NCBI GenBank assembly: GCA_019828565.1
Contig: JAHDYR010000050.1
Coordinates: 58,512 to 122,511 of the forward strand
DNA from: Carpediemonas membranifera BICM
Lineage: Eukaryota > Protista > Fornicata
Length of the DNA stretch: 64,000 bases
Direction of reading: 5' to 3'
The translations under genes and the position numbers were made by a program. The notes under the pieces were generated by a model. It ran no database searches. It was not told the DNA's origin and worked only from the letters and a program-made list of their open reading frames with translations. Of the stretch, positions 1-64,000 are shown in pieces (within the stretch, counting starts at the first letter, position 1; each line of letters begins with the position of its first letter).

Positions 1-227
1 TAATGTCGATGAAATGCTGACCGCGTGATTACTCCTCCAGCGTTTCTAGATGTGGTTTCATTGGTTTCATTCTCAGTGACACCCTTTTACATAATTCATT
101 TACGTTATAAACATATCGAACGAAATGAAGCAAGTGCCGAAAAAGAAGTCTCCTGAACCTATCGCGCGTTCACTGGTCATGATCTTACTACAGATCTTTC
201 AAAGATCACTTTTCGGGCCATGTTGAC

Positions 228-1398
228 ATGCTTCTTTGTCACATTGTCGATGATATCGACGTAGACAGTGGCCTCTCACTGGGAATGCCCAAAGACTCCG
301 TGTTATCGGCCTATAACACTGTCGTGTCGAACTTGCTTGTCCCTGTGTACGGTGGTTTTGTTGCTTTGAAGAAGAAGAACTTCAACGAGAAGGGGTTGCT
401 AGACTGGGCGAGAGATTTGGGTTATAAGCTCGGTTACACCAAGACTAAGCCGATCATCTACCACCAGTTGACGCCGAAAGAGAAGCCTAGCGCCAAGGAT
501 CTGTCAGTTTTCATGAAGGAGATGGCGAATGTCCCTCAGACTAGCCAACGCCCCCTGATATGGACATCGAGAACCTGAAGAAGATGAAGTTCATCTTCCC
601 GACAGGTCTACTTCTTGATGCCAGGCAAAGATATCACAAGCAAAGCGTGCAGACCAAAAGGCTGAGGGGAGATGAACCCAGCTTTCCTGCGTCTCCAATC
701 AAATCTGAGTCACTGCTCAACGATAACAGCCTTCTTGGATCCATTAAGACTGAAAGAGATGCGAAGACTCCCGCTCGTGACTCTTCTCTGACAAATCCTT
801 CGGTCCAACACCAAATGATCCAGGATCTTCACCAATACGTTGTTGGTGAACGAAAGTTCGATATGGCACATCAGCAAGAGCTGAAGCGTCCTACTGCTGA
901 TGACAGTGATGACAGTGATGTCAGCATTGCTGAGAAGACAGGTCCGCTGATTTCTTTCGATATGTTTATGCGTCAACTAGCATTTTTGCTGCGGGCATTG
1001 CACTTCCCCGGATTGGTTGGGCAATCCGGAGAACGAAACTGACTTCGCCCAGTGCGGATCATGCAACCGCTACTACCATGGGAGGTGCGTGAGGTGGCTC
1101 AGCAATGGGAAGAAGGCCATTACCAATTTCACGTGTCCGGATTGTGCTGCTGCTTCTGAATGCACCCGCTGCAAGGCTAAGATCAAATCGTCAAAGGGAA
1201 GGGACTCTTTCTTCTTGCAACATGTGCAAATCTTGGTATTGCAAGCCATGCGGTGTGGCCATGTGGGAGACCTCGATTGATGGAACCGTTGCCAGGTTCT
1301 TATTTTTGCCAGGTCTGCAAGGAAAGCCTCCTGGCACTGAATCCGAGTCTGGCATTGTGAGAGTAAAGGAAGGAAGAAGCGATCCAGCCTTTATGTAA
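228..1398 (+). pseudogene. Frameshifted gene with C-terminal tandem PHD-type zinc fingers
   Basis: Overlapping ORFs 228-578, 560-1042, 1017-1280 and 1105-1398. The frame from 987 reads CCGHC..AQCGSCNRYYHGRC..FTCPDC (C4-H-C3 PHD). A second finger CTRC..CNMCKSWYCKPC..FCQVC is split by frameshifts. The 5' end is uncertain. Confidence 0.75.
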
Positions 1399-1419
1399 TT
1401 TAATCACTTGCGGCTTATC

Positions 1420-3137
1420 TACATACAGCGGCCGGCCGGGGTTAGCCACTCACTGGGGTCAACATCATCCCACGGCAGCAAAATTCGCTGCAGTAGATTG
1501 ACTGTCGTCCCCGCTGGGGAAGGTGGGGAAGGTGTGGAGACGTTTCTATTACGCGTTTATTGGGCAATGTGGGTCAAACAACAATTTCTGCTGGTATTGG
1601 TTTCTCATACAACGGCATCCATGGAAGAGTTGGTGTCCACCGCAGAATATTGTTGTACGCGTACCACCGTTTGTTGAGTGGGTTGAACAGCCAGTAAGTG
1701 CTGGGGACTTATCCATCAGTGTCACTGCATATTTTTTGATGCCTCAAAGCGCGCAATAGCAGGAAACCCATGCGATTGTCTCGAAACCACAGTTTGTCTG
1801 CTCCCGCCGTCTACTCGCACATAGATAAGGACGTTGTTGGGCAATAGCACAAACTTGGAAAGTGGGTACAACCTATACACCCTCATGTTCGCTGCAAGGA
1901 ATCGGGTTTGGGTCCAAAAAATAGAGATCGGACAATGTTGGGGATGAGTCGGGATCTACCGATGAGATAGCAATCATTGCCAGATCTAACGATCATAAAC
2001 CTAGACTGTGCAACAAAGATGATTGCGTCGATCCAGACAGGTGTCCTCCTGAACCCCGGATGGGCGACATCCGTCATGTCATCAGCGGGAATATGACCAG
2101 TGGTATTACCGGTGAAGAACTGGGCTGGGACTATATTCTTTGTCTTGGATGCCCGGACCGTTCCGGACAAGATAACAAGTCCAGGCACGGCCCTGATCCC
2201 TCCAAGATTGACGGGAAGTTTCACCTTAGCAAAACGAAGAGAATCGGTGAGTGAGGGCCACATCGTGTCCAAACCAAGCCATCATATTAACGCCATACTC
2301 CTGAGAAGGCGCTGTAACGAGCACCCCGTGCATTGTGTGCAACATGATGTAAGTGTTGCAGTGGCAGTCAAGAACAAATCGATGCCTGCACCACAGATGC
2401 ATCTTGGCAAGCTTCTCAGCTATGGCTGCGGGGAAAACCGCCTGATGGACAGATGTAACACGAGCGAACCACAAGTTGCCAATGTAGAACGCCTTGCTGG
2501 TTGAGAAGAAGAAACACTTGCCATCAGACCAGAACCGCATGATCCGGTGACGGAATGAACGATGATTGTCGTGGAAGACAAACCCACAATAATGCACGAG
2601 CTCTGATGCATCATAGCTCTTGATGACAGTCCGATCTCTCTTAGCAACACTATGTGAAAACATGAACTTCCTGCACATGAACCAGAGAGCGCTCGAGTCA
2701 CCATCGGTCACCGTCCTCAGTATGGCCCACAACGTCCCTTGTATAAGCGTGTGAAGACGGTCGGGCAGCGATTCGCCTTCGCGAAGCTGAACATCCATGC
2801 TTAGCTGTGGATGGCTTCGCAGTTTGATGACGCGAGAGAGAATCCGGGCAACCTGCGATGCCTGATCCGAATTCTCAAGCTCTTGCGCGTGAAGACAAGC
2901 AAGCTGAAGCATGTCATCAAACGTCTCCAGGTCTTGAAAGATGTGATAGAAATGCGAACGCGCAGGGAACATAAAGAAGACCCTTGTGGCTTGTTCTAAA
3001 TAGCCCGGCAGGTTGTTGGGCAAAGTTTTGCACAGGACACAAGAGTTCCAGTAAAGGTCACAAACACTGAGCGACAATTGTCTGTGATTAGAATCAGTCA
3101 TGTTCCCCCTATAGCTGTTCTTAAACTGCACTGCCAA
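1420..3137 (-). pseudogene. Divergent RCC1-like repeat family protein, frameshifted; paralog of 49477-51006
   Basis: LSMDVQLREGESLPDRLHTLIQGTLWAIL..LWFMCRKFMF aligns with LSMNVELSPGDELPAAMHTLNQGAVWACL..LRFLCRKFFF of the 49477 ORF. Continues in ORF 1883-2272; 3' end approximate. Confidence 0.6.
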
Positions 3138-3228
3138 AAATGAGGTGGAGAAAATGGCATCGACATTTTTTTACGTAGGACCAATATAAACAGCGAAAAA
3201 AACGTAAAGGAAACAAAACTGGGAGGAC

Positions 3229-5802
3229 ATGCATATCTCCACACAAGCTACTTTGGTCATCTGGAGAATGACACCTTACGGTAACATTCTAGCACCATCA
3301 AGCGTTTCCGCCGTCAATGTCATTCTAGCAAACGTTTACACCTCGATCCAAGGACACCACGCTAATGGCATGGATCGACGGTTCCGTCAATGCGATAAGG
3401 ATTCGCGTTCGTTGTTCAAGGCTGTCTTGCTATCTCTAACTGATGGTGATATTGACAAGAGCATTCTTGATCCTGTCTTTGTTTCCTTGCTTGATGGTAA
3501 TACGGATCGTTTTTCGACGTAACATATGTGCTACTGTCAGAGAGTACACACCAACATGGTCCCATGCCTTCTCACCTGCGTCGGACGAGAGAGATAGCTT
3601 GTGCGAGGACAACCACCTGCTACTCGAGAAGATTGAGAACACCGAGCATGCATTTCAGTTCGCAATGGCGCTCAAGCGGATCACTGAAGGTGTCAATGTC
3701 GTTGATGATGAGGTTACTGTCTTTAACGCGATCGCCAAAAGGCTGGGTATCCAGACCATGAAGTTTGATGTCTCACATTATGCTCTCAAAAGACCTTGGG
3801 TGTGATATTAGGAACGTGTTCGGAGTGAAAGAAGCCATGAAAGATCACGAGGCAGATTTTTTTCGAGAGTCTTGTACCAGACGAGATACACTGTTCGCAC
3901 AACACGTTTCGTTATGATCAAAACAACCAGAAGTTCCCTCTCGAACATACGACACGTTTCCCAATTGCAGCTGACGCAATAGGCTCCTTGCCGGTTCCGG
4001 TCAACAACTACTTACATGATGGAACGCACATTACTATCTTCTTCAACAGCGAAGATGAACGAGATCAATGTGTCTCCATGCTTTCCACCCTCAACCCCAC
4101 CAAGTTGAAAAGCGATCGGTGGGCCTTTGTCAAGTCGGTTAAGTATAACATTTCCAGCCGTATTGCACGAGGCATTCAGTCACCACAGTATCTCGAGACA
4201 GCCAGAGATATTTGGTATGATACAACGACACATGTTAGCAGAGAAGCGCGTGTTGAAGCTAGCTACATTCCAGTTGACATTCTCATCTGGTTTGATGCAT
4301 GGCGAGGGACTACGACCGCTGTCAAATTCAGGCTGATTGACATGACAGGAGAGGTCTTTCCGCAGAGAGTGACATCACCATTCAGACTGCTTGAGTACCA
4401 GGGAAAGGAGGATCTTTTGCCAACATACTTTGAGTATATTCAGTCTAACGTGGAAGAGGCAATCCAGAAGTCATTCCAAGTGCGAGAAACTGGAAGGTGG
4501 GCAAGAATCAACAGAGTATTGCTGATTGGTGACCACCCTGCCATGTCGACAGTTGTGGGCTCGCTGCAAGGAGGGCATTATCCATCGCCTTTCCAATCGA
4601 ATAGTAAGCGAAACATGGGTTGGATGCCGTTTGGCGCCACGTTCCGGACCACACTTCAGCACGTCCTCCAAGCCAAAGAAGGTAGTATTGCTGAATCTAC
4701 ATCGGGTATTCCAGATCCTGCCGCGCACTGGGGCAGCTTTCTCCTGGCGACTGACCGAAGGCGTTCGTTGGAATACAGAAGAAGAAGGTTACGTCAAACT
4801 CTCTTTGAGGGATCGTCGATTGCTCCTGACAGTGTGTTTCTTATCCCCCCAATCATGCACTGTTGCCATCATTTCATGGGTCAGGTGGCCCTAATGGCGG
4901 GAATGTTCAAACCGCGGAATGACGGCTCACGAGAAGAGAACGCTCAGTGGGGACGTTATCTGCAATCTATCCAAGATTTCAAACCGCCAGATCGTACAAC
5001 TGGGTGTAATGAGCATATGTTAGGCCGCAGGTTGATGGCCAACATGGCAACGACGTACTATCATGCGTTTCCTGTCTCTGTTCAGTCCATCTTCAGACTA
5101 ATGGGATATCTTTTTCTCCCATTATTACTCAACTGCGACAGTGACGGAAGATATCGTGTGGTGGCATCGAGTTGCTGCACTGTTGGTCCACTTACTCCAT
5201 GTAAGCCTCTCCTTGGTCACTGATAAGCCCATCCCGGTTCCCACACCATCCGAGGCAAAAATCAATGCGGCCATTCACTCAGACGCTATATAGCAATGCA
5301 ATTGTCGCAACCATTCCCGAGATACAAGCCGCAACAATGCTTCCTTTTTGGTGTCATCATTGAGGAGTACTTCGAGAGAGACTTCATTGGCAACCAGGAT
5401 GCTCGTGTACATTTGAGGAGGAACACAGTTCTGCAGCAAGTTATTCTGAGAGAACAAGCGGAGATGTTCTATCGGTTCCTGCGCGGTCCTGTATCTTATG
5501 GTCGACGTGAGGGCCACGTACCACTTCTTTCCCCTCTGATCAGCCTCCGAGTACACAAATGTTGCAAAGATCACGCTCAATGGATTCGTATTCAACAGGA
5601 TATGACAGAAACGTTGCCAAAGTCTGATGTCAACGATCTGAATAGAAAATTCGAGCAGAACGTCGCTCATTTGTGGGAAAGCATGCTGAGACGAGCGCGA
5701 AAGTCATGGAACAATGAAGACTGGCTGTTTATCAAGGTTCGGGATGATCGTGAGAACGGTGTTCGTCTTGACGTGTGTCTATGCAGAGAAGGCTGTCCAT
5801 AA
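3229..5802 (+). pseudogene. RAG1/Transib/Chapaev-like DDE transposase, copy 1 (frameshifted)
   Basis: Pieces 3229-3805, 3988-5223 and 5296-5802. Ordered motifs IWFDAW (D), LIGDHP (D), YPSPF, PPIMH, RTTGCNE and IIEEYFERDF (E) have the order and spacing of the RAG1-type core and all recur in the 37134-39690 paralog. Confidence 0.6.
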
Positions 5803-6397
5803 ATCGTAGTTGTATTTAGCGGGGGAGACAATAATCAACCACACGCCCGACCAAGCAGGAAAGTGACGCCCCTGGGATTGACGGGGGGAAACCCCGCATA
5901 TTCCGGCAGCAAAACTTCGCTGAAACGGAACCACATAATTACTTGACTGATTTTGGATCTTAGAGAAGACTTGACGCGCATAAACTCAGGTTGATCGTCA
6001 AGATCTCCGAAAGGAACGCAACTGCTGCCTAAATCACCTTTTATCATTATTAGTCGGTTCAGCTTTTTTTCTCGCAAGTCCGTCATCATTTCGTGACATA
6101 ATCCGCGGGATCCGTAGCGAACGATGACTCCTCGGAAAAAAACACATAGTTGTGCTCTACACTTGACCTACATTCCAAATATTCACTTTGTTCTTTCCAA
6201 CGGCTCAGTTTTGTCATGCGTTGACCGACCAAGAATGTGAGCGTACACTGACACTATTGGTTGCATGATGTGAAACATCGTGTATTGCGTACATGAACAA
6301 AGTTTTAAGCTGTTATGACTCGTATTCGTTGAGATATGGCTGTTTGTTCATACGCCTAAAAATGCACACATGGTCAAATCTGTCGAAACAAAAAAAG

Positions 6398-6573
6398 AAT
6401 TGGGAATATCTCGGGAATGACACGTTTCCGTTTTTCAAAAATCGGGCAAGCCCAACGAATGATAGTATGGGATCGCCTGCATCATTTGCAAAAAACGGAA
6501 ACGTGTCAATCTCTAGATATCGCCAATTCTGCATAAAAACTTTTTTTTGCAAGGCATAGAACTCTACACTGTG
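6398..6573. repeat. Candidate transposon right end: CACTGTG terminus plus subterminal inverted repeat
   Basis: CACTGTG at 6567-6573; read inward it is CACAGTG-16 nt-GCAAAAAAA. A perfect 18-bp IR at 6418-6435/6491-6508 extends imperfectly to about 6398/6528. Confidence 0.5.
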
Positions 6574-6673
6574 AGCACTAGTGTATTAGTGCTTGCAGAA
6601 GCGGTTACTTGAGTCGATGAAGTATACGCACATGACATAATTAATTAAAACAGTTTAATATTGAGTGAGCCAC

Positions 6674-6755
6674 CAGGAATTTCCCTTATCCAATCAGGGA
6701 ATTTCCTCGGGGGAAAGCCCGAGGAAATTCCCCTACCCAATAAGGGAAATTCCTG
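6674..6755. repeat. 82-bp imperfect palindrome (long hairpin)
   Basis: CAGGAATTTCCCTTAT pairs with ATAAGGGAAATTCCTG, and GGGAATTTCCTCGGG pairs with CCCGAGGAAATTCCC. Confidence 0.9.
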
Positions 6756-7817
6756 CACCCTGGACAGTATGGGTGTGGACATGTAGGTCAGACTTGATCT
6801 GGAAGAGGGGTTCGAAGACCTTGTTGGTGAGGACAGAGATCACGGCATGCAACTCTTGTTCGTATGTTGACCAATTCGACATGGTCTTGTCGTAGGTCTT
6901 CTGGAAACAGGCCAGAATTGAGCGAGTACCGTCCTCCTCATCTTGTATTAGCACGCCTCCTTCGCCAAGTGATGAAGCGTCGGTGTAAATGTGCCAGGGT
7001 CTATCGAGGTCTGGGTATGTTAGGCTGATGTGAAGCGCCAACTGGGACTTGATGTCGTCAAAAGCAGTCAGTTGTCGTCGCGTTTGGCAACGCGGAGGGC
7101 AAGGCGCTGGAGATCATCCATGGCGGTGGGCTTGCGTTCAGCCTTCTTGAACTTCATGACCTCCTTGAAGGGCTTCGGACGTAGGTTGTCGGTGAAGATC
7201 CTCATAGTCTTTCAGAAAGCCTGAGGGGGATTGAGGATCGGGATCGTCGTCATCAGGGGCATCACCGTCGACGTGCCTTACAGGGACGATGGCTGCTTCT
7301 TCGTAGTCGCTGTCGGAGCTGCTGTCGGATTCGGAGTCGGAGTCGTTGTCGTCATCACGTTGTAGTACGGTGTGCAGGTTAAAAACCTCGTTGAAGCGGT
7401 GGATATAGTCTCGGACTAGAACGATTCTAGACTTCTTGTGCGTTGCGTCTACGGCACAGACAATCTTATCGAGACGTTCCTTGAGTGAGAGTAGGTCTCT
7501 TGGAGCGATCAGACGCTCGATGAGGTGACCCACCTCTTCGTCAGTGAGCGTGTCCAGATCGGCATCGAACTGGAGCTCGAGGGCGTTGTAGAGGTCGTCG
7601 TTTAAAAACAGGGAGATCTTGGCCTCGGGGTAGTATACCTGGAACTTTCTGAATGAGCGCTTGGCGGCCCGCCAAGAGTCGGCGGAAAGACCGGCCAAGG
7701 GGATACTGGGCTGCTCTATGGGAGTAGGCAACACCATGATGGAGAGTATTTATACTGTGCTCGAGAGGACGGAAAAACAACTTGGTGCTTTAGTCAAAGA
7801 GAAGTCGACACAACAGT
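6756..7817 (-). mobile_element. Ty3/gypsy remnant F: gag N-terminal half joined by deletion to RNase H
   Basis: 7138-7737 resembles the Gag of the intact element (LIAPRDLLSLKERLDKIVC vs FLAPSSTAELKSKLQSLIC). 6733-7041 carries the RNase H motifs HIYTDASSLG and WSTYEQELHA. Confidence 0.85.
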
Positions 7818-7847
7818 GTCGACCGGAATGGCGGATCGAATCGCCAA

Positions 7848-8219
7848 TCAAATAAAATATTTGATTGGCACACTGCCACAGAGGTCGTCCTGTAGGAGAT
7901 CGATGATCGCCCTGTGGCGCAAGCGAACTACGTCACCCCAGGGGGTGGATTTCGGCTTCGGATCGGAACCCTGCGCGATGACGTCGGGAGTGAGGGCATC
8001 CCACATCCAGGAGAACGTGGGGTATGCCTCTGTGGGGCGCCATGCGGCCTCTAGCAGTTCGACGGACTCTGGGGTCCACGCGTGCAGGAACGTCCGCGGA
8101 CGTCTAACGTTGAAGACTTCGCGGTGCCATACCTCGTAGCCTGCAAGCAAGGAAGGGATGTCCTTAACTATTAGACTGGTGTGTGCGTCAGTGGAGGCAG
8201 AGTATCGATATTGTGCCAT
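7848..8219 (-). CDS. 123-aa ORF, weakly similar to Gag N-terminal domain
   Basis: Clean ATG-to-stop ORF. WTPESVELLEAAW resembles MAPETLDLLEDFF in the 12824-16798 Gag. Confidence 0.4.
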   Translation of the reverse strand: MAQYRYSASTDAHTSLIVKDIPSLLAGYEVWHREVFNVRRPRTFLHAWTPESVELLEAAWRPTEAYPTFSWMWDALTPDVIAQGSDPKPKSTPWGDVVRLRHRAIIDLLQDDLCGSVPIKYFI

Positions 8220-8315
8220 GTTGTTGTGGTCTGTTTACATAAACTGCGGCAGGGTGACTTAGTGGAGTCGATCAGGGTGACTTCAATGACTCGACACTTC
8301 CCCTCTCATGATCGA

Positions 8316-9183
8316 CTACCGTGAACCTTTGCCGCGAAACTTGCGCTTATAGGCGGCGAACTGAAGTTCGTACGACGGATGTTCCGCGAGGTAGACGTCA
8401 AGGGCGGCTAGCTGGTCGTAATACGCGTTGTAGGGAATGTATGAGTTCTCGGACACCTCAAGCCCAGTCCAGTGGACCAAAAGCTCGATCTTACCGCGGC
8501 GGACGCGGTGGCTGACGATGTAGTCAACCTGCTGTTCATCCTGCTCGTAGGCGGCGATGCGCTCGAGTGCCTCAAGGCTGATCTCGCCGCGATGGAAACG
8601 AACGAGACGGTCCTGGTGGACGACGATCTCTGCCTTCGTGACGAGATCACGAATCCGGAATGCGTTGGGGCTCTTCCCTCCCCCAAGCATTATAAGGGGC
8701 CCCCGAAGAGGCGGGAGGAGCTTCGGAGCCCTGGAGGGGTACCTCAGCAGGACGAGTTCCTCGCGGGCCCAGTCGATCTTCTCAGTTGGCTGTGCCGACT
8801 CGTTGACACGCTCATATGCCTTGATGCGAGCGCGCGCTTGCTCGTGAATCGCCAGTACGTCCGAGTGGAACGTCTTGATGGCCGTATGGACGTCTGTGTG
8901 TCCTTCCTGTTGCGTTGCGTTGATGAGAGCGGTTGCTCCGATCTGAGTAAGAGCCGATGTGTGCGAAAAGAGGATGTTGAATGGCGAGAATCCCGTAGTG
9001 GAATGTTCTGTTGAGTTGATAACGTGCTGAACGATCGGGATGAGTGAAAGCCAGTTCTTTGTCTCGCTGTCGAGCAACAGGGCCCGAAGTCTACGAGCAA
9101 TGGTGCCGTTTGCACGTTCCACCACGCCGTTGCTTTGGGGGTGGTACGCAGTGCTGAATCTGTGCTGCAATGAGAGGCGCTTG
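8316..9183 (-). pseudogene. Element A integrase C-terminal half with GPY/F motif and chromodomain
   Basis: YHPQSNGVVER, KLLPPLRGP, QVDYIVSHRVRRGKIELLVHWTG. Confidence 0.92.
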
Positions 9184-9310
9184 TGTTGTAGGCGCGCGGG
9201 GGTAGAACAACAACGAACAATGCGAAGTGTTTAACAACAAAAGACAAATCAAGACCAGATCGTAATCAGATCAGGAATAAATATATGCATGGATCTAAAG
9301 ATCCACGACA
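9184..9310 (-). repeat. 3' LTR of element E
   Basis: TGT..ACA ends, adjacent to the PPT, matches 12339-12465. Confidence 0.93.
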
Positions 9311-12300
9311 CTTCCCTCCCATGGTCAGTAATTGGGCGCCACTGAGCTATGGTGAGCCCAGTTGCTCCCTCGGGATGCTCTAAGGGGGAAATCAGGATCA
9401 AAATCTCGTCAGCAATCAATTGATGACGACATCCAACGAGTTTTCCTATTGCTGGAAGTAATGCCAGTTGAATGAGCACGATCCCAACAAGAGCGCGAAA
9501 ATGGCCCTTAGAAGGCCCAACGAGGCCTCAATGGCGAGTTCTCGCTATTTTCGCTTTCTTCCCTCCGTTCGAGCTCGTAGCCGCCTAAGATCTCAACGAC
9601 GAGCCATATAAGTAATCAATATCAAGTAGTTAGCCGTATAGAAGCGGTATCCACCACCAGTTACTTAGTTATGTTCAAATTAGTTAGTTTTCGGATGGTG
9701 GTGGCGGTGAAAGCGGTAGAGAACGAAGAAACAGAGGTCCATTTACGTGCAGTATGGACATGTTGCGGCTATGATGATGGCTTAAGCCACCACTTGTACC
9801 GTCTTAAGTTCTTCTTGAGCCTGGGGTGAGCGGCAAGGTACGCTTCGAACGCCTCGAGCTGATCCATAGACTTATCGAACTCGTTCCATGTGGAGTCGGC
9901 GTCATCGTACCCCTCATACGCGACGGACAGTTGCAGCCGTCCAGCTCGGATAGTGCTCCATCGTCTTTGTGTCGACGAGAGAGTCTTGGCAAAATATGCG
10001 ACGGGTTTTCCCTCGGAGTTGGTCAGCACACCGCCTATCCCGACGTCAGAAGCGTCTGTAAATAAATGCAGTGCCTCTCTGGGACGTGGGTGGACTAGGA
10101 CTTCCTCGTTCAAGAGGCGGTCCTTGATCCAGGTTGAGGCAGCGTCCTGCTCCTGTCCCCAGTCAAACTTGGATGCCCTCGTGAGTGAGATAAGGGGTTC
10201 CATCCTCGTTGCGTAGTCGGGTAGGAGAGCGCGGAAGTAGTTAGCTAGACCAATGAGGGCGCGGAGACCAGTGAGAGATGTCGCGGGGCGTAGGGCCTTA
10301 ATGGCGTCGAGGCGATCAGAGGAGACCCGCTTACCGTGTGCGTCAATGTGCCAGCCCAGATAGTCTATCTCCGTGGCGGAGAACACAGACTTCGCTAGAT
10401 TGAGCTTCAGGCCATGCCTGGAAAGGCGAGACAGCACATCTTGAAGGTTTGCGAGGTATTCCTCTGGATCGGCCGAAAACTACTATATCATCGATGTAGA
10501 CCAAGCACTTAGTGTAGAGTGCACCGCCCATAGCCTTCTCAAGAGCCCGCTGCATGTGAATAGGCGCGTTTTTCAGCCCAAAGGGCATACGGCAGTATTG
10601 CAGCTTTTTCTTTCCAGCTGTAAAAGCTGTGAGAGGCCTAGAATGGGGGTCAATCTCAACCTGGTGAAATGCTTTTGTGAGGTCCAAGGCAGCGAAAAAC
10701 TGCATGCCCTCGAGATGAGACACGAGGTCATCGATCAATGGTAGGGGATGTATAAGGTCCAGGGTGACCTTGTTGAGCTCCCGAAAGTCCAGACACATCC
10801 TGGCTTCACCGTTGCGTTTGCCAGCCATGACAATAGGGTTGTTGTATGGGGAGTCAGACGGCTCCAGGACTCGTAGAGACTCTAGGGTGTCTGTTTGACG
10901 ATGAATCTCTTTCATCACGGAGTCGGAGTATCTGTATGGATAACGGTTGATGACTTGGGCATCCTTGGTGCGTATGGTGAAGGGATCTAGGAGAGATGGG
11001 GACGAAATGTCGCCGGTGACGTCGTACTTCTTCAGTAGCCTTTGGATCTCTTCTCTAAATAGTTCGATCCGCGGCTCATCGGGTTCTTCCGCCATGGCGT
11101 CCAGTTCCATGTCCTCCCTCGTCATCCAGGATGGAGATGTCGGAGACCTCTGGGATCTCGAAAAGGCCTGTGTTCCGTAACGTGGGGAAGCCAATGACGG
11201 CGTCGAAATCAAGGTTTGGGAGGATGATAAACTTGATATCGGCTGTCAGGTCGTGGCCTGTCACGGAGGGAAAGTGGACTGAGAGTTGCGCGATATGGGT
11301 GCACACAACAATCTGTCCGGTGGCTAGCCTGATACGATGGCGCTCTGGATTGAGCGTGACACCGATTGACTTCGCGAGGGCTAGGCTGAGGAAATTCGCG
11401 GTGGCTCCAGTGTCGTATAGTGCCATGACCTTGTGGTCCCCGAGGTGAATTGGGTAGATTGGTCGATCACGCACATCGGTGCACGAATGGGCTTCATCAA
11501 TAGCGTCCAGGTAATCTTCAGTCAACTCAAGGCAGGGCTGATCTTTTAATTCAGCTTCTGCCTTGGTCTCGTACCGAACGCGTTCCTGCTCCTTGGCCTG
11601 TCTGAGGGAGAGCTGCATCGTCTTGCGCATACTGCGCTTGTCGGCCTCGGTCTTGCACCTTTGGCGCAGACGGGCGTCGCTGATGTTCGATAGGAATTTG
11701 GTTACGCAGATGAGACTCCTTGGGGCGAACGTCACAGCAGTTTTGCAGGGTACGGCGGTACAGCAGACAGTAGTGCATCATGTTCTCGTATAGCTCGCGG
11801 CCCTTCGAAAAGCTTATATCGTTGAAGCGATCGAGGGCACTCTGCTTGTCACGGGGCTTGAAGATACGGTTGACGGCGTCAATAAAGAACTTGTTGAGAT
11901 GCTGGGCTGAAGCGTAAAGCATCGTCGGATCGTTCATGTCGGACTCGTGGGAGAAGATAGAGTCGATGGAGACGTGGTCAGGAGCTTCGGAGGAGGAAGA
12001 GGAAGAGGCGGAGGATGAAGAATCACTGGAGCTGTCGTCGTCGAGAGCTTGTTCTTCTGCCGGAGGCGGAAGAAAGAGAAGTGGATCTCGAGGCTGGGCC
12101 TGAGGGCGTTGGCGTCGGAGGGCTACGTAACGCATCAAGCGTCGAACGTCTTCACTTTCAAGGGCGAAAGTCTCAAGCACAGTGCGTGCAACGCACTCGT
12201 ATATCGGCGCAGGATCGCGTGCTCGAACGGCGTAAAGGTGTAGCTTTCTCTGAAGGAGTACCAGCCCTTTGCCTTAGTGGACGACAGGTATGGGGCGAAA

Positions 12301-12338
12301 TAATTCGTTAGTTGCTCAATGTTCATCAGTAATATTAC

Positions 12339-12465
12339 TGTTGTAGGCGCGCGGGGGTAGAACAACAACGAACAATGCGAAGTGTTTAACAACAAAAGAC
12401 AAATCAAGACCAGATCGTAATCAGATCAGGAATAAATATATGCATGGATCTAAAGATCCACGACA
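12339..12465 (-). repeat. 5' LTR of element E
   Basis: Direct repeat of 9184-9310. Confidence 0.93.
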
Positions 12466-12531
12466 GCTTGTTGAGCTCGTCGATCACTGCGTTCTTAAAC
12501 TGCGTCCCCTGGTCGCTCTGTATGCAGAGGG

Positions 12532-12660
12532 TGTGAAGGGTGCACTGCTTTATATGGCGACACCAATTGTGTCGAGTCGAGACGGCCATGACCGTATCGA
12601 GATCAGGGGATTATATGTAGAGGGTAATTATATGTATATATATTATATGTATATATCACA
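12532..12660 (-). repeat. 3' LTR of element B
   Basis: 129-bp direct repeat with an AT-rich tract. Confidence 0.95.
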
Positions 12661-12823
12661 CTACCCCCTCCCCACCCAAAAAAATAAATCCTCACTCCTG
12701 AGAAAAAAAAATCCAGGGCAAATCTCTGACCCTTGACGTAATCGTCCAGAAGTCGGCGGATAGTCCAGGAGTCGATAAATCGTCGAGGAGTCCGCAACAA
12801 CGAAGTTCGTCGTCGACATTTCC

Positions 12824-15800
12824 CTAATGGCGCTTCGGGATGGTTCCTTCCAGCCTTTTCCTACTTACTGATGTCAAAGTGTCCAAATAGTCGTCCAGAG
12901 CTCTTAGCTGCGCATTCGCCGCGTTCAACGGTTCCCAAGTGGCTTCATCTGGTTCAAAACCGGCCCATTCGATCAAGATGGCCGAACGATTCTTCCTACT
13001 ACCGAGCTTGTGGCCTACGATCCTTTCGACAACGAATTCCTGATGATCCCGTGCCGCTAAGCGCACCGCTTGCTCCATCGAGACCTTAGCCACGCTTATC
13101 CGTTCCTCATGGATCAGTACCACCTTGTGCGAGATTAAGTCCTTCATGCGCCAGGTGTTCGGGCTTTCCCCTTGCCCGACGGCCTGCATCGGTCCACGGG
13201 CCTTAGCAGTCAACTTCGTCTGTCTCGTTGCCCACCTCACAAAATAGAGGTCGCCAGTCCGTACCTTAGACTGAGACTCAGCCGGCTGTTTCGCAGCCTG
13301 GCGGCGTTCATACTCACCCACCGCTTGTTCCGCTGCCGCTCTGAAGCCCTGCCGAGCCCGTGCCCACTCTGCCAGATCCGCCGGGGCCCCGACAGCCTCC
13401 GCCATCGGTGCCAACTGCTCGGCCGACTTAAGAACGGCGGGTGAGATGCCGAAGAGGCATTGGAGTGGGCTCATGCCCCCTAGCGTGCTGTGTGGCGCGC
13501 TGTTAATCACCAGCTGCGCGACCGGGAGCCAGTGCTCCCACTGGTCGTCTTCCGCCTCCAACAACAGCTTGCGTAGAGCTCGGACCAACGTGCCATTGGC
13601 TCTCTCCACTATGCCATTACTAGCAGGATGATATGCGGTGGAGAATCGATGGTTGAGGGTCAGTCGAGTCGTGACTTGGTTGACGAGTTCATTTCGGAAC
13701 TGCGAGCCTTGGTCAGTCTGGATCGTCTGTGGTACTCCCCATCGACCACACACGCGGGCAACCACCTCGGCCGCCCCCTGGGCGTCGGTGCTCTTCACCG
13801 GGTAGACGTCCACGTACTTCGAGAACGCATCAATGACTACGACAACGTACTGGTTGCCGTGCGGTGATTGGGGGAGGGGCCCGATAGTATCAAGCTGCAC
13901 CACCTCGAATGGCTGCCTGTGCTGCGTGGAGTGCCAGGGGACTCTCGTACGCCCCGGTTCCCGTGCCTTCTGGCATATGGGGCACTCTTCGACCCACTGG
14001 CGAGTGAAGGGTCTAATCTCCTCCCATCGATCACCCGCCCGGTCCTGCATTGCTGCCAATGGAACGTGGCCCGCACTGCCCCCATGTAGAGACTCTAGTA
14101 ATGCACGAGCGTCGTCAGGAATCTGTTGCCGGTCGAGTAAGTTTGTCTCCATCGGCAGTCGGGATAGGGCATCCGCTACTACGTTGTCCTTCCCGGCTAC
14201 ATGCCGCAGCCTGAACGGATACTCGCCCAGGATAATCCTCCACCTCTCGAGCTTGGCGCTGAGGTCCTTCCGCTTGTGAAGGAATAGTAGGTTCTTGTGG
14301 TCGGAACACACAGTGAGGTCTGGGTGTAGCTTGAACAGCGGGGCGAGGTCGGGCTGTGTCACGCAGTGTACAATGGCGTATAGTTCCTTGTCATACGTCG
14401 ACCACCGCCCTTGAACTGCCGAGAACTTCTTGCTGAAAAAGGCAACTACCTGTTCTTCCCCTGGGTCACCCTGAAGCAGGACCCCGCCGATGCCCTCGTC
14501 AGAAGCATCAGTGTATAGCTGCCACGGCTTTGTCAGGTCGGGGAACACTAGCGCCGCTGCGTTCGCTACCGTCTCTGCGAGCTCGCGTACTATGCCGTCG
14601 TGCTCGTCGGTCCACTGCCCCATATCCTTGATCTCGTAGAGCGGGGCGAGGACCCTCTGGCAGTCCGGTATGAACCTTGCCAGATAGTTGAATTTTCCAA
14701 TGATGCCGCGGAGATCTGTCATGTTGTTGGGCCTAGCTAGGGCCCTGAGCGAGGCAATCCTCGACTCCGACACGCGACTGCCGGTTCCGTCAATGACGAA
14801 CCCGACCACTTCCACGCTCTTGGCTCTGAACGTGCACTTCTTGGGTGCCAGCCTTAGTCTGGCCGCTCTCAAACACTCGAAGACCGTCCGGAGTGTAGCA
14901 AGGTATTCCTCTGCCGTCCGGGCATAGTTCAGAATATCGTCGATGTACACGCAAGCGCCCTTGTGCAAGACTGGTGCCAGGCTGCGCTGCATCTCCCGCT
15001 GGAACACCGCAGGAGCATTCCTCAAGCCGAACGGCGTGCGAACAAACTCGCAATAGTCGTCGGGGGTGACGAACCCCGTCTTGAAAACGTCTTCGGGCCG
15101 GACCTTCATCTGATGGTACCCTGAAGTGAGGTCCATACTGCTGAACCACTCAGCACCTGCGGCCTCGTGGACGAAGGACCGTAGGTCCGGCAGCGGGAAC
15201 CGGTCCGGCTTGGTTACGTTGTTGACCGCAGTGAGGTCCACACAGAGTCGAATAGCCCCATCCTTCTTCGTGGCGACCACTATTGGGCTTGCCCACGGCC
15301 CACGGCAGTCTCGGATAATACCTTCCCGCTTCAACCGGCGGACTTCCTGCCGCACTAACTCCCGCTTAGGGGGTCCCAGGTGTCTCGGGCGGCTCTGGAT
15401 GAGCGCGTCTTCGGATGTATCTATGACCATGGGGCCAAGGGTAGAGCCCTCCGGGGGTAGTCCCCCGAACAGCTCGGCAAACTCCCGGATCAGCGCCCAT
15501 ATGTCGGGAGCTATGTCTGAATCCGGCACAGTGATGGCCGACAGTGAGTCATCCAACGTCTCCTCCACCTGATTAATCTCAACATCAATGTCATCCCCAT
15601 CGTCGCCATCCTCGGCCTTATCGATGAGCCTGATGAAGAGTTCATCGTTCGTCACGACTCCGAGCTCGCGAAGAATGTCTAGACCGACGATGGTCTTGAC
15701 CGGAGCGCCTGGGAGTACCACTAGCCGTACCTGTATCTCGACGTCAACCGGCGTCAGCCTCTCCAATATTATTGTAGCGGTGGCATAGGTGTTTGTCTTC

Positions 15801-16798
15801 GACACTCGCTGATCAGCGGTCACGTAGTGTATCGTTGGCCCGGTGCAAGTTGGTAAGTGAAATTGTTCCACTGCTCCCTCCGTCACCGCTGAGAACGTCG
15901 CCCCTGTATCCAAACGAAACGAACACTGCTGGCCATTTATTTGGCCGGAGGTCATGAGGGGCTTGGCGTTCTCTAGGAGGTTCACCTCGGGCTTGCCTGT
16001 CGGACACTGGGAGTCCCAGTGCCAGCCACCGCAGCTAGAGCAAGGGCGATGGGGAGGCTTCTTGGCCGGGTCGACGTCATTGGCCTTGTCGGAGCTGTTG
16101 TGGCGGGCCTCGCGACGATCGGCTGGAGAAGAGCGACTGTCGGACGGAGAAGGCTTGGAGGTCTGGCCTCGGGGCTTCTTGGACTTGGTCTTTGCCTGGG
16201 GCGGCCTATAATAGCCGTAACGTTCGGCTTCTTGGCGGGCCGCGTCGTCTCGCTTTGCTTCTCGGTTGGCTAGGGAGTACATTTCCTTGAGGTTCGAGGG
16301 GCGCTTGACTTTGGCCGCAAATTTGACCGCCTCTCGGAACGGCTTCGGCTCCAGGGCATCGATGAAGAGCTTCATTGCTTGGCGCTCCATCTGTGAGACG
16401 TGGTCCTCAATGAGGCCACCCTCACTCTCTGACTCCGAGTCGCTGTCCTCCATGTCGACGAATGTCGCACGGAAGGACCGAATAAACTGGCGAATGAGTG
16501 CTACACGTTCGGAATGTTCGTCTGTGGGGCAAATGAGGCTTTGGAGCTTTGACTTAAGCTCGGCAGTGGATGACGGAGCCAAAAAGCGATGCAAGTAGTC
16601 CGCGATGGTTTCGTCGTCTTCGTCGATGAGATTCTCCTCTCCGAAGAAGTCTTCCAGGAGGTCCAGCGTCTCGGGAGCCATGAAGGTAGCCATACGAACG
16701 TTGCGGTCTCTTGTAATTGCCTTGAGACGGGCAAGATCCGTTTGGAAACGGCGTAGGTCTTCAGAATTAAAGTCGGCATCGAGCGACGGGACAATCAT
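12824..16798 (-). CDS. gag-pol: Single-ORF Gag-Pol polyprotein (Gag, CCHC knuckle, protease, RT, RNase H, integrase, chromodomain)
   Basis: CSSCGGWHWDSQC, LDTGA, VYIDD, YTDAS, H..H..CPIC, QLDTIG/TDQG/VER, VVERIVGHK..IEWAGF. Confidence 0.97.
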   Translation of the reverse strand: MIVPSLDADFNSEDLRRFQTDLARLKAITRDRNVRMATFMAPETLDLLEDFFGEENLIDEDDETIADYLHRFLAPSSTAELKSKLQSLICPTDEHSERVALIRQFIRSFRATFVDMEDSDSESESEGGLIEDHVSQMERQAMKLFIDALEPKPFREAVKFAAKVKRPSNLKEMYSLANREAKRDDAARQEAERYGYYRPPQAKTKSKKPRGQTSKPSPSDSRSSPADRREARHNSSDKANDVDPAKKPPHRPCSSCGGWHWDSQCPTGKPEVNLLENAKPLMTSGQINGQQCSFRLDTGATFSAVTEGAVEQFHLPTCTGPTIHYVTADQRVSKTNTYATATIILERLTPVDVEIQVRLVVLPGAPVKTIVGLDILRELGVVTNDELFIRLIDKAEDGDDGDDIDVEINQVEETLDDSLSAITVPDSDIAPDIWALIREFAELFGGLPPEGSTLGPMVIDTSEDALIQSRPRHLGPPKRELVRQEVRRLKREGIIRDCRGPWASPIVVATKKDGAIRLCVDLTAVNNVTKPDRFPLPDLRSFVHEAAGAEWFSSMDLTSGYHQMKVRPEDVFKTGFVTPDDYCEFVRTPFGLRNAPAVFQREMQRSLAPVLHKGACVYIDDILNYARTAEEYLATLRTVFECLRAARLRLAPKKCTFRAKSVEVVGFVIDGTGSRVSESRIASLRALARPNNMTDLRGIIGKFNYLARFIPDCQRVLAPLYEIKDMGQWTDEHDGIVRELAETVANAAALVFPDLTKPWQLYTDASDEGIGGVLLQGDPGEEQVVAFFSKKFSAVQGRWSTYDKELYAIVHCVTQPDLAPLFKLHPDLTVCSDHKNLLFLHKRKDLSAKLERWRIILGEYPFRLRHVAGKDNVVADALSRLPMETNLLDRQQIPDDARALLESLHGGSAGHVPLAAMQDRAGDRWEEIRPFTRQWVEECPICQKAREPGRTRVPWHSTQHRQPFEVVQLDTIGPLPQSPHGNQYVVVVIDAFSKYVDVYPVKSTDAQGAAEVVARVCGRWGVPQTIQTDQGSQFRNELVNQVTTRLTLNHRFSTAYHPASNGIVERANGTLVRALRKLLLEAEDDQWEHWLPVAQLVINSAPHSTLGGMSPLQCLFGISPAVLKSAEQLAPMAEAVGAPADLAEWARARQGFRAAAEQAVGEYERRQAAKQPAESQSKVRTGDLYFVRWATRQTKLTAKARGPMQAVGQGESPNTWRMKDLISHKVVLIHEERISVAKVSMEQAVRLAARDHQEFVVERIVGHKLGSRKNRSAILIEWAGFEPDEATWEPLNAANAQLRALDDYLDTLTSVSRKRLEGTIPKRH

Positions 16799-16828
16799 TG
16801 CTGGGGATCATTACCGCAGTGTTAACAC

Positions 16829-16958
16829 TGTGAAGGGTGCACTGCTTTATATGGCGACACCAATTGTGTCGAGTCGAGACGGCCATTGACCGTATCGAGA
16901 TCAGGGGATTATATGTAGAGGGTAATTATATGTATATATATTATATGTATATATCACA
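16829..16958 (-). repeat. 5' LTR of element B
   Basis: 130-bp direct repeat of 12532-12660. Confidence 0.95.
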
Positions 16959-19541
16959 AGGGGGGCGCCGAACAGTGACCAGACGTCCAGCATGGCGCTG
17001 GCTGCCTCGTCGGCTCCGGTGGAATGCACCGGCTTCAGCACGACGAACTTGGAGAACACGTCGATGAAGACAATGACGTGCTTGAAACCGTCGATGTCGG
17101 GCAGGGGCCCGATGGTGTCGATTTGAACCGACTCGAAGGGCGTGCCCTTCTGGGTGGAGTGCCACGGTGCCGTAGTCTTTGGGTGGGGCCGGAGCTTTTG
17201 GCAAATCGGGCACGTGGCGACGAATTCTTTGACGTCCTGTGCCATGGTGGCTCAAGACTGACCCGACTCGCGAAGGTTAGCGAGGGTCTGCTTGACGGAA
17301 ACGTGGCCGTTGGCTCCGCCGTGAGCGGTGGTGATCATCTGATTGATCTCGCTTGTGATTTCCAGAATGTGCCCGCTTGGACGCGAAAGTGCGTCAGCGA
17401 CGACGTTTGTGGCTCCAGGTATGTGTTGTATCTCGAATGTGTACTCGCTGAGGATGAGGCGCCATCTCGTGAGCTTCCTCGTGCCCTCTTCCGATTTCTG
17501 CAGCAACCAGACAATGTTTCGGTGATCTGTAAGAACTTTGAATGGCTTCAGCTTCAGTATCTGGGAGAATTCCGGTCTTGTAATGCAATAGACGATAGCA
17601 TAGAGCTCCTGCTCAATGGTTGCCCAGCGTTGCTGGGTCTCCGAGAATGTCTTGCTGAAGAAGGCTAGCGGCTTCTTTGAGCCGTCAGCCTCGTGCTGCC
17701 ACAGCACACCGCCCGCCGCGATGGCTGAAGCGTTCGTTTCAAGCGACCATGGGCGTTCCCAGTTAGGGAGAGCGAGGGCTGTGTGGCGGGTGCAGAGCTT
17801 CTTAAGCTCGTCGAAGGCCTTGTCATGTACTTCTGTCCAGTCAAGGCGGTCGCCCTTGTCGGGCGAGCCCTTCGGGAGGGCGTTGAGGGTTGCCGCTGCG
17901 GCGCCGAGGTCCGGGATGAAGTTGGAAAGATGATTAAACTTGCCCATTGTCCTTCTCAGTTCCGTGACCGTTGTCGGGCGGGTCAGCTCGAGCAGGGCCG
18001 CAATACGGCCGGGGCTGACTGCGTGGCCAGCTTGGTTGACGATGAAGCCGCAAACTTCGACTTCCTTTGCCCCAACGACGCACTTGTCCGCGCGGAGTCG
18101 GAGGTCGTTGGCCTCTAGGCAGGCCAGCACGGCGTCCATCGTCTGGAGAAAATCTTCCGCGGTTTTCGCGAAGACGAAAATGTCGTCGACGTAGACTCGC
18201 ACTCCGGCAATGTCGCCGAGAATGCTCTCCATAGCTCGTTGGAACTTACCAGGAGCGTTCTTCAGTCCGAATGGAACTCTCAGAAACTCGAACTGGTGAC
18301 CAGGAACGACAAACGATGTCAGTGGGATGCTGTCTGGTTTGAGCTTCTGCTGCCAACAGCCGGAACGGAGATTTAGGGACGCAAAATAGCTACATCCCGT
18401 CGCCTCGTGAGGGAATTCCCTCAGATCGGGGAGTGGAAAGTTGTCCGCGATCGTGGCGTCGTTGAGCCCGTTATAGGCGACGCAGAATCGAGGCTCGCCG
18501 TTCTTCTTGGTGGCCATCGTATGGGGGCTTGTGTACTGTGACTGGCTCGGACGGATAACGCCAAGGGCGGTCATCTTCTCGATCTCACCCAGCGCTCCCG
18601 TTCCCGGTTTGCCGACGAGTGGCCGTGGGCGGGACTTCAAGTGGAGGGGCTGCGAGAGCTCTATCCGATGAGGTTCAAGCTTGCTGCCGTCGATGGGGAG
18701 TACGGGGTTGAAGACCCCGCTTCGTCTGGCCAGGAGATCCTTGACTTATTGAACGAACTCGGGCCCGTGGTCGTCGGGGACCCGGACTTTCGCAAGCTCG
18801 TCGGTGGAGCTGGTCTCTTCAACGCATAAGTCAACGTCGAGCATCGAGTGCTCCTCCAAGTCGTCTGTGTCTTCGAGCTTACCGGGCATTATGAGCAGCC
18901 GGTCGTTGTGAATATAGCCGAGGTGGGTGAGGAGGTCGCGTCCGAGGAGGATGCGCTCCCTCTCTCCGTGGATGTCATGGAATGTCCACGTCAGGCCGAC
19001 GGTCCTGCCGTCAGCGCTTGGCAGTTCGATCGTGGTAACGATCTTCTCCTGGGTGGAGATCACGCGGTCGTCGGCTGCGCGGAGTACGACGTCGGAGTGC
19101 TCCCTGGGGAGGGCCAGCCGGTCTGCGAGAGCCTCGCTGACTATACAGACGTCAGCCCCGCTGTCGAGTTTGCCTGGGAGGTTGATGGTCGGGTCGGGGT
19201 GTGTGATCACTTGATGAACACTTGACTGTTCTTGCCGTACGTTGCCGTGAATGGTCACGGGGACCGTGATTGGTGCCTCCGACGTGAGGACCTCGTCAAT
19301 GTTGGCCTTTTGGCCTGGTACGGCAGTGCACTGTTCGGTAGTGTGGCGCTGCCAGCAGTGGACCTTACAGAACTTGTCCCCGGGGACGATATAGTGGGCC
19401 TTGTCCTTATACTGGACATATGGATCAGGGCCAATGACCTTCTGAGCCGCGGGCTTGCCGTTGCTCGGTCCTTCCTTCGGGTTCAGGCTGCCGCTAGCGC
19501 CGTGGCGAGATGAAGAGTTCGAGCCTCCGGAACCATGATTG
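16959..19541 (-). pseudogene. Element A gag C-terminus, protease, RT, RNase H and integrase N-terminus (decayed)
   Basis: FCKVHCWQRHTTEQC knuckle, LDSGAD, VYVDD. In-frame stop at 18746; catalytic Asp replaced by Asn in SLNLRSG and ETNAS. Confidence 0.92.
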
Positions 19542-21350
19542 TGTGAAGCGAACTGTTTATAGGTAAACCGTCTAAAGGTAAAAATGGTCTAAAATACCGT
19601 GACACCACCCTCTCTTTGGAAGAAAACCCCTCCTGGGGAGCAAAAGAAACCAAAGAGGGACCTTAAACGTAATTAGCAAGGTTCTTACGGGCCTTCCGAG
19701 CACGGCGCTTAACCTCTTCGACGTGGGACACAGACCTTAGGTGCTGTTCCGTGCGTTCATCATAGTGTTTCCACTTAATGGTCACCATACCGGTTTTCCA
19801 GTCGATCTTCTCGATCTTTTCGATCTCAAACTGTTCCTTATCGGATTCGGCTAATTGCTTCATTTGAGTCTCTTCAAGATCTGTCTCAAATGGCATCAGT
19901 TTGTCGACGTGGGTAACTCTAATGTCTCCTGTGACAATAGATTGCAGCTTCACCTTATGGTTCGGCAGTACCTCGTGAATCTTCCACGGGCCTCTGTTCG
20001 GGCAGTCGAGCTTCTTGGGGTTTTCATGTTTCCATAGGACATAGTCACCTACTTCTACCCCCTTCGTCTCGATCTGGCTCCTGGCGGATGTGCCTTCCCT
20101 TACGGAGTCTTCCAGTGTCCTTAGGACCTCCTGGAGAGATTGCTTGAACTCAACAATCCTCTTGTCGCCCCACTCTGCCGCGTCCCACTCAGTGGAAAAT
20201 AGGTTGTGAGGCTGACCGAATATTAATTCATGAGGGGAGAACTGCGTAGCAGTGTGTGTCGTGCCATTAAGTATCATTTGAACGGTTGGCACCAATGTTG
20301 CCCACTCGTCTCGGCTCGCAATAGCGAGGACCATCCACCTTAAGTGGCGGCCAATCTCTGCATTTCTCCTCTCCACCAGCCCATTACTCTGGGGGTGATA
20401 TGGGATCGTGAAGTGCCGAAGCACCTTCAGCTCCGTGAGCATCGCGTCCAGTATGGAGTTTGCGTATTCCGGACCCCCATCAGATTGGAGTTCGAGGGGG
20501 ACACCGTATCTCGTAAATACTCGGTCCCATAGGGCCTGTGCAACTGTGCGTGCGTCATCGCTGGCTACGGGGATAAGCTCCGTATACCTAGTGAACATGT
20601 CAACTGCTGTGACGATGTATCGTGCCCCCAGATTATCCAAGGGCAGTGGTCCAATGGTTTCCACAGCCACGGTCTCCCATGGCTTGCCTCTAAGGCTGGA
20701 TCCTGCTTCGACCTCAATGTAGTTTCTTATTCTCGACTTGAGGCAGATCGGGCACCGCTTAACGGTTCGTCTGACATCATTCAGCATGCTAGGCCAAAAA
20801 AACATCTTCTTCAGCATCTGATACGTGGCATTTGAGCCAGTGTGGAATTGATGTGCCAACTGCAGGAAGGTGTCGCGTAGCTTACCGTCCGGGATGATCG
20901 GGACTCCTTGTACGAAGTACGTAGAGTCCACCAGGGTGCAGCCGTCTAGGCCTTCCCAACCGATCCTATGTTCCTCAGGGAGGCTGGCCTGGGCCTCGCT
21001 GATATCCCATAGGGACGGTCTCACCTCGCTCTCCTCTGCTTCTAGCAGATTTAAGGAGTGTGAGTCCCGGCAGGTGCTCTGCACCCGCGACAGCATATCT
21101 GCCATGACGTTAGCGTTACCAGATATATGACTAATGGTGAACGTGTAGTCCGATAGGACGGTAACCCAGCGAAGGAGCTTCTTTGATAGCTCTTTCATCT
21201 GTAGTAAATATACCAAGTTGCGGTGATCCGTATGAATCTGGATATCATCCTTCAACCTAAAGAGTTGGGCCATATCGGGCCGCGTCAGGCAGTATATGAT
21301 CGCATGAAGCTCTTGTTCATACGTGGGCCACCTGGACTGAGTGTGTGCCG
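19542..21350 (-). mobile_element. Ty3/gypsy element C, 3' part (RNase H, integrase, chromodomain, ~63-bp 3' LTR)
   Basis: ORF 19663-21273 with HTDHRNL, CPIC, SDGGPEY, YHPQSNGLVER. PPT at 19605-19616; TGTGA..TGACA segment 19542-19604. Confidence 0.85.
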
Positions 21351-21418
21351 TGTTACGAATGAGTTTTATGCAACCAACTCCCGCAGTTTAGGGTCACACT
21401 TCCCCCCATGCGGACGCA

Positions 21419-23260
21419 TTAACGGCGCCCGGAACTGCGGAACTTCTTCTTGGCGGCGGCGAACGCGGCTTCATGCTCTGGATGAGCGACGAGGTAATCA
21501 TCGAGAGCCGCTAGCTGGTCATAGTACCGGTTATAGGGTACATAGGAGTCTTCGTCGGGTGTGAGGCCTTCCCAACGGATGAGGAGCTCCAATGAGCCGT
21601 TCTTCTTCTTCTTGTGACCGACGATCTCCTTGACGGGCTGTTCGCCTTGCTCGAAAGCGGCGATCCGCTCGAGCTCGGTGTCGGATAAATCGGTCTCGAA
21701 TCGGACCAGTCTGTCGGCGTGGACCGTGCTGACGCATCTTGTGACGAGGTCACGGACGCGGTAGGTGTTCGGGTGTTCGCCCTTCCCCTCCATGCGGAAG
21801 GGTCCGCGCAGGGGGGTGTAGATCTTAGCCGGGGGCTTGCCCGGGTAGCGCAGGAGAACGTATTGTTCTCTCTCCCACGCATGAGTGTCTGCTGTGGCCT
21901 TGGCCTTGCGCGCCTCGTACGCGCGAATCTTGACGCGGGCGAGGGCTTGTAGAGCGGCTACTTCCTCCTGGAAGCGGACAATCTCACCTTCATCAACGCT
22001 CCCAGGGGTGCAGCTCTTCGTGGCGTTTGCCAGAGCGATCGGGGCGACCCGTAGCGTCGATTCTTTGCCGAACAGCAGTTCGAAAGGGGAGCGACCGGTG
22101 GTGGCGTGGCGGGTAGAGTTGATGACGTGTTGAGCGAGCGGTAAATAGGCGGGCCAGTTGCCGTCCTCTGCGTCTAGGAGGAGCGCTCTCATGCGAGACA
22201 TGATCGTGCCGTTGAGTCGTTCAACGACTCCGTTGCTGGCCGGATGGTAAGGGGTTGAGAACCTGTGCTGAAGACTGATGATGGCGTTACACTCGGCAAT
22301 GAGGGCGTTACGGAATTGAGTGCCCTGGTCGGTTTGAATCTCCTTTGGGACTCCGAACGTGGACCACACATCCAGCATCGCTGCTGCAGCCTCTTCGGCC
22401 TTTGTAGTAGCGACCGGACGGAGGATCGTGAACTTGGAGAAGACATCCACGATCGTGATGATGTAGGACATGCCGGCCTCTTCCGGAAGGGGGTCTATTG
22501 TGTCAAGCTGGACCGTCTCGAAGGGCTTGAGTCGCTGCGTGGAGTGCCACTTCGTCTTCTCGCGGGCAGGGGGTCTAACCTTCTGGCAGACGGCGCAACT
22601 TCTGAGGGTCTCCCGGACGTCCGATTTCATGTCGGGCCAAGACTGCCCGGCGTTGCGGAGATTTTCCATCGTCTGAGCGACGCTGACGTGGCCCTGTGCA
22701 CCGGCGTGGGCCTGGTTGATGAGGTGACGGTGAGAACTGGAGACCTGTTCGATAGCGGCCTTGAGGTCGTCTCGGTCCTCTGGGACGCTGCTAGGACGGG
22801 ACAGCGAGTCGGCGACGACATTGTGGACGCCCTTGATGTGGGCGATGGAGTAGGGGTATTCGGTCATTGTCAGGCGCCAGCGAGTAAGCTTTTTCGTGCC
22901 CTCCTCGTCCGTCTTTCTCAGGAGCCAAATAAGGTTCCGGTGATCGGTTCTGAGAGAGAACGGCTTAATCTTAAGGAGGGCTGAGAACTCCGGTCGAGTT
23001 ACACAGTGGATGATCGCGTAAAGCTCCTGTTCGACGGTCGACCACCTTTGCTGAGTCTCGTCCAAGGTCTTGGAATAAAAAGCGAGGGGAACCTTCTCAA
23101 CTCCTTCGCCCTGCCAGAGGACCCCGCCGATCGCTACTGAGGAGGCATCGGTCTCCAAGGTCCAGGGCTTGTCTAAGTCTGGGAGGGCGAGCGCCGAGTG
23201 TTCGGTGACCAGGTCTTTCATCTTAGCGAAAGCGGCGTCCTGCTCGGCGCCCCAGGCCAC
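21419..23260 (-). CDS. Element D RNase H-integrase-chromodomain
   Basis: ETDAS, CAVC, TDQGTQF, YHPASNGVVER, PVKEIVGHK..LIRWEG. Confidence 0.93.
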   Translation of the reverse strand: MAWGAEQDAAFAKMKDLVTEHSALALPDLDKPWTLETDASSVAIGGVLWQGEGVEKVPLAFYSKTLDETQQRWSTVEQELYAIIHCVTRPEFSALLKIKPFSLRTDHRNLIWLLRKTDEEGTKKLTRWRLTMTEYPYSIAHIKGVHNVVADSLSRPSSVPEDRDDLKAAIEQVSSSHRHLINQAHAGAQGHVSVAQTMENLRNAGQSWPDMKSDVRETLRSCAVCQKVRPPAREKTKWHSTQRLKPFETVQLDTIDPLPEEAGMSYIITIVDVFSKFTILRPVATTKAEEAAAAMLDVWSTFGVPKEIQTDQGTQFRNALIAECNAIISLQHRFSTPYHPASNGVVERLNGTIMSRMRALLLDAEDGNWPAYLPLAQHVINSTRHATTGRSPFELLFGKESTLRVAPIALANATKSCTPGSVDEGEIVRFQEEVAALQALARVKIRAYEARKAKATADTHAWEREQYVLLRYPGKPPAKIYTPLRGPFRMEGKGEHPNTYRVRDLVTRCVSTVHADRLVRFETDLSDTELERIAAFEQGEQPVKEIVGHKKKKNGSLELLIRWEGLTPDEDSYVPYNRYYDQLAALDDYLVAHPEHEAAFAAAKKKFRSSGRR

Positions 23261-24987
23261 GGGGACGACTTCCCCGGAGAGCCCTTAAGCAGCCGGTTGA
23301 GAGGTGCTGCGGCGTCGGCGAGATGGGGAATGTAATTCGACAAGTAGTTGAACTTGCCGAGGGATCGACGGAGTTCCGACGTGGTGGTCGGAGGAAAGAG
23401 GTCGCGGATGGCCTGGACTCGAGCGGGGGCAACGGATCTGCCCATCTCGTTAACGATGAAGCCGCACACCTCAACTCGGAGAGGCCGAGGGCACACTTGT
23501 CGGCCTTCAGTCTGACGTTGGCCGCCAGTAGATGATCGAAGAGATCCGTGATGGCGCTCTTGAACTCTTCCTCCGTGTGCGAGTAAGTGAAGATATCGTC
23601 GACGTAGGCTTTGGAGCTCTTGCAGTCTTCCAACACCTCGTCCATCGCTCTCTGGAACTTGGCCGGGGCATTCTTGAGCCCGAAGGGGGTACGAAGAAAC
23701 TCGTAATGACCGCCTGGGATAGTGAAGGCGGTGAGTGAGACGCTGTCGGGGTCCATACGTTGCTGCCAGTAGCCGCTTCGGAGGTCGAGCGTGCCGAAGA
23801 GTGAGCAGCCGCTTGCCTCATGGACGAAGGAGCGGATATCTGGTGTCGGGTAGCGATCGTCTTCGGTGGCTTCATTCAGAACGTTATACGCGACGCAGAA
23901 CCTGTCCTCACCGTTCTTCTTCTTCGCCATCACGTGTGGGGATGAGTACGGCGAGTCACTTGGGCGGATGACTTTTTGTTGGAGCATCTTGTCGATTTCA
24001 GCGGCGGCGCTGGACGCTTGGGAACCCTTAAGGGGGCGTGGTCTTGCCTTCGGGAGCCTGTGGTCGCCAGGCTTCAGGGTGATTTGTGTGGACGCAACTC
24101 GCTGCCGTCCTCTGGCAGCTCGCCGAAGAGCTCGCGGCGTTCGTATAGGAAGCCTTCGAGCCACTTAGTGAGGTCTGGATTGTCATCGTAAGGGATTCGG
24201 ACCTTCTTCCACTCGTTATCAACATCAATCTCATCTGTGCAGGAGTCGAGATACGGGTGTGGAGGCAGATTGTCGTTGTCGGAGATGGTGGCGGATGACG
24301 GGATCAGCAGTCTGTCGTTCAGTTGAAATGTCCGGTATGGGAAGTTGACGAAACCAACCGGAAAAAGGCCAAAAGCTGGCAATCGGGATTTATCGGATCT
24401 CATTGAAAGCTATTCGAGCTCGAAGCGAGCGACGGTGCCCCGCGGCGCCAGCATCCACCAAATGGTAATTTCAGGACCAAGAGTTCGTCTGCTCTGGGGC
24501 ACGAGAGCAGAAATGGGAAGTATTCTCCTAACCCACTAGCCATAGGGCACATTGGGGAAGCAAATTGCTCCCCGGAGGAGATCGCCCGTTGCGAAGCAGG
24601 TTAGCGCCAGAGCGGGCCGGCAGAGGACAACTGGCTGCTCCAGGTGAGGTGCGCACCACCTCACCTCGCGTTGACAGAATACACAGTACTCTAACAACAA
24701 ACAAAACCTACCGCCCATGCTCCTGGGACCCACAAGGGGACCAGACGCAACTAAACGCTCCTCGCACAAACCCACAAGGGAAATCAACGCGAACAAGCGT
24801 ACTGCGCCACCTTTATGATTGAAACCCCTACCGTAACCGGTACCTGCAGTAGGCCCCAGAGGCACTGCGACACGATTGCCTCAGACAACTTAACTGGGGC
24901 CATATGGCAAAGTAACCCGAGAGCACCGGGACCGGCGGCCAATAGGCTCTCACTGGGAGGCCACTGGGCCACACTACTCCGGCGCCC

Positions 24988-27900
24988 GTGCTCTCATGCC
25001 GCCCAAGACCGGGCTTGTGGACGTCATCGCCACGAGAGCCGGGATCGCCGCCCGCCGCCGGCATAGGCAACAGGGCCACCACAACAGGCCCCCAGTACAC
25101 CAGCCATACCGGACAACAGACCGGGAGCGCTGAGGGCCCCGTCCACAGCCCCACAAGAAACGCCCAGCCGAAGCCAAAAGGCATAAACCATCACGGTGTT
25201 TACCAGGACTCACAACCTCTTGGGAGTGACGCGACCCAGGAAGGAAACAACCGGGCTGCGACCACAAGATACAGGACGAGGGGCGTGAATGGCAACCAGC
25301 TGGTGCAGCCGGGCGTCTATGCGAGCACGAAGGCGCTTATAGACCCGCATTTGGCCCCTCAGCTCAGCGTCGAAACCCCGAGCCGACTTAGACTCGTGGG
25401 GACTCAGGTCCTCGTCACGGTAATTCTGAGCCAGGTAGGAAAAGGCAGCGGCACGCTCCCGCCACCGGCTGGCCAGGACGTCCACCTGGGCAAAATCGTC
25501 AGCTATGGTCCGCAGGAAATGCGCCTCCCAACCCCGAGGAGTCGCCGGGCCAGGAGTCGGGGACTCCCGAGAAGGAGCGGTGAAGCCCCTGCCGCCACAA
25601 GGCAAGGGACTACCCTGGGGCCCGGAGGGGAATATGGGATCCCCCGTCGGAGTGCGAAGAGGGCCCTGCTTCCCGGGAAAGAGGCGGCGCCCCCGAAATC
25701 GGAGTCCAGGCCGTACTCGGGCCAAGGACTCGATAGGGATCGGAGTGCATAACCCCTGGTAATGCACCTCCCCCTCTGGGGACCGCTGGGCAGCGGAGGC
25801 GCCGGCCGAATGGCCAGGAGGAGGCGTGAAGGTGGAAGGAGAGATGGAACGGACGCATGGGGGAATAAGGGACAGCAGCCCCGTGTGGGGCGATGCTCCC
25901 TGTCCCTGCAATAAGGTTCCCTTTTGGGTTTTCGCCAGACATGTTTTGTGTGGAAACAAGGTCCGCAACAAACCTCGCATACCTCGCCCCTGAACCATCC
26001 GCCCTGAGGAAGGGAAAGGAGCCATACAAGACCAGGACATCGCTGGCTGGCGCCCCTTGGAACCTCCACCAAACCTCCTCAAGCCCCTCCAAGAAGCTGG
26101 CAAAAGTGCACTTCCCGCCTTTTGCCACTCCAAATGGAAACAGGGGAATATCCCAACAGGGACATGCCAGATAGAGAAGAAAGCATGATTTATGGCTTAT
26201 TCGCCCTTAAGGCTGCACCCAGAAGGGATCTCAGGAAAACCAGAAGGGAAAAAGCAAATACGTCCATTATCCAGCTCGGCAACGCGATAGGATACGACAA
26301 GATTGTAGACCCAGAACAGGGAAGCTTTACAGCAAAGGAAGGCCCAGGGGAGCTCCGGAAAAGCCGGGCCAAGAAGCTGTTTGCATCACTTCCCCTCCTG
26401 AGACGGTACACAAAAGCCGCCCAACAGCCATACTGGCTATTCATTGAAGGGAACCGGCTGGACCTAGAGCAGGCGGAGACACTAAGCCGGCTTCGCCCAG
26501 GGTCCCCCAAATTTGTGTTCTACCCCAGAGTCCAGGCGGACTACTCCAAGTACGTAGCACATCCCCACCGGACGAGCCAGACGGCACCAGCTAGTGAGCA
26601 ACACACCCCATCACTTCTCCCCGTGGAGGAGGGCCTTGATCTCGGCCGAATCCATAACCGGGACTTTTTCGAGACCACGCCACACAATGACCTCGAACAG
26701 CTCCCAAAGCGTCCCAGACGCCTTGGATTGCGCAAACACCACCCCAAATGGGATCAAGGAGTCGTTAACGCCACTGGGCAAGCAACTGGCCACACCGGAC
26801 GAATGGGACTGCATCAGAGCCTCAGCAGATGCGGCTATTCCCACAAGGGACGTTGCCATGGTCTTCACCAGAGATGACGCAACGGACTTCACTGCCCGAA
26901 CGGGAAAGGTCGCAAGGACGCTCCTCCTAGAGCTCGTGGCAACATCGCTGCAAGCTGCAGGACATTCTTCGATCTCAGGCAACGGCATCCAGACCAAGTA
27001 CGGGATGGAGGCTGCAATGTGGCTCCTCCATGCCGCCGGACACGCCATCTCCGCGGGAGCTGCAGCCAGAGGGCTCCCCCTCACTAGGACGCGAAAACAA
27101 GAAGCTCTGGGCCGACCTAGGCCGGGAACTAACCAAAGGGCAAGGCTACCACGCCCCTCACCCCCCGGAGGAAAGGTTTCCGCAGACCAGACGGCACGCC
27201 CATCCAGATCTGGACCCAGGGCCCCGTCGAGGAGATCCTCATCTACAGCAGAACCGAGGGTGTGATGAGGCCAGTCTTCCCACCCCACCCCTGGAAGAAG
27301 AGCCTTCGGCAGCAGAGGCAGACCTGAGGGAGGAGGTCAGAGACCTCATCCAACGGTGGTCAGTCCCCGGCTTCCCCGAACTCTGGTCGGCATGGGATAA
27401 GACCAGGCGTCTCTGGCCCCCACCCGCGAGGATTGCCCGCGAACTGGTGTCTGCCTCCTTTCTGACGCGCAACATCACTAACTACTGGCTCACAACGGGG
27501 CAGACCCAAGTTATAGAGCCCGTACGGGACGGGGCATCTCATGGAGCCCTGGGTACTAACGAAGAAGAAACCCCCCTGGGCCCGAGCGGCAGCAGGACTT
27601 CCGGCCCTGATGACACACCCACCACGCCAAACAAGGGCACATGCGGGCCCAGCATGGGAAGCTAGCCCGCCTCGTTCCAATATCACCCAACGAGCCAACA
27701 CCACCAGGCAGTTGATCGCTATGGTGGACTTTGAGGAAGGAAGAGCCAGATCCAACCAAGGAGACGAGGCCATCATTTGCGAAGGGGCGGCACTGATTTT
27801 CGACCCAGCTAACGAGCAAATCCTCTACTACATGCACGGGATGCTTGGGGAAGACATCACAGTGGATGCCCTGGACCAATGTCTGTGGGCCACGCACTAC

Positions 27901-29923
27901 ATCCATGGCTGCCCACCAGCTACGTTTGTCGACGTCACCACGGGCAAAGCCCCCAAGGGATACGAAGCAGACTTCCCCCACGCCAAGCGATGGTGCACCG
28001 AGATGGCTACAGAGCTGAAGAGACTGGAAGACGACTCGGGGCCACAGAAGACCCACGTCCACATCGTGGCTAAGGGAGTCGAGGCTGAGAGAAGCATCCT
28101 GACCAGTGAGAAGTTCGTCCCAGACGGGAACCTCCGCACCTGGCTAAGCTTACGCCTCATGGATGAAACTGACCTCAACACGATCTTCCCCAACATCCTC
28201 GACACGCTGACCTGGTTCTACCCCAATAGTGGGGAGAAGAGCCTCACCGGCCTCCCCTCCCGACCCCAGTCCGAACTGGGCCGGACCTGGACCAGAAGGT
28301 ACCAACAGCGCCCGGAGGCAAAAGTGGTGTGCCCCTATCACAAGCACGCACCCCACCACTGCCACTGCGCCCTAGCAGATGTCTCCATATTCTACGCCAG
28401 ACTAGCAACAGCGTTCTGGATGAGAACAACCCAGGCTGGGACTGGGGGCAGGTAGAAGCCCACCTCACAGCCCTAGGAAGCATGCTCATGGGCGGGGAGT
28501 CGCCGTACCATGATGAATACAAGGACCTGGCGACCAAAGTCAACGCCAGACACGGCCTCGGCACCGTGGCGGCCGGTCGCCTAACCCCATTGTCCCAACA
28601 AGTCAACCTCTTTGGCACCAAGAACCCCAAACGGGGCCAGATTATCATGACCAACTGGGAGGAAAACGATTTCAGCTCCGGAAAGGGTATCACCAGAGCC
28701 CTGGAAGGAACAGCCGTGATCATCGGAAACCCAGAATCGCTCGCGAGAGTAGGCGAACCAGCGCGACCCATCCTCCTGGAAATCCACTCGGAGTGGAACG
28801 GGCGCCGCCGCGCTGTCCAAGACGGTTTCCCTTGGGCGAACCTGAGGGGGGAGCCCACGGAAATAGACGCGGAAAAGATGCTTACTCTAGACGTCAGCGA
28901 CACCAAAACGATGACCCTATCCCAAGCGGCGTCTTTGATGCCCGTCCACAAATTCGACATAGCTGGAGGCCACATGGGCAGAGAAGCCAGGAAGAAGATC
29001 TTCAACTACTTCACGGAGGTCCCAGCCGACGATCGAGAACTCCCTGGCCAACATGTGTGTCGACCCGGAGACAGGCTCCATCAACTTCCTCCCCTCGTTC
29101 CTCCCCCCGGGACTGGGGTATCACGGATGAACCAGCAGAAGAGGGAAGAGGCGAGTGGGCACCTTGAGGAGCGCCTCCTGGATAGGCAAACTCGCCCTGG
29201 CGAGGCTCAGGCGTGGAACACCCAAAAGGGGGGAAGCCATGGGACACGCTGAACTGTGTTTTCCCGGAAGGCGCCAGCACTAACGCCAAGAACAGACTGA
29301 GGACCGAGAGGAAGCAGGCGCTTCGAACAAAGGTGAGACGAAGGGCTACTGAACTCGCCAAGATGCTCCACAGGAGGACGGAGGTCTACCTGCCGAATGG
29401 CGGCATAGGGGGCCTATATGGCCCTCCACGCGAGCAAATTGTCACTGAACAACCGCAAAGTAGCAGGACAGAGCGAACAGAGCCCGGGCCCCCTCCAACT
29501 AAGAGCTGTGCCCCCCCATACCCCCAACCCATCAGCCAAGACCCGCCAGGTCAGACAGGTGGACCAAGAGGACCTGCAGCCCAAAAGAGCACGACAGGAG
29601 GACACCGACCTGGGCAGAGCATAGCGGCCCTGCTGGACCAAGCCATGGCCCGGCGAGAAGCAGAGGTCAGACAACAGCTGGAAGAAGCTGCAGCCAGAAC
29701 CATCAACGAGCTCAAGGCCAAAAGCCAGGAGCTGGAGGGAAGAACAGGGAAGCCCGGAGAGCAGCCCAAGCTGCGTTGGACGAGAATGCGGAAGGACCTC
29801 AGGGAAGACAACGGAGAAGTGCTCGTCTCTAACCGAAGAGAACGAGGACTTACTCAGCCGCGCGGCCCGACTCTCGGCAACCAACGAAGCCCTCAGCTTC
29901 ACCCTAGCAGCCAAGATGGATAA
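24988..29923 (+). pseudogene. LINE 5' coding region: chain of overlapping plus-strand ORFs, probably one or two long frameshifted genes
   Basis: ORFs 24988, 26122, 26594, 27030, 27541, 28329 and 29213 tile the region; coiled-coil-like C-terminus (LLDQAMARREAEVRQQLEE). Confidence 0.55.
27541..28455 (+). CDS. Maelstrom/arenavirus-nucleoprotein-type DEDDh exoribonuclease domain with ECHC zinc site
   Basis: MVDFE..IICE..YIHG..VAKGVEAE..CPYH..HCALADV: the D,E,E,H,D catalytic set plus E,C,H,C zinc ligands, in family order. Confidence 0.8.
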   Translation: MEPWVLTKKKPPWARAAAGLPALMTHPPRQTRAHAGPAWEASPPRSNITQRANTTRQLIAMVDFEEGRARSNQGDEAIICEGAALIFDPANEQILYYMHGMLGEDITVDALDQCLWATHYIHGCPPATFVDVTTGKAPKGYEADFPHAKRWCTEMATELKRLEDDSGPQKTHVHIVAKGVEAERSILTSEKFVPDGNLRTWLSLRLMDETDLNTIFPNILDTLTWFYPNSGEKSLTGLPSRPQSELGRTWTRRYQQRPEAKVVCPYHKHAPHHCHCALADVSIFYARLATAFWMRTTQAGTGGR

Positions 29924-30552
29924 CTTCAGGTCTGACCTGAGGAAGGGAAGAGAAGACGAGGAGAAGGAAGGAGAGTAGAAACAATCATAAGTAAGAGGTG
30001 CAGAGGGTAGTGTGATATAAGTCTGAGCTAAAAGTGTATATATGAACCAGCATGTATGGCCGGGCTGTGACTAGTAGGGCCTTAAAGTCCAAATGGACAC
30101 CGGCGAACCATTCCGGCGGGAGCAAAAATGCAACACATTCTTTTTCAGCAAACCCCTGTGCCCCACAGGGAGCCGGGGAGCAGGGTTACCAAAAGGTAAA
30201 AAGAGCCCTGCCTGTCCGGCAGGCTGTAACTCCAACCTTGGGAGGGGCAACAACCACTGTCGCTCCCACCTAAGCTCGTTAGGTAATGGTCCTGCCATGC
30301 GGCGAGGAAGGAAGCTAAGCGGAGACCGGCAGCAATGCCGACAAGCATCGTGAGGCCCCGACTGTGAAAGGGAATGGTATGCCCTAGGCCGGGAACTAAG
30401 GGAATACAGGCACAAGCCTGCCCAAAAGGAAACGACTGCTCGGTTAGAGGCCTCAGCAACCCACCAAAAGGTACGCCCAAAAAGGGAATGTCTACAAAGA
30501 GCAGATTAGTGCGCGCAGGGTAACTCCCGCAGTTTATGTCAGAACAACCTGA

Positions 30553-33500
30553 ATGAGAATAATATCGCTAAACAGCGAAGGGCACCTAGCGGGCGCAAAC
30601 GATTACAGCGGATCCATAGCTTTATCCATCCGCAAGAGGATAAGGACTGATGCGATCCTCCTCCAGGAAACCAAGCGGTACGGTAATACCACCATCCCTT
30701 GCTGGGTAGATCTCCAGTACGCCTGTGCGGGAGAGGTCAAGCCATTAGAGGCAACGCGCAAGCGACCCACAAAGGGACTGGCCACACTGATTAGCCCGCA
30801 CTCCAAAGCGGAATGGGACGTAGGCGTGTCCGACGGGACGAACCCACGAATCCAAGTAAGCATCCTCAAAGCATCGAGGGCCACGGCAGTCATCAATATC
30901 TACGCTCCCGATGGTGGATGTGCACGACCCGAGATTGAGGAGTTCGACCGGATGCTAGAGCAAACCGTCGCGAACTATGAGGGGTGTGACATCATCATCA
31001 TCGGGGACTGGAACGGGAGGCCAGGGGAAACTCAGGCAAGCAACTGCGATGACCCTCCAGCGATGGAACCTCACCCCAATAGCACCAACTGCACCGACGT
31101 ACGGGACTAACTCCCGAACGTCCACAATAGACTTATGCAGCGGTAACGGGGGGTATCCAAAACCCGGTTGTTGGGGTAATAGACAAGACCACAATCGGGC
31201 ACTGGGGGTCGGCACACAAAGCCATAGAGCTCACCTGGGATAGCAACCCGACAGGGAAACCAGAGATATCAAAGAGACTGGAAATCCCACGGATCGATGC
31301 GTGGCTGGTCAAACCCAGGAGAACAGGGCCCAAGCTAGAAGAGTGGCCACCACTAGACAGCAAAATACCAGTGGACGAGATGGAGACTCTCATAAGGAAA
31401 TGGTTGTCCACCGGGTTTGCTACCTCCAGAAGGCACCCATTCGCTGTAGAAAACCAGGAACGTATCCCTAGTGAGGGTATGGGAACGGCTGGCCAAAACC
31501 TCCACCTGGAGCAAAACCGCCGCCAAAGATATCAAAAAGTCCCTCAACGGAGCACTGAGCAGATCATGGAGGACCTTCCAACATGACTGGAATGAGCAGG
31601 TTGAGGTTGGATCCGTGATGGGTACAAAACGACAAAAGGATCCTCGCAAACCAAGTGTTCCGCTTCTGGAACGAGAAGCAGCACGCCGGTCTCCCGGTGA
31701 TGCTGAAGGCTGGAAACAAAGATTCTAGCAAGGCAGAGGGGAGATTGCAGACTCCCTCCAGGAGCAGTACGCGAAGGTAAGCTCCGGGAAGGAACCCACC
31801 TGGGAACCCACCTGGGAAACCGAGCCGGAAACGGACATGGAGGACCATCCGCCATCGCTTGAAGAAGTGACAGCGGCGGTCAAGTCCATAAGGAAGTCCT
31901 CGGCCGGAGGCTGGACGGGATTATTGGAGATTGTCTGAGGGACCTCCCCGAGTCAGCGTACGAGGCAATCACAGTCCTGCTCGCGAAAGTATACGACAGC
32001 GGGACCATGCCAACCACATGGAAGTATGCAGCGGTGTCGCCTATCCACAAGGTTGGGAAGGACAAGCTCACGCCCAGCTCGTACAGACCGATCTCCCTCA
32101 CCCCCCTCCTATACAGAGCCTACGGGAGGATACTGAAATGGCGCCTCAGGCCGACGGTGGAGAAGTTCATCCCCAGAGAGCAAGTTGGGTTCATGAAAGG
32201 GAAAACTGTAGTGGATCACATAGCCCTCCTAGCCCAACTCCACCAGTCCGGAAACCGTACCAGCGTCCTACTTGACATAGCAAAAGCATATGATACGGTC
32301 CCAAGGGACCTGCTGGTGAACAAGTTGACGCTCATGGGGGTACACCCAAGACTGACGAGGGCCATCCGAAATACACTTACAGAAACGTACATCTCGGTAC
32401 GAGGGGCAAGCACATGGTCCAGAACAAACATGGGGGTCAAGCAAGGATGTGTGGTGGCCCCCACTCTGTTCATTCTCTTCACAGCTAACTGGCTAAGCCA
32501 GGCGGCACTGTACCTCCGGCATAGAGATCCCGGACCCCTGCCTCCCTCCAACGGACGATAGGCCCAAAAACTGCCTCATTGCAATGTTTGTAGATGATAC
32601 AAGCATCTCAGCCGAGACCCCGCAGCTCGCCGAAGAAGGCACAGACGCAGTGGTCAGGGTAGTGAAGCCCATGGACTCCAGACCAGCCCAGGCAAAAGTG
32701 TGGTGATAAGTACCGACGTAACTGCAGCGGTCAGCATCCAAGGAACTCCCACACTGGCGTCAGACTCAGCAAGGTATCTGGGACTCTGGCTAGCCAGCGG
32801 GAAGAATCCGTTGGCAGCATGCATCAAAATGAAGACGTCACAATCCCGGAAATACCTAGCCCTGGCAAGAGAGAGCAGGGTGGACCAAAGGATCCACCCC
32901 GGCCGCCACCTCGGAATCCATCCTCAGAACCTTCCTCTGGCCCAAGATCGAGTTCGGGATCGAGATCTGGGGCCAAGCACTCAGGGGAAGAGCCATCTGG
33001 AACAACTGGCGCGGCCTAATGGCGAGCACAGGACCGGGGGGAGGAGGAGCCGCCCGTGTACTAATGGGATGGATGTGCTGGGAGGCAGATATGGGGCAGA
33101 GAGCGGTGAGGCTCTATGAGTCTGCGCACGACCCGGACCGTCCGACCCCCTAGGGAATCTGGACTGGGCGACAGCGGAGAGAGGATCGGTCTTACATCGC
33201 CTCTACCAATGGCGACGGAGCGTCCTCCAGGGCACACAGGAGGAGATGCCCGCCAGGGGAAAAGAGCAAAGAGGGGAGGCTGGACCCTCACAGCAGAAGA
33301 ACTACTGCACACCGGGAGCCGAACGGCCAAAGGGGTGGCAACAGTACTAGCCCCGGAAGTCATCCTCAGCATGCAGCAAGGGAAGAGACCCAAGAAACCA
33401 GGAATGATCAAGGGGTGAGATGATAACCAGACGGGAAGTCAAGAGAGTAATCATGACTGCATCCAACACACTCCCCTCCCCCCAGCAACAGTGGCAGAAG

Positions 33501-34090
33501 CAGAGCCATACTTGGGAGCGCGATCGGCCAGCCCCAGAGCCCTCCTGAGCAGGATCAAGCGGTGTTGCCCCCTATGTACCCTGGACTCAGAAGGTGACAC
33601 CATTACTCGCCTGTACACTGTCACCAGAACCGCGGCGGAAACCACCAAAATCCTCTCAGAATGGGCATACAACCAGCCCCTGGGAACACAAAGCCACATC
33701 ATCTGCCAATGCAAGGCGGTAGAACGCCCAGAAGGATGGAATGACATCCTGGCGGAGGCGCATCTACGCACACAGTACCACGCCCTAAGGCAAGGGCAGG
33801 AGGCGGAGTGGTACAACTCAAGGAGCAATCCTGGAAATGCTCTGGCTCCTCCGCAGCGAGGACCATACCGTCAGAGAGGGACTGCAGAACGGCAGACGTG
33901 CCCTTCTGAACCTCCGGAAAGACGGGTAAGTACACCATCCCAGAATCCTATGACCTCTGGGACCAGGGTCAAACTGGGACCCAACCCCCGCCTCAACCGA
34001 AGCGGAGCGCTCCTGGGATCAGCGGGGGACGCAAGCCCACGTATCCCGGTAGCACCCAGCCGCGGAAGGGGGACTCAACCCGAACACTAA
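30553..34090 (+). pseudogene. LINE ORF2: AP endonuclease, reverse transcriptase, C-terminal Cys/His knuckle (frameshifted)
   Basis: SLNSEG, LLQET, NIYAP, IGDWN; YRPISL, QVGF, LDIAKAYDTV, GVKQG, MFVDD (32584-32598), YLG; CPLC..HIICQC. Confidence 0.93.
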
Positions 34091-34968
34091 TCTCGCTAAC
34101 ACACAAACGCTCACCCATACTGGGAACGTAGACAACATTCAGCCGGCAGAACCGGCACACTCTTCACACGTATAAGAAATAACCCAGAGCCATGGGGCGG
34201 GGCACGTATGCACATGTATACACGTACGTGCGAGGTATCGGGGCGCAGCAGCCAAACAGGAGGGTAACCATAAGGCAACAATACCACCTGGGCGGCACCT
34301 GGACCAAATCAGAGCTGCGCCGAACGGCCCGGCACCCAAAACTTGGAACCAGCCGGAAGCTAGGAAGAAGCCCTATAGGGAACAAATCCTTGAGGAGGGG
34401 ATCCATGCCGGAACGGAAAGTGTGGAAGAGCCCGAACGCAGCCGTGAATCATATAGCTACCCAGCGATGATCGGTGGGTTTCATAACTGGCCCAATTGCG
34501 TGGTACGGCAAACGCCAAGCCCGAAACCGCTTCGGCGGGTGCCTGAAAAAATTGCAAACTGGGTCGAATGGTATGGAGAACATATCCCTGAGAGGAGCCC
34601 TGTAGGGGGGAAACCGAGCAGAAGGCCCCGGTGGCGGGTGTGCAGGGCAAGGCCTTGCGGGTGCCAGGCAGAACGGGGGCCCGAAGGACCCCCAAGAGTA
34701 AGACCTGGGTTATCCCGACTTTGGGGGTATCGGGCCAGCCAGTTGATAGGTCAACATGCAAGGGACTACCCAGCCTTACCAGCTGGACCCTGACGGTGAT
34801 GGTGCTAACGCCCCCAACGTAGTATCAGGCTCGCTCACGAAGGGAAGTCAACACGCTAAGGCGTTCCCGGGGACATGGGGTGGTGCAAACTGGTAATTCC
34901 CTGATTTACACAGGTGTACAGGATACGTTAAATTTCTTTCTTTCTTTCTTTCAGCAGTCTGTCGTTCA

Positions 34969-36118
34969 TGAGGTAGCCCAACCTTCTGAGGAGGTCGCGG
35001 CCGATCAGGACCTTTCGGCGTTTGGCGCGGATCACCATCAGCAATGCGGTGGCCTGCACGGTCTTGCCATCGATAGACGGGAGAGTGATGTCGACCTTTG
35101 CGGCCTTACCGATGGAGATGACCTCGTCGCCGGCGCCGAAGAGCTCGACTGAGGTGTCGATGAGCTGGTAATTCGGGACCTTCGCTAGTGCGGGCTCCGA
35201 GATGACTGAGACGCAGGCTCCGATATCGAACTTCGTCTTGATTTGGACACCGTTGATCGTGGCCGGGACGTTGATGGGGTCGTTGTCGATCTCAACAGCC
35301 CCCACCTCATAGACGTCACCTTCGTCCTCGGACTCGGCGTCATCTGAGGCGTTGTTGTCGACTTCATGGACGTCGCGCTGGCCGCGCGAGTTGCGAAGCT
35401 TTGAGGAGTCCCTCAGGAACATGTTGCCGGCCCGACGGTCGGACTGCGTACCGCTGGTCTGCTTCTGGTCGTTCTTCCGCGGCTGAGAGGAGCCGGAGGT
35501 GCCCTTGGACTGGTTGTCCTTCTGCCGTGCGAGGAACCTGCATGACTCTGTCGTATGGTTACTGTTCCACCCATGAGACTTGCACCACTTGTTGAAGTGC
35601 TGTGGGATGGCATACTTGTGCTTGTCTTTGAACTGGAGATAGGGATCGCTTGTATGGGGCAGTACTGTCGGCTTTTGCTTGCCAGGGGCGCGACGGCCGC
35701 TTTCTTTCTGGTCGGCGGGTTGGGATGTTACCGCGAACGCCCGCCACGGGACAATAACGCGTTCGTCGTGATCGACGTCGAGGTTCTCGAGGCGAGAAAG
35801 AAGATCGTCGATTGAGTCGGCTGGGTCCTCGATGATGTCCTCGTAAAGAGCCTCGGCGTCCTTGCTATAGCCCTTGAGGAAGATCGACCCCAGTAAGCGC
35901 TCGGTCGAGTTGTAGGTTAGTGCCTCGATGTCTGGGACGCATGGATCGTAAGCGTTGAGGATCCTACGTAGCTTGAAGACGGCGAGTCGGTGCTCGACGG
36001 CTGGGCCGAAGAATCTAAGGCCGGATGCCTTGTCGCGCACCATCTTCAGTCTCGATCCCATGTCGAGGGTCGGTAGGAGCGTATAAACGATGTAGGGGAT
36101 GATCGCCTTTGCCTCCAT
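34969..36118 (-). CDS. Element D Gag-protease, truncated by the LINE insertion
   Basis: CxxH-H-C knuckle, KFDIGA, VLIGRDLL. Confidence 0.85.
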
Positions 36119-37133
36119 GCTGTTTTTTCTGGTACTTTAACCGGGACTTAAAGTCCCGGAATAAGTCCCGGAATACATGAAAAAAGGACGATTGCAAGAA
36201 AAAATGAACGCGCTCAAACAATTAAACTACAGCGTATTACGCCTTGCACTTGCACAAGGCATCGTTTAGACATCCGTACAACATGCTGAAGACCTTCACT
36301 CGCGAAGTCAGTGGCATCGCACAAACTCTCGTCGAAAAACTGTCTCATGGTTCATCTAGGGTCGGGATAGACTGCCGTGCCTCCCCCACTGGTCCAGTAT
36401 GCCGAGATAAAATTTCCTGGGTGCGTAAAGATGCGACTTTTGGGAATTGCTCCCAAAGAAGTTTGCTTTTGCTCGCCAACAAAGAAGGCCGAAAGCAAGT
36501 GAGAACATCTGTGTCACATAACAACCTTTGTTCTGCATCAAATAGCAGCAAGATTGCATACGGCATCGAGTATTCTCGAGAAAACACTCAAAACTTTGCC
36601 TGGCAAACGAAAAACGATCCTAAAAGCTAATTTACCTCCAATGTCTCCAAAAGTGAGCCGCATGATGTGTATTTCTATGATCTTTGTCTTTCACCTTCAG
36701 TTCTTCTTCAAATCATCCATACGCGGCATATCAAGCATTCCTCGTCGTTTGGTCAATTCTGGCAAATCAACAAAAGGTATCCATCGGCTCAGAAGAGGCT
36801 GTGGTGGTAGCCTCGGTCCCGCTTACACCCCCGTGCGTGCCTTGTGATGAAGAAAACTTGTGATATGGCCGGAATGCACTTTATGACAAACGAATGAAGC
36901 GGGCCGAGTTTATCGCCGAAATCAAGCAAATGCGCGTTAAGCTGAGTCACTTGACTGAAATTGATGACTATTACGCCATTGCCGACGACGTTACTAAGAA
37001 TTACCTGACAGTTGCCTCAAATTTCTTACTGAAAGCTGTTCTTCGCTCGCAATAGACGTAATTGACTGTAGATTGGTGAAGATAGTGTAAACATAAAGAA
37101 CCCTTTATATACATACTCCGATTATCCATCTAT

Positions 37134-39690
37134 CTATCTTCTCGGGCGAAGATTGTGCCCAGTCCTCCTCATCAGCTCCTCCGCTCGCTGCTCACTGTTG
37201 CACAGATTGCAGATGCAGAGAGTCTCATCCAGACCACTGTCCGCCGTCCTTACACAAATCGTCTTGGCTGTCTCGTCAACAGTGATGAGTTCCCGGATCT
37301 CCTCCGGCTCCTCACAGATACCCTTGACCCATCCACTAAACAGCGCATTCAGCGACTGTTGGCTCGCCTCCTATCCCAGTTGGGTACCTTAGTTAATAGA
37401 CGATTTCTCCAGGCGGCACACCGGTCGGCATCAAATAGACACGAGCAGAATGTGACAGACTTACACTGCCTTGCAATCGGCAACACCATACCATGCTTTC
37501 TTGATGAGCCACGGCGGGTGTAGTGAGCAAGGACACGACCGACCATTGTCTTCTGAGCCAGGAAGCCGAGAACCCAAGATCGATGCTTGTCCACTCGCAA
37601 CTGGGCATTGATGAGGAAATCACGTTCGAAGTACTCCTCAAGCAAATAGAACATCGGAAGCCGCAGTTTCGAGTGAACCTTGGGCAGAACTGACACCACT
37701 GCATTCAGATATAGCGAGCCGGTAAACTTGGGAGAGTAAGTCAGTCTGAGACCATCATTGAGCGTCGTAGCAACCGAGGAGCGACTCGATGGAAGGTCAT
37801 AGAACAACGTCAAGACATGGAACATGATGAACGTAGAAAAGGACGCCGCGTGATGGAAAGCGATTGTCTGGTGTGTCACGTGGTCAGAGGAGTAATACAA
37901 CGCCTGTAACTTGGCTGTAAGGAGTATGAAGGGCTGGAGTGACTGGTCAAACTCCTCAAGGTGCTCGTTGACTAGTGTCGCGAGCTTTCGTCTGTTCCAG
38001 CTCTGCTCGTTGCAGCCAGTTGTCCGCGTGAACAGCTTTTCAATCTGCTCAAGTGTGTGCACGTTCTGACCAGCGTGTTGAACCTTGACAAGGCCAAGCA
38101 GCGTCCAGAAGTCCTTCATAAGATAGTGACTCACATGCATGACAGGTGGAATGAACGTGACATCAGCGTACTTTGTGAGCACGTGAAGTGGGCCATCTAT
38201 CTCGTTGGCATAGGTCAGACATCTCGGTGACCATCGCGGGACCCAAACCGTGTCATGTCTTTCACGCCACCAGCGTCACGAAGACGGATGCTATCTGCGA
38301 TTGTCCAGCGATCGCAACGATTGGCAAACGGGTCGCTTGCGACCTTTCCCATGTGTAGGGAGGAGAATGGAGAGCGGTAGTATCGTCCCCGCTTGACGCC
38401 ACTAACAATCTGCAACGCTTTGTGATCGCCGCAGATCCCGAGCAGGCTGATGACAACACGGCTGCGTGGGAGCAACGAACTGTCACCACATGCGAAGGGG
38501 ATACCAATGAGCTTGTTCATTAGCCGCTGTACATCATCAAAGAACGAAGGAATGAGCTTCTCTGTGCCCTGAAATGTAAGAAGCGTCATGGGTGGGGTAA
38601 TCTTCTGTGGTAGGGCTGCTCCCTCGCGATCAATTATGCGATATTTGACCGCCGTACAGTCGGCCCGATATCCATCAAACCATAGGAGCATCTCAAGACC
38701 ATAAGCCTCCTGTCGGCTCTCCGGGTTAATAGTGACGGATTGAACGAACTTGCTTGACTTGATATCGCGCTGAACTCGGTCGGGGAACTTCAGCATGAAC
38801 TTAATCTGGGCGACAGGGTCATAGGACAGAGCGCTGATCACCATCCGGTGAGATTTCTTTGTTCCACGCGGAATGATGCCCATGTTCCGGCATAATCTCT
38901 GAATCTCCGGCAGCTTGGATGGATCATCATGCGAAATGTATAGCCGTGACTCCCCCGATATCTTCTCGAAGTGGTGAGCGAAGAGGCAGTCGTGTTCATC
39001 GAGAGTCTCTTGCAGGTCGGTGTGGGTGGTTGGGTCATATAGGACGTAAAAAGCCTCCGCGACTTCCACGCTACGCGTGAAACCGGCTCCTGCTTGACAT
39101 TGAAGCTCTTGGTTAGACACCCCATCACGCCCAGAGACATCGGGCTGCTCAGGAGTGAACGCGTTGACGTCCTCGATCAGTGTTGGGTCTGATATAACAG
39201 ATCGTATGGCTGGGATGGACAGCAGGTCATACCCAAGATTCTGGAGACTGTCTACCACCGGTGGAGTGTGAATTCCAAGGCGAACTCCCATGTCGGAGGC
39301 CATTGAAACAAATGCATGGCGGAGTCGGTCGTAGCGATTCTTCCCTAACTCGACGGCACAGATAATTGCCATGGCCGTGTATAGGCTCTTCGTCTTCGCC
39401 TCGTTGTCGACTCGCGTAACAGTCACATGAGCAGTGCTGTGATTCCTCATCAATGCGCTCCAATCAGCATTAACGACTGCACTACGTAACGTAGCATCAC
39501 TATGTGTCACCCTCAGTGGACATGACGTCAGGAAATCTCGGAGAATGCGCAAGCACTGCTCCTTGCTGTCTAAACGAAACGATTTGTCGCGGTTTCGGAG
39601 CAGAAACTCGTCTAAGACAGCGGTGATGATATATCCAAGAGAACTGTCCGCCCCATAGGTGATGACGACTTCCCAGTTCTCGAAACGCAT
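37134..39690 (-). pseudogene. RAG1/Transib/Chapaev-like DDE transposase, copy 2 (frameshifted)
   Basis: ORFs 38215-39690 and 37349-38182: LWFDGY, ICGDHK, YRSPF, PPVMH, RTTGCNE, LLEEYFERDF; collinear with copy 1. Acidic tail to a stop at 37134. Confidence 0.62.
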
Positions 39691-39835
39691 TGCTTCAATA
39701 GCAATAGGATAAATTTACAAAGTAAATACACAAATGTGCTGATGTAGGGCATGGTGGCGGATCTGGCGCTGGTGGCGGACGTGGAGACACTGGGGGTGCT
39801 CCACAACCACGTCCACTGCAAGGGTGACTCATGTA

Positions 39836-40094
39836 GAGTCGCCCGAAAAGCAGAAGCATGCGGACAACACAATAGAGGATGATTCAGAGATCGAGACAAG
39901 TGGTAAGAGGGTGAGGACTGAGTAAATGGATTGCAAATGAGTCTTTTTAATGTCTCACCACCTGTTTGGGCCTCAGCGCTGTCGTTCAGGCCAATCCACG
40001 TTTGTGGATCCGTGCAGTTTATGGCTTATCGACCGGACATCTCCTGAACTGAGCGCCAGGGGGCGGAGGTGGCGTTGGCGTGGGGCGTGGAGGC
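39836..40094. repeat. Inverted copy of 61382-61640 (and 63195-63453)
   Basis: Reverse-complement match read directly from the sequence. Confidence 0.9.
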
Positions 40095-40095
40095 A

Positions 40096-40879
40096 TCAGT
40101 GGCTTCTTCCAGCCAAGTGAACAAGTCTAGCATCGTATATCGCCAAGAGACGTTAAATGGTTACTAAAAGTTTATGTATATCGCCTGCGGCTTGTCAGAA
40201 CTCATACCGTGACTACCACCAGCCGTCATCACACCCCTAGCCCTACCCACACGTCCATTCTCTCCGATGCTGATTAAATCGTCCGGCCAGCGAGCCGGGG
40301 CCTTTCGCAAATTTAATATGGCCAAGAGACGTTATCTGCGGCTGAAAAGAGCCCCATATAACCCCCTATGAAGTTATACGGAGAAATCATCGCCGATTTT
40401 CACGTTTCGGCGAGCTCCGGCCAAGGGGTCCAGGAGTCAGCTTTTGGGGGAAGGTCTGTGGTGCTATAACGTACCTCGGGACGCACTGTGGAGGCCCCTA
40501 GAGTGCTCGGTCATGGCATGTCAGACCAAGGGTCCCTCAAATCTGGCCCCATTCAGGATGCACCCCCTAAATGTTCCGTTGCAAGCGTCTGACGGGCGTT
40601 CTCTGGATACCGACCAAGATGGAGGTCACGTGGATCAACGGACGATAATTACGGTATTCTGGCCATGCCTGGTACTCTCAAATCATCTATACTGCTCAGT
40701 GCTCCATTTATAGTTCATATCGTTTCGTCCTGATGGACTTATGGTACTTGATGTTGTTTAGGGATAATTGTTGCTTTAATGATGCTCTGCGCCCGCATAC
40801 TGATGTTTCTTAGTGTTGTGCACATGCCTACTACGTTAAAGCCGCCAGTATTCTTTCTATTCTTAAGATCCTCATTTCA
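40096..40879. repeat. 784-bp direct copy of 57041-57824 (OTU gene start and upstream region)
   Basis: Near-identical sequence; substitutions concentrated in the right half. Confidence 0.93.
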
Positions 40880-41537
40880 TTTTTTTGACGACGCGTCGAG
40901 ACAATTCATGCGTGCGCAGGGTACTAACAGGCTCAAACAACAGCTCTGTCTGAGTAGACGCCTCCTCTAGGTCTCGCACAGTCTGAGTCTCTGCATGCTC
41001 ACCCTGCGGCGAAAACTGCTGGCATTTTCCCACCATCCTCGGCTTATCAGGATCAGGACCCAGCGCAGTCATGTAAACAGGTACCTCAACCCGCTTCTCG
41101 ACTATCCTGACAGGCTGGGAGTCCCTGCGGGAAGGGGCTTGCGGGTGAACTCGCGTCCTGGTCGGCCCCCCGTTCGCCTCGTTGTGCAGAGCCTCCATGA
41201 AGGCATTGAAGCCGTCATCACGGCCCACCTTCTGCGTCACAAACGACATGACGCATGTGACCGACATCTCAAAGGATGCAAAATCGTCAGCACTGGAAAC
41301 ATCGCGATTGTGGCAGATTGAGTTTCGAGCTGCCAACAGCTCGCGTATATGTCTCTTATCAGCGTGGTGAAGATCAGGAACACGATGTAGGATCGCTTGC
41401 AAAAGCATAGCCGGATCCATCTCGCCACCGTCACCACGGTACCTCGCGATGTACTCCTGCAGCTTCGGAATCATCCTCAGTAGCGCTTCAAACATCATGC
41501 TGGCGTATCCTGCTGAATCCTTCACCCCAGAGCTCAT
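40872..41537 (-). pseudogene. HEPN protein copy 1, C-terminally truncated
   Basis: ELLAARNSICH retained; zinc finger lost at the array edge. Confidence 0.75.
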
Positions 41538-41841
41538 ATCGGTTTCTTCAGAACGAAATTCTAAAGAAATGTTCGGTGGTAAGTGAGATCACTGCGCATC
41601 TAGAGACAGCAGAAACGTAACCTACAGCCCATATTGATGTGGGCTGGTCTTATCCGGATGTCCAAGGACCTTGATTCGCTCTGGGGTAGTCCCCCCATGA
41701 CCGTCAGGCACGCGAACCGCATCCTGCACGAAGCGGGGATGCAGAGTCTGAAAAAGACCCATCTCTCTGTCCGATCTGGATACCCCCTGACGATAGATGG
41801 AATGAATGAAGCTGTAAACATATCCATTGACTCTGAATCTT

Positions 41842-42770
41842 TTATTTCTCCATCTGCGAGTTAAGCCAGGCCACTGCCTTTCCCGTCAGATATACCTTAC
41901 GCGTGTCGTGCACCTTCTTTGTTGCTCTTGCGGCTGAAGCATCAACAGTGGCCTGCTTCAACAAATCTCGGCAGCTAGACTTCGGCGTCTTGGTGCCACG
42001 CCGCGTGCAGGCCCACTCTCTATCGTCCACGGACTCACCACACACAACGCATGACCCTGCGAATACGGTCGGTGGCTTCTCCTTCAGCTTCTGTCGAAGC
42101 AGATCGCACATCGCGGTCTTGACGACGCGTCGAGACAATTCATGCGTGCGCAGGCTACTAACAGGCTCAAACAACAGCTCTGTCTGAGTAGACGCCTCCT
42201 CTAGGTCTCGCACAGTCTGAGTCTCTGCATGCTCACCCTGCGGCGAAAACTGCTGGCATTTTCCCACCATCCTCGGCTTATCAGGATCAGGACCCAGCGC
42301 AGTCATGTAAACAGGTACCTCAACCCGCTTCTCGACTATCCTGACAGGCTGGGAGTCCCTGCGGGAAGGGGCTTGCGGGTGAACTCGCGTCCTGGTCGGC
42401 CCCCGTTCGCCTCGTTGTGCAGAGCCTCCATGAAGGCATTGAAGCCGTCATCACGGCCCACCTTCTGCGTCACAAACGACATGACGCATGTGACCGACAT
42501 CTCAAAGGATGCAAAATCGTCAGCACTGGAAACATCGCGATTGTGGCAGATTGAGTTTCGAGCTGCCAACAGCTCGCGTATATGTCTCTTATCAGCGTGG
42601 TGAAGATCAGGAACACGATGTAGGATCGCTTGCAAAAGCATAGCCGGATCCATCTCGCCACCGTCACCACGGTACCTCGCGATGTACTCCTGCAGCTTCG
42701 GAATCATCCTCAGTAGCGCTTCAAACATCATGCTGGCGTATCCTGCTGAATCCTTCGCCCCAGAGCTCAT
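41842..42770 (-). pseudogene. HEPN protein copy 2, 1-bp deletion in a C-run
   Basis: Split into 42336-42770 and 41842-42306; may be a sequencing error. Confidence 0.7.
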
Positions 42771-43071
42771 ATCGGTTTCTTCAGAACGAAATTCTAAAGA
42801 AATGTTCGGTGGTAAGTGAGATCACTGCGCATCTAGAGACAGCAGAAACGTAACCTACAGCCCATATTGATGTGGGCTGGTCTTATCCGGATGTCCAAGG
42901 ACCTTGATTCGCTCTGGGGTAGTCCCCCATGACCGTCAGGCACGCGAACCGCATCCTGCACGAAGCGGGGATGCAGAGTCTGAAAAGACCCATCTCTCTG
43001 TCCGATCTGGATACCCCTGACGATAGATGGAATGAATGAAGCTGTAAACATATCCATTGACTCTGAATCTT

Positions 43072-44001
43072 TTATTTCTCCATCTGCGAGTTAAGCCAGG
43101 CCACTGCCTTTCCCGTCAGATATACCTTACGCGTGTCGTGCACCTTCTTTGTTGCTCTTGCGGCTGAAGCATCAACAGTGGCCTGCTTCAACAAATCTCG
43201 GCAGCTAGACTTCGGCGTCTTGGTGCCACGCCGCGTGCAGGCCCACTCTCTATCGTCCACGGACTCACCACACACAACGCATGACCCTGCGAATACGGTC
43301 GGTGGCTTCTCCTTCAGCTTCTGTCGAAGCAGATCGCACATCGCGGTCTTGACGACGCGTCGAGACAATTCATGCGTGCGCAGGCTACTAACAGGCTCAA
43401 ACAACAGCTCTGTCTGAGTAGACGCCTCCTCTAGGTCTCGCACAGTCTGAGTCTCTGCATGCTCACCCTGCGGCGAAAACTGCTGGCATTTTCCCACCAT
43501 CCTCGGCTTATCAGGATCAGGACCCAGCGCAGTCATGTAAACAGGTACCTCAACCCGCTTCTCGACTATCCTGACAGGCTGGGAGTCCCTGCGGGAAGGG
43601 GCTTGCGGGTGAACTCGCGTCCTGGTCGGCCCCCCGTTCGCCTCGTTGTGCAGAGCCTCCATGAAGGCATTGAAGCCGTCATCACGGCCCACCTTCTGCG
43701 TCACAAACGACATGACGCATGTGACCGACATCTCAAAGGATGCAAAATCGTCAGCACTGGAAACATCGCGATTGTGGCAGATTGAGTTTCGAGCTGCCAA
43801 CAGCTCGCGTATATGTCTCTTATCAGCGTGGTGAAGATCAGGAACACGATGTAGGATCGCTTGCAAAAGCATAGCCGGATCCATCTCGCCACCGTCACCA
43901 CGGTACCTCGCGATGTACTCCTGCAGCTTCGGAATCATCCTCAGTAGCGCTTCAAACATCATGCTGGCGTATCCTGCTGAATCCTTCGCCCCAGAGCTCA
44001 T
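43072..44001 (-). CDS. Swt1-like HEPN domain protein with C-terminal Cys cluster, copy 3
   Basis: MDPAMLLQAI..HIRELLAARNSICH (Rx4H); CVVC..C..C. Confidence 0.78.
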   Translation of the reverse strand: MSSGAKDSAGYASMMFEALLRMIPKLQEYIARYRGDGGEMDPAMLLQAILHRVPDLHHADKRHIRELLAARNSICHNRDVSSADDFASFEMSVTCVMSFVTQKVGRDDGFNAFMEALHNEANGGPTRTRVHPQAPSRRDSQPVRIVEKRVEVPVYMTALGPDPDKPRMVGKCQQFSPQGEHAETQTVRDLEEASTQTELLFEPVSSLRTHELSRRVVKTAMCDLLRQKLKEKPPTVFAGSCVVCGESVDDREWACTRRGTKTPKSSCRDLLKQATVDASAARATKKVHDTRKVYLTGKAVAWLNSQMEK

Positions 44002-44304
44002 ATCGGTTTCTTCAGAACGAAATTCTAAAGAAATGTTCGGTGGTAAGTGAGATCACTGCGCATCTAGAGACAGCAGAAACGTAACCTACAGCCCATATTG
44101 ATGTGGGCTGGTCTTATCCGGATGTCCAAGGACCTTGATTCGCTCTGGGGTAGTCCCCCCATGACCGTCAGGCACGCGAACCGCATCCTGCACGAAGCGG
44201 GGATGCAGAGTCTGAAAAAGACCCATCTCTCTGTCCGATCTGGATACCCCTGACGATAGATGGAATGAATGAAGCTGTAAACATATCCATTGACTCTGAA
44301 TCTT

Positions 44305-45234
44305 TTATTTCTCCATCTGCGAGTTAAGCCAGGCCACTGCCTTTCCCGTCAGATATACCTTACGCGTGTCGTGCACCTTCTTTGTTGCTCTTGCGGCTGA
44401 AGCATCAACAGTGGCCTGCTTCAACAAATCTCGGCAGCTAGACTTCGGCGTCTTGGTGCCACGCCGCGTGCAGGCCCACTCTCTATCGTCCACGGACTCA
44501 CCACACACAACGCATGACCCTGCGAATACGGTCGGTGGCTTCTCCTTCAGCTTCTGTCGAAGCAGATCGCACATCGCGGTCTTGACGACGCGTCGAGACA
44601 ATTCATGCGTGCGCAGGGTACTAACAGGCTCAAACAACAGCTCTGTCTGAGTAGACGCCTCCTCTAGGTCTCGCACAGTCTGAGTCTCTGCATGCTCACC
44701 CTGTGGCGAAAACTGCTGGCATTTTCCCACCATCCTCGGCTTATCAGGATCAGGACCCAGCGCAGTCATGTAAACAGGTACCTCAACCCGCTTCTCGACT
44801 ATCCTGACAGGCTGGGAGTCCCTGCGGGAAGGGGCTTGCGGGTGAACTCGCGTCCTGGTCGGCCCCCCGTTCGCCTCGTTGTGCAGAGCCTCCATGAAGG
44901 CATTGAAGCCGTCATCACGGCCCACCTTCTGCGTCACAAACGACATGACGCATGTGACCGACATCTCAAAGGATGCAAAATCGTCAGCACTGGAAACATC
45001 GCGATTGTGGCAGATTGAGTTTTGAGCTGCCAACAGCTCGCGTATATGTCTCTTATCAGCGTGGTGAAGATCAGGAACACGATGTAGGATCGCTTGCAAA
45101 AGCATAGCCGGATCCATCTCGCCACCGTCACCACGGTACCTCGCGATGTACTCCTGCAGCTTCGGAATCATCCTCAGTAGCGCTTCAAACATCATGCTGG
45201 CGTATCCTGCTGAATCCTTCGCCCCAGAGCTCAT
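44305..45234 (-). CDS. HEPN protein copy 4 (motif R to Q)
   Basis: AQNSICH. Confidence 0.75.
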   Translation of the reverse strand: MSSGAKDSAGYASMMFEALLRMIPKLQEYIARYRGDGGEMDPAMLLQAILHRVPDLHHADKRHIRELLAAQNSICHNRDVSSADDFASFEMSVTCVMSFVTQKVGRDDGFNAFMEALHNEANGGPTRTRVHPQAPSRRDSQPVRIVEKRVEVPVYMTALGPDPDKPRMVGKCQQFSPQGEHAETQTVRDLEEASTQTELLFEPVSTLRTHELSRRVVKTAMCDLLRQKLKEKPPTVFAGSCVVCGESVDDREWACTRRGTKTPKSSCRDLLKQATVDASAARATKKVHDTRKVYLTGKAVAWLNSQMEK

Positions 45235-45538
45235 ATCGGTTTCTTCAGAACGAAATTCTAAAAGAAATGTTCGGTGGTAAGTGAGATCACTGCGCATCTA
45301 GAGACAGCAGAAACGTAACCTACAGCCCATATTGATGTGGGCTGGTCTTATCCGGATGTCCAAGGACCTTGATTCGCTCTGGGGTAGTCCCCCCATGACC
45401 GTCAGGCACGCGAACCGCATCCTGCACGAAGCGGGGATGCAGAGTCTGAAAAAGACCCATCTCTCTGTCCGATCTGGATACCCCTGACGATAGATGGAAT
45501 GAATGAAGCTGTAAACATATCCATTGACTCTGAATCTT

Positions 45539-46468
45539 TTATTTCTCCATCTGCGAGTTAAGCCAGGCCACTGCCTTTCCCGTCAGATATACCTTACGCG
45601 TGTCGTGCACCTTCTTTGTTGCTCTTGCGGCTGAAGCATCAACAGTGGCCTGCTTCAACAAATCTCGGCAGCTAGACTTCGGCGTCTTGGTGCCACGCCG
45701 CGTGCAGGCCCACTCTCTATCGTCCACGGACTCACCACACACAACGCATGACCCTGCGAATACGGTCGGTGGCTTCTCCTTCAGCTTCTGTCGAAGCAGA
45801 TCGCACATCGCGGTCTTGACGACGCGTCGAGACAATTCATGCGTGCGCAGGGTACTAACAGGCTCAAACAACAGCTCTGTCTGAGTAGACGCCTCCTCTA
45901 GGTCTCGCACAGTCTGAGTCTCTGCATGCTCACCCTGTGGCGAAAACTGCTGGCATTTTCCCACCATCCTCGGCTTATCAGGATCAGGACCCAGCGCAGT
46001 CATGTAAACAGGTACCTCAACCCGCTTCTCGACTATCCTGACAGGCTGGGAGTCCCTGCGGGAAGGGGCTTGCGGGTGAACTCGCGTCCTGGTCGGCCCC
46101 CCGTTCGCCTCGTTGTGCAGAGCCTCCATGAAGGCATTGAAGCCGTCATCACGGCCCACCTTCTGCGTCACAAACGACATGACGCATGTGACCGACATCT
46201 CAAAGGATGCAAAATCGTCAGCACTGGAAACATCGCGATTGTGGCAGATTGAGTTTTGAGCTGCCAACAGCTCGCGTATATGTCTCTTATCAGCGTGGTG
46301 AAGATCAGGAACACGATGTAGGATCGCTTGCAAAAGCATAGCCGGATCCATCTCGCCACCGTCACCACGGTACCTCGCGATGTACTCCTGCAGCTTCGGA
46401 ATCATCCTCAGTAGCGCTTCAAACATCATGCTGGCGTATCCTGCTGAATCCTTCGCCCCAGAGCTCAT
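45539..46468 (-). CDS. HEPN protein copy 5 (motif R to Q)
   Basis: AQNSICH. Confidence 0.75.
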   Translation of the reverse strand: MSSGAKDSAGYASMMFEALLRMIPKLQEYIARYRGDGGEMDPAMLLQAILHRVPDLHHADKRHIRELLAAQNSICHNRDVSSADDFASFEMSVTCVMSFVTQKVGRDDGFNAFMEALHNEANGGPTRTRVHPQAPSRRDSQPVRIVEKRVEVPVYMTALGPDPDKPRMVGKCQQFSPQGEHAETQTVRDLEEASTQTELLFEPVSTLRTHELSRRVVKTAMCDLLRQKLKEKPPTVFAGSCVVCGESVDDREWACTRRGTKTPKSSCRDLLKQATVDASAARATKKVHDTRKVYLTGKAVAWLNSQMEK

Positions 46469-46770
46469 ATCGGTTTCTTCAGAACGAAATTCTAAAGAAA
46501 TGTTCGGTGGTAAGTGAGATCACTGCGCATCTAGAGACAGCAGAAACGTAACCTACAGCCCATATTGATGTGGGCTGGTCTTATCCGGATGTCCAAGGAC
46601 CTTGATTCGCTCTGGGGTAGTCCCCCCATGACCGTCAGGCACGCGAACCGCATCCTGCACGAAGCGGGGATGCAGAGTCTGAAAAGACCCATCTCTCTGT
46701 CCGATCTGGATACCCCTGACGATAGATGGAATGAATGAAGCTGTAAACATATCCATTGACTCTGAATCTT

Positions 46771-47701
46771 TTATTTCTCCATCTGCGAGTTAAGCCAGGC
46801 CACTGCCTTTCCCGTCAGATATACCTTACGCGTGTCGTGCACCTTCTTTGTTGCTCTTGCGGCTGAAGCATCAACAGTGGCCTGCTTCAACAAATCTCGG
46901 CAGCTAGACTTCGGCGTCTTGGTGCCACGCCGCGTGCAGGCCCACTCTCTATCGTCCACGGACTCACCACACACAACGCATGACCCTGCGAATACGGTCG
47001 GTGGCTTTCTCCTTCAGCTTCTGTCGAAGCAGATCGCACATCGCGGTCTTGACGACGCGTCGAGACAATTCATGCGTGCGCAGGGTACTAACAGGCTCAA
47101 ACAACAGCTCTGTCTGAGTAGACGCCTCCTCTAGGTCTCGCACAGTCTGAGTCTCTGCATGCTCACCCTGTGGCGAAAACTGCTGGCATTTTCCCACCAT
47201 CCTCGGCTTATCAGGATCAGGACCCAGCGCAGTCATGTAAACAGGCACCTCAACCCGCTTCTCGACTATCTTGACAGGCTGGGAGCCCCTGCGGGAAGGG
47301 GCTTGCGGGTGAACTCGCGTCCTGGTCGGCCCCCCGTTCGCCTCGTTGTGCAGAGCCTCCATGAAGGCATTGAAGCCGTCATCACGGCCCACCTTCTGCG
47401 TCACAAACGACATGACGCATGTGACCGACATCTCAAAGGATGCAAAATCGTCAGCACTGGAAACATCGCGATTGTGGCAGATTGAGTTTCGAGCTGCCAA
47501 CAGCTCGCGTATATGTCTCTTATCAGCGTGGTGAAGATCAGGAACACGATGTAGGATCGCTTGCAAAAGCATAGCCGGATCCATCTCGCCACCGTCACCA
47601 CGGTACCTCGCGATGTACTCCTGCAGCTTCGGAATCATCCTCAGTAGCGCTTCAAACATCATGCTGGCGTATCCTGCTGAATCCTTCGCCCCAGAGCTCA
47701 T
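46771..47701 (-). pseudogene. HEPN protein copy 6, 1-bp insertion before the zinc finger
   Basis: Extra T near 47006; Rx4H intact. Confidence 0.7.
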
Positions 47702-48003
47702 ATCGGTTTCTTCAGAACGAAATTCTAAAGAAATGTTCGGTGGTAAGTGAGATCACTGCGCATCTAGAGACAGCAGAAACGTAACCTACAGCCCATATTG
47801 ATGTGGGCTGGTCTTATCCGGATGTCCAAGGACCTTGATTCGCTCTGGGGTAGTCCCCCCATGACCGTCAGGCACGCGAACCGCATCCTGCACGAAGCGG
47901 GGATGCAGAGTCTGAAAAGACCCATCTCTCTGTCCGATCTGGATACCCCTGACGATAGATGGAATGAATGAAGCTGTAAACATATCCATTGACTCTGAAT
48001 CTT

Positions 48004-48933
48004 TTATTTCTCCATCTGCGAGTTAAGCCAGGCCACTGCCTTTCCCGTCAGATATACCTTACGCGTGTCGTGCACCTTCTTTGTTGCTCTTGCGGCTGAA
48101 GCATCAACAGTGGCCTGCTTCAACAAATCTCGGCAGCTAGACTTCGGCGTCTTGGTGCCACGCCGCGTGCAGGCCCACTCTCTATCGTCCACGGACTCAC
48201 CACACACAACGCATGACCCTGCGAATACGGTCGGTGGCTTCTCCTTCAGCTTCTGTCGAAGCAGATCGCACATCGCGGTCTTGACGACGCGTCGAGACAA
48301 TTCATGCGTGCGCAGGGTACTAACAGGCTCAAACAACAGCTCTGTCTGAGTAGACGCCTCCTCTAGGTCTCGCACAGTCTGAGTCTCTGCATGCTCACCC
48401 TGCGGCGAAAACTGCTGGCATTTTCCCACCATCCTCGGCTTATCAGGATCAGGACCCAGCGCAGTCATGTAAACAGGTACCTCAACCCGCTTCTCGACTA
48501 TCCTGACAGGCTGGGAGTCCCTGCGGGAAGGGGCTTGCGGGTGAACTCGCGTCCTGGTCGGCCCCCCGTTCGCCTCGTTGTGCAGAGCCTCCATGAAGGC
48601 ATTGAAGCCGTCATCACGGCCCACCTTCTGCGTCACAAACGACATGACGCATGTGACCGACATCTCAAAGGATGCAAAATCGTCAGCACTGGAAACATCG
48701 CGATTGTGGCAGATTGAGTTTCGAGCTGCCAACAGCTCGCGTATATGTCTCTTATCAGCGTGGTGAAGATCAGGAACACGATGTAGGATCGCTTGCAAAA
48801 GCATAGCCGGATCCATCTCGCCACCGTCACCACGGTACCTCGCGATGTACTCCTGCAGCTTCGGAATCATCCTCAGTAGCGCTTCAAACATCATGCTGGC
48901 GTATCCTGCTGAATCCTTCGCCCCAGAGCTCAT
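48004..48933 (-). CDS. HEPN protein copy 7
   Basis: Intact 309-aa ORF with RNSICH. Confidence 0.78.
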   Translation of the reverse strand: MSSGAKDSAGYASMMFEALLRMIPKLQEYIARYRGDGGEMDPAMLLQAILHRVPDLHHADKRHIRELLAARNSICHNRDVSSADDFASFEMSVTCVMSFVTQKVGRDDGFNAFMEALHNEANGGPTRTRVHPQAPSRRDSQPVRIVEKRVEVPVYMTALGPDPDKPRMVGKCQQFSPQGEHAETQTVRDLEEASTQTELLFEPVSTLRTHELSRRVVKTAMCDLLRQKLKEKPPTVFAGSCVVCGESVDDREWACTRRGTKTPKSSCRDLLKQATVDASAARATKKVHDTRKVYLTGKAVAWLNSQMEK

Positions 48934-49476
48934 ATCGGTTTCTTCAGAACGAAATTCTAAAGAAATGTTCGGTGGTAAGTGAGATCACTGCGCATCTAGA
49001 GACAGCAGAAACGTAACCTACAGCCCATATTGATGTGGGCTGGTCTTATCCGGATGTCCAAGGACCTTGATTCGCTCTGGGGTAGTCCCCCCATGACCGT
49101 CAGGCCCGCGAACCGCATCCTGCACGAAGCGGGGATGCAGAGTCTGAAAAGACCCATCTCTCTGTCCGATCTGGATACCCCTGACGATAGATGGAATGAA
49201 TGAAGCTGTAAACATATCCATTGACTCTGAATCTTTTATTTCTCCATCTGCGAGTTAAGCCAGGCCACTGCCTTTCCCGTCAGATATACCTTACGCGTGT
49301 CGTGCACCTTCTTTGTTGCTCTTGCGGCTGAAGCATCAACAGTGGCCTGCTTCAACAAATCTCGGCAGCTAGACTTCGGCGTCTTGGTGCCACGCCGCGT
49401 GCAGGCCCACTCTCTATCGTCCACGGACCCACCGCACACGGCATTCATGATTCCAAGGTCTAATTATTTACTCGAT

Positions 49477-51006
49477 TTATTCCGGCACCTCGTTGAGCAG
49501 GAAATAGTGCACTTTCAGGCGAGCATATCTCACTCTAGACACGCTGCACTTGACCACCTTAGCCACGCCATCGCAGTCACCCACAACATCATACCACTGC
49601 CCTTCTGTGTCGCATAATGCGTACACACGCTCATATGTCTGATAGACAGCTGTTGCCTCAAAGGGCATATCTAGCGTACAATCGTCCTCGCAAATATGGG
49701 TGCAACCAGGAGACACCCAAATCAGCCGCCAGGGGAAAAACAACACCGCCTTTACATTCAAAGGGAATGCAATCGGCGTTGCTGTGAGGCATTTCTCGCG
49801 CTGCTGGTATTCAGGCAGTAGGCCAGACTGGGCGATATGTTGGGGAACCACACCGGCGAACAGGAGTTGACTGCCGCTGAGGAAGACGTTGCAGCGACAG
49901 TCTGCCATGAGCTGGTCGACCCTGAACGGCAGCTTTTCGAAGCCCCGTATACATCTATCGCGTCCAAGTCCCAGCTTATAGTGGCGGTTGAAATCGCTGA
50001 TTACCTGCTGATCGCCCGCGGAGAGGATAACTGTCCCCCCTCCATACATGATCCGATCAGGGATGAAGCCAGTGGGCACAGCGACTGGGTGGAAGACGTA
50101 TCTTCTCAGATCGTCATGAACTGTGAAGCATGCACCGTTTCCAGCCATGACAGTTCCGACTGGGGTGAGGATGAACCTGCGACAAGCCTGCTCCGACACA
50201 TCGATCACCATCCTGTTCTTCTCCCAGGGGGGCAGACTGGCCTCGAGCTCGGCGATATTAGGGCAGCTGGTGAAGGTTAGGCGGGTCGCATTCCAGAGCC
50301 AGTCCAAGCTCCATGCCCACAGACCCTTAGGTGTCCTGGCAAGATGGCTGCAATTGCAACTGTAGACCTCGAGGGCCCTGGGCATCCTGGCTCTAATGAA
50401 GATGGCGAGGTTGTCTGGACGAAGCATGAATAGACGGCCCATGTACATGCGGTGATGGTAGTGTGTGTTCCCATTTGAGAATTGGTAGTACTCGCCGTCC
50501 TTCTCGGCGACGTTCAGTGTGAAGAAGAACTTGCGGCAGAGGAACCGGAGACACTTGCCCTCGGGGGCGAGAGCATTTCGGATGAGGTCCTGGAGGTCTG
50601 GGTTGGCCCCTCCACCCATAAGACACGCCCACACCGCGCCCTGGTTCAGTGTGTGCATGGCTGCCGGGAGCTCATCGCCAGGCGAGAGCTCGACGTTCAT
50701 GGACAGCGGGGGGCCGCTGGTGAGGATCGAGCGGGCGTGATCTAGGAGGACTTGTGCGGTTGGTTCAAGCGGGGGGATCTTGGAGAGCGTGGCGAGGAGG
50801 GATTCGAGAGAAGGGGCGCTCGCTGGTGCAGTAGTGCTCTCTGCGTTGTGGATCGAGGGCATCTCCTCGCCAAAATGCCTGGTGTAGGCGCATTGGAGCA
50901 AGGATGGTACGTCCCCGGAGATACGGGCTGCTACAACTAGCGAGGCGCGGAATACGGAGATAAGGGCTTCTTTGATGGCTGATGGGGAGGAACTAGCACT
51001 GCTCAT
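49477..51006 (-). CDS. Divergent RCC1-like beta-propeller family protein
   Basis: Repeat-like LARTPKGLWAW, FILTPVGTVMAGN and DFNRHYKLGLG (cf. G-N-x2-GQLG); paralog at 1420-3137. Confidence 0.6.
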   Translation of the reverse strand: MSSASSSPSAIKEALISVFRASLVVAARISGDVPSLLQCAYTRHFGEEMPSIHNAESTTAPASAPSLESLLATLSKIPPLEPTAQVLLDHARSILTSGPPLSMNVELSPGDELPAAMHTLNQGAVWACLMGGGANPDLQDLIRNALAPEGKCLRFLCRKFFFTLNVAEKDGEYYQFSNGNTHYHHRMYMGRLFMLRPDNLAIFIRARMPRALEVYSCNCSHLARTPKGLWAWSLDWLWNATRLTFTSCPNIAELEASLPPWEKNRMVIDVSEQACRRFILTPVGTVMAGNGACFTVHDDLRRYVFHPVAVPTGFIPDRIMYGGGTVILSAGDQQVISDFNRHYKLGLGRDRCIRGFEKLPFRVDQLMADCRCNVFLSGSQLLFAGVVPQHIAQSGLLPEYQQREKCLTATPIAFPLNVKAVLFFPWRLIWVSPGCTHICEDDCTLDMPFEATAVYQTYERVYALCDTEGQWYDVVGDCDGVAKVVKCSVSRVRYARLKVHYFLLNEVPE

Positions 51007-51387
51007 CGATTCCAGCGCTCAGTTCGGTGGCGACTTGTTCTCGTTCTTAAACTGCTCAATGAGAAAGGATGACAGCAGAAACGACGTCCTGGAGGACGTC
51101 CTGGTGTTGGGAGGGGGTGTTCTTGAGCACGTGATAGTGGACGGCCTTGTTGGTGGGCGCGGCCCATGAGAAGCACCAGCGCAAGTAAAGCATTTTGCAA
51201 TATATTACTTGCGTTTGCGCTGTCGTTCCTCCGGGCGCACTTCCCCGGCCGCTCTTTGACACGGACATTGCCGTGGGGCCTCCTCCTCGTAGCTGTTTCC
51301 TCCCCGGGTTCTGTAAATGGTGTGTTTTGATTCATCTGTCCCTTTGTTTGTCTCGGCGTTGAACTTTGAAAGCAATAAATGGCTACG

Positions 51388-51627
51388 ATCAAGATATTAT
51401 TGTCCAATGAGGCTCTTTACATCGCCTTCTAGCTCGATATTGATGTTGTTAGTGATTTTCTAGAGTACAGCACCAGTTTCGGTAATAGGGGGACAGACGA
51501 GCGCAAACAACTACATGGCTCCGAACTACACGCGTCTCGGCGTTGATATTGGTTATTAAATGGACTGTTCGTAACATATTGAGGGATTTCGTCACTGTAC
51601 TCAAATGCACAAGTGTGCAGTTTATGC
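51388..51627. repeat. 240-bp direct repeat, copy 1
   Basis: Matches 54657-54896 with a few substitutions. Confidence 0.93.
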
Positions 51628-51708
51628 ATCTGCCGGAATCTCATTTAAGGGAGATAAAAGCGTCCTAAACAACAGGGATCTGTCAGTCATTATCAAACTT
51701 TACTTCTC

Positions 51709-52910
51709 TCACTCAGCCTCGTTGTCCCGCTTCTCCGGAGTAACCAATTGAGCCTTCCTTGTGCCGGGACGGGTGACACCAAAGACTCGGAAGAGTAAGT
51801 CGCTCGTCTGCTCCAAACCCTGGCTTTCCTCAAGCCTCAGAATGTTGTGCCGGATCTTATCTCGGTCCTGGTCTTGAAGATGCCCGAGCTCAGCGTTCAG
51901 CCTGTTATCAAAGGCTTGGCTGAAGATGAGCACGGAATGGGCCAGGGTTAGGGGCACAGCTTGGTGACTTGCAAGCTCGCGGAACTCCTTTGGCCAGAGA
52001 ATGGCGTACTTGATCATTTTGGCGTACTTACGCCGCACATTGTGGGTCTTGATGGAACTCATCTCGTGGATGCGCTTGTAGATGCCATCACATTAGGTGT
52101 TCTTGCCAACGCGCCCAGCCAGTACATCGGCACGTAAACGTTCGGCTGCGGCGTCAAGACGGGCGACCCTACCTCATCGTCGACGGGCATCGCTCCACGC
52201 TTCCCTGCGATCGTGTACAGCTCCAGCTGCCAAGCAATCATGATCCGCAGCATCATCTCGCGTGTTGCACCAGACGTCATTGTCTCTAGCATGAGTTCCA
52301 GGCGGTGTTCATCCATGTAGCCAGACTGAATGACAGTAAGCGTCGTCATAGCACTGGATACTGGCGCGATAATGCCGCCATACCAAGGCTCCTCCTTGAG
52401 CACCGCGGTAACATCGAATGTCTCAAGGGTGAGATCAATCTTGGGCTTCTTCTTCTTGTCCTTCTTGCTCGCCGAAGGCTGCCCCTCACCCTCACCTGAT
52501 GCTTCTTCGCCAGCCTTGCCCACACCCTCGGCCGATGCCTGTCCCTCCCTGGTGATAGAACCATCTACTTGGCAGCTCCGACGTGCGAAGCGCCTCGTAG
52601 ACGGGATTGCTGCTTCTTGTATGTTCTCTGCAGCCACCACAACATCGCTTGTGCTCTCAAGAGGCTTTTGCTTGCGCTCTGTCAGCATCTCGACGACGTT
52701 CTCGTGAACACGGTGCTTCAGAACATCAACAACGCCTTCAGTGCGATACTTAGGCTCAATGCTGAAGTAACAAATCAATGCATGCACGATCTGGCGCTTT
52801 GATCCTTCCATCTCTTCGTCTCTTTCGTTCATTCGGAAACCGTTAAATAAACCATGGAATGGGTGGAACATGCGAGTGATCCAGACCTCAAGCGTGTCTA
52901 CGCACGGCAT
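51709..52910 (-). CDS. Hypothetical protein(s); two abutting ORFs, possibly one frameshifted gene
   Basis: 52059-52910 and 51709-52062 overlap by 4 nt; NLS-like KKDKKKKPK. Confidence 0.5.
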
Positions 52911-52977
52911 CTTGCTGCATAAATGACTGTTTATTGCCCAAATTTTGTGTTGCGGCGTGACCGAATCGAACTAGAAC

Positions 52978-53637
52978 ATGAAGCTCACCAACAAGGCAGA
53001 TACTGTGATTACGGCGGAGGAATACCAGCAATACTACTCCTCTGATGACTTTGAGTCATTTGTTGCGGCCTGTGATGAAGCAGGCATTCGTTCTGCCCAC
53101 AGCACCACGTTCTCCGTCACAGTGGACAAGAATGGCTTCAACAGCGAGCTAGATCTGGCCATGGTGCCTCAGCATGCGCTTATGGGTCCGACAGTGGGCG
53201 ATGGTATCCTTACCAACAAGAGCATCCCCAACGACGCAGTCATTGGCATATACTGCGGCAAGATCATCCCCGAGCCCGAACCTGGTGCAGTCACGACCTA
53301 CGTGACGAGGCTCAAGAAGCCTAACAACTTTGCTGTTGACTCGGCCGGCCTCACGTTCGGCTGTCACAAGATCAACGATGGTGCCGCTTTCTACAACGTC
53401 GTACCGGGGACGGCCTACGTTAATGTGCAGGTGGGGGACCAGAAGAAGCGTCTTCCCGTCATTCTTTACTTGGCGGATCGCGCTATTGCCAAGTTCGAGT
53501 ACCTCTCGATCGAGTATGGCGAGCAGTACTGGCGTGGACGCAAGCCCATGGCCCTCTACCCCTTCTGTCTGGAGAAGATGCTTGCTGAGGCTGAGTATGA
53601 GGAGATCAACGATGTCTTAGACGCCGTTCTCTCCTAA
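52978..53637 (+). CDS. Stand-alone SET-domain lysine methyltransferase-like protein
   Basis: GDGILTNKSIP..IGIYCGKI, CHKIND, ADRAIAKFEYLSIEYGEQYW. Confidence 0.88.
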   Translation: MKLTNKADTVITAEEYQQYYSSDDFESFVAACDEAGIRSAHSTTFSVTVDKNGFNSELDLAMVPQHALMGPTVGDGILTNKSIPNDAVIGIYCGKIIPEPEPGAVTTYVTRLKKPNNFAVDSAGLTFGCHKINDGAAFYNVVPGTAYVNVQVGDQKKRLPVILYLADRAIAKFEYLSIEYGEQYWRGRKPMALYPFCLEKMLAEAEYEEINDVLDAVLS

Positions 53638-53810
53638 CCTAAATTGAGATCCCAACAATTCATTGCTTTCAAAAGTTCAAGGGTCCTTCTACCTGGCCCA
53701 TCATCACTGGGATCCTCGTGCTTGGCGCCCACATCCCCGATGTCACCCAAAAAGATCTAGAATTTTCCGAAAATCGGCTTCCGACAATTTTCATTGATCC
53801 CTGACGCTCG

Positions 53811-54656
53811 ATGGAACTGGATATTGCGTATCAACTGGTTGCTCTGAAGGAGATGAAGTCTATTGAGTCTCTTAAGATCAATTCCATCACGATTCAGAAG
53901 GAAAAGGTCCGGAAAGCTGTCATTCTTGCTTTCGCGCAGTCTCCCGCGGGTAAGAAGTGGGTAACGAGCACACTGAGGCTCTGTGCTGACCGCTACAGCG
54001 CTTCGATCCAGTACAACGTGCAGAGCATGTTGTTTGGCATGAACTCCAACGCCACATTCAACGAGGAGGCAGCAATAGCGACTCTGCGCGTTCATGAGAG
54101 GCTCTTGACCCCGCTACACCAGTCAGTCTTCGCTAACATGGTCAGGGCCAAGCACACGACACCGACTCTAGACGATTTCCTCGATACCGCGTGTGTCTTC
54201 CCGACTTTTACTGAGTTGGATCGCCTTGCCGCATGGGTGGGTGAGCGCAACCCCAGTGTCTGGGTCATCATGACGGAGGCTCGTATTACTGGCGTTTTAG
54301 ATGGTGAGATCTATGAGCCGCTGCTTCGGGCCGTTGCTGACGACGTTGATAGATTCACGTTCGGCAGCCCTGAAAAGTTCCTCCAGTTAACCGACACGAG
54401 CCTTGACTATGCCGTCGAGAGTGTCCAGATCAAGGACTATGCCAATCGTCGCTGCCTTGTCAAGTGGATCGGGTATCCTGTGCCTGTCACCGTTCCGCTG
54501 ACCGATACGTTGCGTGAGCTGGAGGCTGGGGAAACCTCGGGGTTTGTGGGCTTGCGACGGGAGATAACCTTCTCTGGGCGGGGTCGTACAACCGGGGAAA
54601 TTCAGAACAATCTTTTCAGGCGTCGGGAACCCGAGCCTGACGTTTCTGAGGAGTAA
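53811..54656 (+). CDS. Protein with C-terminal chromodomain
   Basis: DYAVESVQ..RCLVKWIGYP..TVPL. Confidence 0.7.
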   Translation: MELDIAYQLVALKEMKSIESLKINSITIQKEKVRKAVILAFAQSPAGKKWVTSTLRLCADRYSASIQYNVQSMLFGMNSNATFNEEAAIATLRVHERLLTPLHQSVFANMVRAKHTTPTLDDFLDTACVFPTFTELDRLAAWVGERNPSVWVIMTEARITGVLDGEIYEPLLRAVADDVDRFTFGSPEKFLQLTDTSLDYAVESVQIKDYANRRCLVKWIGYPVPVTVPLTDTLRELEAGETSGFVGLRREITFSGRGRTTGEIQNNLFRRREPEPDVSEE

Positions 54657-54896
54657 ATCAAGATAATATTGTCCAATGAGGCTCTTTACATCGCCTTCTA
54701 GCTCGATATTGATGTTGTTAGTGATTTTCTAGAGTACAGCACCAGTTTCGGTAATAGGGGGACAGACGAGCGCAAACAACTACATGGCTCCGAACTACAC
54801 GCGTCTCGGCGTTGATATTGGTTATTAAATGCACTGCTGGTAGCATATTGAGGGATTTCGTCACTGTACTCGAATGCACAAGTGTGCAGTTTATGC
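54657..54896. repeat. 240-bp direct repeat, copy 2
   Basis: Matches 51388-51627. Confidence 0.93.
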
Positions 54897-55065
54897 TTTC
54901 TCGGCCAGCCGACGATATTTACCACCACAGACAGCTGCATACAGGCTGTAGACTAGACATATACAGCAGGCTGAGTAATATAGCACCATACCCCCTACAA
55001 ACCGCGAATCAACCTCAAAGTCACATAAACATAAGCGATACGGTCGGTATATCAATCCTTTACTC

Positions 55066-57078
55066 TTACTTCTTCACTGACCATCTCCTCCTCTTCAGCC
55101 CGGGAGGAACCTTGCGCAGAGTGGCGTGTCCCCTTGTCACTTCGACCGCATACTCGATTTCCCACTCGCGACACTGTTGGGCAAAACACGCCAGGGCGCT
55201 CTGGCCGTTTTCGTTGGGCTTAAACGCGACATGTGTCACCTTGCCCTCCTCAGACTTGCTAAAAACGTACATGCCGACGACTGGATCGATCTTTGGGTCA
55301 AAATCCCGGACAACATGGAGGTATGCAACGGACTTTCCAGTCATTGAGCACCAGGCTTCAACAGCCCACTGAGTTAACCACTTCTCCTGCATGATTGGCT
55401 TACCGATGTTGCCCTCCTCCGTGACAGTGTGTACACTGCACACTTCATGGAAAAGTTCGTCCCGGAGACCCTCCTCGGGCCGCCTGTACCCCGGAGTGGC
55501 CCGCCGGTTCATCTCTATCGCTTCCTTGTATATCTGCTCGCGGTAGTTGTCCGCCTTCGTCTCCGCTGCACACTGCTCTTCATTCGTCATCGTCTCCCAG
55601 CTCTTGAACGCATGAGGCTCCGTGACGCCCTCGATCATCATGAGGCAGTGTGTTATACAGTTGCCGTGGGGCAGGGTTTTGTATCTGACCCACTGCTTGC
55701 TCTTCTCCAGCTGATTGGCGACGTCAACTCTAAACTTGACTTCCCTGCTCCTCATCTGCTCGGAAGCTGGGTCGACGTGGTCGACCTGGACATATTCAAC
55801 GTCCGACTCAGCCTCGAATGCCACCTCGTTGTCTGCCTCTTGCTCCTTATCTGCCTCACGCTTCTCCTCTGACTCTGCATTCACCTCTGACTCAGCCATC
55901 TCGTCCTCCTGCTCCTCCTCCTCTGCCTCACCCTCCTCCACTGGCTCCTCTTCCTCCTCTGACTCCTCCTCCGAGTCCTCAGGCCTGGCCTTCTCGGGCG
56001 TGATGATGAGGGCCTTGCGCTTCACAGACATGGAGGCCTCGGGCTCGTTCGTAGCGCGTCGGGGGCAGGAAGTCCTGGAGAGCGTGCCAGACTGTGGCGG
56101 CATGGGGCTGGCGGCGAACGAAACATCGCAGGAAGCAAGGTACCCAACGTCATGCTCATGATGGATACGCCTGCACTCAAGAAAATGGTCTCTTCTCTCG
56201 TCAGTCACCTGCTTCTTCAGCCGCTCGACCTGCTCCTTGAGAGATTGGATCTCCGTCTTCTGGGCAGAGATCAGACTGGCTGTCACGCGACGTACGACTC
56301 GAGCTTCAGCAGGGAGTCTCGTGGTCAACGTCTTCTCGCCAGTAAGCGCCTGAGTATCGATCTGGTCGGCCCAGAGATAGCGCTGAAGCACGTGGTCGGC
56401 GTGATCCTCGCCGGGACAGGGGGCGTTATCCTTGCGGGCCCGCACACGACGAGTACCGCAGATCTCATCGTACACTCGCTCCCATACCACGTCATACTTG
56501 GACTCGCGCGTGTATTCCATCTCCTTTTCCAACTCCTTCCGGTCTTCCTCATCGGCCAGCTTCATCATCTGAACCCGAGTACAATCCCTGATGTCCTCGT
56601 CCTCCTCCTTCGCGAGTTCACACTCAAGCCTAGCGTTTGTCTTCTTTCTAGCCTCACGAATGCTCTTCTTCACCCGAATACGCGCGCTCTCCACCTCGCC
56701 GTCGTACAGGTGCGTGAAGGTATCCCCGCCGAGGACCTGCTTCAGTGTTTTCTTGTGTTCCCCTGTGACCCTTTCACCCTCATTCAATTTCATCGTCGCC
56801 ATAAACTGCGCCTTAAGGTCCTTCTTCATATCTTCCGTCTCCTGGCGCGTGAGGCGGAAGAACGTGGCAATACGCTTGAGATTAACACCTGTGTAAACAA
56901 TTTCGCTCAGTAACGTACGTTCCTTGATCACAGTAGCGAGTAAATCGCGCCTAGGCAGCAAAAGCGCGCGAAGGACGTCGAATTTGCCTTTAGCGCTTGC
57001 AGTTGCATTGATCTTGGTCATTAGCTCCTTCTTATCGAACTCAGTGGCTTCTTCCAGCCAAGTGAACAAGTCTAGCAT
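55066..57078 (-). CDS. Coiled-coil/acidic protein with C-terminal OTU-like cysteine protease (deubiquitinase)
   Basis: KTLPHGNCITHCL (Cys box), YREQI, KWLTQWAVEAW, VTRGHA (His box). Confidence 0.72.
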   Translation of the reverse strand: MLDLFTWLEEATEFDKKELMTKINATASAKGKFDVLRALLLPRRDLLATVIKERTLLSEIVYTGVNLKRIATFFRLTRQETEDMKKDLKAQFMATMKLNEGERVTGEHKKTLKQVLGGDTFTHLYDGEVESARIRVKKSIREARKKTNARLECELAKEEDEDIRDCTRVQMMKLADEEDRKELEKEMEYTRESKYDVVWERVYDEICGTRRVRARKDNAPCPGEDHADHVLQRYLWADQIDTQALTGEKTLTTRLPAEARVVRRVTASLISAQKTEIQSLKEQVERLKKQVTDERRDHFLECRRIHHEHDVGYLASCDVSFAASPMPPQSGTLSRTSCPRRATNEPEASMSVKRKALIITPEKARPEDSEEESEEEEEPVEEGEAEEEEQEDEMAESEVNAESEEKREADKEQEADNEVAFEAESDVEYVQVDHVDPASEQMRSREVKFRVDVANQLEKSKQWVRYKTLPHGNCITHCLMMIEGVTEPHAFKSWETMTNEEQCAAETKADNYREQIYKEAIEMNRRATPGYRRPEEGLRDELFHEVCSVHTVTEEGNIGKPIMQEKWLTQWAVEAWCSMTGKSVAYLHVVRDFDPKIDPVVGMYVFSKSEEGKVTHVAFKPNENGQSALACFAQQCREWEIEYAVEVTRGHATLRKVPPGLKRRRWSVKK

Positions 57079-57824
57079 CGTATATCGCCAAGAGACGTTA
57101 AATGGTTACTAAAAGTTTATGTATATCGCCTGCGGCTTGTCAGAACTCATACCGTGACTACCACCAGCCGTCATCACACCCCTAGCCCTACCCACACGTC
57201 CATTCTCTCCGATGCTGATTAAATCGTCCGGCCAGCGAGCCGGGGCCTTTCGCAAATTTAATATGGCCAAGAGACGTTATCTGCGGCTGAAAAGAGCCCC
57301 ATATAACCCCCTATGAAGTTATACGGAGAAATCATCGCCGATTTTCACGTTTCGGCGAGCTCCGGCCAAGGGGTCCAGGAGTCAGCTTTTGGGGGAAGGT
57401 CTGTGGTGCTATAACGTACCTCGGGACGCACTGTGGAGGCCCCTAGAGTACTCGGTCATGGCATGTCAGACCAAGGGTCCCTCAAATCTGGCCCTATTCA
57501 GGATGCACCCCCTAAATGTTCCGTTGCAAGCGTCTGACGGGCGTTCTCTGGATACCGACCAAGATGGAGGTCACGTGGATCAGGGGATGCGAATTGCGGT
57601 ATTCTGGCTATGCCTGGTACTCTCAAATCATCTATACTGCTCTTTGCTCCATTTATAGTTCATATCGTATGGTCCTGGTGGACTTATAGTTGTTGATGTT
57701 GTTTAGGGATAATTGTTGCTTTAATGATGCTCTGCGCCCGCATACTGATGTTTCTTAGTGTTGTGCACATGCCTACTACGTTAAAGCCGCCAGTATTCTT
57801 TCTATTCTTAAGATCCTCATTTCA
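57041..57824. repeat. Source or sister copy of 40096-40879
   Basis: Direct repeat. Confidence 0.93.
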
Positions 57825-58100
57825 GTCTCGTTGCGAGCATAAAGTGCACATTGTGAAAGGAAATTGGGTGGTTATATAATGGATACAGGGCAGGAAAAGG
57901 TACACGAATGCCGTCCTGAGGTTTGGCATGGGATACTGATCTCATACGTCAAAAATGGGCGGTGGTATTCGAATTTCAGAATTTCGGCATGTCCGAATTC
58001 CGAGGCAAGCGGGTAGGGTGTACAAAACCTGGCCTGGGTCCCTACTGGAGCTAATAGATAACAGTATCACCGTGTATTCGGTTTTCAGAAATATAACTTG

Positions 58101-58298
58101 TGTTGGTATTGCAATTTCAGAATTACTTCCAGTACCGGAGATTGTCTTAGAATTTGGATGTTCATGACTACTTTAAAATTTTAAAAAGTTCCCATGAACC
58201 CACTCCAGCTCAGGATTGCGGATCTGAGCCAAGTTTAGGTCGAATCCAAGTATTTGATAATTTTGTATGTACGAAATTCTGAAATTGCAATACCAACA
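58101..58298. repeat. Perfect 24-bp inverted repeat (58101-58124 / 58275-58298)
   Basis: TGTTGGTATTGCAATTTCAGAATT and its reverse complement. Confidence 0.9.
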
Positions 58299-58311
58299 GA
58301 AAACTCGTGTT

Positions 58312-59508
58312 ATGGAGGTTCTAGCTGCAAATAACGACGATATTGTTAAGCGCTGGTCTGATAGAGTTTCAGTGAAGACGCGTAGTGTGTACAAGAAGCA
58401 CCTGGATGACGTTTTGGCCAGCATTTGCCAGGAAACAGGCGCTGAAATGCAGAAGGGCATCGAGATTGTCCGAAGCGACAACGTTACGACTTATTTGGCG
58501 CATTATTTCGCTACAAAGACGCCTGCTATGGCTAAGAGGATCGTTTCGGCTGTTCAGTCTTTCCGGAACTTCGACTTGCCACACCCCGCGAAGCCGTTGT
58601 CCTGGAAAGAGGAGGAAGAGGTGTCGCCTGCATCAGTTGAGAGTCTCCCCAGCCCGTATGGCGCCATTGCCATTCTGCTCAACCAGACGGGCTGGGAGTA
58701 TTCGTATCTCCAAGGTAATCTCCCCGATGCGATAGACCTTACCTCGTGCCCGAGCTGGATGGGCTTTGGCACGCTCAAATCGGGATTCCCGCAGGCCAGT
58801 GCTGTATCGGAGGCGCTCAAGGTTCAGGGGTTGACGGTTCGCATGCTTCGCTTTGCGCAGCGGATCGACGTGTCCACCGATAGGATGCAGTCTATCGGCA
58901 CGCTAGAGCGCCGCGGCAGACCGCAGGAGAAGCCTCAGAAGGTCATTAAGGACAAGCGCATCAGCCTGACCGATGAGCAGTTCAGGCACCAGTTGGCGTC
59001 CAGTCACTTAACGACCACGCGGCGCCCAACGATCCTCGATCTCAACCCGGAGATCCGAAGCTCTGCCGACCTGGTGCCGCCGATGCTCGATGACTGGCTT
59101 TACAACAGGCTCAAGGCCAGAATGATCGAGCTTCACGATACTAAGAAGAAAGAGAGGCAAAGCGAGGCTGACAAGGAGGCGGAGTTCGGCTCGCCGACTC
59201 GCGAGACAGAGATGCCAGAGGGCGAGAGAGAGGGCGATACTGACTAGGAGGCGGTGTCCGACGAGCCAGCTTACCAGGCAGAGTGGATGCACTACGAGGT
59301 GCCAGCTCGCGAGGAGAGCGAGGAGGGCGCCTTTGGTGAGGAGGTGGACTTATGCAAGAGTGCCGATGAGGAACCAAAGATCGACCACGACGAGCATGGC
59401 GGGGAGGTGGCGGGCAGAGATGGTGATGGGGAGATTCAAGAGAACGTGATTGATGAGGAGCGCTCAGAGAGCGATACTGCCGACAGTATCGTCTTTTCCT
59501 TCATCTGA
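58312..59508 (+). CDS. Degenerate tyrosine-recombinase-like protein with acidic tail (in-frame TAG at 59245-59247)
   Basis: KTRSVYKKHL..VTTYLAH..RIVSAVQSFRNF resembles the integrase core-binding domain. AILLNQTGWEYSYL resembles the LL-TG-R-SE-L box without Arg; LTVRMLR resembles H-x-LR. The frame stays open after the TAG up to 59508. Confidence 0.4.
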
Positions 59509-59672
59509 CATTGTAAAGAGGAAGAGTTTATGATTGGAGCATAGCTGATGTCCATAAACACCATTCATAAGCCAGTCCTGGCTTGTTTTCCACTGCTACT
59601 TCTCTCGTTGCGACGTACAGCTAGCTGTCGCGAAATGCACTTTAAGACCAATTTTCACACAGCTACCTGTGC

Positions 59673-60977
59673 ATGGTGTTCGAGCTAGATAGCGACAAGC
59701 TGGAGCGACTTACTTCCTTACCTGGTAATAGTAGACAATATCTGCACGACTTTGAACCTGAAAAGCTGCAGGTCGTGATCAAAGTTGATGAGCATTATGG
59801 TATGGAGGTTCCCACCCTGCTAGCGCTCAAGGACAGTCCGCATGTCCTCCCTGTCGTCGATACAGGTTTTGTCGACCGTGATCCAGCCTTCATGGCTCCT
59901 TTGGTCAACTGTACCCCCTTCGCTGGCATCTGCAAGGCTCACTCCAGCGTGCAGTTCCGCTATGTTTCGCATCTGCTGCAGGCAGTATGCTACATGCATG
60001 ACCACGGGGTTGTCCATTGCGATATTAAGCCAGACAACTTCCTCTTCAGCAAGAGTCAGAAGGGATACCTCATTGATTTTGGGTCTGCAATGAGGAAGCC
60101 GGCTAATGGCGACGACAGGTGGGCCATACAACTGAGATTCGCATCCGAGTATCGCGGCACCCATGGATATTTGCCCCCAGAGCTTTTCTACGAGTACCTT
60201 GTCTCGCGCTCAGTGATTCCTGCTGCACGCGACACCTCCAAGCTCGCGCGCATGACGGCAGGGGCTCTTTCCGTCACTTCTTATGTCGTGACACCTGCAT
60301 CGGACATTTACTCTTGCGGTATTGTCATTATGATGCTCGTTAACGGTCTCTCTAAGTCCCCCTTTGCCGCGAAGGTGACTGACATGGGTGCAAACATGGC
60401 GCAGATCGACAACAAGAAGAAGAAGAAGATGCTGAAGCTTGGTAGCTTGCTGAACTGGTGCCAATTCTATGGTGGGCAGTTGCAGTTGTCACCTCAGGCA
60501 CAGACACATTTCAAAGATTTCCTCGAGTGTGTCAATGTGAACTCTGAGCTCCCGATTCGCGGCACCACGCCACCTACTTGTCTCAGCCTGTACGACCTGG
60601 CAATGCAGATGCTCCACTTCGACCCTGCGAAGCGTCCCACTGCTGCCGAATGTCTTGAAAAGCTCAAGGTCATCATGCGCGTGCATGAATGCGTCGCCAA
60701 GCCGAGTCCGCTTCTGTTAGATGATACAGAAGAGGTCACCCTGTCTGCAGCTCAGCGAAAGAGACTGACCGACTGCTGTCAGCGAGGGTTTGAGGGTCAA
60801 GTCTTCTATCGGCGCTGCATAGTGTGTGGTAGAGACCTTCATGGACGCGAGAACGTCAGCTGTGACACATGCCACAAGGGATACAGGCAGGTGAGCACCA
60901 ATAAGTGCGCAAAAGGTGTGCGCGGAAGACTGCACAGGCAGTTTATTGCAATGATTGAGCGGACGAAAAGAGATTGA
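59673..60977 (+). CDS. Ser/Thr protein kinase with C-terminal C4 zinc finger
   Basis: VVIK, HCDIKPDNFLF, IDFG, GTHGYLPPE, DIYSCG, RPTA; CIVC..CDTC. No glycine-rich loop visible. Confidence 0.93.
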   Translation: MVFELDSDKLERLTSLPGNSRQYLHDFEPEKLQVVIKVDEHYGMEVPTLLALKDSPHVLPVVDTGFVDRDPAFMAPLVNCTPFAGICKAHSSVQFRYVSHLLQAVCYMHDHGVVHCDIKPDNFLFSKSQKGYLIDFGSAMRKPANGDDRWAIQLRFASEYRGTHGYLPPELFYEYLVSRSVIPAARDTSKLARMTAGALSVTSYVVTPASDIYSCGIVIMMLVNGLSKSPFAAKVTDMGANMAQIDNKKKKKMLKLGSLLNWCQFYGGQLQLSPQAQTHFKDFLECVNVNSELPIRGTTPPTCLSLYDLAMQMLHFDPAKRPTAAECLEKLKVIMRVHECVAKPSPLLLDDTEEVTLSAAQRKRLTDCCQRGFEGQVFYRRCIVCGRDLHGRENVSCDTCHKGYRQVSTNKCAKGVRGRLHRQFIAMIERTKRD

Positions 60978-61091
60978 TACTTTCTGTGATGCAGGAATGA
61001 GATCAATGCTGCTGACAGGTCTCGAGATGGCAGAGGTGCTGGAGAAGAGAGCGCAGAAAAGGCATCAGAAGTAAATGTCCTAAGGAGATGT

Positions 61092-64000
61092 AACAGAAGT
61101 AGCAAGCAATGTTTAATAACGTATGAACAGTCCTTTTGATGTTGTTTAGTGATTTTGTGCATTAACGACCGAGAACAGTGGAGTGCAACGCAGATGTTGG
61201 TTATTGATGGTAGATGGCGCGCTTTTGACGACAGCTGGTTGCTTTTGCAGTATAAAGAACCGCATAGCTGCCACTAGTTCCTTCCAATAATGCTTTCCCG
61301 CCATTTTGAGGTTGGAATGAAATTCCAAGCACCGTGCACTTTATGTAATTGCCCAATATCAACGCCACCCCCGCCCCCAGCGCCTCCACGCCCCACGCCA
61401 ACGCCACCTCCGCCCCCTGGCGCTCAGTTCAGGAGATGTCCGGTCGATAAGCCATAAACTGCACGGATCCACAAACGTGGATTGGCCTGAACGACAGCGC
61501 TGAGGCCCAAACAGGTGGTGAGACATTAAAAAGACTCATTTGCAATCCATTTACTCAGTCCTCACCCTCTTACCACTTGTCTCGATCTCTGAATCATCCT
61601 CTATTGTGTTGTCCGCATGCTTCTGCTTTTCGGGCGACTCATGGGTCACCGCCGCGGTTTGTCCGAGACCAAATGCCATTCTTGCAAACGCCATAAGGTC
61701 TGGCGGGAATGTACTGCTTGTCGTCAGAGCATTGTAGATCTCAGGACGGATATCTTTCGCCGTTGAGTAAACCATGCACAGATGACTGTGAACAATGAGG
61801 GTGCTCAAGCCCCTGACTGTATCGTTATCCTTCGGGATCATTCGGTTCTTCAGCAAGGAAGTGAAGTCGGCGAAGTGGATGATGATGACACCAATGATGT
61901 TGTGGAACTTTGACATCATGCTTTCTGTCTCACCCATCAGTTTCAGACGCTCCACAACGTTGTTGTAGAAGGGGGTCTTCGTTATGTTAAGGCGTGTGGA
62001 AAGTGCACCTTGCTTGTTCGCCTGGACAAAGATCCTCTGCTGCTGAAGAGCCACTGAGAGCAGGGCGTCGCTGGGGGCCACGTTTTCGTTATACTTAATC
62101 TTCTGGCTTGACAAACAGTCGTAGAGACAAAGCTGGTAAGCAATCCAGGCCCGAATAACTCGGACGTTGTTCTCCTGGAATGAGTGTTCCAGCTCGTGAA
62201 GGGTCGACTCACTGGCGTTGAAACCATCCATCCCAGAGATATCGATGGTAATGGCAGAGTTTTTCGGCACGCTGCGAATCCACGTTTCAAGGCTTGTCTC
62301 TTCCTGGCGGCTGAGGTTCTTGAGTGGTACGATGACCTGCTGTTGTGTCGGGGCAGGCGTACCAGCGCGTCGCGGCGCCAGCTGTCCCACTTCTTTGTCT
62401 GCACCTTCTTCTTCGCAGACTTGGTGGTCTTGGGCTGAAGCTTGGATGCAGGCTTGGCGGTTTCTCCTACCGCGACAGGCACATCTTCAATGGGCTCTTG
62501 GGGAATCTCCGCCAGGAGATCTAGCTCTTTCATGATAGACGGGCTGTCGGCGAAGAGATCGCGCAAGAAACGGTCGAATGCTCTGTCAAACTCACCAGAA
62601 ATGACCGCGGCGATATTTCGGGCCTGTCTGTTGTTTCTTTCTGATGGGACAGCGCCACAAGTAAGCTCAATAGCAGCAATAAGCTGCTGCAAATGCAGTT
62701 CTGACTCCAGAGTGTCCATTGCTGCATAAGCTGCACATGAATCCAGCCTGGTCGATTCCTTCACGCGGCAGACAAGAAGAGAGACGTGCCAGGCATGGCA
62801 CTCTCTCTGGCAATGGCAAGTCTTCAACGGGAAGCCGCGAACGCCTCGTTGATCTGTCTTGGCATTTGTTGAGGACAACACAGCTGTAAACGACAATAAG
62901 ATGAAACAGAAGTAGCAAGCAATGTTTAATAACGTATGAACAGTCCTTTTGATGTTGTTTAGTGATTTTGTGCATTAACGACCGAGAACAGTGGAGTGCA
63001 ACGCAGATGTTGGTTATTGATGGTAGATGGCGCGCTTTTGACGACAGCTGGTTGCTTTTGCAGTATAAAGAACCGCATAGCTGCCACTAGTTCCTTCCAA
63101 TAATGCTTTCCCGCCATTTTGAGGTTGGAATGAAATTCCAAGCACCGTGCACTTTATGTAATTGCCCAATATCAACGCCACCCCCGCCCCCAGCGCCTCC
63201 ACGCCCCACGCCAACGCCACCTCCGCCCCCTGGCGCTCAGTTCAGGAGATGTCCGGTCGATAAGCCATAAACTGCACGGATCCACAAACGTGGATTGGCC
63301 TGAACGACAGCGCTGAGGCCCAAACAGGTGGTGAGACATTAAAAAGACTCATTTGCAATCCATTTACTCAGTCCTCACCCTCTTACCACTTGTCTCGATC
63401 TCTGAATCATCCTCTATTGTGTTGTCCGCATGCTTCTGCTTTTCGGGCGACTCATGGGTCACCGCCGCGGTTTGTCCGAGACCAAATGCCATTCTTGCAA
63501 ACGCCATAAGGTCTGGCGGGAATGTACTGCTTGTCGTCAGAGCATTGTAGATCTCAGGACGGATATCTTTCGCCGTTGAGTAAACCATGCACAGATGACT
63601 GTGAACAATGAGGGTGCTCAAGCCCCTGACTGTATCGTTATCCTTCGGGATCATTCGGTTCTTCAGCAAGGAAGTGAAGTCGGCGAAGTGGATGATGATG
63701 ACACCAATGATGTTGTGGAACTTTGACATCATGCTTTCTGTCTCACCCATCAGTTTCAGACGCTCCACAACGTTGTTGTAGAAGGGGGTCTTCGTTATGT
63801 TAAGGCGTGTGGAAAGTGCACCTTGCTTGTTCGCCTGGACAAAGATCCTCTGCTGCTGAAGAGCCACTGAGAGCAGGGCGTCGCTGGGGGCCACGTTTTC
63901 GTTATACTTAATCTTCTGGCTTGACAAACAGTCGTAGAGACAAAGCTGGTAAGCAATCCAGGCCCGAATAACTCGGACGTTGTTCTCCTGGAATGAGTGT
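61092..64000. repeat. Tandem repeat, 1813-bp unit (1.6 copies in window)
   Basis: Sequence from 61092 recurs from 62905. Confidence 0.96.
61551..62896 (-). CDS. Hypothetical protein, split by one frameshift near 62390; repeated from 63364
   Basis: ORFs 61982-62896 and 61551-62390 overlap; basic NLS-like segments; no recognised domain. Confidence 0.55.

Follow-up and report, generated by a model that had tools for sequence, protein, structure and literature searches.

The window, meaning the whole stretch of DNA analyzed, comprises 64,000 nt of Carpediemonas membranifera BICM contig JAHDYR010000050.1 (positions 58,512 to 122,511), and the block under study occupies positions 37134 to 64000 of it (Table 1). 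The preliminary description had reported a cluster of open reading frames here; the genes were found in place, compact and free of introns, with coding sequence making up 71% of the interval from 49.5 to 64 kb. Exact look-up matched 4 of 10 ATG-to-stop cargo translations verbatim to annotated proteins and left the other 6 unmatched. For comparison, five loci with related transposases (L001 to L005) were taken from one metagenome scan; three of the five extend upstream of the transposase.

Table 1. Features of the window (positions in window coordinates; a dot marks features without a single strand)
Feature	Position	Strand	Remarks
Left-block cargo	1020..3101	.	PHD finger 1020-1360 (+); RCC1-like paralog 2226-3101 (-)
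Transposase copy 1, different subfamily	3229..5802	+	P0029 and P0035 map there
Candidate terminus of copy-1 element, CACACCCATAC	6767..6777	-	Junction with truncated LTR RNase H
LTR nest	6778..36118	.	Chromodomain Ty3/Gypsy-type LTR elements and one LINE
3' tail of copy 2, ~1 kb	36119..37133	-	Runs into gag start of LTR element
RAG1-fold DDE transposase gene (predicted), copy 2	37134..39690	-	Three frames, breaks near 38220 and 37370
Inverted fragment of 61382-61650	39823..40094	+	98.5% over 272 nt
Direct copy of 57041-57824	40096..40879	+	97.8% over 784 nt
Tandem array of HEPN-like gene	40885..49439	-	6.9 x 1233 nt
Degenerate RCC1-like propeller gene	49477..51006	-	Homologous to L002 RCC1
400-aa gene without assigned family (52-kb gene)	51709..52910	-	One frame break at 52173
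Stand-alone SET-domain gene	52978..53637	+	4-sequence profile matches EHMT1 at 1.6e-6
Gene with possible C-terminal chromo-like domain	53811..54656	+	LTR chromodomain HMM E 0.05
670-aa gene, acidic linker, C-terminal OTU-like Cys/His spacing	55066..57078	-	Motif by eye
Tyrosine-recombinase-like gene	58312..59247	+	Atlas lead 0.93
Ser/Thr kinase with C-terminal zinc ribbon	59673..60977	+	Pfam 1.9e-23
61.5-kb gene (gene or gene pair, two overlapping frames)	61551..62719	-	Multi-copy (226-aa part)
Tandem duplicate of 61086-62187	62899..64000	-	99.9% over 1102 nt; runs past window edge

Cargo genes and rearrangements

Among the gene assignments proposed earlier, those of SET, kinase, and RCC1-like genes were confirmed, that of HEPN was weak, and those of chromodomain and OTU proteins were purely motif based. 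The SET gene by itself reached a Pfam E value of 0.044; with its GxG, H/N, and YG motifs, it has the sequence hallmarks of a putative SET lysine methyltransferase. It is identical on three contigs and resembles three SET genes lying upstream of related transposases (Z, 6.9 to 11.6). The RCC1-like gene, which has no Pfam match, is related to the canonical RCC1 protein of L002 (phmmer, 1.4e-6; shuffle Z, 16.7) and has two near-identical copies on other contigs. The kinase was the sole match in NCBIfam, PHROGs, and PADLOC searches. Its C-terminal double zinc ribbon fell below the cut-off (E, 3e-4); it has a common architecture and an RxCIVCG motif with the kinase of L002, and a global alignment of the two tails was not significant (Z, -0.2).

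Against a home-made HMM of LTR chromodomains, the chromo-like gene scored highest among 38 proteins, yet at the E value given in Table 1, and it had neither Pfam nor PDB support. The OTU-like gene likewise had no Pfam or PDB match, and its pair test against the OTU-like protein of L002 was not significant (Z, 0.3). The label of the recombinase-like gene was retained as an Atlas lead: all 10 of the best family-bearing matches belong to the tyrosine-recombinase N-terminal family or clan, at a score of 0.93 with just 105 to 115 of 256 features shared. Its catalytic R/H/Y residues were not seen by eye, PDB and Pfam gave no match, and the product is probably catalytically dead. PDB sequence searches with the OTU-like, chromo-like, recombinase-like, caspase-like, and RCC1-like queries gave no significant match, and Rfam and tRNA searches gave none at all. 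Two further genes had no match in family-database searches. Protein P0013 maps onto the 52-kb gene in two frames (99%), and this gene has two other copies; the 226-aa part of the 61.5-kb gene is identical on three contigs and has two near-identical cluster members besides. In the sole cargo gene examined for selection, dN/dS was 0.67 over 207 codons.

Each unit of the tandem array is a 309-aa HEPN-like gene with a zinc-ribbon tail, and the tail is homologous to that of the L002 kinase (Z, 10.5). The array begins and ends mid-gene, and its units are 99.3 to 99.8% identical. Pfam HEPN_Swt1 was matched below the cut-off (E, 0.0012); the RxxxxH motif is present in five of seven units, with R changed to Q in two. 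The internal duplications said to tie the cargo to transposase copy 2 were borne out in three places: the inverted fragment lies 133 nt upstream of the transposase start and repeats the 3' end of the 61.5-kb gene; the direct copy beside it takes in the 5' end of the OTU-like gene together with the region upstream; and a tandem duplicate lies at the window edge.

The left-hand block holds a transposase of the same family (1e-24) and an RCC1-like paralog (4e-15), as had been claimed; of the PHD fingers, one was above the Pfam cut-off (5.8e-6). The LTR/LINE nest lies outside the cargo elements and separates the convergent 3' ends of the two transposases.

Transposase family and element ends

Copy 2 maps in three pieces to the 854-aa protein P0001 (99.6 to 100% identity), and near-identical 854-aa copies labelled Carpediemonas membranifera are found on other contigs. 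Both window copies are frame-broken, copy 1 mostly at homopolymer runs, and they fall in separate clades of the tree. Judged by protein cluster labels, the genome-wide spread of the copy-2 transposase amounts to six members at least 99% identical, on six contigs, and that of the family to 17 labelled proteins on 12 contigs, the look-up having covered 10 of 13 distant matches. At least seven subfamilies (<90% identity) keep the catalytic residues. Two labelled copies, J8273_8977 and 8991, sit 14 loci apart on one contig; the pair may be a duplicate of the window's block rather than new insertions.

The predicted model of the transposase (pLDDT, 74.9; a single-sequence fold, at 34, was uninformative) gave 27 Foldseek matches at E values of 0.001 or below, of which the 19 displayed were all RAG1 and the other 8 were further chains of listed entries. 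The top seven VIA rows were RAG1 (Z, 11.5; rmsd, 5.8; 424 aligned), ProtoRAG (Z, 10.7), P element (Z, 10.6; rmsd, 4.5; 293 aligned), and HzTransib (Z, 9.0). The model contains an RNase H core with a helical insertion, superposable on RAG1/Transib. Three acidic residues, D339, D422, and E691, lie on strands 1 and 4 and on a late helix, and their equivalence to the RAG1 residues is taken from order rather than from superposed coordinates. D339 and D422 do not vary in any of the 14 rows of the family alignment, nor does E691 in the 12 rows reaching it; E687/E688 are conserved too. Fold matches to the model and these residues together uphold the earlier proposal of a RAG1/Transib-like enzyme.

Pfam returned no transposase family for any of the 16 family members and no THAP match in the transposase. 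A PDB sequence search with the transposase was likewise without a match, and identity to RAG1 is about 10%. Word-indexed homolog searches returned just two family proteins, no relatives were found in prokaryote genomes, and Atlas placed Transposase_21 and RAG1 clusters at 0.85 to 0.87, as leads only. The C(2)C/H(3-4)H zinc motifs are not conserved in the family alignment: a single Cys occurs in 6 of 14 rows, with the second Cys absent, and the window's protein lacks it; the invariant His has H(2)H spacing (H521-x2-H524); and a late His occurs in 8 of 13 rows without its partner. A KDZ/Plavaka label was dropped on these motifs and on the Pfam result. The family escapes standard Pfam and sequence searches altogether, so comparable elements may lack annotation elsewhere. 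No published description of it was found in the literature searched, which excluded Repbase: "Transpos" is absent from the main text and 10 searchable supplements of PMC8516963 (one scanned file was unreadable), and Carpediemonas is not named in the single searchable supplement of PMC9435367.

The sequences of L001 and L004 stay identical until a boundary beginning at CAC, which lies about 0.9 kb downstream from the transposase (CAC has two candidate positions there, 21 nt apart); past it, the flanks differ. The copy-1 candidate is the sole exact CACACCCAWAC in the window and agrees with the AanRAGL TIR element at 10 of 13 bases (PMC9435367); it could be partly retroelement codons. The tail of copy 2 resembles in length those of L001 and copy 1 (870 to 975 nt), and its terminus was not found, nor any matching CAC end. 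Candidate CAC-starting termini were seen at one element end only, in L001/L004 and at window position 6777. The 3' tails of four transposases align no better than shuffles. Neither the window nor L001 to L005 yielded a left end, a paired TIR, a TSD, or an empty site; Transib and RAGL transposons are marked by paired TIRs and a TSD of 5 bp. A near-perfect TIR-like motif also occurs by chance within the RCC1 coding sequence of L002.

Linkage of transposase and cargo

The genes upstream of the transposase are RCC1, kinase-zinc, OTU-like, and SET in L002, two SET genes and a GNAT gene in L005, and a diverged copy of the last L002 cargo gene in L003. The transposases of L002 and L005 are 26 to 27% identical to copy 2, and those of the cargo-linked relatives (P0020 and P0021) belong to the sister group of its clade (99/98). 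P0031, from another subfamily, starts with 38 residues that match the antisense of the 61.5-kb gene exactly, and its contig also carries the SET gene and the 52-kb gene. Because L001 to L005 share one accession prefix and probably one source, the linkage rests on two sources. Linkage of the transposase family to cargo, as put forward earlier, recurs for SET, RCC1, and kinase-zinc genes in independent records. It counts against a unit of fixed composition that none of the six other contigs with cargo copies or paralogs carries a copy of the copy-2 transposase at 99% identity or above, and two of the six carry a more distant family member.

Distant relatives of the transposase adjoin genes of these kinds in other records too, which makes a hitherto undescribed family of very large cargo transposons likely, and the region is probably a rearranged, decaying copy of a large cut-and-paste element of a new RAG1-fold lineage with exchangeable chromatin and signalling cargo. 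For the family of large elements first proposed, recurrent linkage, multi-copy transposase and cargo, and a CAC-starting end speak in favor; paired TIRs, TSDs, and empty sites were not found. RCC1 and kinase genes are also common host families, which counts against the cargo-transposon reading.

It is unlikely that a small transposon of about 3.5 to 4 kb, carrying the transposase only, accumulated in repeat islands while the SET, RCC1, and kinase families were amplified by segmental duplication or another vehicle, so that linkage would reflect a shared address and not a shared element. The window is indeed a retroelement island, the near-identical copies of the transposase are on other contigs than those of the cargo, and L002 and L003 have exactly the transposase and tail in common (0 mismatches over 3398 nt), the upstream DNA being about 70% identical. 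However, that identity breaks within the first transposase codons and not at a CAC end, with homologous cargo continuing upstream in both loci; the left end is absent near every transposase start examined; and cargo lies on the 5' side of the transposase in both window copies, L002, L003, and L005.

Large DNA viruses typically have compact genes free of introns, SET, OTU, kinase, and RCC1 genes, and genes amplified in tandem. The block shows these features, its OTU gene being putative, several of its ORFs have no assigned family, and no element was seen whole, as would fit an endogenous large DNA virus or a Polinton-like element with the RAG1-fold enzyme as its integrase and with core genes beyond the sequence seen. 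We consider this quite improbable. In agreement with the preliminary description, no capsid, DNA polymerase, or packaging ATPase was found by family and pattern searches in the sequence seen, which is half of the contig, and relatives of the transposase and SET proteins were not found in viral contigs. Of 38 proteins, only the two kinases match the 15 viral loci that bear a kinase, and they do so over the generic kinase core. A pattern scan found no Walker A motif in the 38 proteins, and 21 proteins had no PHROG match better than an E value of 0.004, both weak tests for eukaryotic viruses. A subtelomere-like host multigene cluster whose transposase is domesticated or immobile, and which spread through ectopic recombination alone, would account for the internal deletions, inversion, and tandem arrays, as well as for cargo copies on several small contigs. 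It is very improbable given the catalytic residues retained across the subfamilies, the sharp CAC boundary with different flanks at one end, and the gene order, which differs among the window, L002, and L005.

Proposed mechanism and comparison with known systems

In the cargo-transposon model that we favor, a multi-copy transposase with the predicted RAG1 fold would mobilize a swappable block of intron-free genes upstream of it. By analogy with RAG1/Transib biochemistry, the enzyme would bind two CAC-starting ends, excise by nick and hairpin, and insert with a short TSD. As it would act on two ends, all DNA between them would move, a span of at least 10 kb in L002 and possibly over 27 kb in the window. 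The junctions in L002/L003 and P0031 suggest that transposase-plus-end modules and cargo blocks swap between subfamilies by recombination; the window copy appears to have later undergone deletions, inversion, and tandem amplification. In the least supported steps, the SET, GNAT, PHD, chromo-, and OTU-like proteins may hold the element's chromatin permissive, and the HEPN protein and kinase may act in conflict or signalling.

Natural DDE transposons are regarded as having little cargo, and to our knowledge RAG1 relatives have at most one partner gene. According to the excerpt of a review (PMC6431247), transposition efficiency falls above about 6 kb of cargo. If the model is true, a RAG1-fold enzyme moving 10 to 30 kb or more of chromatin effectors extends the RAG/Transib radiation to a deep-branching eukaryote and offers both a case in which multi-enzyme anti-silencing by a transposon can be tested and a candidate large-cargo integrase. 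Only tentatively do we suggest that metamonads harbor a superfamily-level new RAG1-fold lineage without the canonical zinc site, moving tens-of-kilobase elements with a modular chromatin toolkit (SET/GNAT writers, PHD/chromo readers, OTU-like eraser, kinase, and HEPN nuclease), as DDE counterparts of fungal Starships, and that the recurrent propeller and PHD cargo displays the kind of capture by which a Transib-like element gained RAG2.

Starships and Cryptons are giant tyrosine-recombinase elements with large cargo and the mobilizing gene at one end. The proposed elements resemble them in these respects and in having a tyrosine-recombinase-like gene; this gene lies internally, its catalytic residues seem to be missing, and the terminal gene is a DDE enzyme, so membership was rejected. 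The wider CMCT clade includes EnSpm, Chapaev, Mirage, Plavaka, ESTA, and Lanisha beside Transib/RAG1. It is defined, in the excerpted text of PMC12730594, by the C(2)C and H(3-4)H motifs, and the family was not assigned to it on the Cys and His pattern described above. The same excerpt describes DNA transposons with chromatin-modifying genes (TET/JBP-bearing KDZ/Plavaka/ESTA, SET-bearing HarbingerS, and Phytophthora MuDR) that exchange cargo between lineages. The proposed elements would be alike in both features, but where the excerpt describes one such enzyme, they carry a multi-gene set over at least 10 kb. Membership in KDZ/Plavaka was rejected: unlike KDZ/Plavaka/ESTA as excerpted, they have an unrelated transposase and no TET/JBP, and no dioxygenase was present among the cargo scanned.

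The P element is tied with ProtoRAG as a fold match to the predicted model, over a shorter alignment, and is not among the Foldseek matches at E values of 0.001 or below. Transib is represented among the top fold matches and has CA..TG-type ends like the candidate end found here. The best structural match of the model, over about 420 residues and with the DDE order, is to RAG1/RAGL (ProtoRAG and AanRAGL of the protist Aureococcus), in whose manner the candidate end starts with CAC, the copy-1 candidate resembling the AanRAGL TIR (PMC9435367). In contrast to RAG1/RAGL, the family has about 10% identity, non-conserved zinc-site motifs, and five to ten additional genes in place of a single partner. 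RAG2, in the excerpt of PMC10462144, is a kelch plus PHD protein. None of the ORFs scanned from the window, L002, or L005, where the elements are known in part, matches kelch; the propeller is of RCC1 type, separate from the PHD finger, and kilobases away. As with RAG2, a propeller-like gene and a PHD finger nonetheless lie near the transposase.

A transposase family with a predicted RAG1 fold

The transposase gene bordering the block (copy 2) is broken into three frames, and intact proteins of 854 aa match it at 99.6 to 100%; its cluster has six members on six contigs. HMMER, run in full over 1.84 billion representatives, found 14 relatives; combined with cluster look-ups of 12 representatives, this gave a family of 17 labelled proteins on 12 contigs in 7 clusters, with five further representatives on short contigs. 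Pfam and PDB sequence searches returned nothing for the transposase, and no description of the family was found in the literature searched. An AlphaFold2 model from 14 sequences (pLDDT, 74.9) has RNase H topology. Foldseek gave 27 matches to it at an E value of ≤0.001, and all of the 19 listed are RAG1; in VIA, the best match is RAG1 (Z, 11.5; rmsd, 5.8; 424 aligned), followed by ProtoRAG (10.7), P element (10.6), and HzTransib (9.0). With D339 and D422 invariant in 14 of 14 alignment rows and E691 in 12 of 12, the RAG1/Transib-like character proposed in the preliminary description is upheld; because the VIA values are nearly tied, assignment to a superfamily is tentative. In P0001, an intact homologue of copy 2, residues 195 to 285 make up a ferredoxin-like (ACT/RRM-type) domain that sits as an insertion ahead of the RNase H core, with VIA Z values reaching 8.5.

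Cargo genes and their association with the transposase

The open reading frames of the block are compact and without introns, as first described, with a coding share of 71% between 49.5 and 64 kb. Three of the cargo identities held: the kinase matches Pfam at 1.9e-23, the SET gene matched EHMT1 at 1.6e-6 by a four-sequence profile, and the RCC1-like gene, though without a Pfam match, is homologous to the canonical RCC1 protein of L002 (Z, 16.7), a metagenomic locus. HEPN was borne out in part, as the RxxxxH motif is present in five of seven array units and the Pfam match (0.0012) falls below the cut-off. R is changed to Q in this motif in two neighboring units (motifs at 45007 and 46241), and other units carry frameshifts. 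The chromodomain and OTU genes are putative, named from motifs only, and the recombinase-like gene is named from an Atlas lead and shows no visible catalytic residues. One cargo gene has a dN/dS of 0.67.

One metagenome scan yielded five loci (L001 to L005), probably from one source, with transposases at 26 to 27% identity. In a midpoint-rooted tree of 14 rows without a known outgroup, the transposases of L002 and L005 fall within the sister group of the copy-2 clade (99/98). Cargo lies on the 5' side of the transposase in copy 1 (of another subfamily), copy 2, L002, L003, and L005, and cargo types of the window recur beside this family, with SET, RCC1, and kinase genes in the upstream block of L002 and SET genes in that of L005. 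The SET gene of the window matches the three SET genes there with Z scores of 11.6, 11.0, and 6.9; its kinase matches that of L002 at 2.7e-9, with an RxCIVCG tail common to both, and the zinc tail of the HEPN-like gene resembles that of the L002 kinase (Z, 10.5). Comparison of the OTU-like pair was not significant (Z, 0.3). L002 and L005 also have in common a cargo gene absent from the window (phmmer, 8.5e-24). Cys residues cluster at the N-terminus of its product, and the His...Cys spacing recalls caspase/CHAT peptidases; it has no Pfam or PDB match. In L002, the promoter region of the kinase is linked to the start of the transposase by a 39-nt inverted repeat, which may serve both as a regulatory motif.

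The sequences of L002 and L003 show no difference across 3398 nt that begin within the first transposase codons; upstream they are about 70% alike. P0031, a transposase of a different subfamily, opens with 38 residues that match the antisense of the 61.5-kb gene exactly. On a second contig, this gene therefore adjoins the start of a transposase; the layout there is divergent, as with the inverted fragment in the window, and that contig also carries the SET and 52-kb genes.

Layout of the window and candidate element ends

Features of the window and of metagenomic loci
Feature	Position	Remark
Left block	1-6777	
LTR-element nest with one LINE	6778-36118	
Transposase-cargo block	36119-64000	
Copy 1 transposase	3229-5802 (+)	
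Copy 2 transposase	37134-39690 (-)	
52-kb gene	51709-52910 (-)	
61.5-kb gene	61551-62719 (-)	
Inverted copy	39823-40094	of 61382-61650
Copy	40096-40879	of 57041-57824
HEPN-like tandem array	40885-49439	6.9 x 1233 nt
Duplicate, 240 nt	51388-51627 and 54657-54896	non-coding, each 3' of a different cargo gene
Repeat	61086-62187	again at 62899-64000
Ty3/Gypsy-type chromodomain element	12532-16958	intact, single ORF, 1327 aa
LINE, ~10.6 kb	24318-34950	endonuclease, RT, degraded frames
Long imperfect palindromes	6396-6530, 6674-6755, 36140-36175	near candidate element ends
Long imperfect palindrome	58098-58301	upstream of recombinase-like gene
L002 upstream block	9.6 kb	zinc-finger fragment, RCC1, kinase with zinc tail, OTU-like, SET, caspase-like (by eye), unknowns
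L005 upstream block	5.8 kb	two SET genes, GNAT, caspase-like gene
Common cargo gene	L002:7671-8672, L005:2091-3152	
39-nt inverted repeat	L002:3677-3715 and 9658-9696	
Long antisense open frame	L004:2652-3917 (-), L001:2652-3452 (-)	over transposase 3' tail, across element end

The block is rearranged, and the internal duplications noted before are real, with inverted and direct copies at four pairs of positions. The proteins of the window itself belong to a contig of 123,612 nt, and near-identical ones occur on other contigs labelled Carpediemonas membranifera. The LINE has a (TTTC)n tail and interrupts an LTR gag-pol, where its insertion produced a target duplication of 18 nt. Its sequence also supplies the final 34 residues of P0002, another transposase-family protein, and the LINE therefore interrupts that locus as well. 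The 130-nt LTRs of the Ty3/Gypsy-type element are 99% identical, which indicates a recent insertion. L003 and L005 have long imperfect palindromes similar to those of the window.

L001 equals L004 through the transposase and a tail of about 0.9 kb, and they diverge at a boundary beginning CAC; a second CAC candidate, at which L002 and L003 stop, lies 21 nt inside. The junction of the copy-1 tail with the truncated RNase H of an LTR element reads CACACCCATAC (6777), the sole exact match to this pattern within the window and alike at 10 of 13 positions to the AanRAGL TIR (PMC9435367), the pattern being partly fitted afterwards and six of its bases possibly retroelement codons. Coding DNA of L002 contains a comparable motif by chance. 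The anticipated TIR/TSD pairs did not emerge, as neither a partner end nor a TSD nor a copy-2 terminus was found in the window and L001 to L005.

Competing explanations and known systems

We consider the block to be, on balance, a large cut-and-paste element with a terminal RAG1-fold transposase and exchangeable upstream cargo. Against this stand six other contigs with cargo copies or paralogs: a near-identical copy-2 transposase is on none of them and any listed family member on only two; moreover, none of the elements was seen whole. The look-up covered 4 of 10 cargo ORFs. J8273_8977 and 8991 may duplicate the window's block. A small transposon within shared repeat islands is an unlikely explanation.

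The preliminary description had offered an endogenous virus as its alternative, and the search results lower this reading, which we now regard as improbable: transposase or SET relatives are absent from the viral contigs searched, a Walker A motif is found in none of 38 proteins, and among these the two kinases alone match 15 kinase-bearing viral loci. Least credible of all is a cluster of host genes.

In the favored large element, the terminal transposase would be transcribed toward the CAC end and the upstream cargo would be exchangeable. The window copy is likely non-autonomous and decaying, and some frame breaks, in homopolymer runs, may be sequencing errors. Excision would proceed by nick and hairpin, as described for RAG and Transib (PMC10462144). 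Judging from its model, the transposase may work like RAG1/Transib, yet in one test of membership it differs: conservation of C(2)C and H(3-4)H, the motifs by which the CMCT clade is defined (PMC12730594), is lacking in this family. By analogy with SET- and TET-bearing transposons (PMC12730594), anti-silencing by the cargo is plausible.

Follow-up and report, generated by a model that had tools for sequence, protein, structure and literature searches.

A tandem array of seven HEPN RNase-like genes in Carpediemonas membranifera, likely carried by a multicopy island

A tandem array of near-identical HEPN genes, two of which have lost the Arg of the predicted catalytic motif, raises the questions of what the encoded protein is, how the array arose, and whether the mutant copies act as brakes on the others. 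The array is located at 40885..49428 of a window of 64,000 nucleotides (the whole stretch of DNA analysed) from Carpediemonas membranifera BICM. It comprises seven units of 1230-1234 bp (~1.23 kb), less 85 bp, and at either end it breaks off within the ORF; each unit is a gene for a 309-aa protein. The initial annotation reported seven near-identical copies, and the exact boundaries and regular spacing bear this out. The HEPN domain is whole in all seven, but only four encode the full 309 aa as assembled, and a 3'-only remnant of an eighth copy had been missed.

All copies are on the minus strand. Copy 1 (40872..41537; R71 intact) is cut at aa 218, giving a 221-aa product, and has an A5V change common to the dispersed copy P0007. 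In copy 2 (41842..42770) a frameshift in a C6 run near aa 125 leaves a 144-aa product that retains the HEPN domain and contains no TQT motif; T206S is present at the DNA level. Full-length proteins are encoded by copies 3 (43072..44001; R71, T206S), 4 (44305..45234; R71Q), 5 (45539..46468; R71Q) and 7 (48004..48933; R71). Copy 6 (46771..47701; R71) has a mosaic haplotype, in which D139G, R144K and a frameshift at aa 233 (245-aa product) are common to copies on other contigs and F201 is common to the array. The eighth remnant (49236..49448, minus strand) covers aa 243-309, has a diverged 5' edge and carries E246G as in P0013.

Any two units differ by 0-5 substitutions and 0-4 indels. There are five missense and two silent coding SNPs, with no sign of purifying selection among the copies. 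The R71Q change is a single CpG transition (CGA>CAA; C>T on the plus strand at 45023 and 46257) found in copies 4 and 5 only, T206S is found in copies 2-3, and a silent change at P177 in copies 4-6. Each of the three shared SNPs occupies an uninterrupted block of copies (P=0.038 if the order were random). Since all seven array copies have F201 and all eight dispersed copies covering the site have V201, the array likely expanded locally from one founder copy. The Rx4H to Qx4H change in adjacent copies and the block arrangement had been described correctly in the initial annotation, and its proposal of recent amplification by unequal crossover is supported by the contiguous blocks and the F201/V201 split. 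Integration of a multimeric circle opened once would account for the two array ends lying at most 85 bp apart in the unit, but was not adopted: the coincidence has a chance of 7-14%, and the junction at the left end formed separately and recently. The idea that the ORF arose de novo by fusion across the unit junction was discarded, as the paralog P0003 is collinear across aa 219-243.

A HEPN fold for the array protein is supported by methods that converge, albeit with modest scores. The domain covers aa 1-121 (48571..48933, minus strand, in copy 7). The AF2 model, built from two sequences, is all-helical with a pLDDT of 57.8. HEPN domains fill most of the top VIA-align ranks (Z 7.4-8.6): the best is the Cas nuclease 9fcv (Z 8.6, rmsd 2.8, 93 aligned), and others are the Swt1 C-terminal domain 4pqz (7.7), the HEPN toxins 8xdj (7.7) and 7ae2 (7.5), and 2hsb (7.6); Z values of 7-8.6 are in the range that the tool calls common for helical bundles, and no structural match is decisive alone. 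Foldseek found no match to the model at E<=0.001. The nearest Atlas clusters are those of animal DZIP3-like/DUF4559 HEPNs, both by features (0.91, to clusters partly carrying HEPN_DZIP3 or DUF4559) and by predicted structure (TM 0.67-0.69; 0.67 to a DZIP3-like HEPN). These animal HEPNs, and with them the CXorf38 family (PMC3710099), are often fused to ROC-COR, NACHT, DEATH or dsRBD sensors, whereas the array protein has no sensor NTPase. Pfam HEPN_Swt1 (PF18731) matches family members at 15.3-19.4 bits and the array gene at 17.3-19.4 bits (E 0.0013), below the gathering cut-off of 27.5. The "Swt1-like HEPN" of the initial annotation thus stands as HEPN, while its Swt1 part is reduced to a sub-threshold profile match. 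What is more, Swt1 orthologs have a HEPN dyad with an inactive motif fused to PIN, whereas the array protein has a single HEPN domain with an intact motif and no PIN match.

Both motifs given for the HEPN superfamily, Rx4-6H and Ex3[KR] (PMC3710099), are present. The first, with a polar residue after the Arg, is R71-N-S-I-C-H76 in 5/7 array copies and in all 8 dispersed copies that cover it, QNSICH in copies 4-5 and RNEACH in P0003, a paralog of 45% identity. The second is E17-A-L-L-R21 in the array protein and E-T-L-L-R in P0003. The superfamily is further marked by dimers with a composite active site and by metal-independent RNase activity, and the array protein is predicted to be a dimeric RNase of this kind.

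Beyond the HEPN domain, the linker contains two spaced TQT motifs (aa 184 and 195; 48343..48384, minus strand, in copy 7) and that of P0003 contains three (shuffle P ~0.001 and ~0.002, respectively), while other local proteins, 8681 aa in total, have none. We propose these newly noticed motifs as candidate LC8 dimerisation sites, though TQ can equally serve as a phosphorylation motif for PIKKs. Several such anchors spaced along a linker are likewise found in multivalent LC8 clients (PMC6607443), ASCIZ among them. The same paper defines the TQT anchor and notes that many TQT peptides do not bind LC8; clients bind from a disordered region, and an anchor by itself does not suffice. A literature search gave no HEPN RNase dimerised by LC8 among the matches listed. 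The C-terminal module (48133..48270, minus strand, in copy 7) contains C222, C241, C244, C255 and C267, all five kept in P0003, and is possibly a Zn ribbon; it shows a weak likeness to the C-terminus of a neighbouring kinase.

Eleven further records of the gene are located on eight other contigs of C. membranifera, and all eight near-identical records that cover R71 retain it. The initial annotation had recognised neither this spread across contigs nor the eukaryotic nature of the window. All relatives found are labelled C. membranifera; none from outside the species was detected at E<=0.001 among 1.84 billion representatives, nor were there any in metagenome or viral contigs, PDB sequences or PHROGs. 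PADLOC contained no HEPN relative and gave one irrelevant Cas6 match. The single prokaryote match, L001, was rejected as a chance similarity over 16 aa of a protein that is otherwise unrelated. Among the literature matches listed, none deals with this gene or its island. The closest parallels are the Swt1/Ava_2192-like solo HEPN expansions of Daphnia (46 copies), Naegleria and dictyostelids, which are likewise multicopy, eukaryotic and intact in Rx4H, and have been proposed to be defensive endoRNases (PMC3710099). There, however, they are described as solos and diverged paralogs, whereas the C. membranifera copies are 97-100% identical, tandem as well as dispersed, and have a TQT linker, a Cys-rich tail and islands with transposase-like and tyrosine recombinase (YR)-like genes.

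The genes of the putative island flank the array on both sides. To the left is a DDE-transposase-like gene (37131..39690, minus strand), broken by two frameshifts, with intact 854-aa relatives elsewhere. To the right are a 509-aa ORF (49477..51006, minus), a 400-aa ORF frameshifted in a G run (51709..52910, minus), a weakly SET-domain-like ORF identical on 3 contigs (52978..53637, plus), a YR-like ORF with degenerate catalytic motifs (58267..59247, plus) from a 25-member family that marks the islands, and a protein kinase with a C-terminal Cys-rich ribbon (59673..60977, plus). The 509-aa and 400-aa ORFs each adjoin a HEPN record on another contig too. Readings of a 670-aa ORF as OTU-like and a 281-aa ORF as chromo-like were made by eye only and have no Pfam or PDB support. 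Rfam gave no match in 36-64 kb.

The identity of the putative transposase rests on motifs and on an RNase H-like tendency that falls short of significance. The residues that would form the DDE triad, D339, D422 and an E near 691, are kept in a 30% paralog. The model of the 854-aa protein has a pLDDT of 40; its top Foldseek rows are mostly RNase H-like but at E>0.2, with nothing at E<=0.001, and VIA-align Z is below 5. No relatives were found among longer proteins, the intact ones, at 854 aa, lying below the 861 limit. The YR-like protein lacks the catalytic set, none of nine YR-like proteins scanned matches DUF3435 or an integrase Pfam family, and its language-model likeness is to Phage_int_SAM clusters only, with shared-feature counts under the tool's mark of 170.

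The HEPN gene has the same neighbours (the YR-like gene, or the 509- or 400-aa ORF) at 6 of 9 other loci, a comparison across contigs that rests on gene numbers. A YR-like gene is within 8 genes at 4 of the 8 loci of known position (P ~3e-4 if genes were placed uniformly), and at 2 further loci the 509-aa or 400-aa ORF is directly adjacent; one of the nine has such a neighbour only on the same contig and two have none. Transposase-like genes are within 8 genes of YR-like genes at 3/5 other loci. Because the gene is dispersed on eight other contigs with R71 kept and the same neighbours at 6/9 loci, it likely travels as cargo on an island that is present in many copies and also carries transposase-like, kinase and SET-like genes. 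The selfish or conflict context suggested by the initial annotation gains support from the recurrent transposase-like and YR-like neighbours. We place a rough probability of 0.55 on the overall reading: a seven-unit array of a multicopy gene, carried as island cargo, that encodes a predicted dimeric RNase and in which R71Q is likely one ordinary mutation. An endogenous virus as the source of the island is unsupported, as the YR-like and transposase-like genes have no relatives in viral or metagenome contigs and the window contains no capsid or ATPase gene.

The co-location may instead reflect repeat-rich regions. The array would then be an unexpressed or neutral passenger, produced by segmental duplication and template switching, neither the cargo of one mobile unit nor a source of a working effector today. 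Other fresh duplications are indeed present in the window: 40096..40879 is a 97.8% copy of 57041-57824, with 5 additional T linking it to the array's left end; 39823..40094 is an inverted copy of 61382-61650, the 3' end of a 226-aa gene; and there are others at 51388-51627 and in a second tandem of period 1813. The window also contains many broken retroelements, three of the seven copies are truncated, and a search of the window for element ends, TIRs and target-site duplications gave none. The genome paper of the species also reports other foreign-looking genes without RNA-Seq expression (PMC8516963). On the other hand, the HEPN motifs, the TQT repeats and the five Cys have been retained despite 55% divergence, other loci have the same neighbours, and the window has a second island, 30% diverged, in which the 509-aa and transposase-like families are once more found together. 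We therefore regard a neutral passenger as unlikely, though it deserves serious consideration.

A bolder version of the cargo reading would assign the genes to a so far undescribed family of large cargo transposons in a free-living metamonad (DDE-like, degenerate YR DNA binder, kinase, SET, PHD) with a HEPN effector that is turned on when the host's LC8 hub dimerises it, and whose output is tuned by tandem copy number and by Arg mutants that re-target mixed dimers instead of inactivating them. The island resembles CMCT transposons (Plavaka, and EnSpm carrying TET/JBP), in which a DDE-like transposase lies next to chromatin-related cargo in many copies (PMC12730594). However, no C(2)C motif is evident in its transposase-like gene, with no CxxC after D422, the His spacing is not canonical (H521-x2-H524 in P0018, H-x2-HH in the paralog), and its cargo includes HEPN, a kinase and a degenerate YR-like gene. 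CA..TG TIRs and 2-5 bp target-site duplications were sought around the transposase-like gene, where flanks are rearranged, and no inverted repeats above 10-12 bp were found. Starship giant transposons, whose hallmarks include direct repeats and empty insertion sites, likewise have a YR-related gene and cargo spanning tens of kb, but the island protein has no match to DUF3435 and no evident catalytic set, and Starship YRs are reported only in Dikarya fungi (PMC11162782). This version appears doubtful.

The R71Q copies are likely the result of ordinary mutation, one point change that spread to a neighbouring unit, and not built-in brakes. Selection of R71Q after amplification, as a means of suppressing an over-dosed toxic RNase directly and via mixed dimers in the absence of an antitoxin, could account for several observations: one of the three array-private shared SNPs affects R71 (chance 1.4-2.5%), R71Q is known only where the gene is amplified, and two of the four full-length copies are Q, so that R/R dimers would be only 25% if full-length copies alone dimerise. 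The chance of a catalytic-codon change within the array, 1.4-5.6%, makes the event somewhat unlikely by chance and leaves room for selection. However, R71Q is a CpG transition, only one of the 17 missense changes in the whole family falls in the motif (chance 10-18%), the array was flagged after the fact for R71Q itself, and the dose could be reduced more simply by shedding units. Las1, a homodimer that shares the R-polar-x3-H motif and composite active site, is a test case for one mutated Arg per dimer, although it is an essential single-copy, Grc3-activated rRNA-processing enzyme with RHxhTH where the array protein has RNxxCH. In Las1, WT|R1E' and WT|R1K' dimers kept nuclease activity (10.1101/760058), so that by analogy only Q/Q dimers, 8% at two Q copies of seven, would be expected to be dead. 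The earlier suggestion that dead copies damp toxicity in heterodimers is weakened by this behaviour of Las1 and by the absence of R71Q from the eight dispersed copies; selection for suppression seems quite improbable.

Consensus errors from long-read assembly and short-read polishing within a repeat could in principle explain the copy number, the frameshifts and possibly R71Q. All six indel sites are homopolymer-length changes, neighbouring genes break at G runs where their relatives are intact, R71Q turns TTTC into TTTT, and the published assembly of the species, from which the window may derive, was built from MinION R9.4 reads polished with Nanopolish and Pilon (PMC8516963). Yet the SNPs fall in contiguous blocks, several of them go together with haplotypes present on other contigs, as copy 6 shows, an 8.5-kb array can be spanned by long reads, and the aa-233 frameshift occurs only on the G139/K144 haplotype (4/4 carriers), as an inherited allele would. 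Such errors are an improbable explanation.

Of the spacer ORFs, three of seven are 67 aa long (49018..49221, 47786-47989 and 46553-46756, minus strand) and the others are 40, 40, 74 and 75 aa; they are probably not genes but non-coding 3' UTR and promoter. That each unit is a toxin-antitoxin pair, with the 67-aa ORF as antitoxin as the initial annotation had suggested, is very improbable. Shuffling the spacer yields an ATG-initiated ORF of 67 aa or more in 2.8% of cases (5.4% on either strand), and the codon score of the 67-aa ORF, 0.035, lies between the non-coding (-0.066) and coding (0.114) means. But this ORF is intact in 3/7 spacers, has no Pfam match and is absent from the protein collection. 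Its ATG overlaps AGTCAA, which in the upstream gene comes closest to the likely poly(A) signal WGTRAA found at the stop of 6/11 other local genes, and it lacks such a signal of its own. No conserved adjacent antitoxin (MNT or other) was found in the array units.

Under the preferred reading, of a multicopy cargo gene amplified locally, one F201-marked founder would have been amplified in place by unequal exchange, after which dispersed copies would have converted part of copy 6 and later rearrangements cut the left end of the array. Two HEPN domains are predicted to form one RNase active site; through the spaced TQT motifs, the LC8 dynein light chain of the host would tie two chains to each other, and the Cys-rich tail would contribute to targeting. 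The most likely role of the product is that of a conflict effector acting for the island, which would cut viral or rival-element RNA, or host silencing RNA, with no antitoxin encoded in the spacer. Mixed R/Q dimers would stay active, perhaps with shifted cut sites, and the Q copies would lower total activity modestly.

This is a very young eukaryotic HEPN expansion, both tandem and dispersed, with a recurring neighbourhood, and it suggests how such expansions spread. The R71Q copies offer a natural test of mixed HEPN dimers, even if on present evidence they are ordinary mutations. If true, LC8-driven dimerisation would provide a HEPN nuclease with a simple switch that depends on the host. The island, for which 25 YR-like proteins of this species are markers, may represent a cargo element that has so far escaped recognition, in a eukaryote lacking ORC and Cdc6.

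The array protein belongs securely to the HEPN group, since scores that are individually modest combine with two motifs in its HEPN domain, E17xxxR21 and R71-N-x3-H76, both matching HEPN motifs named in PMC3710099. Feature comparison with the Atlas (aa 1-125) gave scores of 0.89-0.91 to clusters that are partly HEPN_Swt1 (20%), HEPN_DZIP3 (11%) and DUF4559 (11%). The closest Atlas structure was a DZIP3-like HEPN (TM 0.67), and the 10 structure matches carrying a family were mostly HEPN or its nucleotidyltransferase-associated relative. VIA-align against 48,161 chains placed at the top a Cas nuclease segment (Z 8.6) and the Swt1 C-terminal domain (7.7), together with HEPN toxins (7.7 and 7.5) and 2hsb (7.6), with unrelated helical chains interspersed. 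Foldseek with an AF2 model built from 2 sequences (pLDDT 57.8) returned no significant match. The initial annotation had called the gene a Swt1-like HEPN; the HEPN part stands, but the specific Swt1 assignment is not secure, the Pfam HEPN_Swt1 match being under the cut-off for both the whole protein (E 0.006) and the domain (E 0.0013).

Seven ATG-started copies of this gene, all on the minus strand, form a tandem array at 40885-49428, with start-to-start spacings of 1230-1234 bp and 0-5 substitutions and 0-4 indels between pairs of aligned units. The earlier description of seven near-identical copies thus needs qualification, as only copies 3, 4, 5 and 7 are full length (309 aa each), whereas copy 1, cut at aa 218, has 221 aa, and copies 2 and 6 have 144 and 245 aa. 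With an eighth fragment (aa 243-309) at 49236-49448, both array ends lie inside the ORF; 85 bp of the unit are present only six times. The copies differ at seven coding SNP sites: A5V in copy 1; R71Q, which changes the catalytic Arg of RNSICH, in copies 4 and 5; D139G, R144K and a silent change at V152 in copy 6; a silent change at P177 in copies 4-6; and T206S in copies 2 and 3. All three SNPs common to at least two copies fall in contiguous blocks (P=0.038 over 5040 orders), the pattern expected from unequal exchange, and the proposal of unequal crossover from blocked variants is supported.

A protein search yielded three clusters from 1792 candidates, every one labelled Carpediemonas membranifera, and searching 1.84 billion representatives by HMMER, with the HEPN domain as query, returned the same three. 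Looking up these clusters added 11 records beyond the window, at 9 loci on 8 other contigs. RNSICH is kept in 8/8 records covering residue 71 among the 10 near-identical ones, and the 45% paralog P0003 has RNEACH. Residue 201 is Phe in 7/7 array copies but Val in all 8 dispersed records covering the site; the array therefore grew locally from one founder. Three changes of copy 6 (D139G, R144K and the frameshift at aa 233) also occur in records on other contigs, and A5V of copy 1 also in the record P0007, which points to inter-locus exchange or polishing cross-talk. On another contig, P0002 joins a HEPN domain (aa 1-131) identical to that of the array to an unrelated tail and is another rearranged copy.

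We consider it somewhat probable (about 55%) that this is a multicopy HEPN array, likely cargo of a mobile island, that it encodes a predicted dimeric RNase, possibly with a role in conflict, and that R71Q is likely an ordinary mutation. At four HEPN loci a tyrosine-recombinase-like (YR-like) gene lies 8, 2, 3 or 7 genes away by gene number; two further loci have a 509-aa or 400-aa ORF immediately adjacent, one has YR-like genes on the same contig only, and two are without any listed neighbour. A YR-like gene at most 8 genes away in 4/8 placed loci has P of about 3e-4 under uniform placement, a figure that makes the association look too strong if repeats cluster. The window is eukaryotic, with abundant LTR and non-LTR retroelement remains, and the array may instead be a neutral passenger of repeats, which we regard as unlikely.

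Left of the array, a twice-broken gene has intact 854-aa relatives on 5 other contigs, and 3 of these 5 have a YR-like gene at most 8 genes away. The broken gene may be a DDE transposase, as its conserved D, D, H and E positions suggest; structure searches with its product gave no clear DDE-transposase match, and no element termini were found around it. The stretch between this gene and the array holds two pieces captured from the same island. A second, 30%-diverged island at 150-5802 again carries a PHD finger (about 1029-1145, Pfam E 3e-6, in a frameshifted ORF), the 509-aa family (2226-3101) and the transposase-like family (4078-5802). Long hairpins downstream of the latter, at 6396-6530 (56 nt arms, 79%) and 6674-6755 (38 nt arms, 84%), are a possible element end. 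The interval 7100-36120 holds one non-LTR element (endonuclease 30553, RT 32007) and nested Ty3/Gypsy-like elements whose integrases have chromodomains, most of these elements being broken; short LTR-like repeats lie at 9184-9310/12339-12465 and 12532-12660/16829-16958.

Right of the array are the 509-aa and 400-aa ORFs, an ORF weakly resembling SET domains (Pfam E 0.044; EHMT1/2 E 0.15-1.3), ORFs of 281 aa (53811-54656) and 670 aa (55066-57078), a 326-aa YR-like ORF and a kinase (E 2e-23). The Atlas gives this 326-aa ORF similarities of 0.94-0.95 to tyrosine-recombinase clusters; the shared-feature counts are low. It had no integrase Pfam match, and the catalytic Arg, His and Tyr are absent at the positions expected for the family. 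Its 25 relatives, in 9 clusters, are all from C. membranifera; members are annotated as hypothetical or 'retinal rod' and carry an AT-hook-like GRP motif. The YR-like reading frame (58267-59508) is cut short by a stop at 59247, with relatives reaching 410-413 aa, and its start is overlapped by the right arm of a 34-nt inverted repeat (88%) at 58098-58301. The C-terminal GNC...H pattern of the 670-aa ORF resembles that of OTU proteases, and a stretch of the 281-aa ORF is chromo-like; neither Pfam nor PDB supported these two readings. Between the 509-aa and 400-aa genes, 51388-51627 is a 97.5% copy of the 281-aa ORF 3' flank (54657-54896). A second tandem duplication (61086-62187/62899-64000; period 1813 bp, 99.9% identical), which contains 226-aa and 245-aa ORFs, extends past the end of the window. 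The island seems to have a tendency towards tandem amplification.

R71Q could be a selected suppressor. The chance that R71, N72 or H76 is altered by at least one of the 7 array SNPs is 3.1-5.6%, falling to 1.4-2.5% for the 3 array-private shared SNPs, which favors selection. However, R71Q is a single CpG transition, the chance rises to 10-18% for the 17 missense changes family-wide (two doubtful tail changes included), and the signal is weak because the array had been picked for that change; we consider selection quite unlikely. The annotation had dead copies possibly damping toxicity through heterodimers. With all 7 copies equally expressed, computed dimers would be 51% R/R, 41% R/Q and 8% Q/Q, and 25/50/25 with the 4 full-length copies only. 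In Las1, WT|R1E' and WT|R1K' dimers retain nuclease activity, with an extra cut site in one (10.1101/760058). Since mixed dimers are alive in this precedent, damping is undercut: by analogy R/Q dimers would not be dead, although other HEPNs may differ. Together with the weak chance signal and the CpG transition, this leads us to regard the damping proposal as weak and to favor R71Q as a probably neutral, ordinary mutation.

Copy number, frameshifts and possibly R71Q might also be assembly artefacts. Each of the six indel sites is a change in homopolymer length, and neighboring genes are broken at G runs but intact in relatives, with run lengths deduced from the protein sequences of those relatives. 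For the species, the published assembly used MinION R9.4 reads, Nanopolish and Pilon (PMC8516963), though the window may have another source. The copy-2 frameshift and spacer indels may be errors; an artefactual origin of the whole is, in our estimation, very unlikely.

A toxin-antitoxin pair of HEPN and the 67-aa spacer ORF is highly improbable: although ORFs of that length arise in only 2.8% of shuffles and the codon score is intermediate, the frame is found in 3/7 spacers (40, 40, 74 and 75 aa elsewhere through homopolymer differences), is absent from the protein collection and has no Pfam match. WGTRAA, the Giardia-type poly(A) signal (PMC11529991), lies between -4 and +20 relative to the stop in 6/11 other local genes (49477-61551) vs 2.7% expected. 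The nearest match of the HEPN gene, AGTCAA, overlaps the ATG of the spacer ORF, which has no such signal of its own, and the suggested antitoxin is not sustained; we read the spacer as probably 3' UTR plus promoter. Among the species tested in PMC11529991 the signal is reported in Giardia only, and our counts suggest that it reaches the free-living relative C. membranifera.

The linker of the array protein carries TQT at aa 184 and 195, and that of P0003 at aa 183, 195 and 207; at least two arose in 19/20,000 shuffles of the former and at least three in 39/20,000 of the latter. No TQT occurs in 8681 aa of other local proteins. TQT anchors LC8-binding motifs, and many TQT peptides fail to bind (PMC6607443). 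Because two domains together build the HEPN active site (10.1101/760058), LC8-aided dimerisation at these candidate sites may activate the predicted RNase. The five C-terminal cysteines are preserved in P0003, and the Cys-rich tail is weakly like that of the neighboring kinase (8/17 identical). Eukaryotic HEPN expansions are known, and what is unreported in this one is its linker and genomic context.
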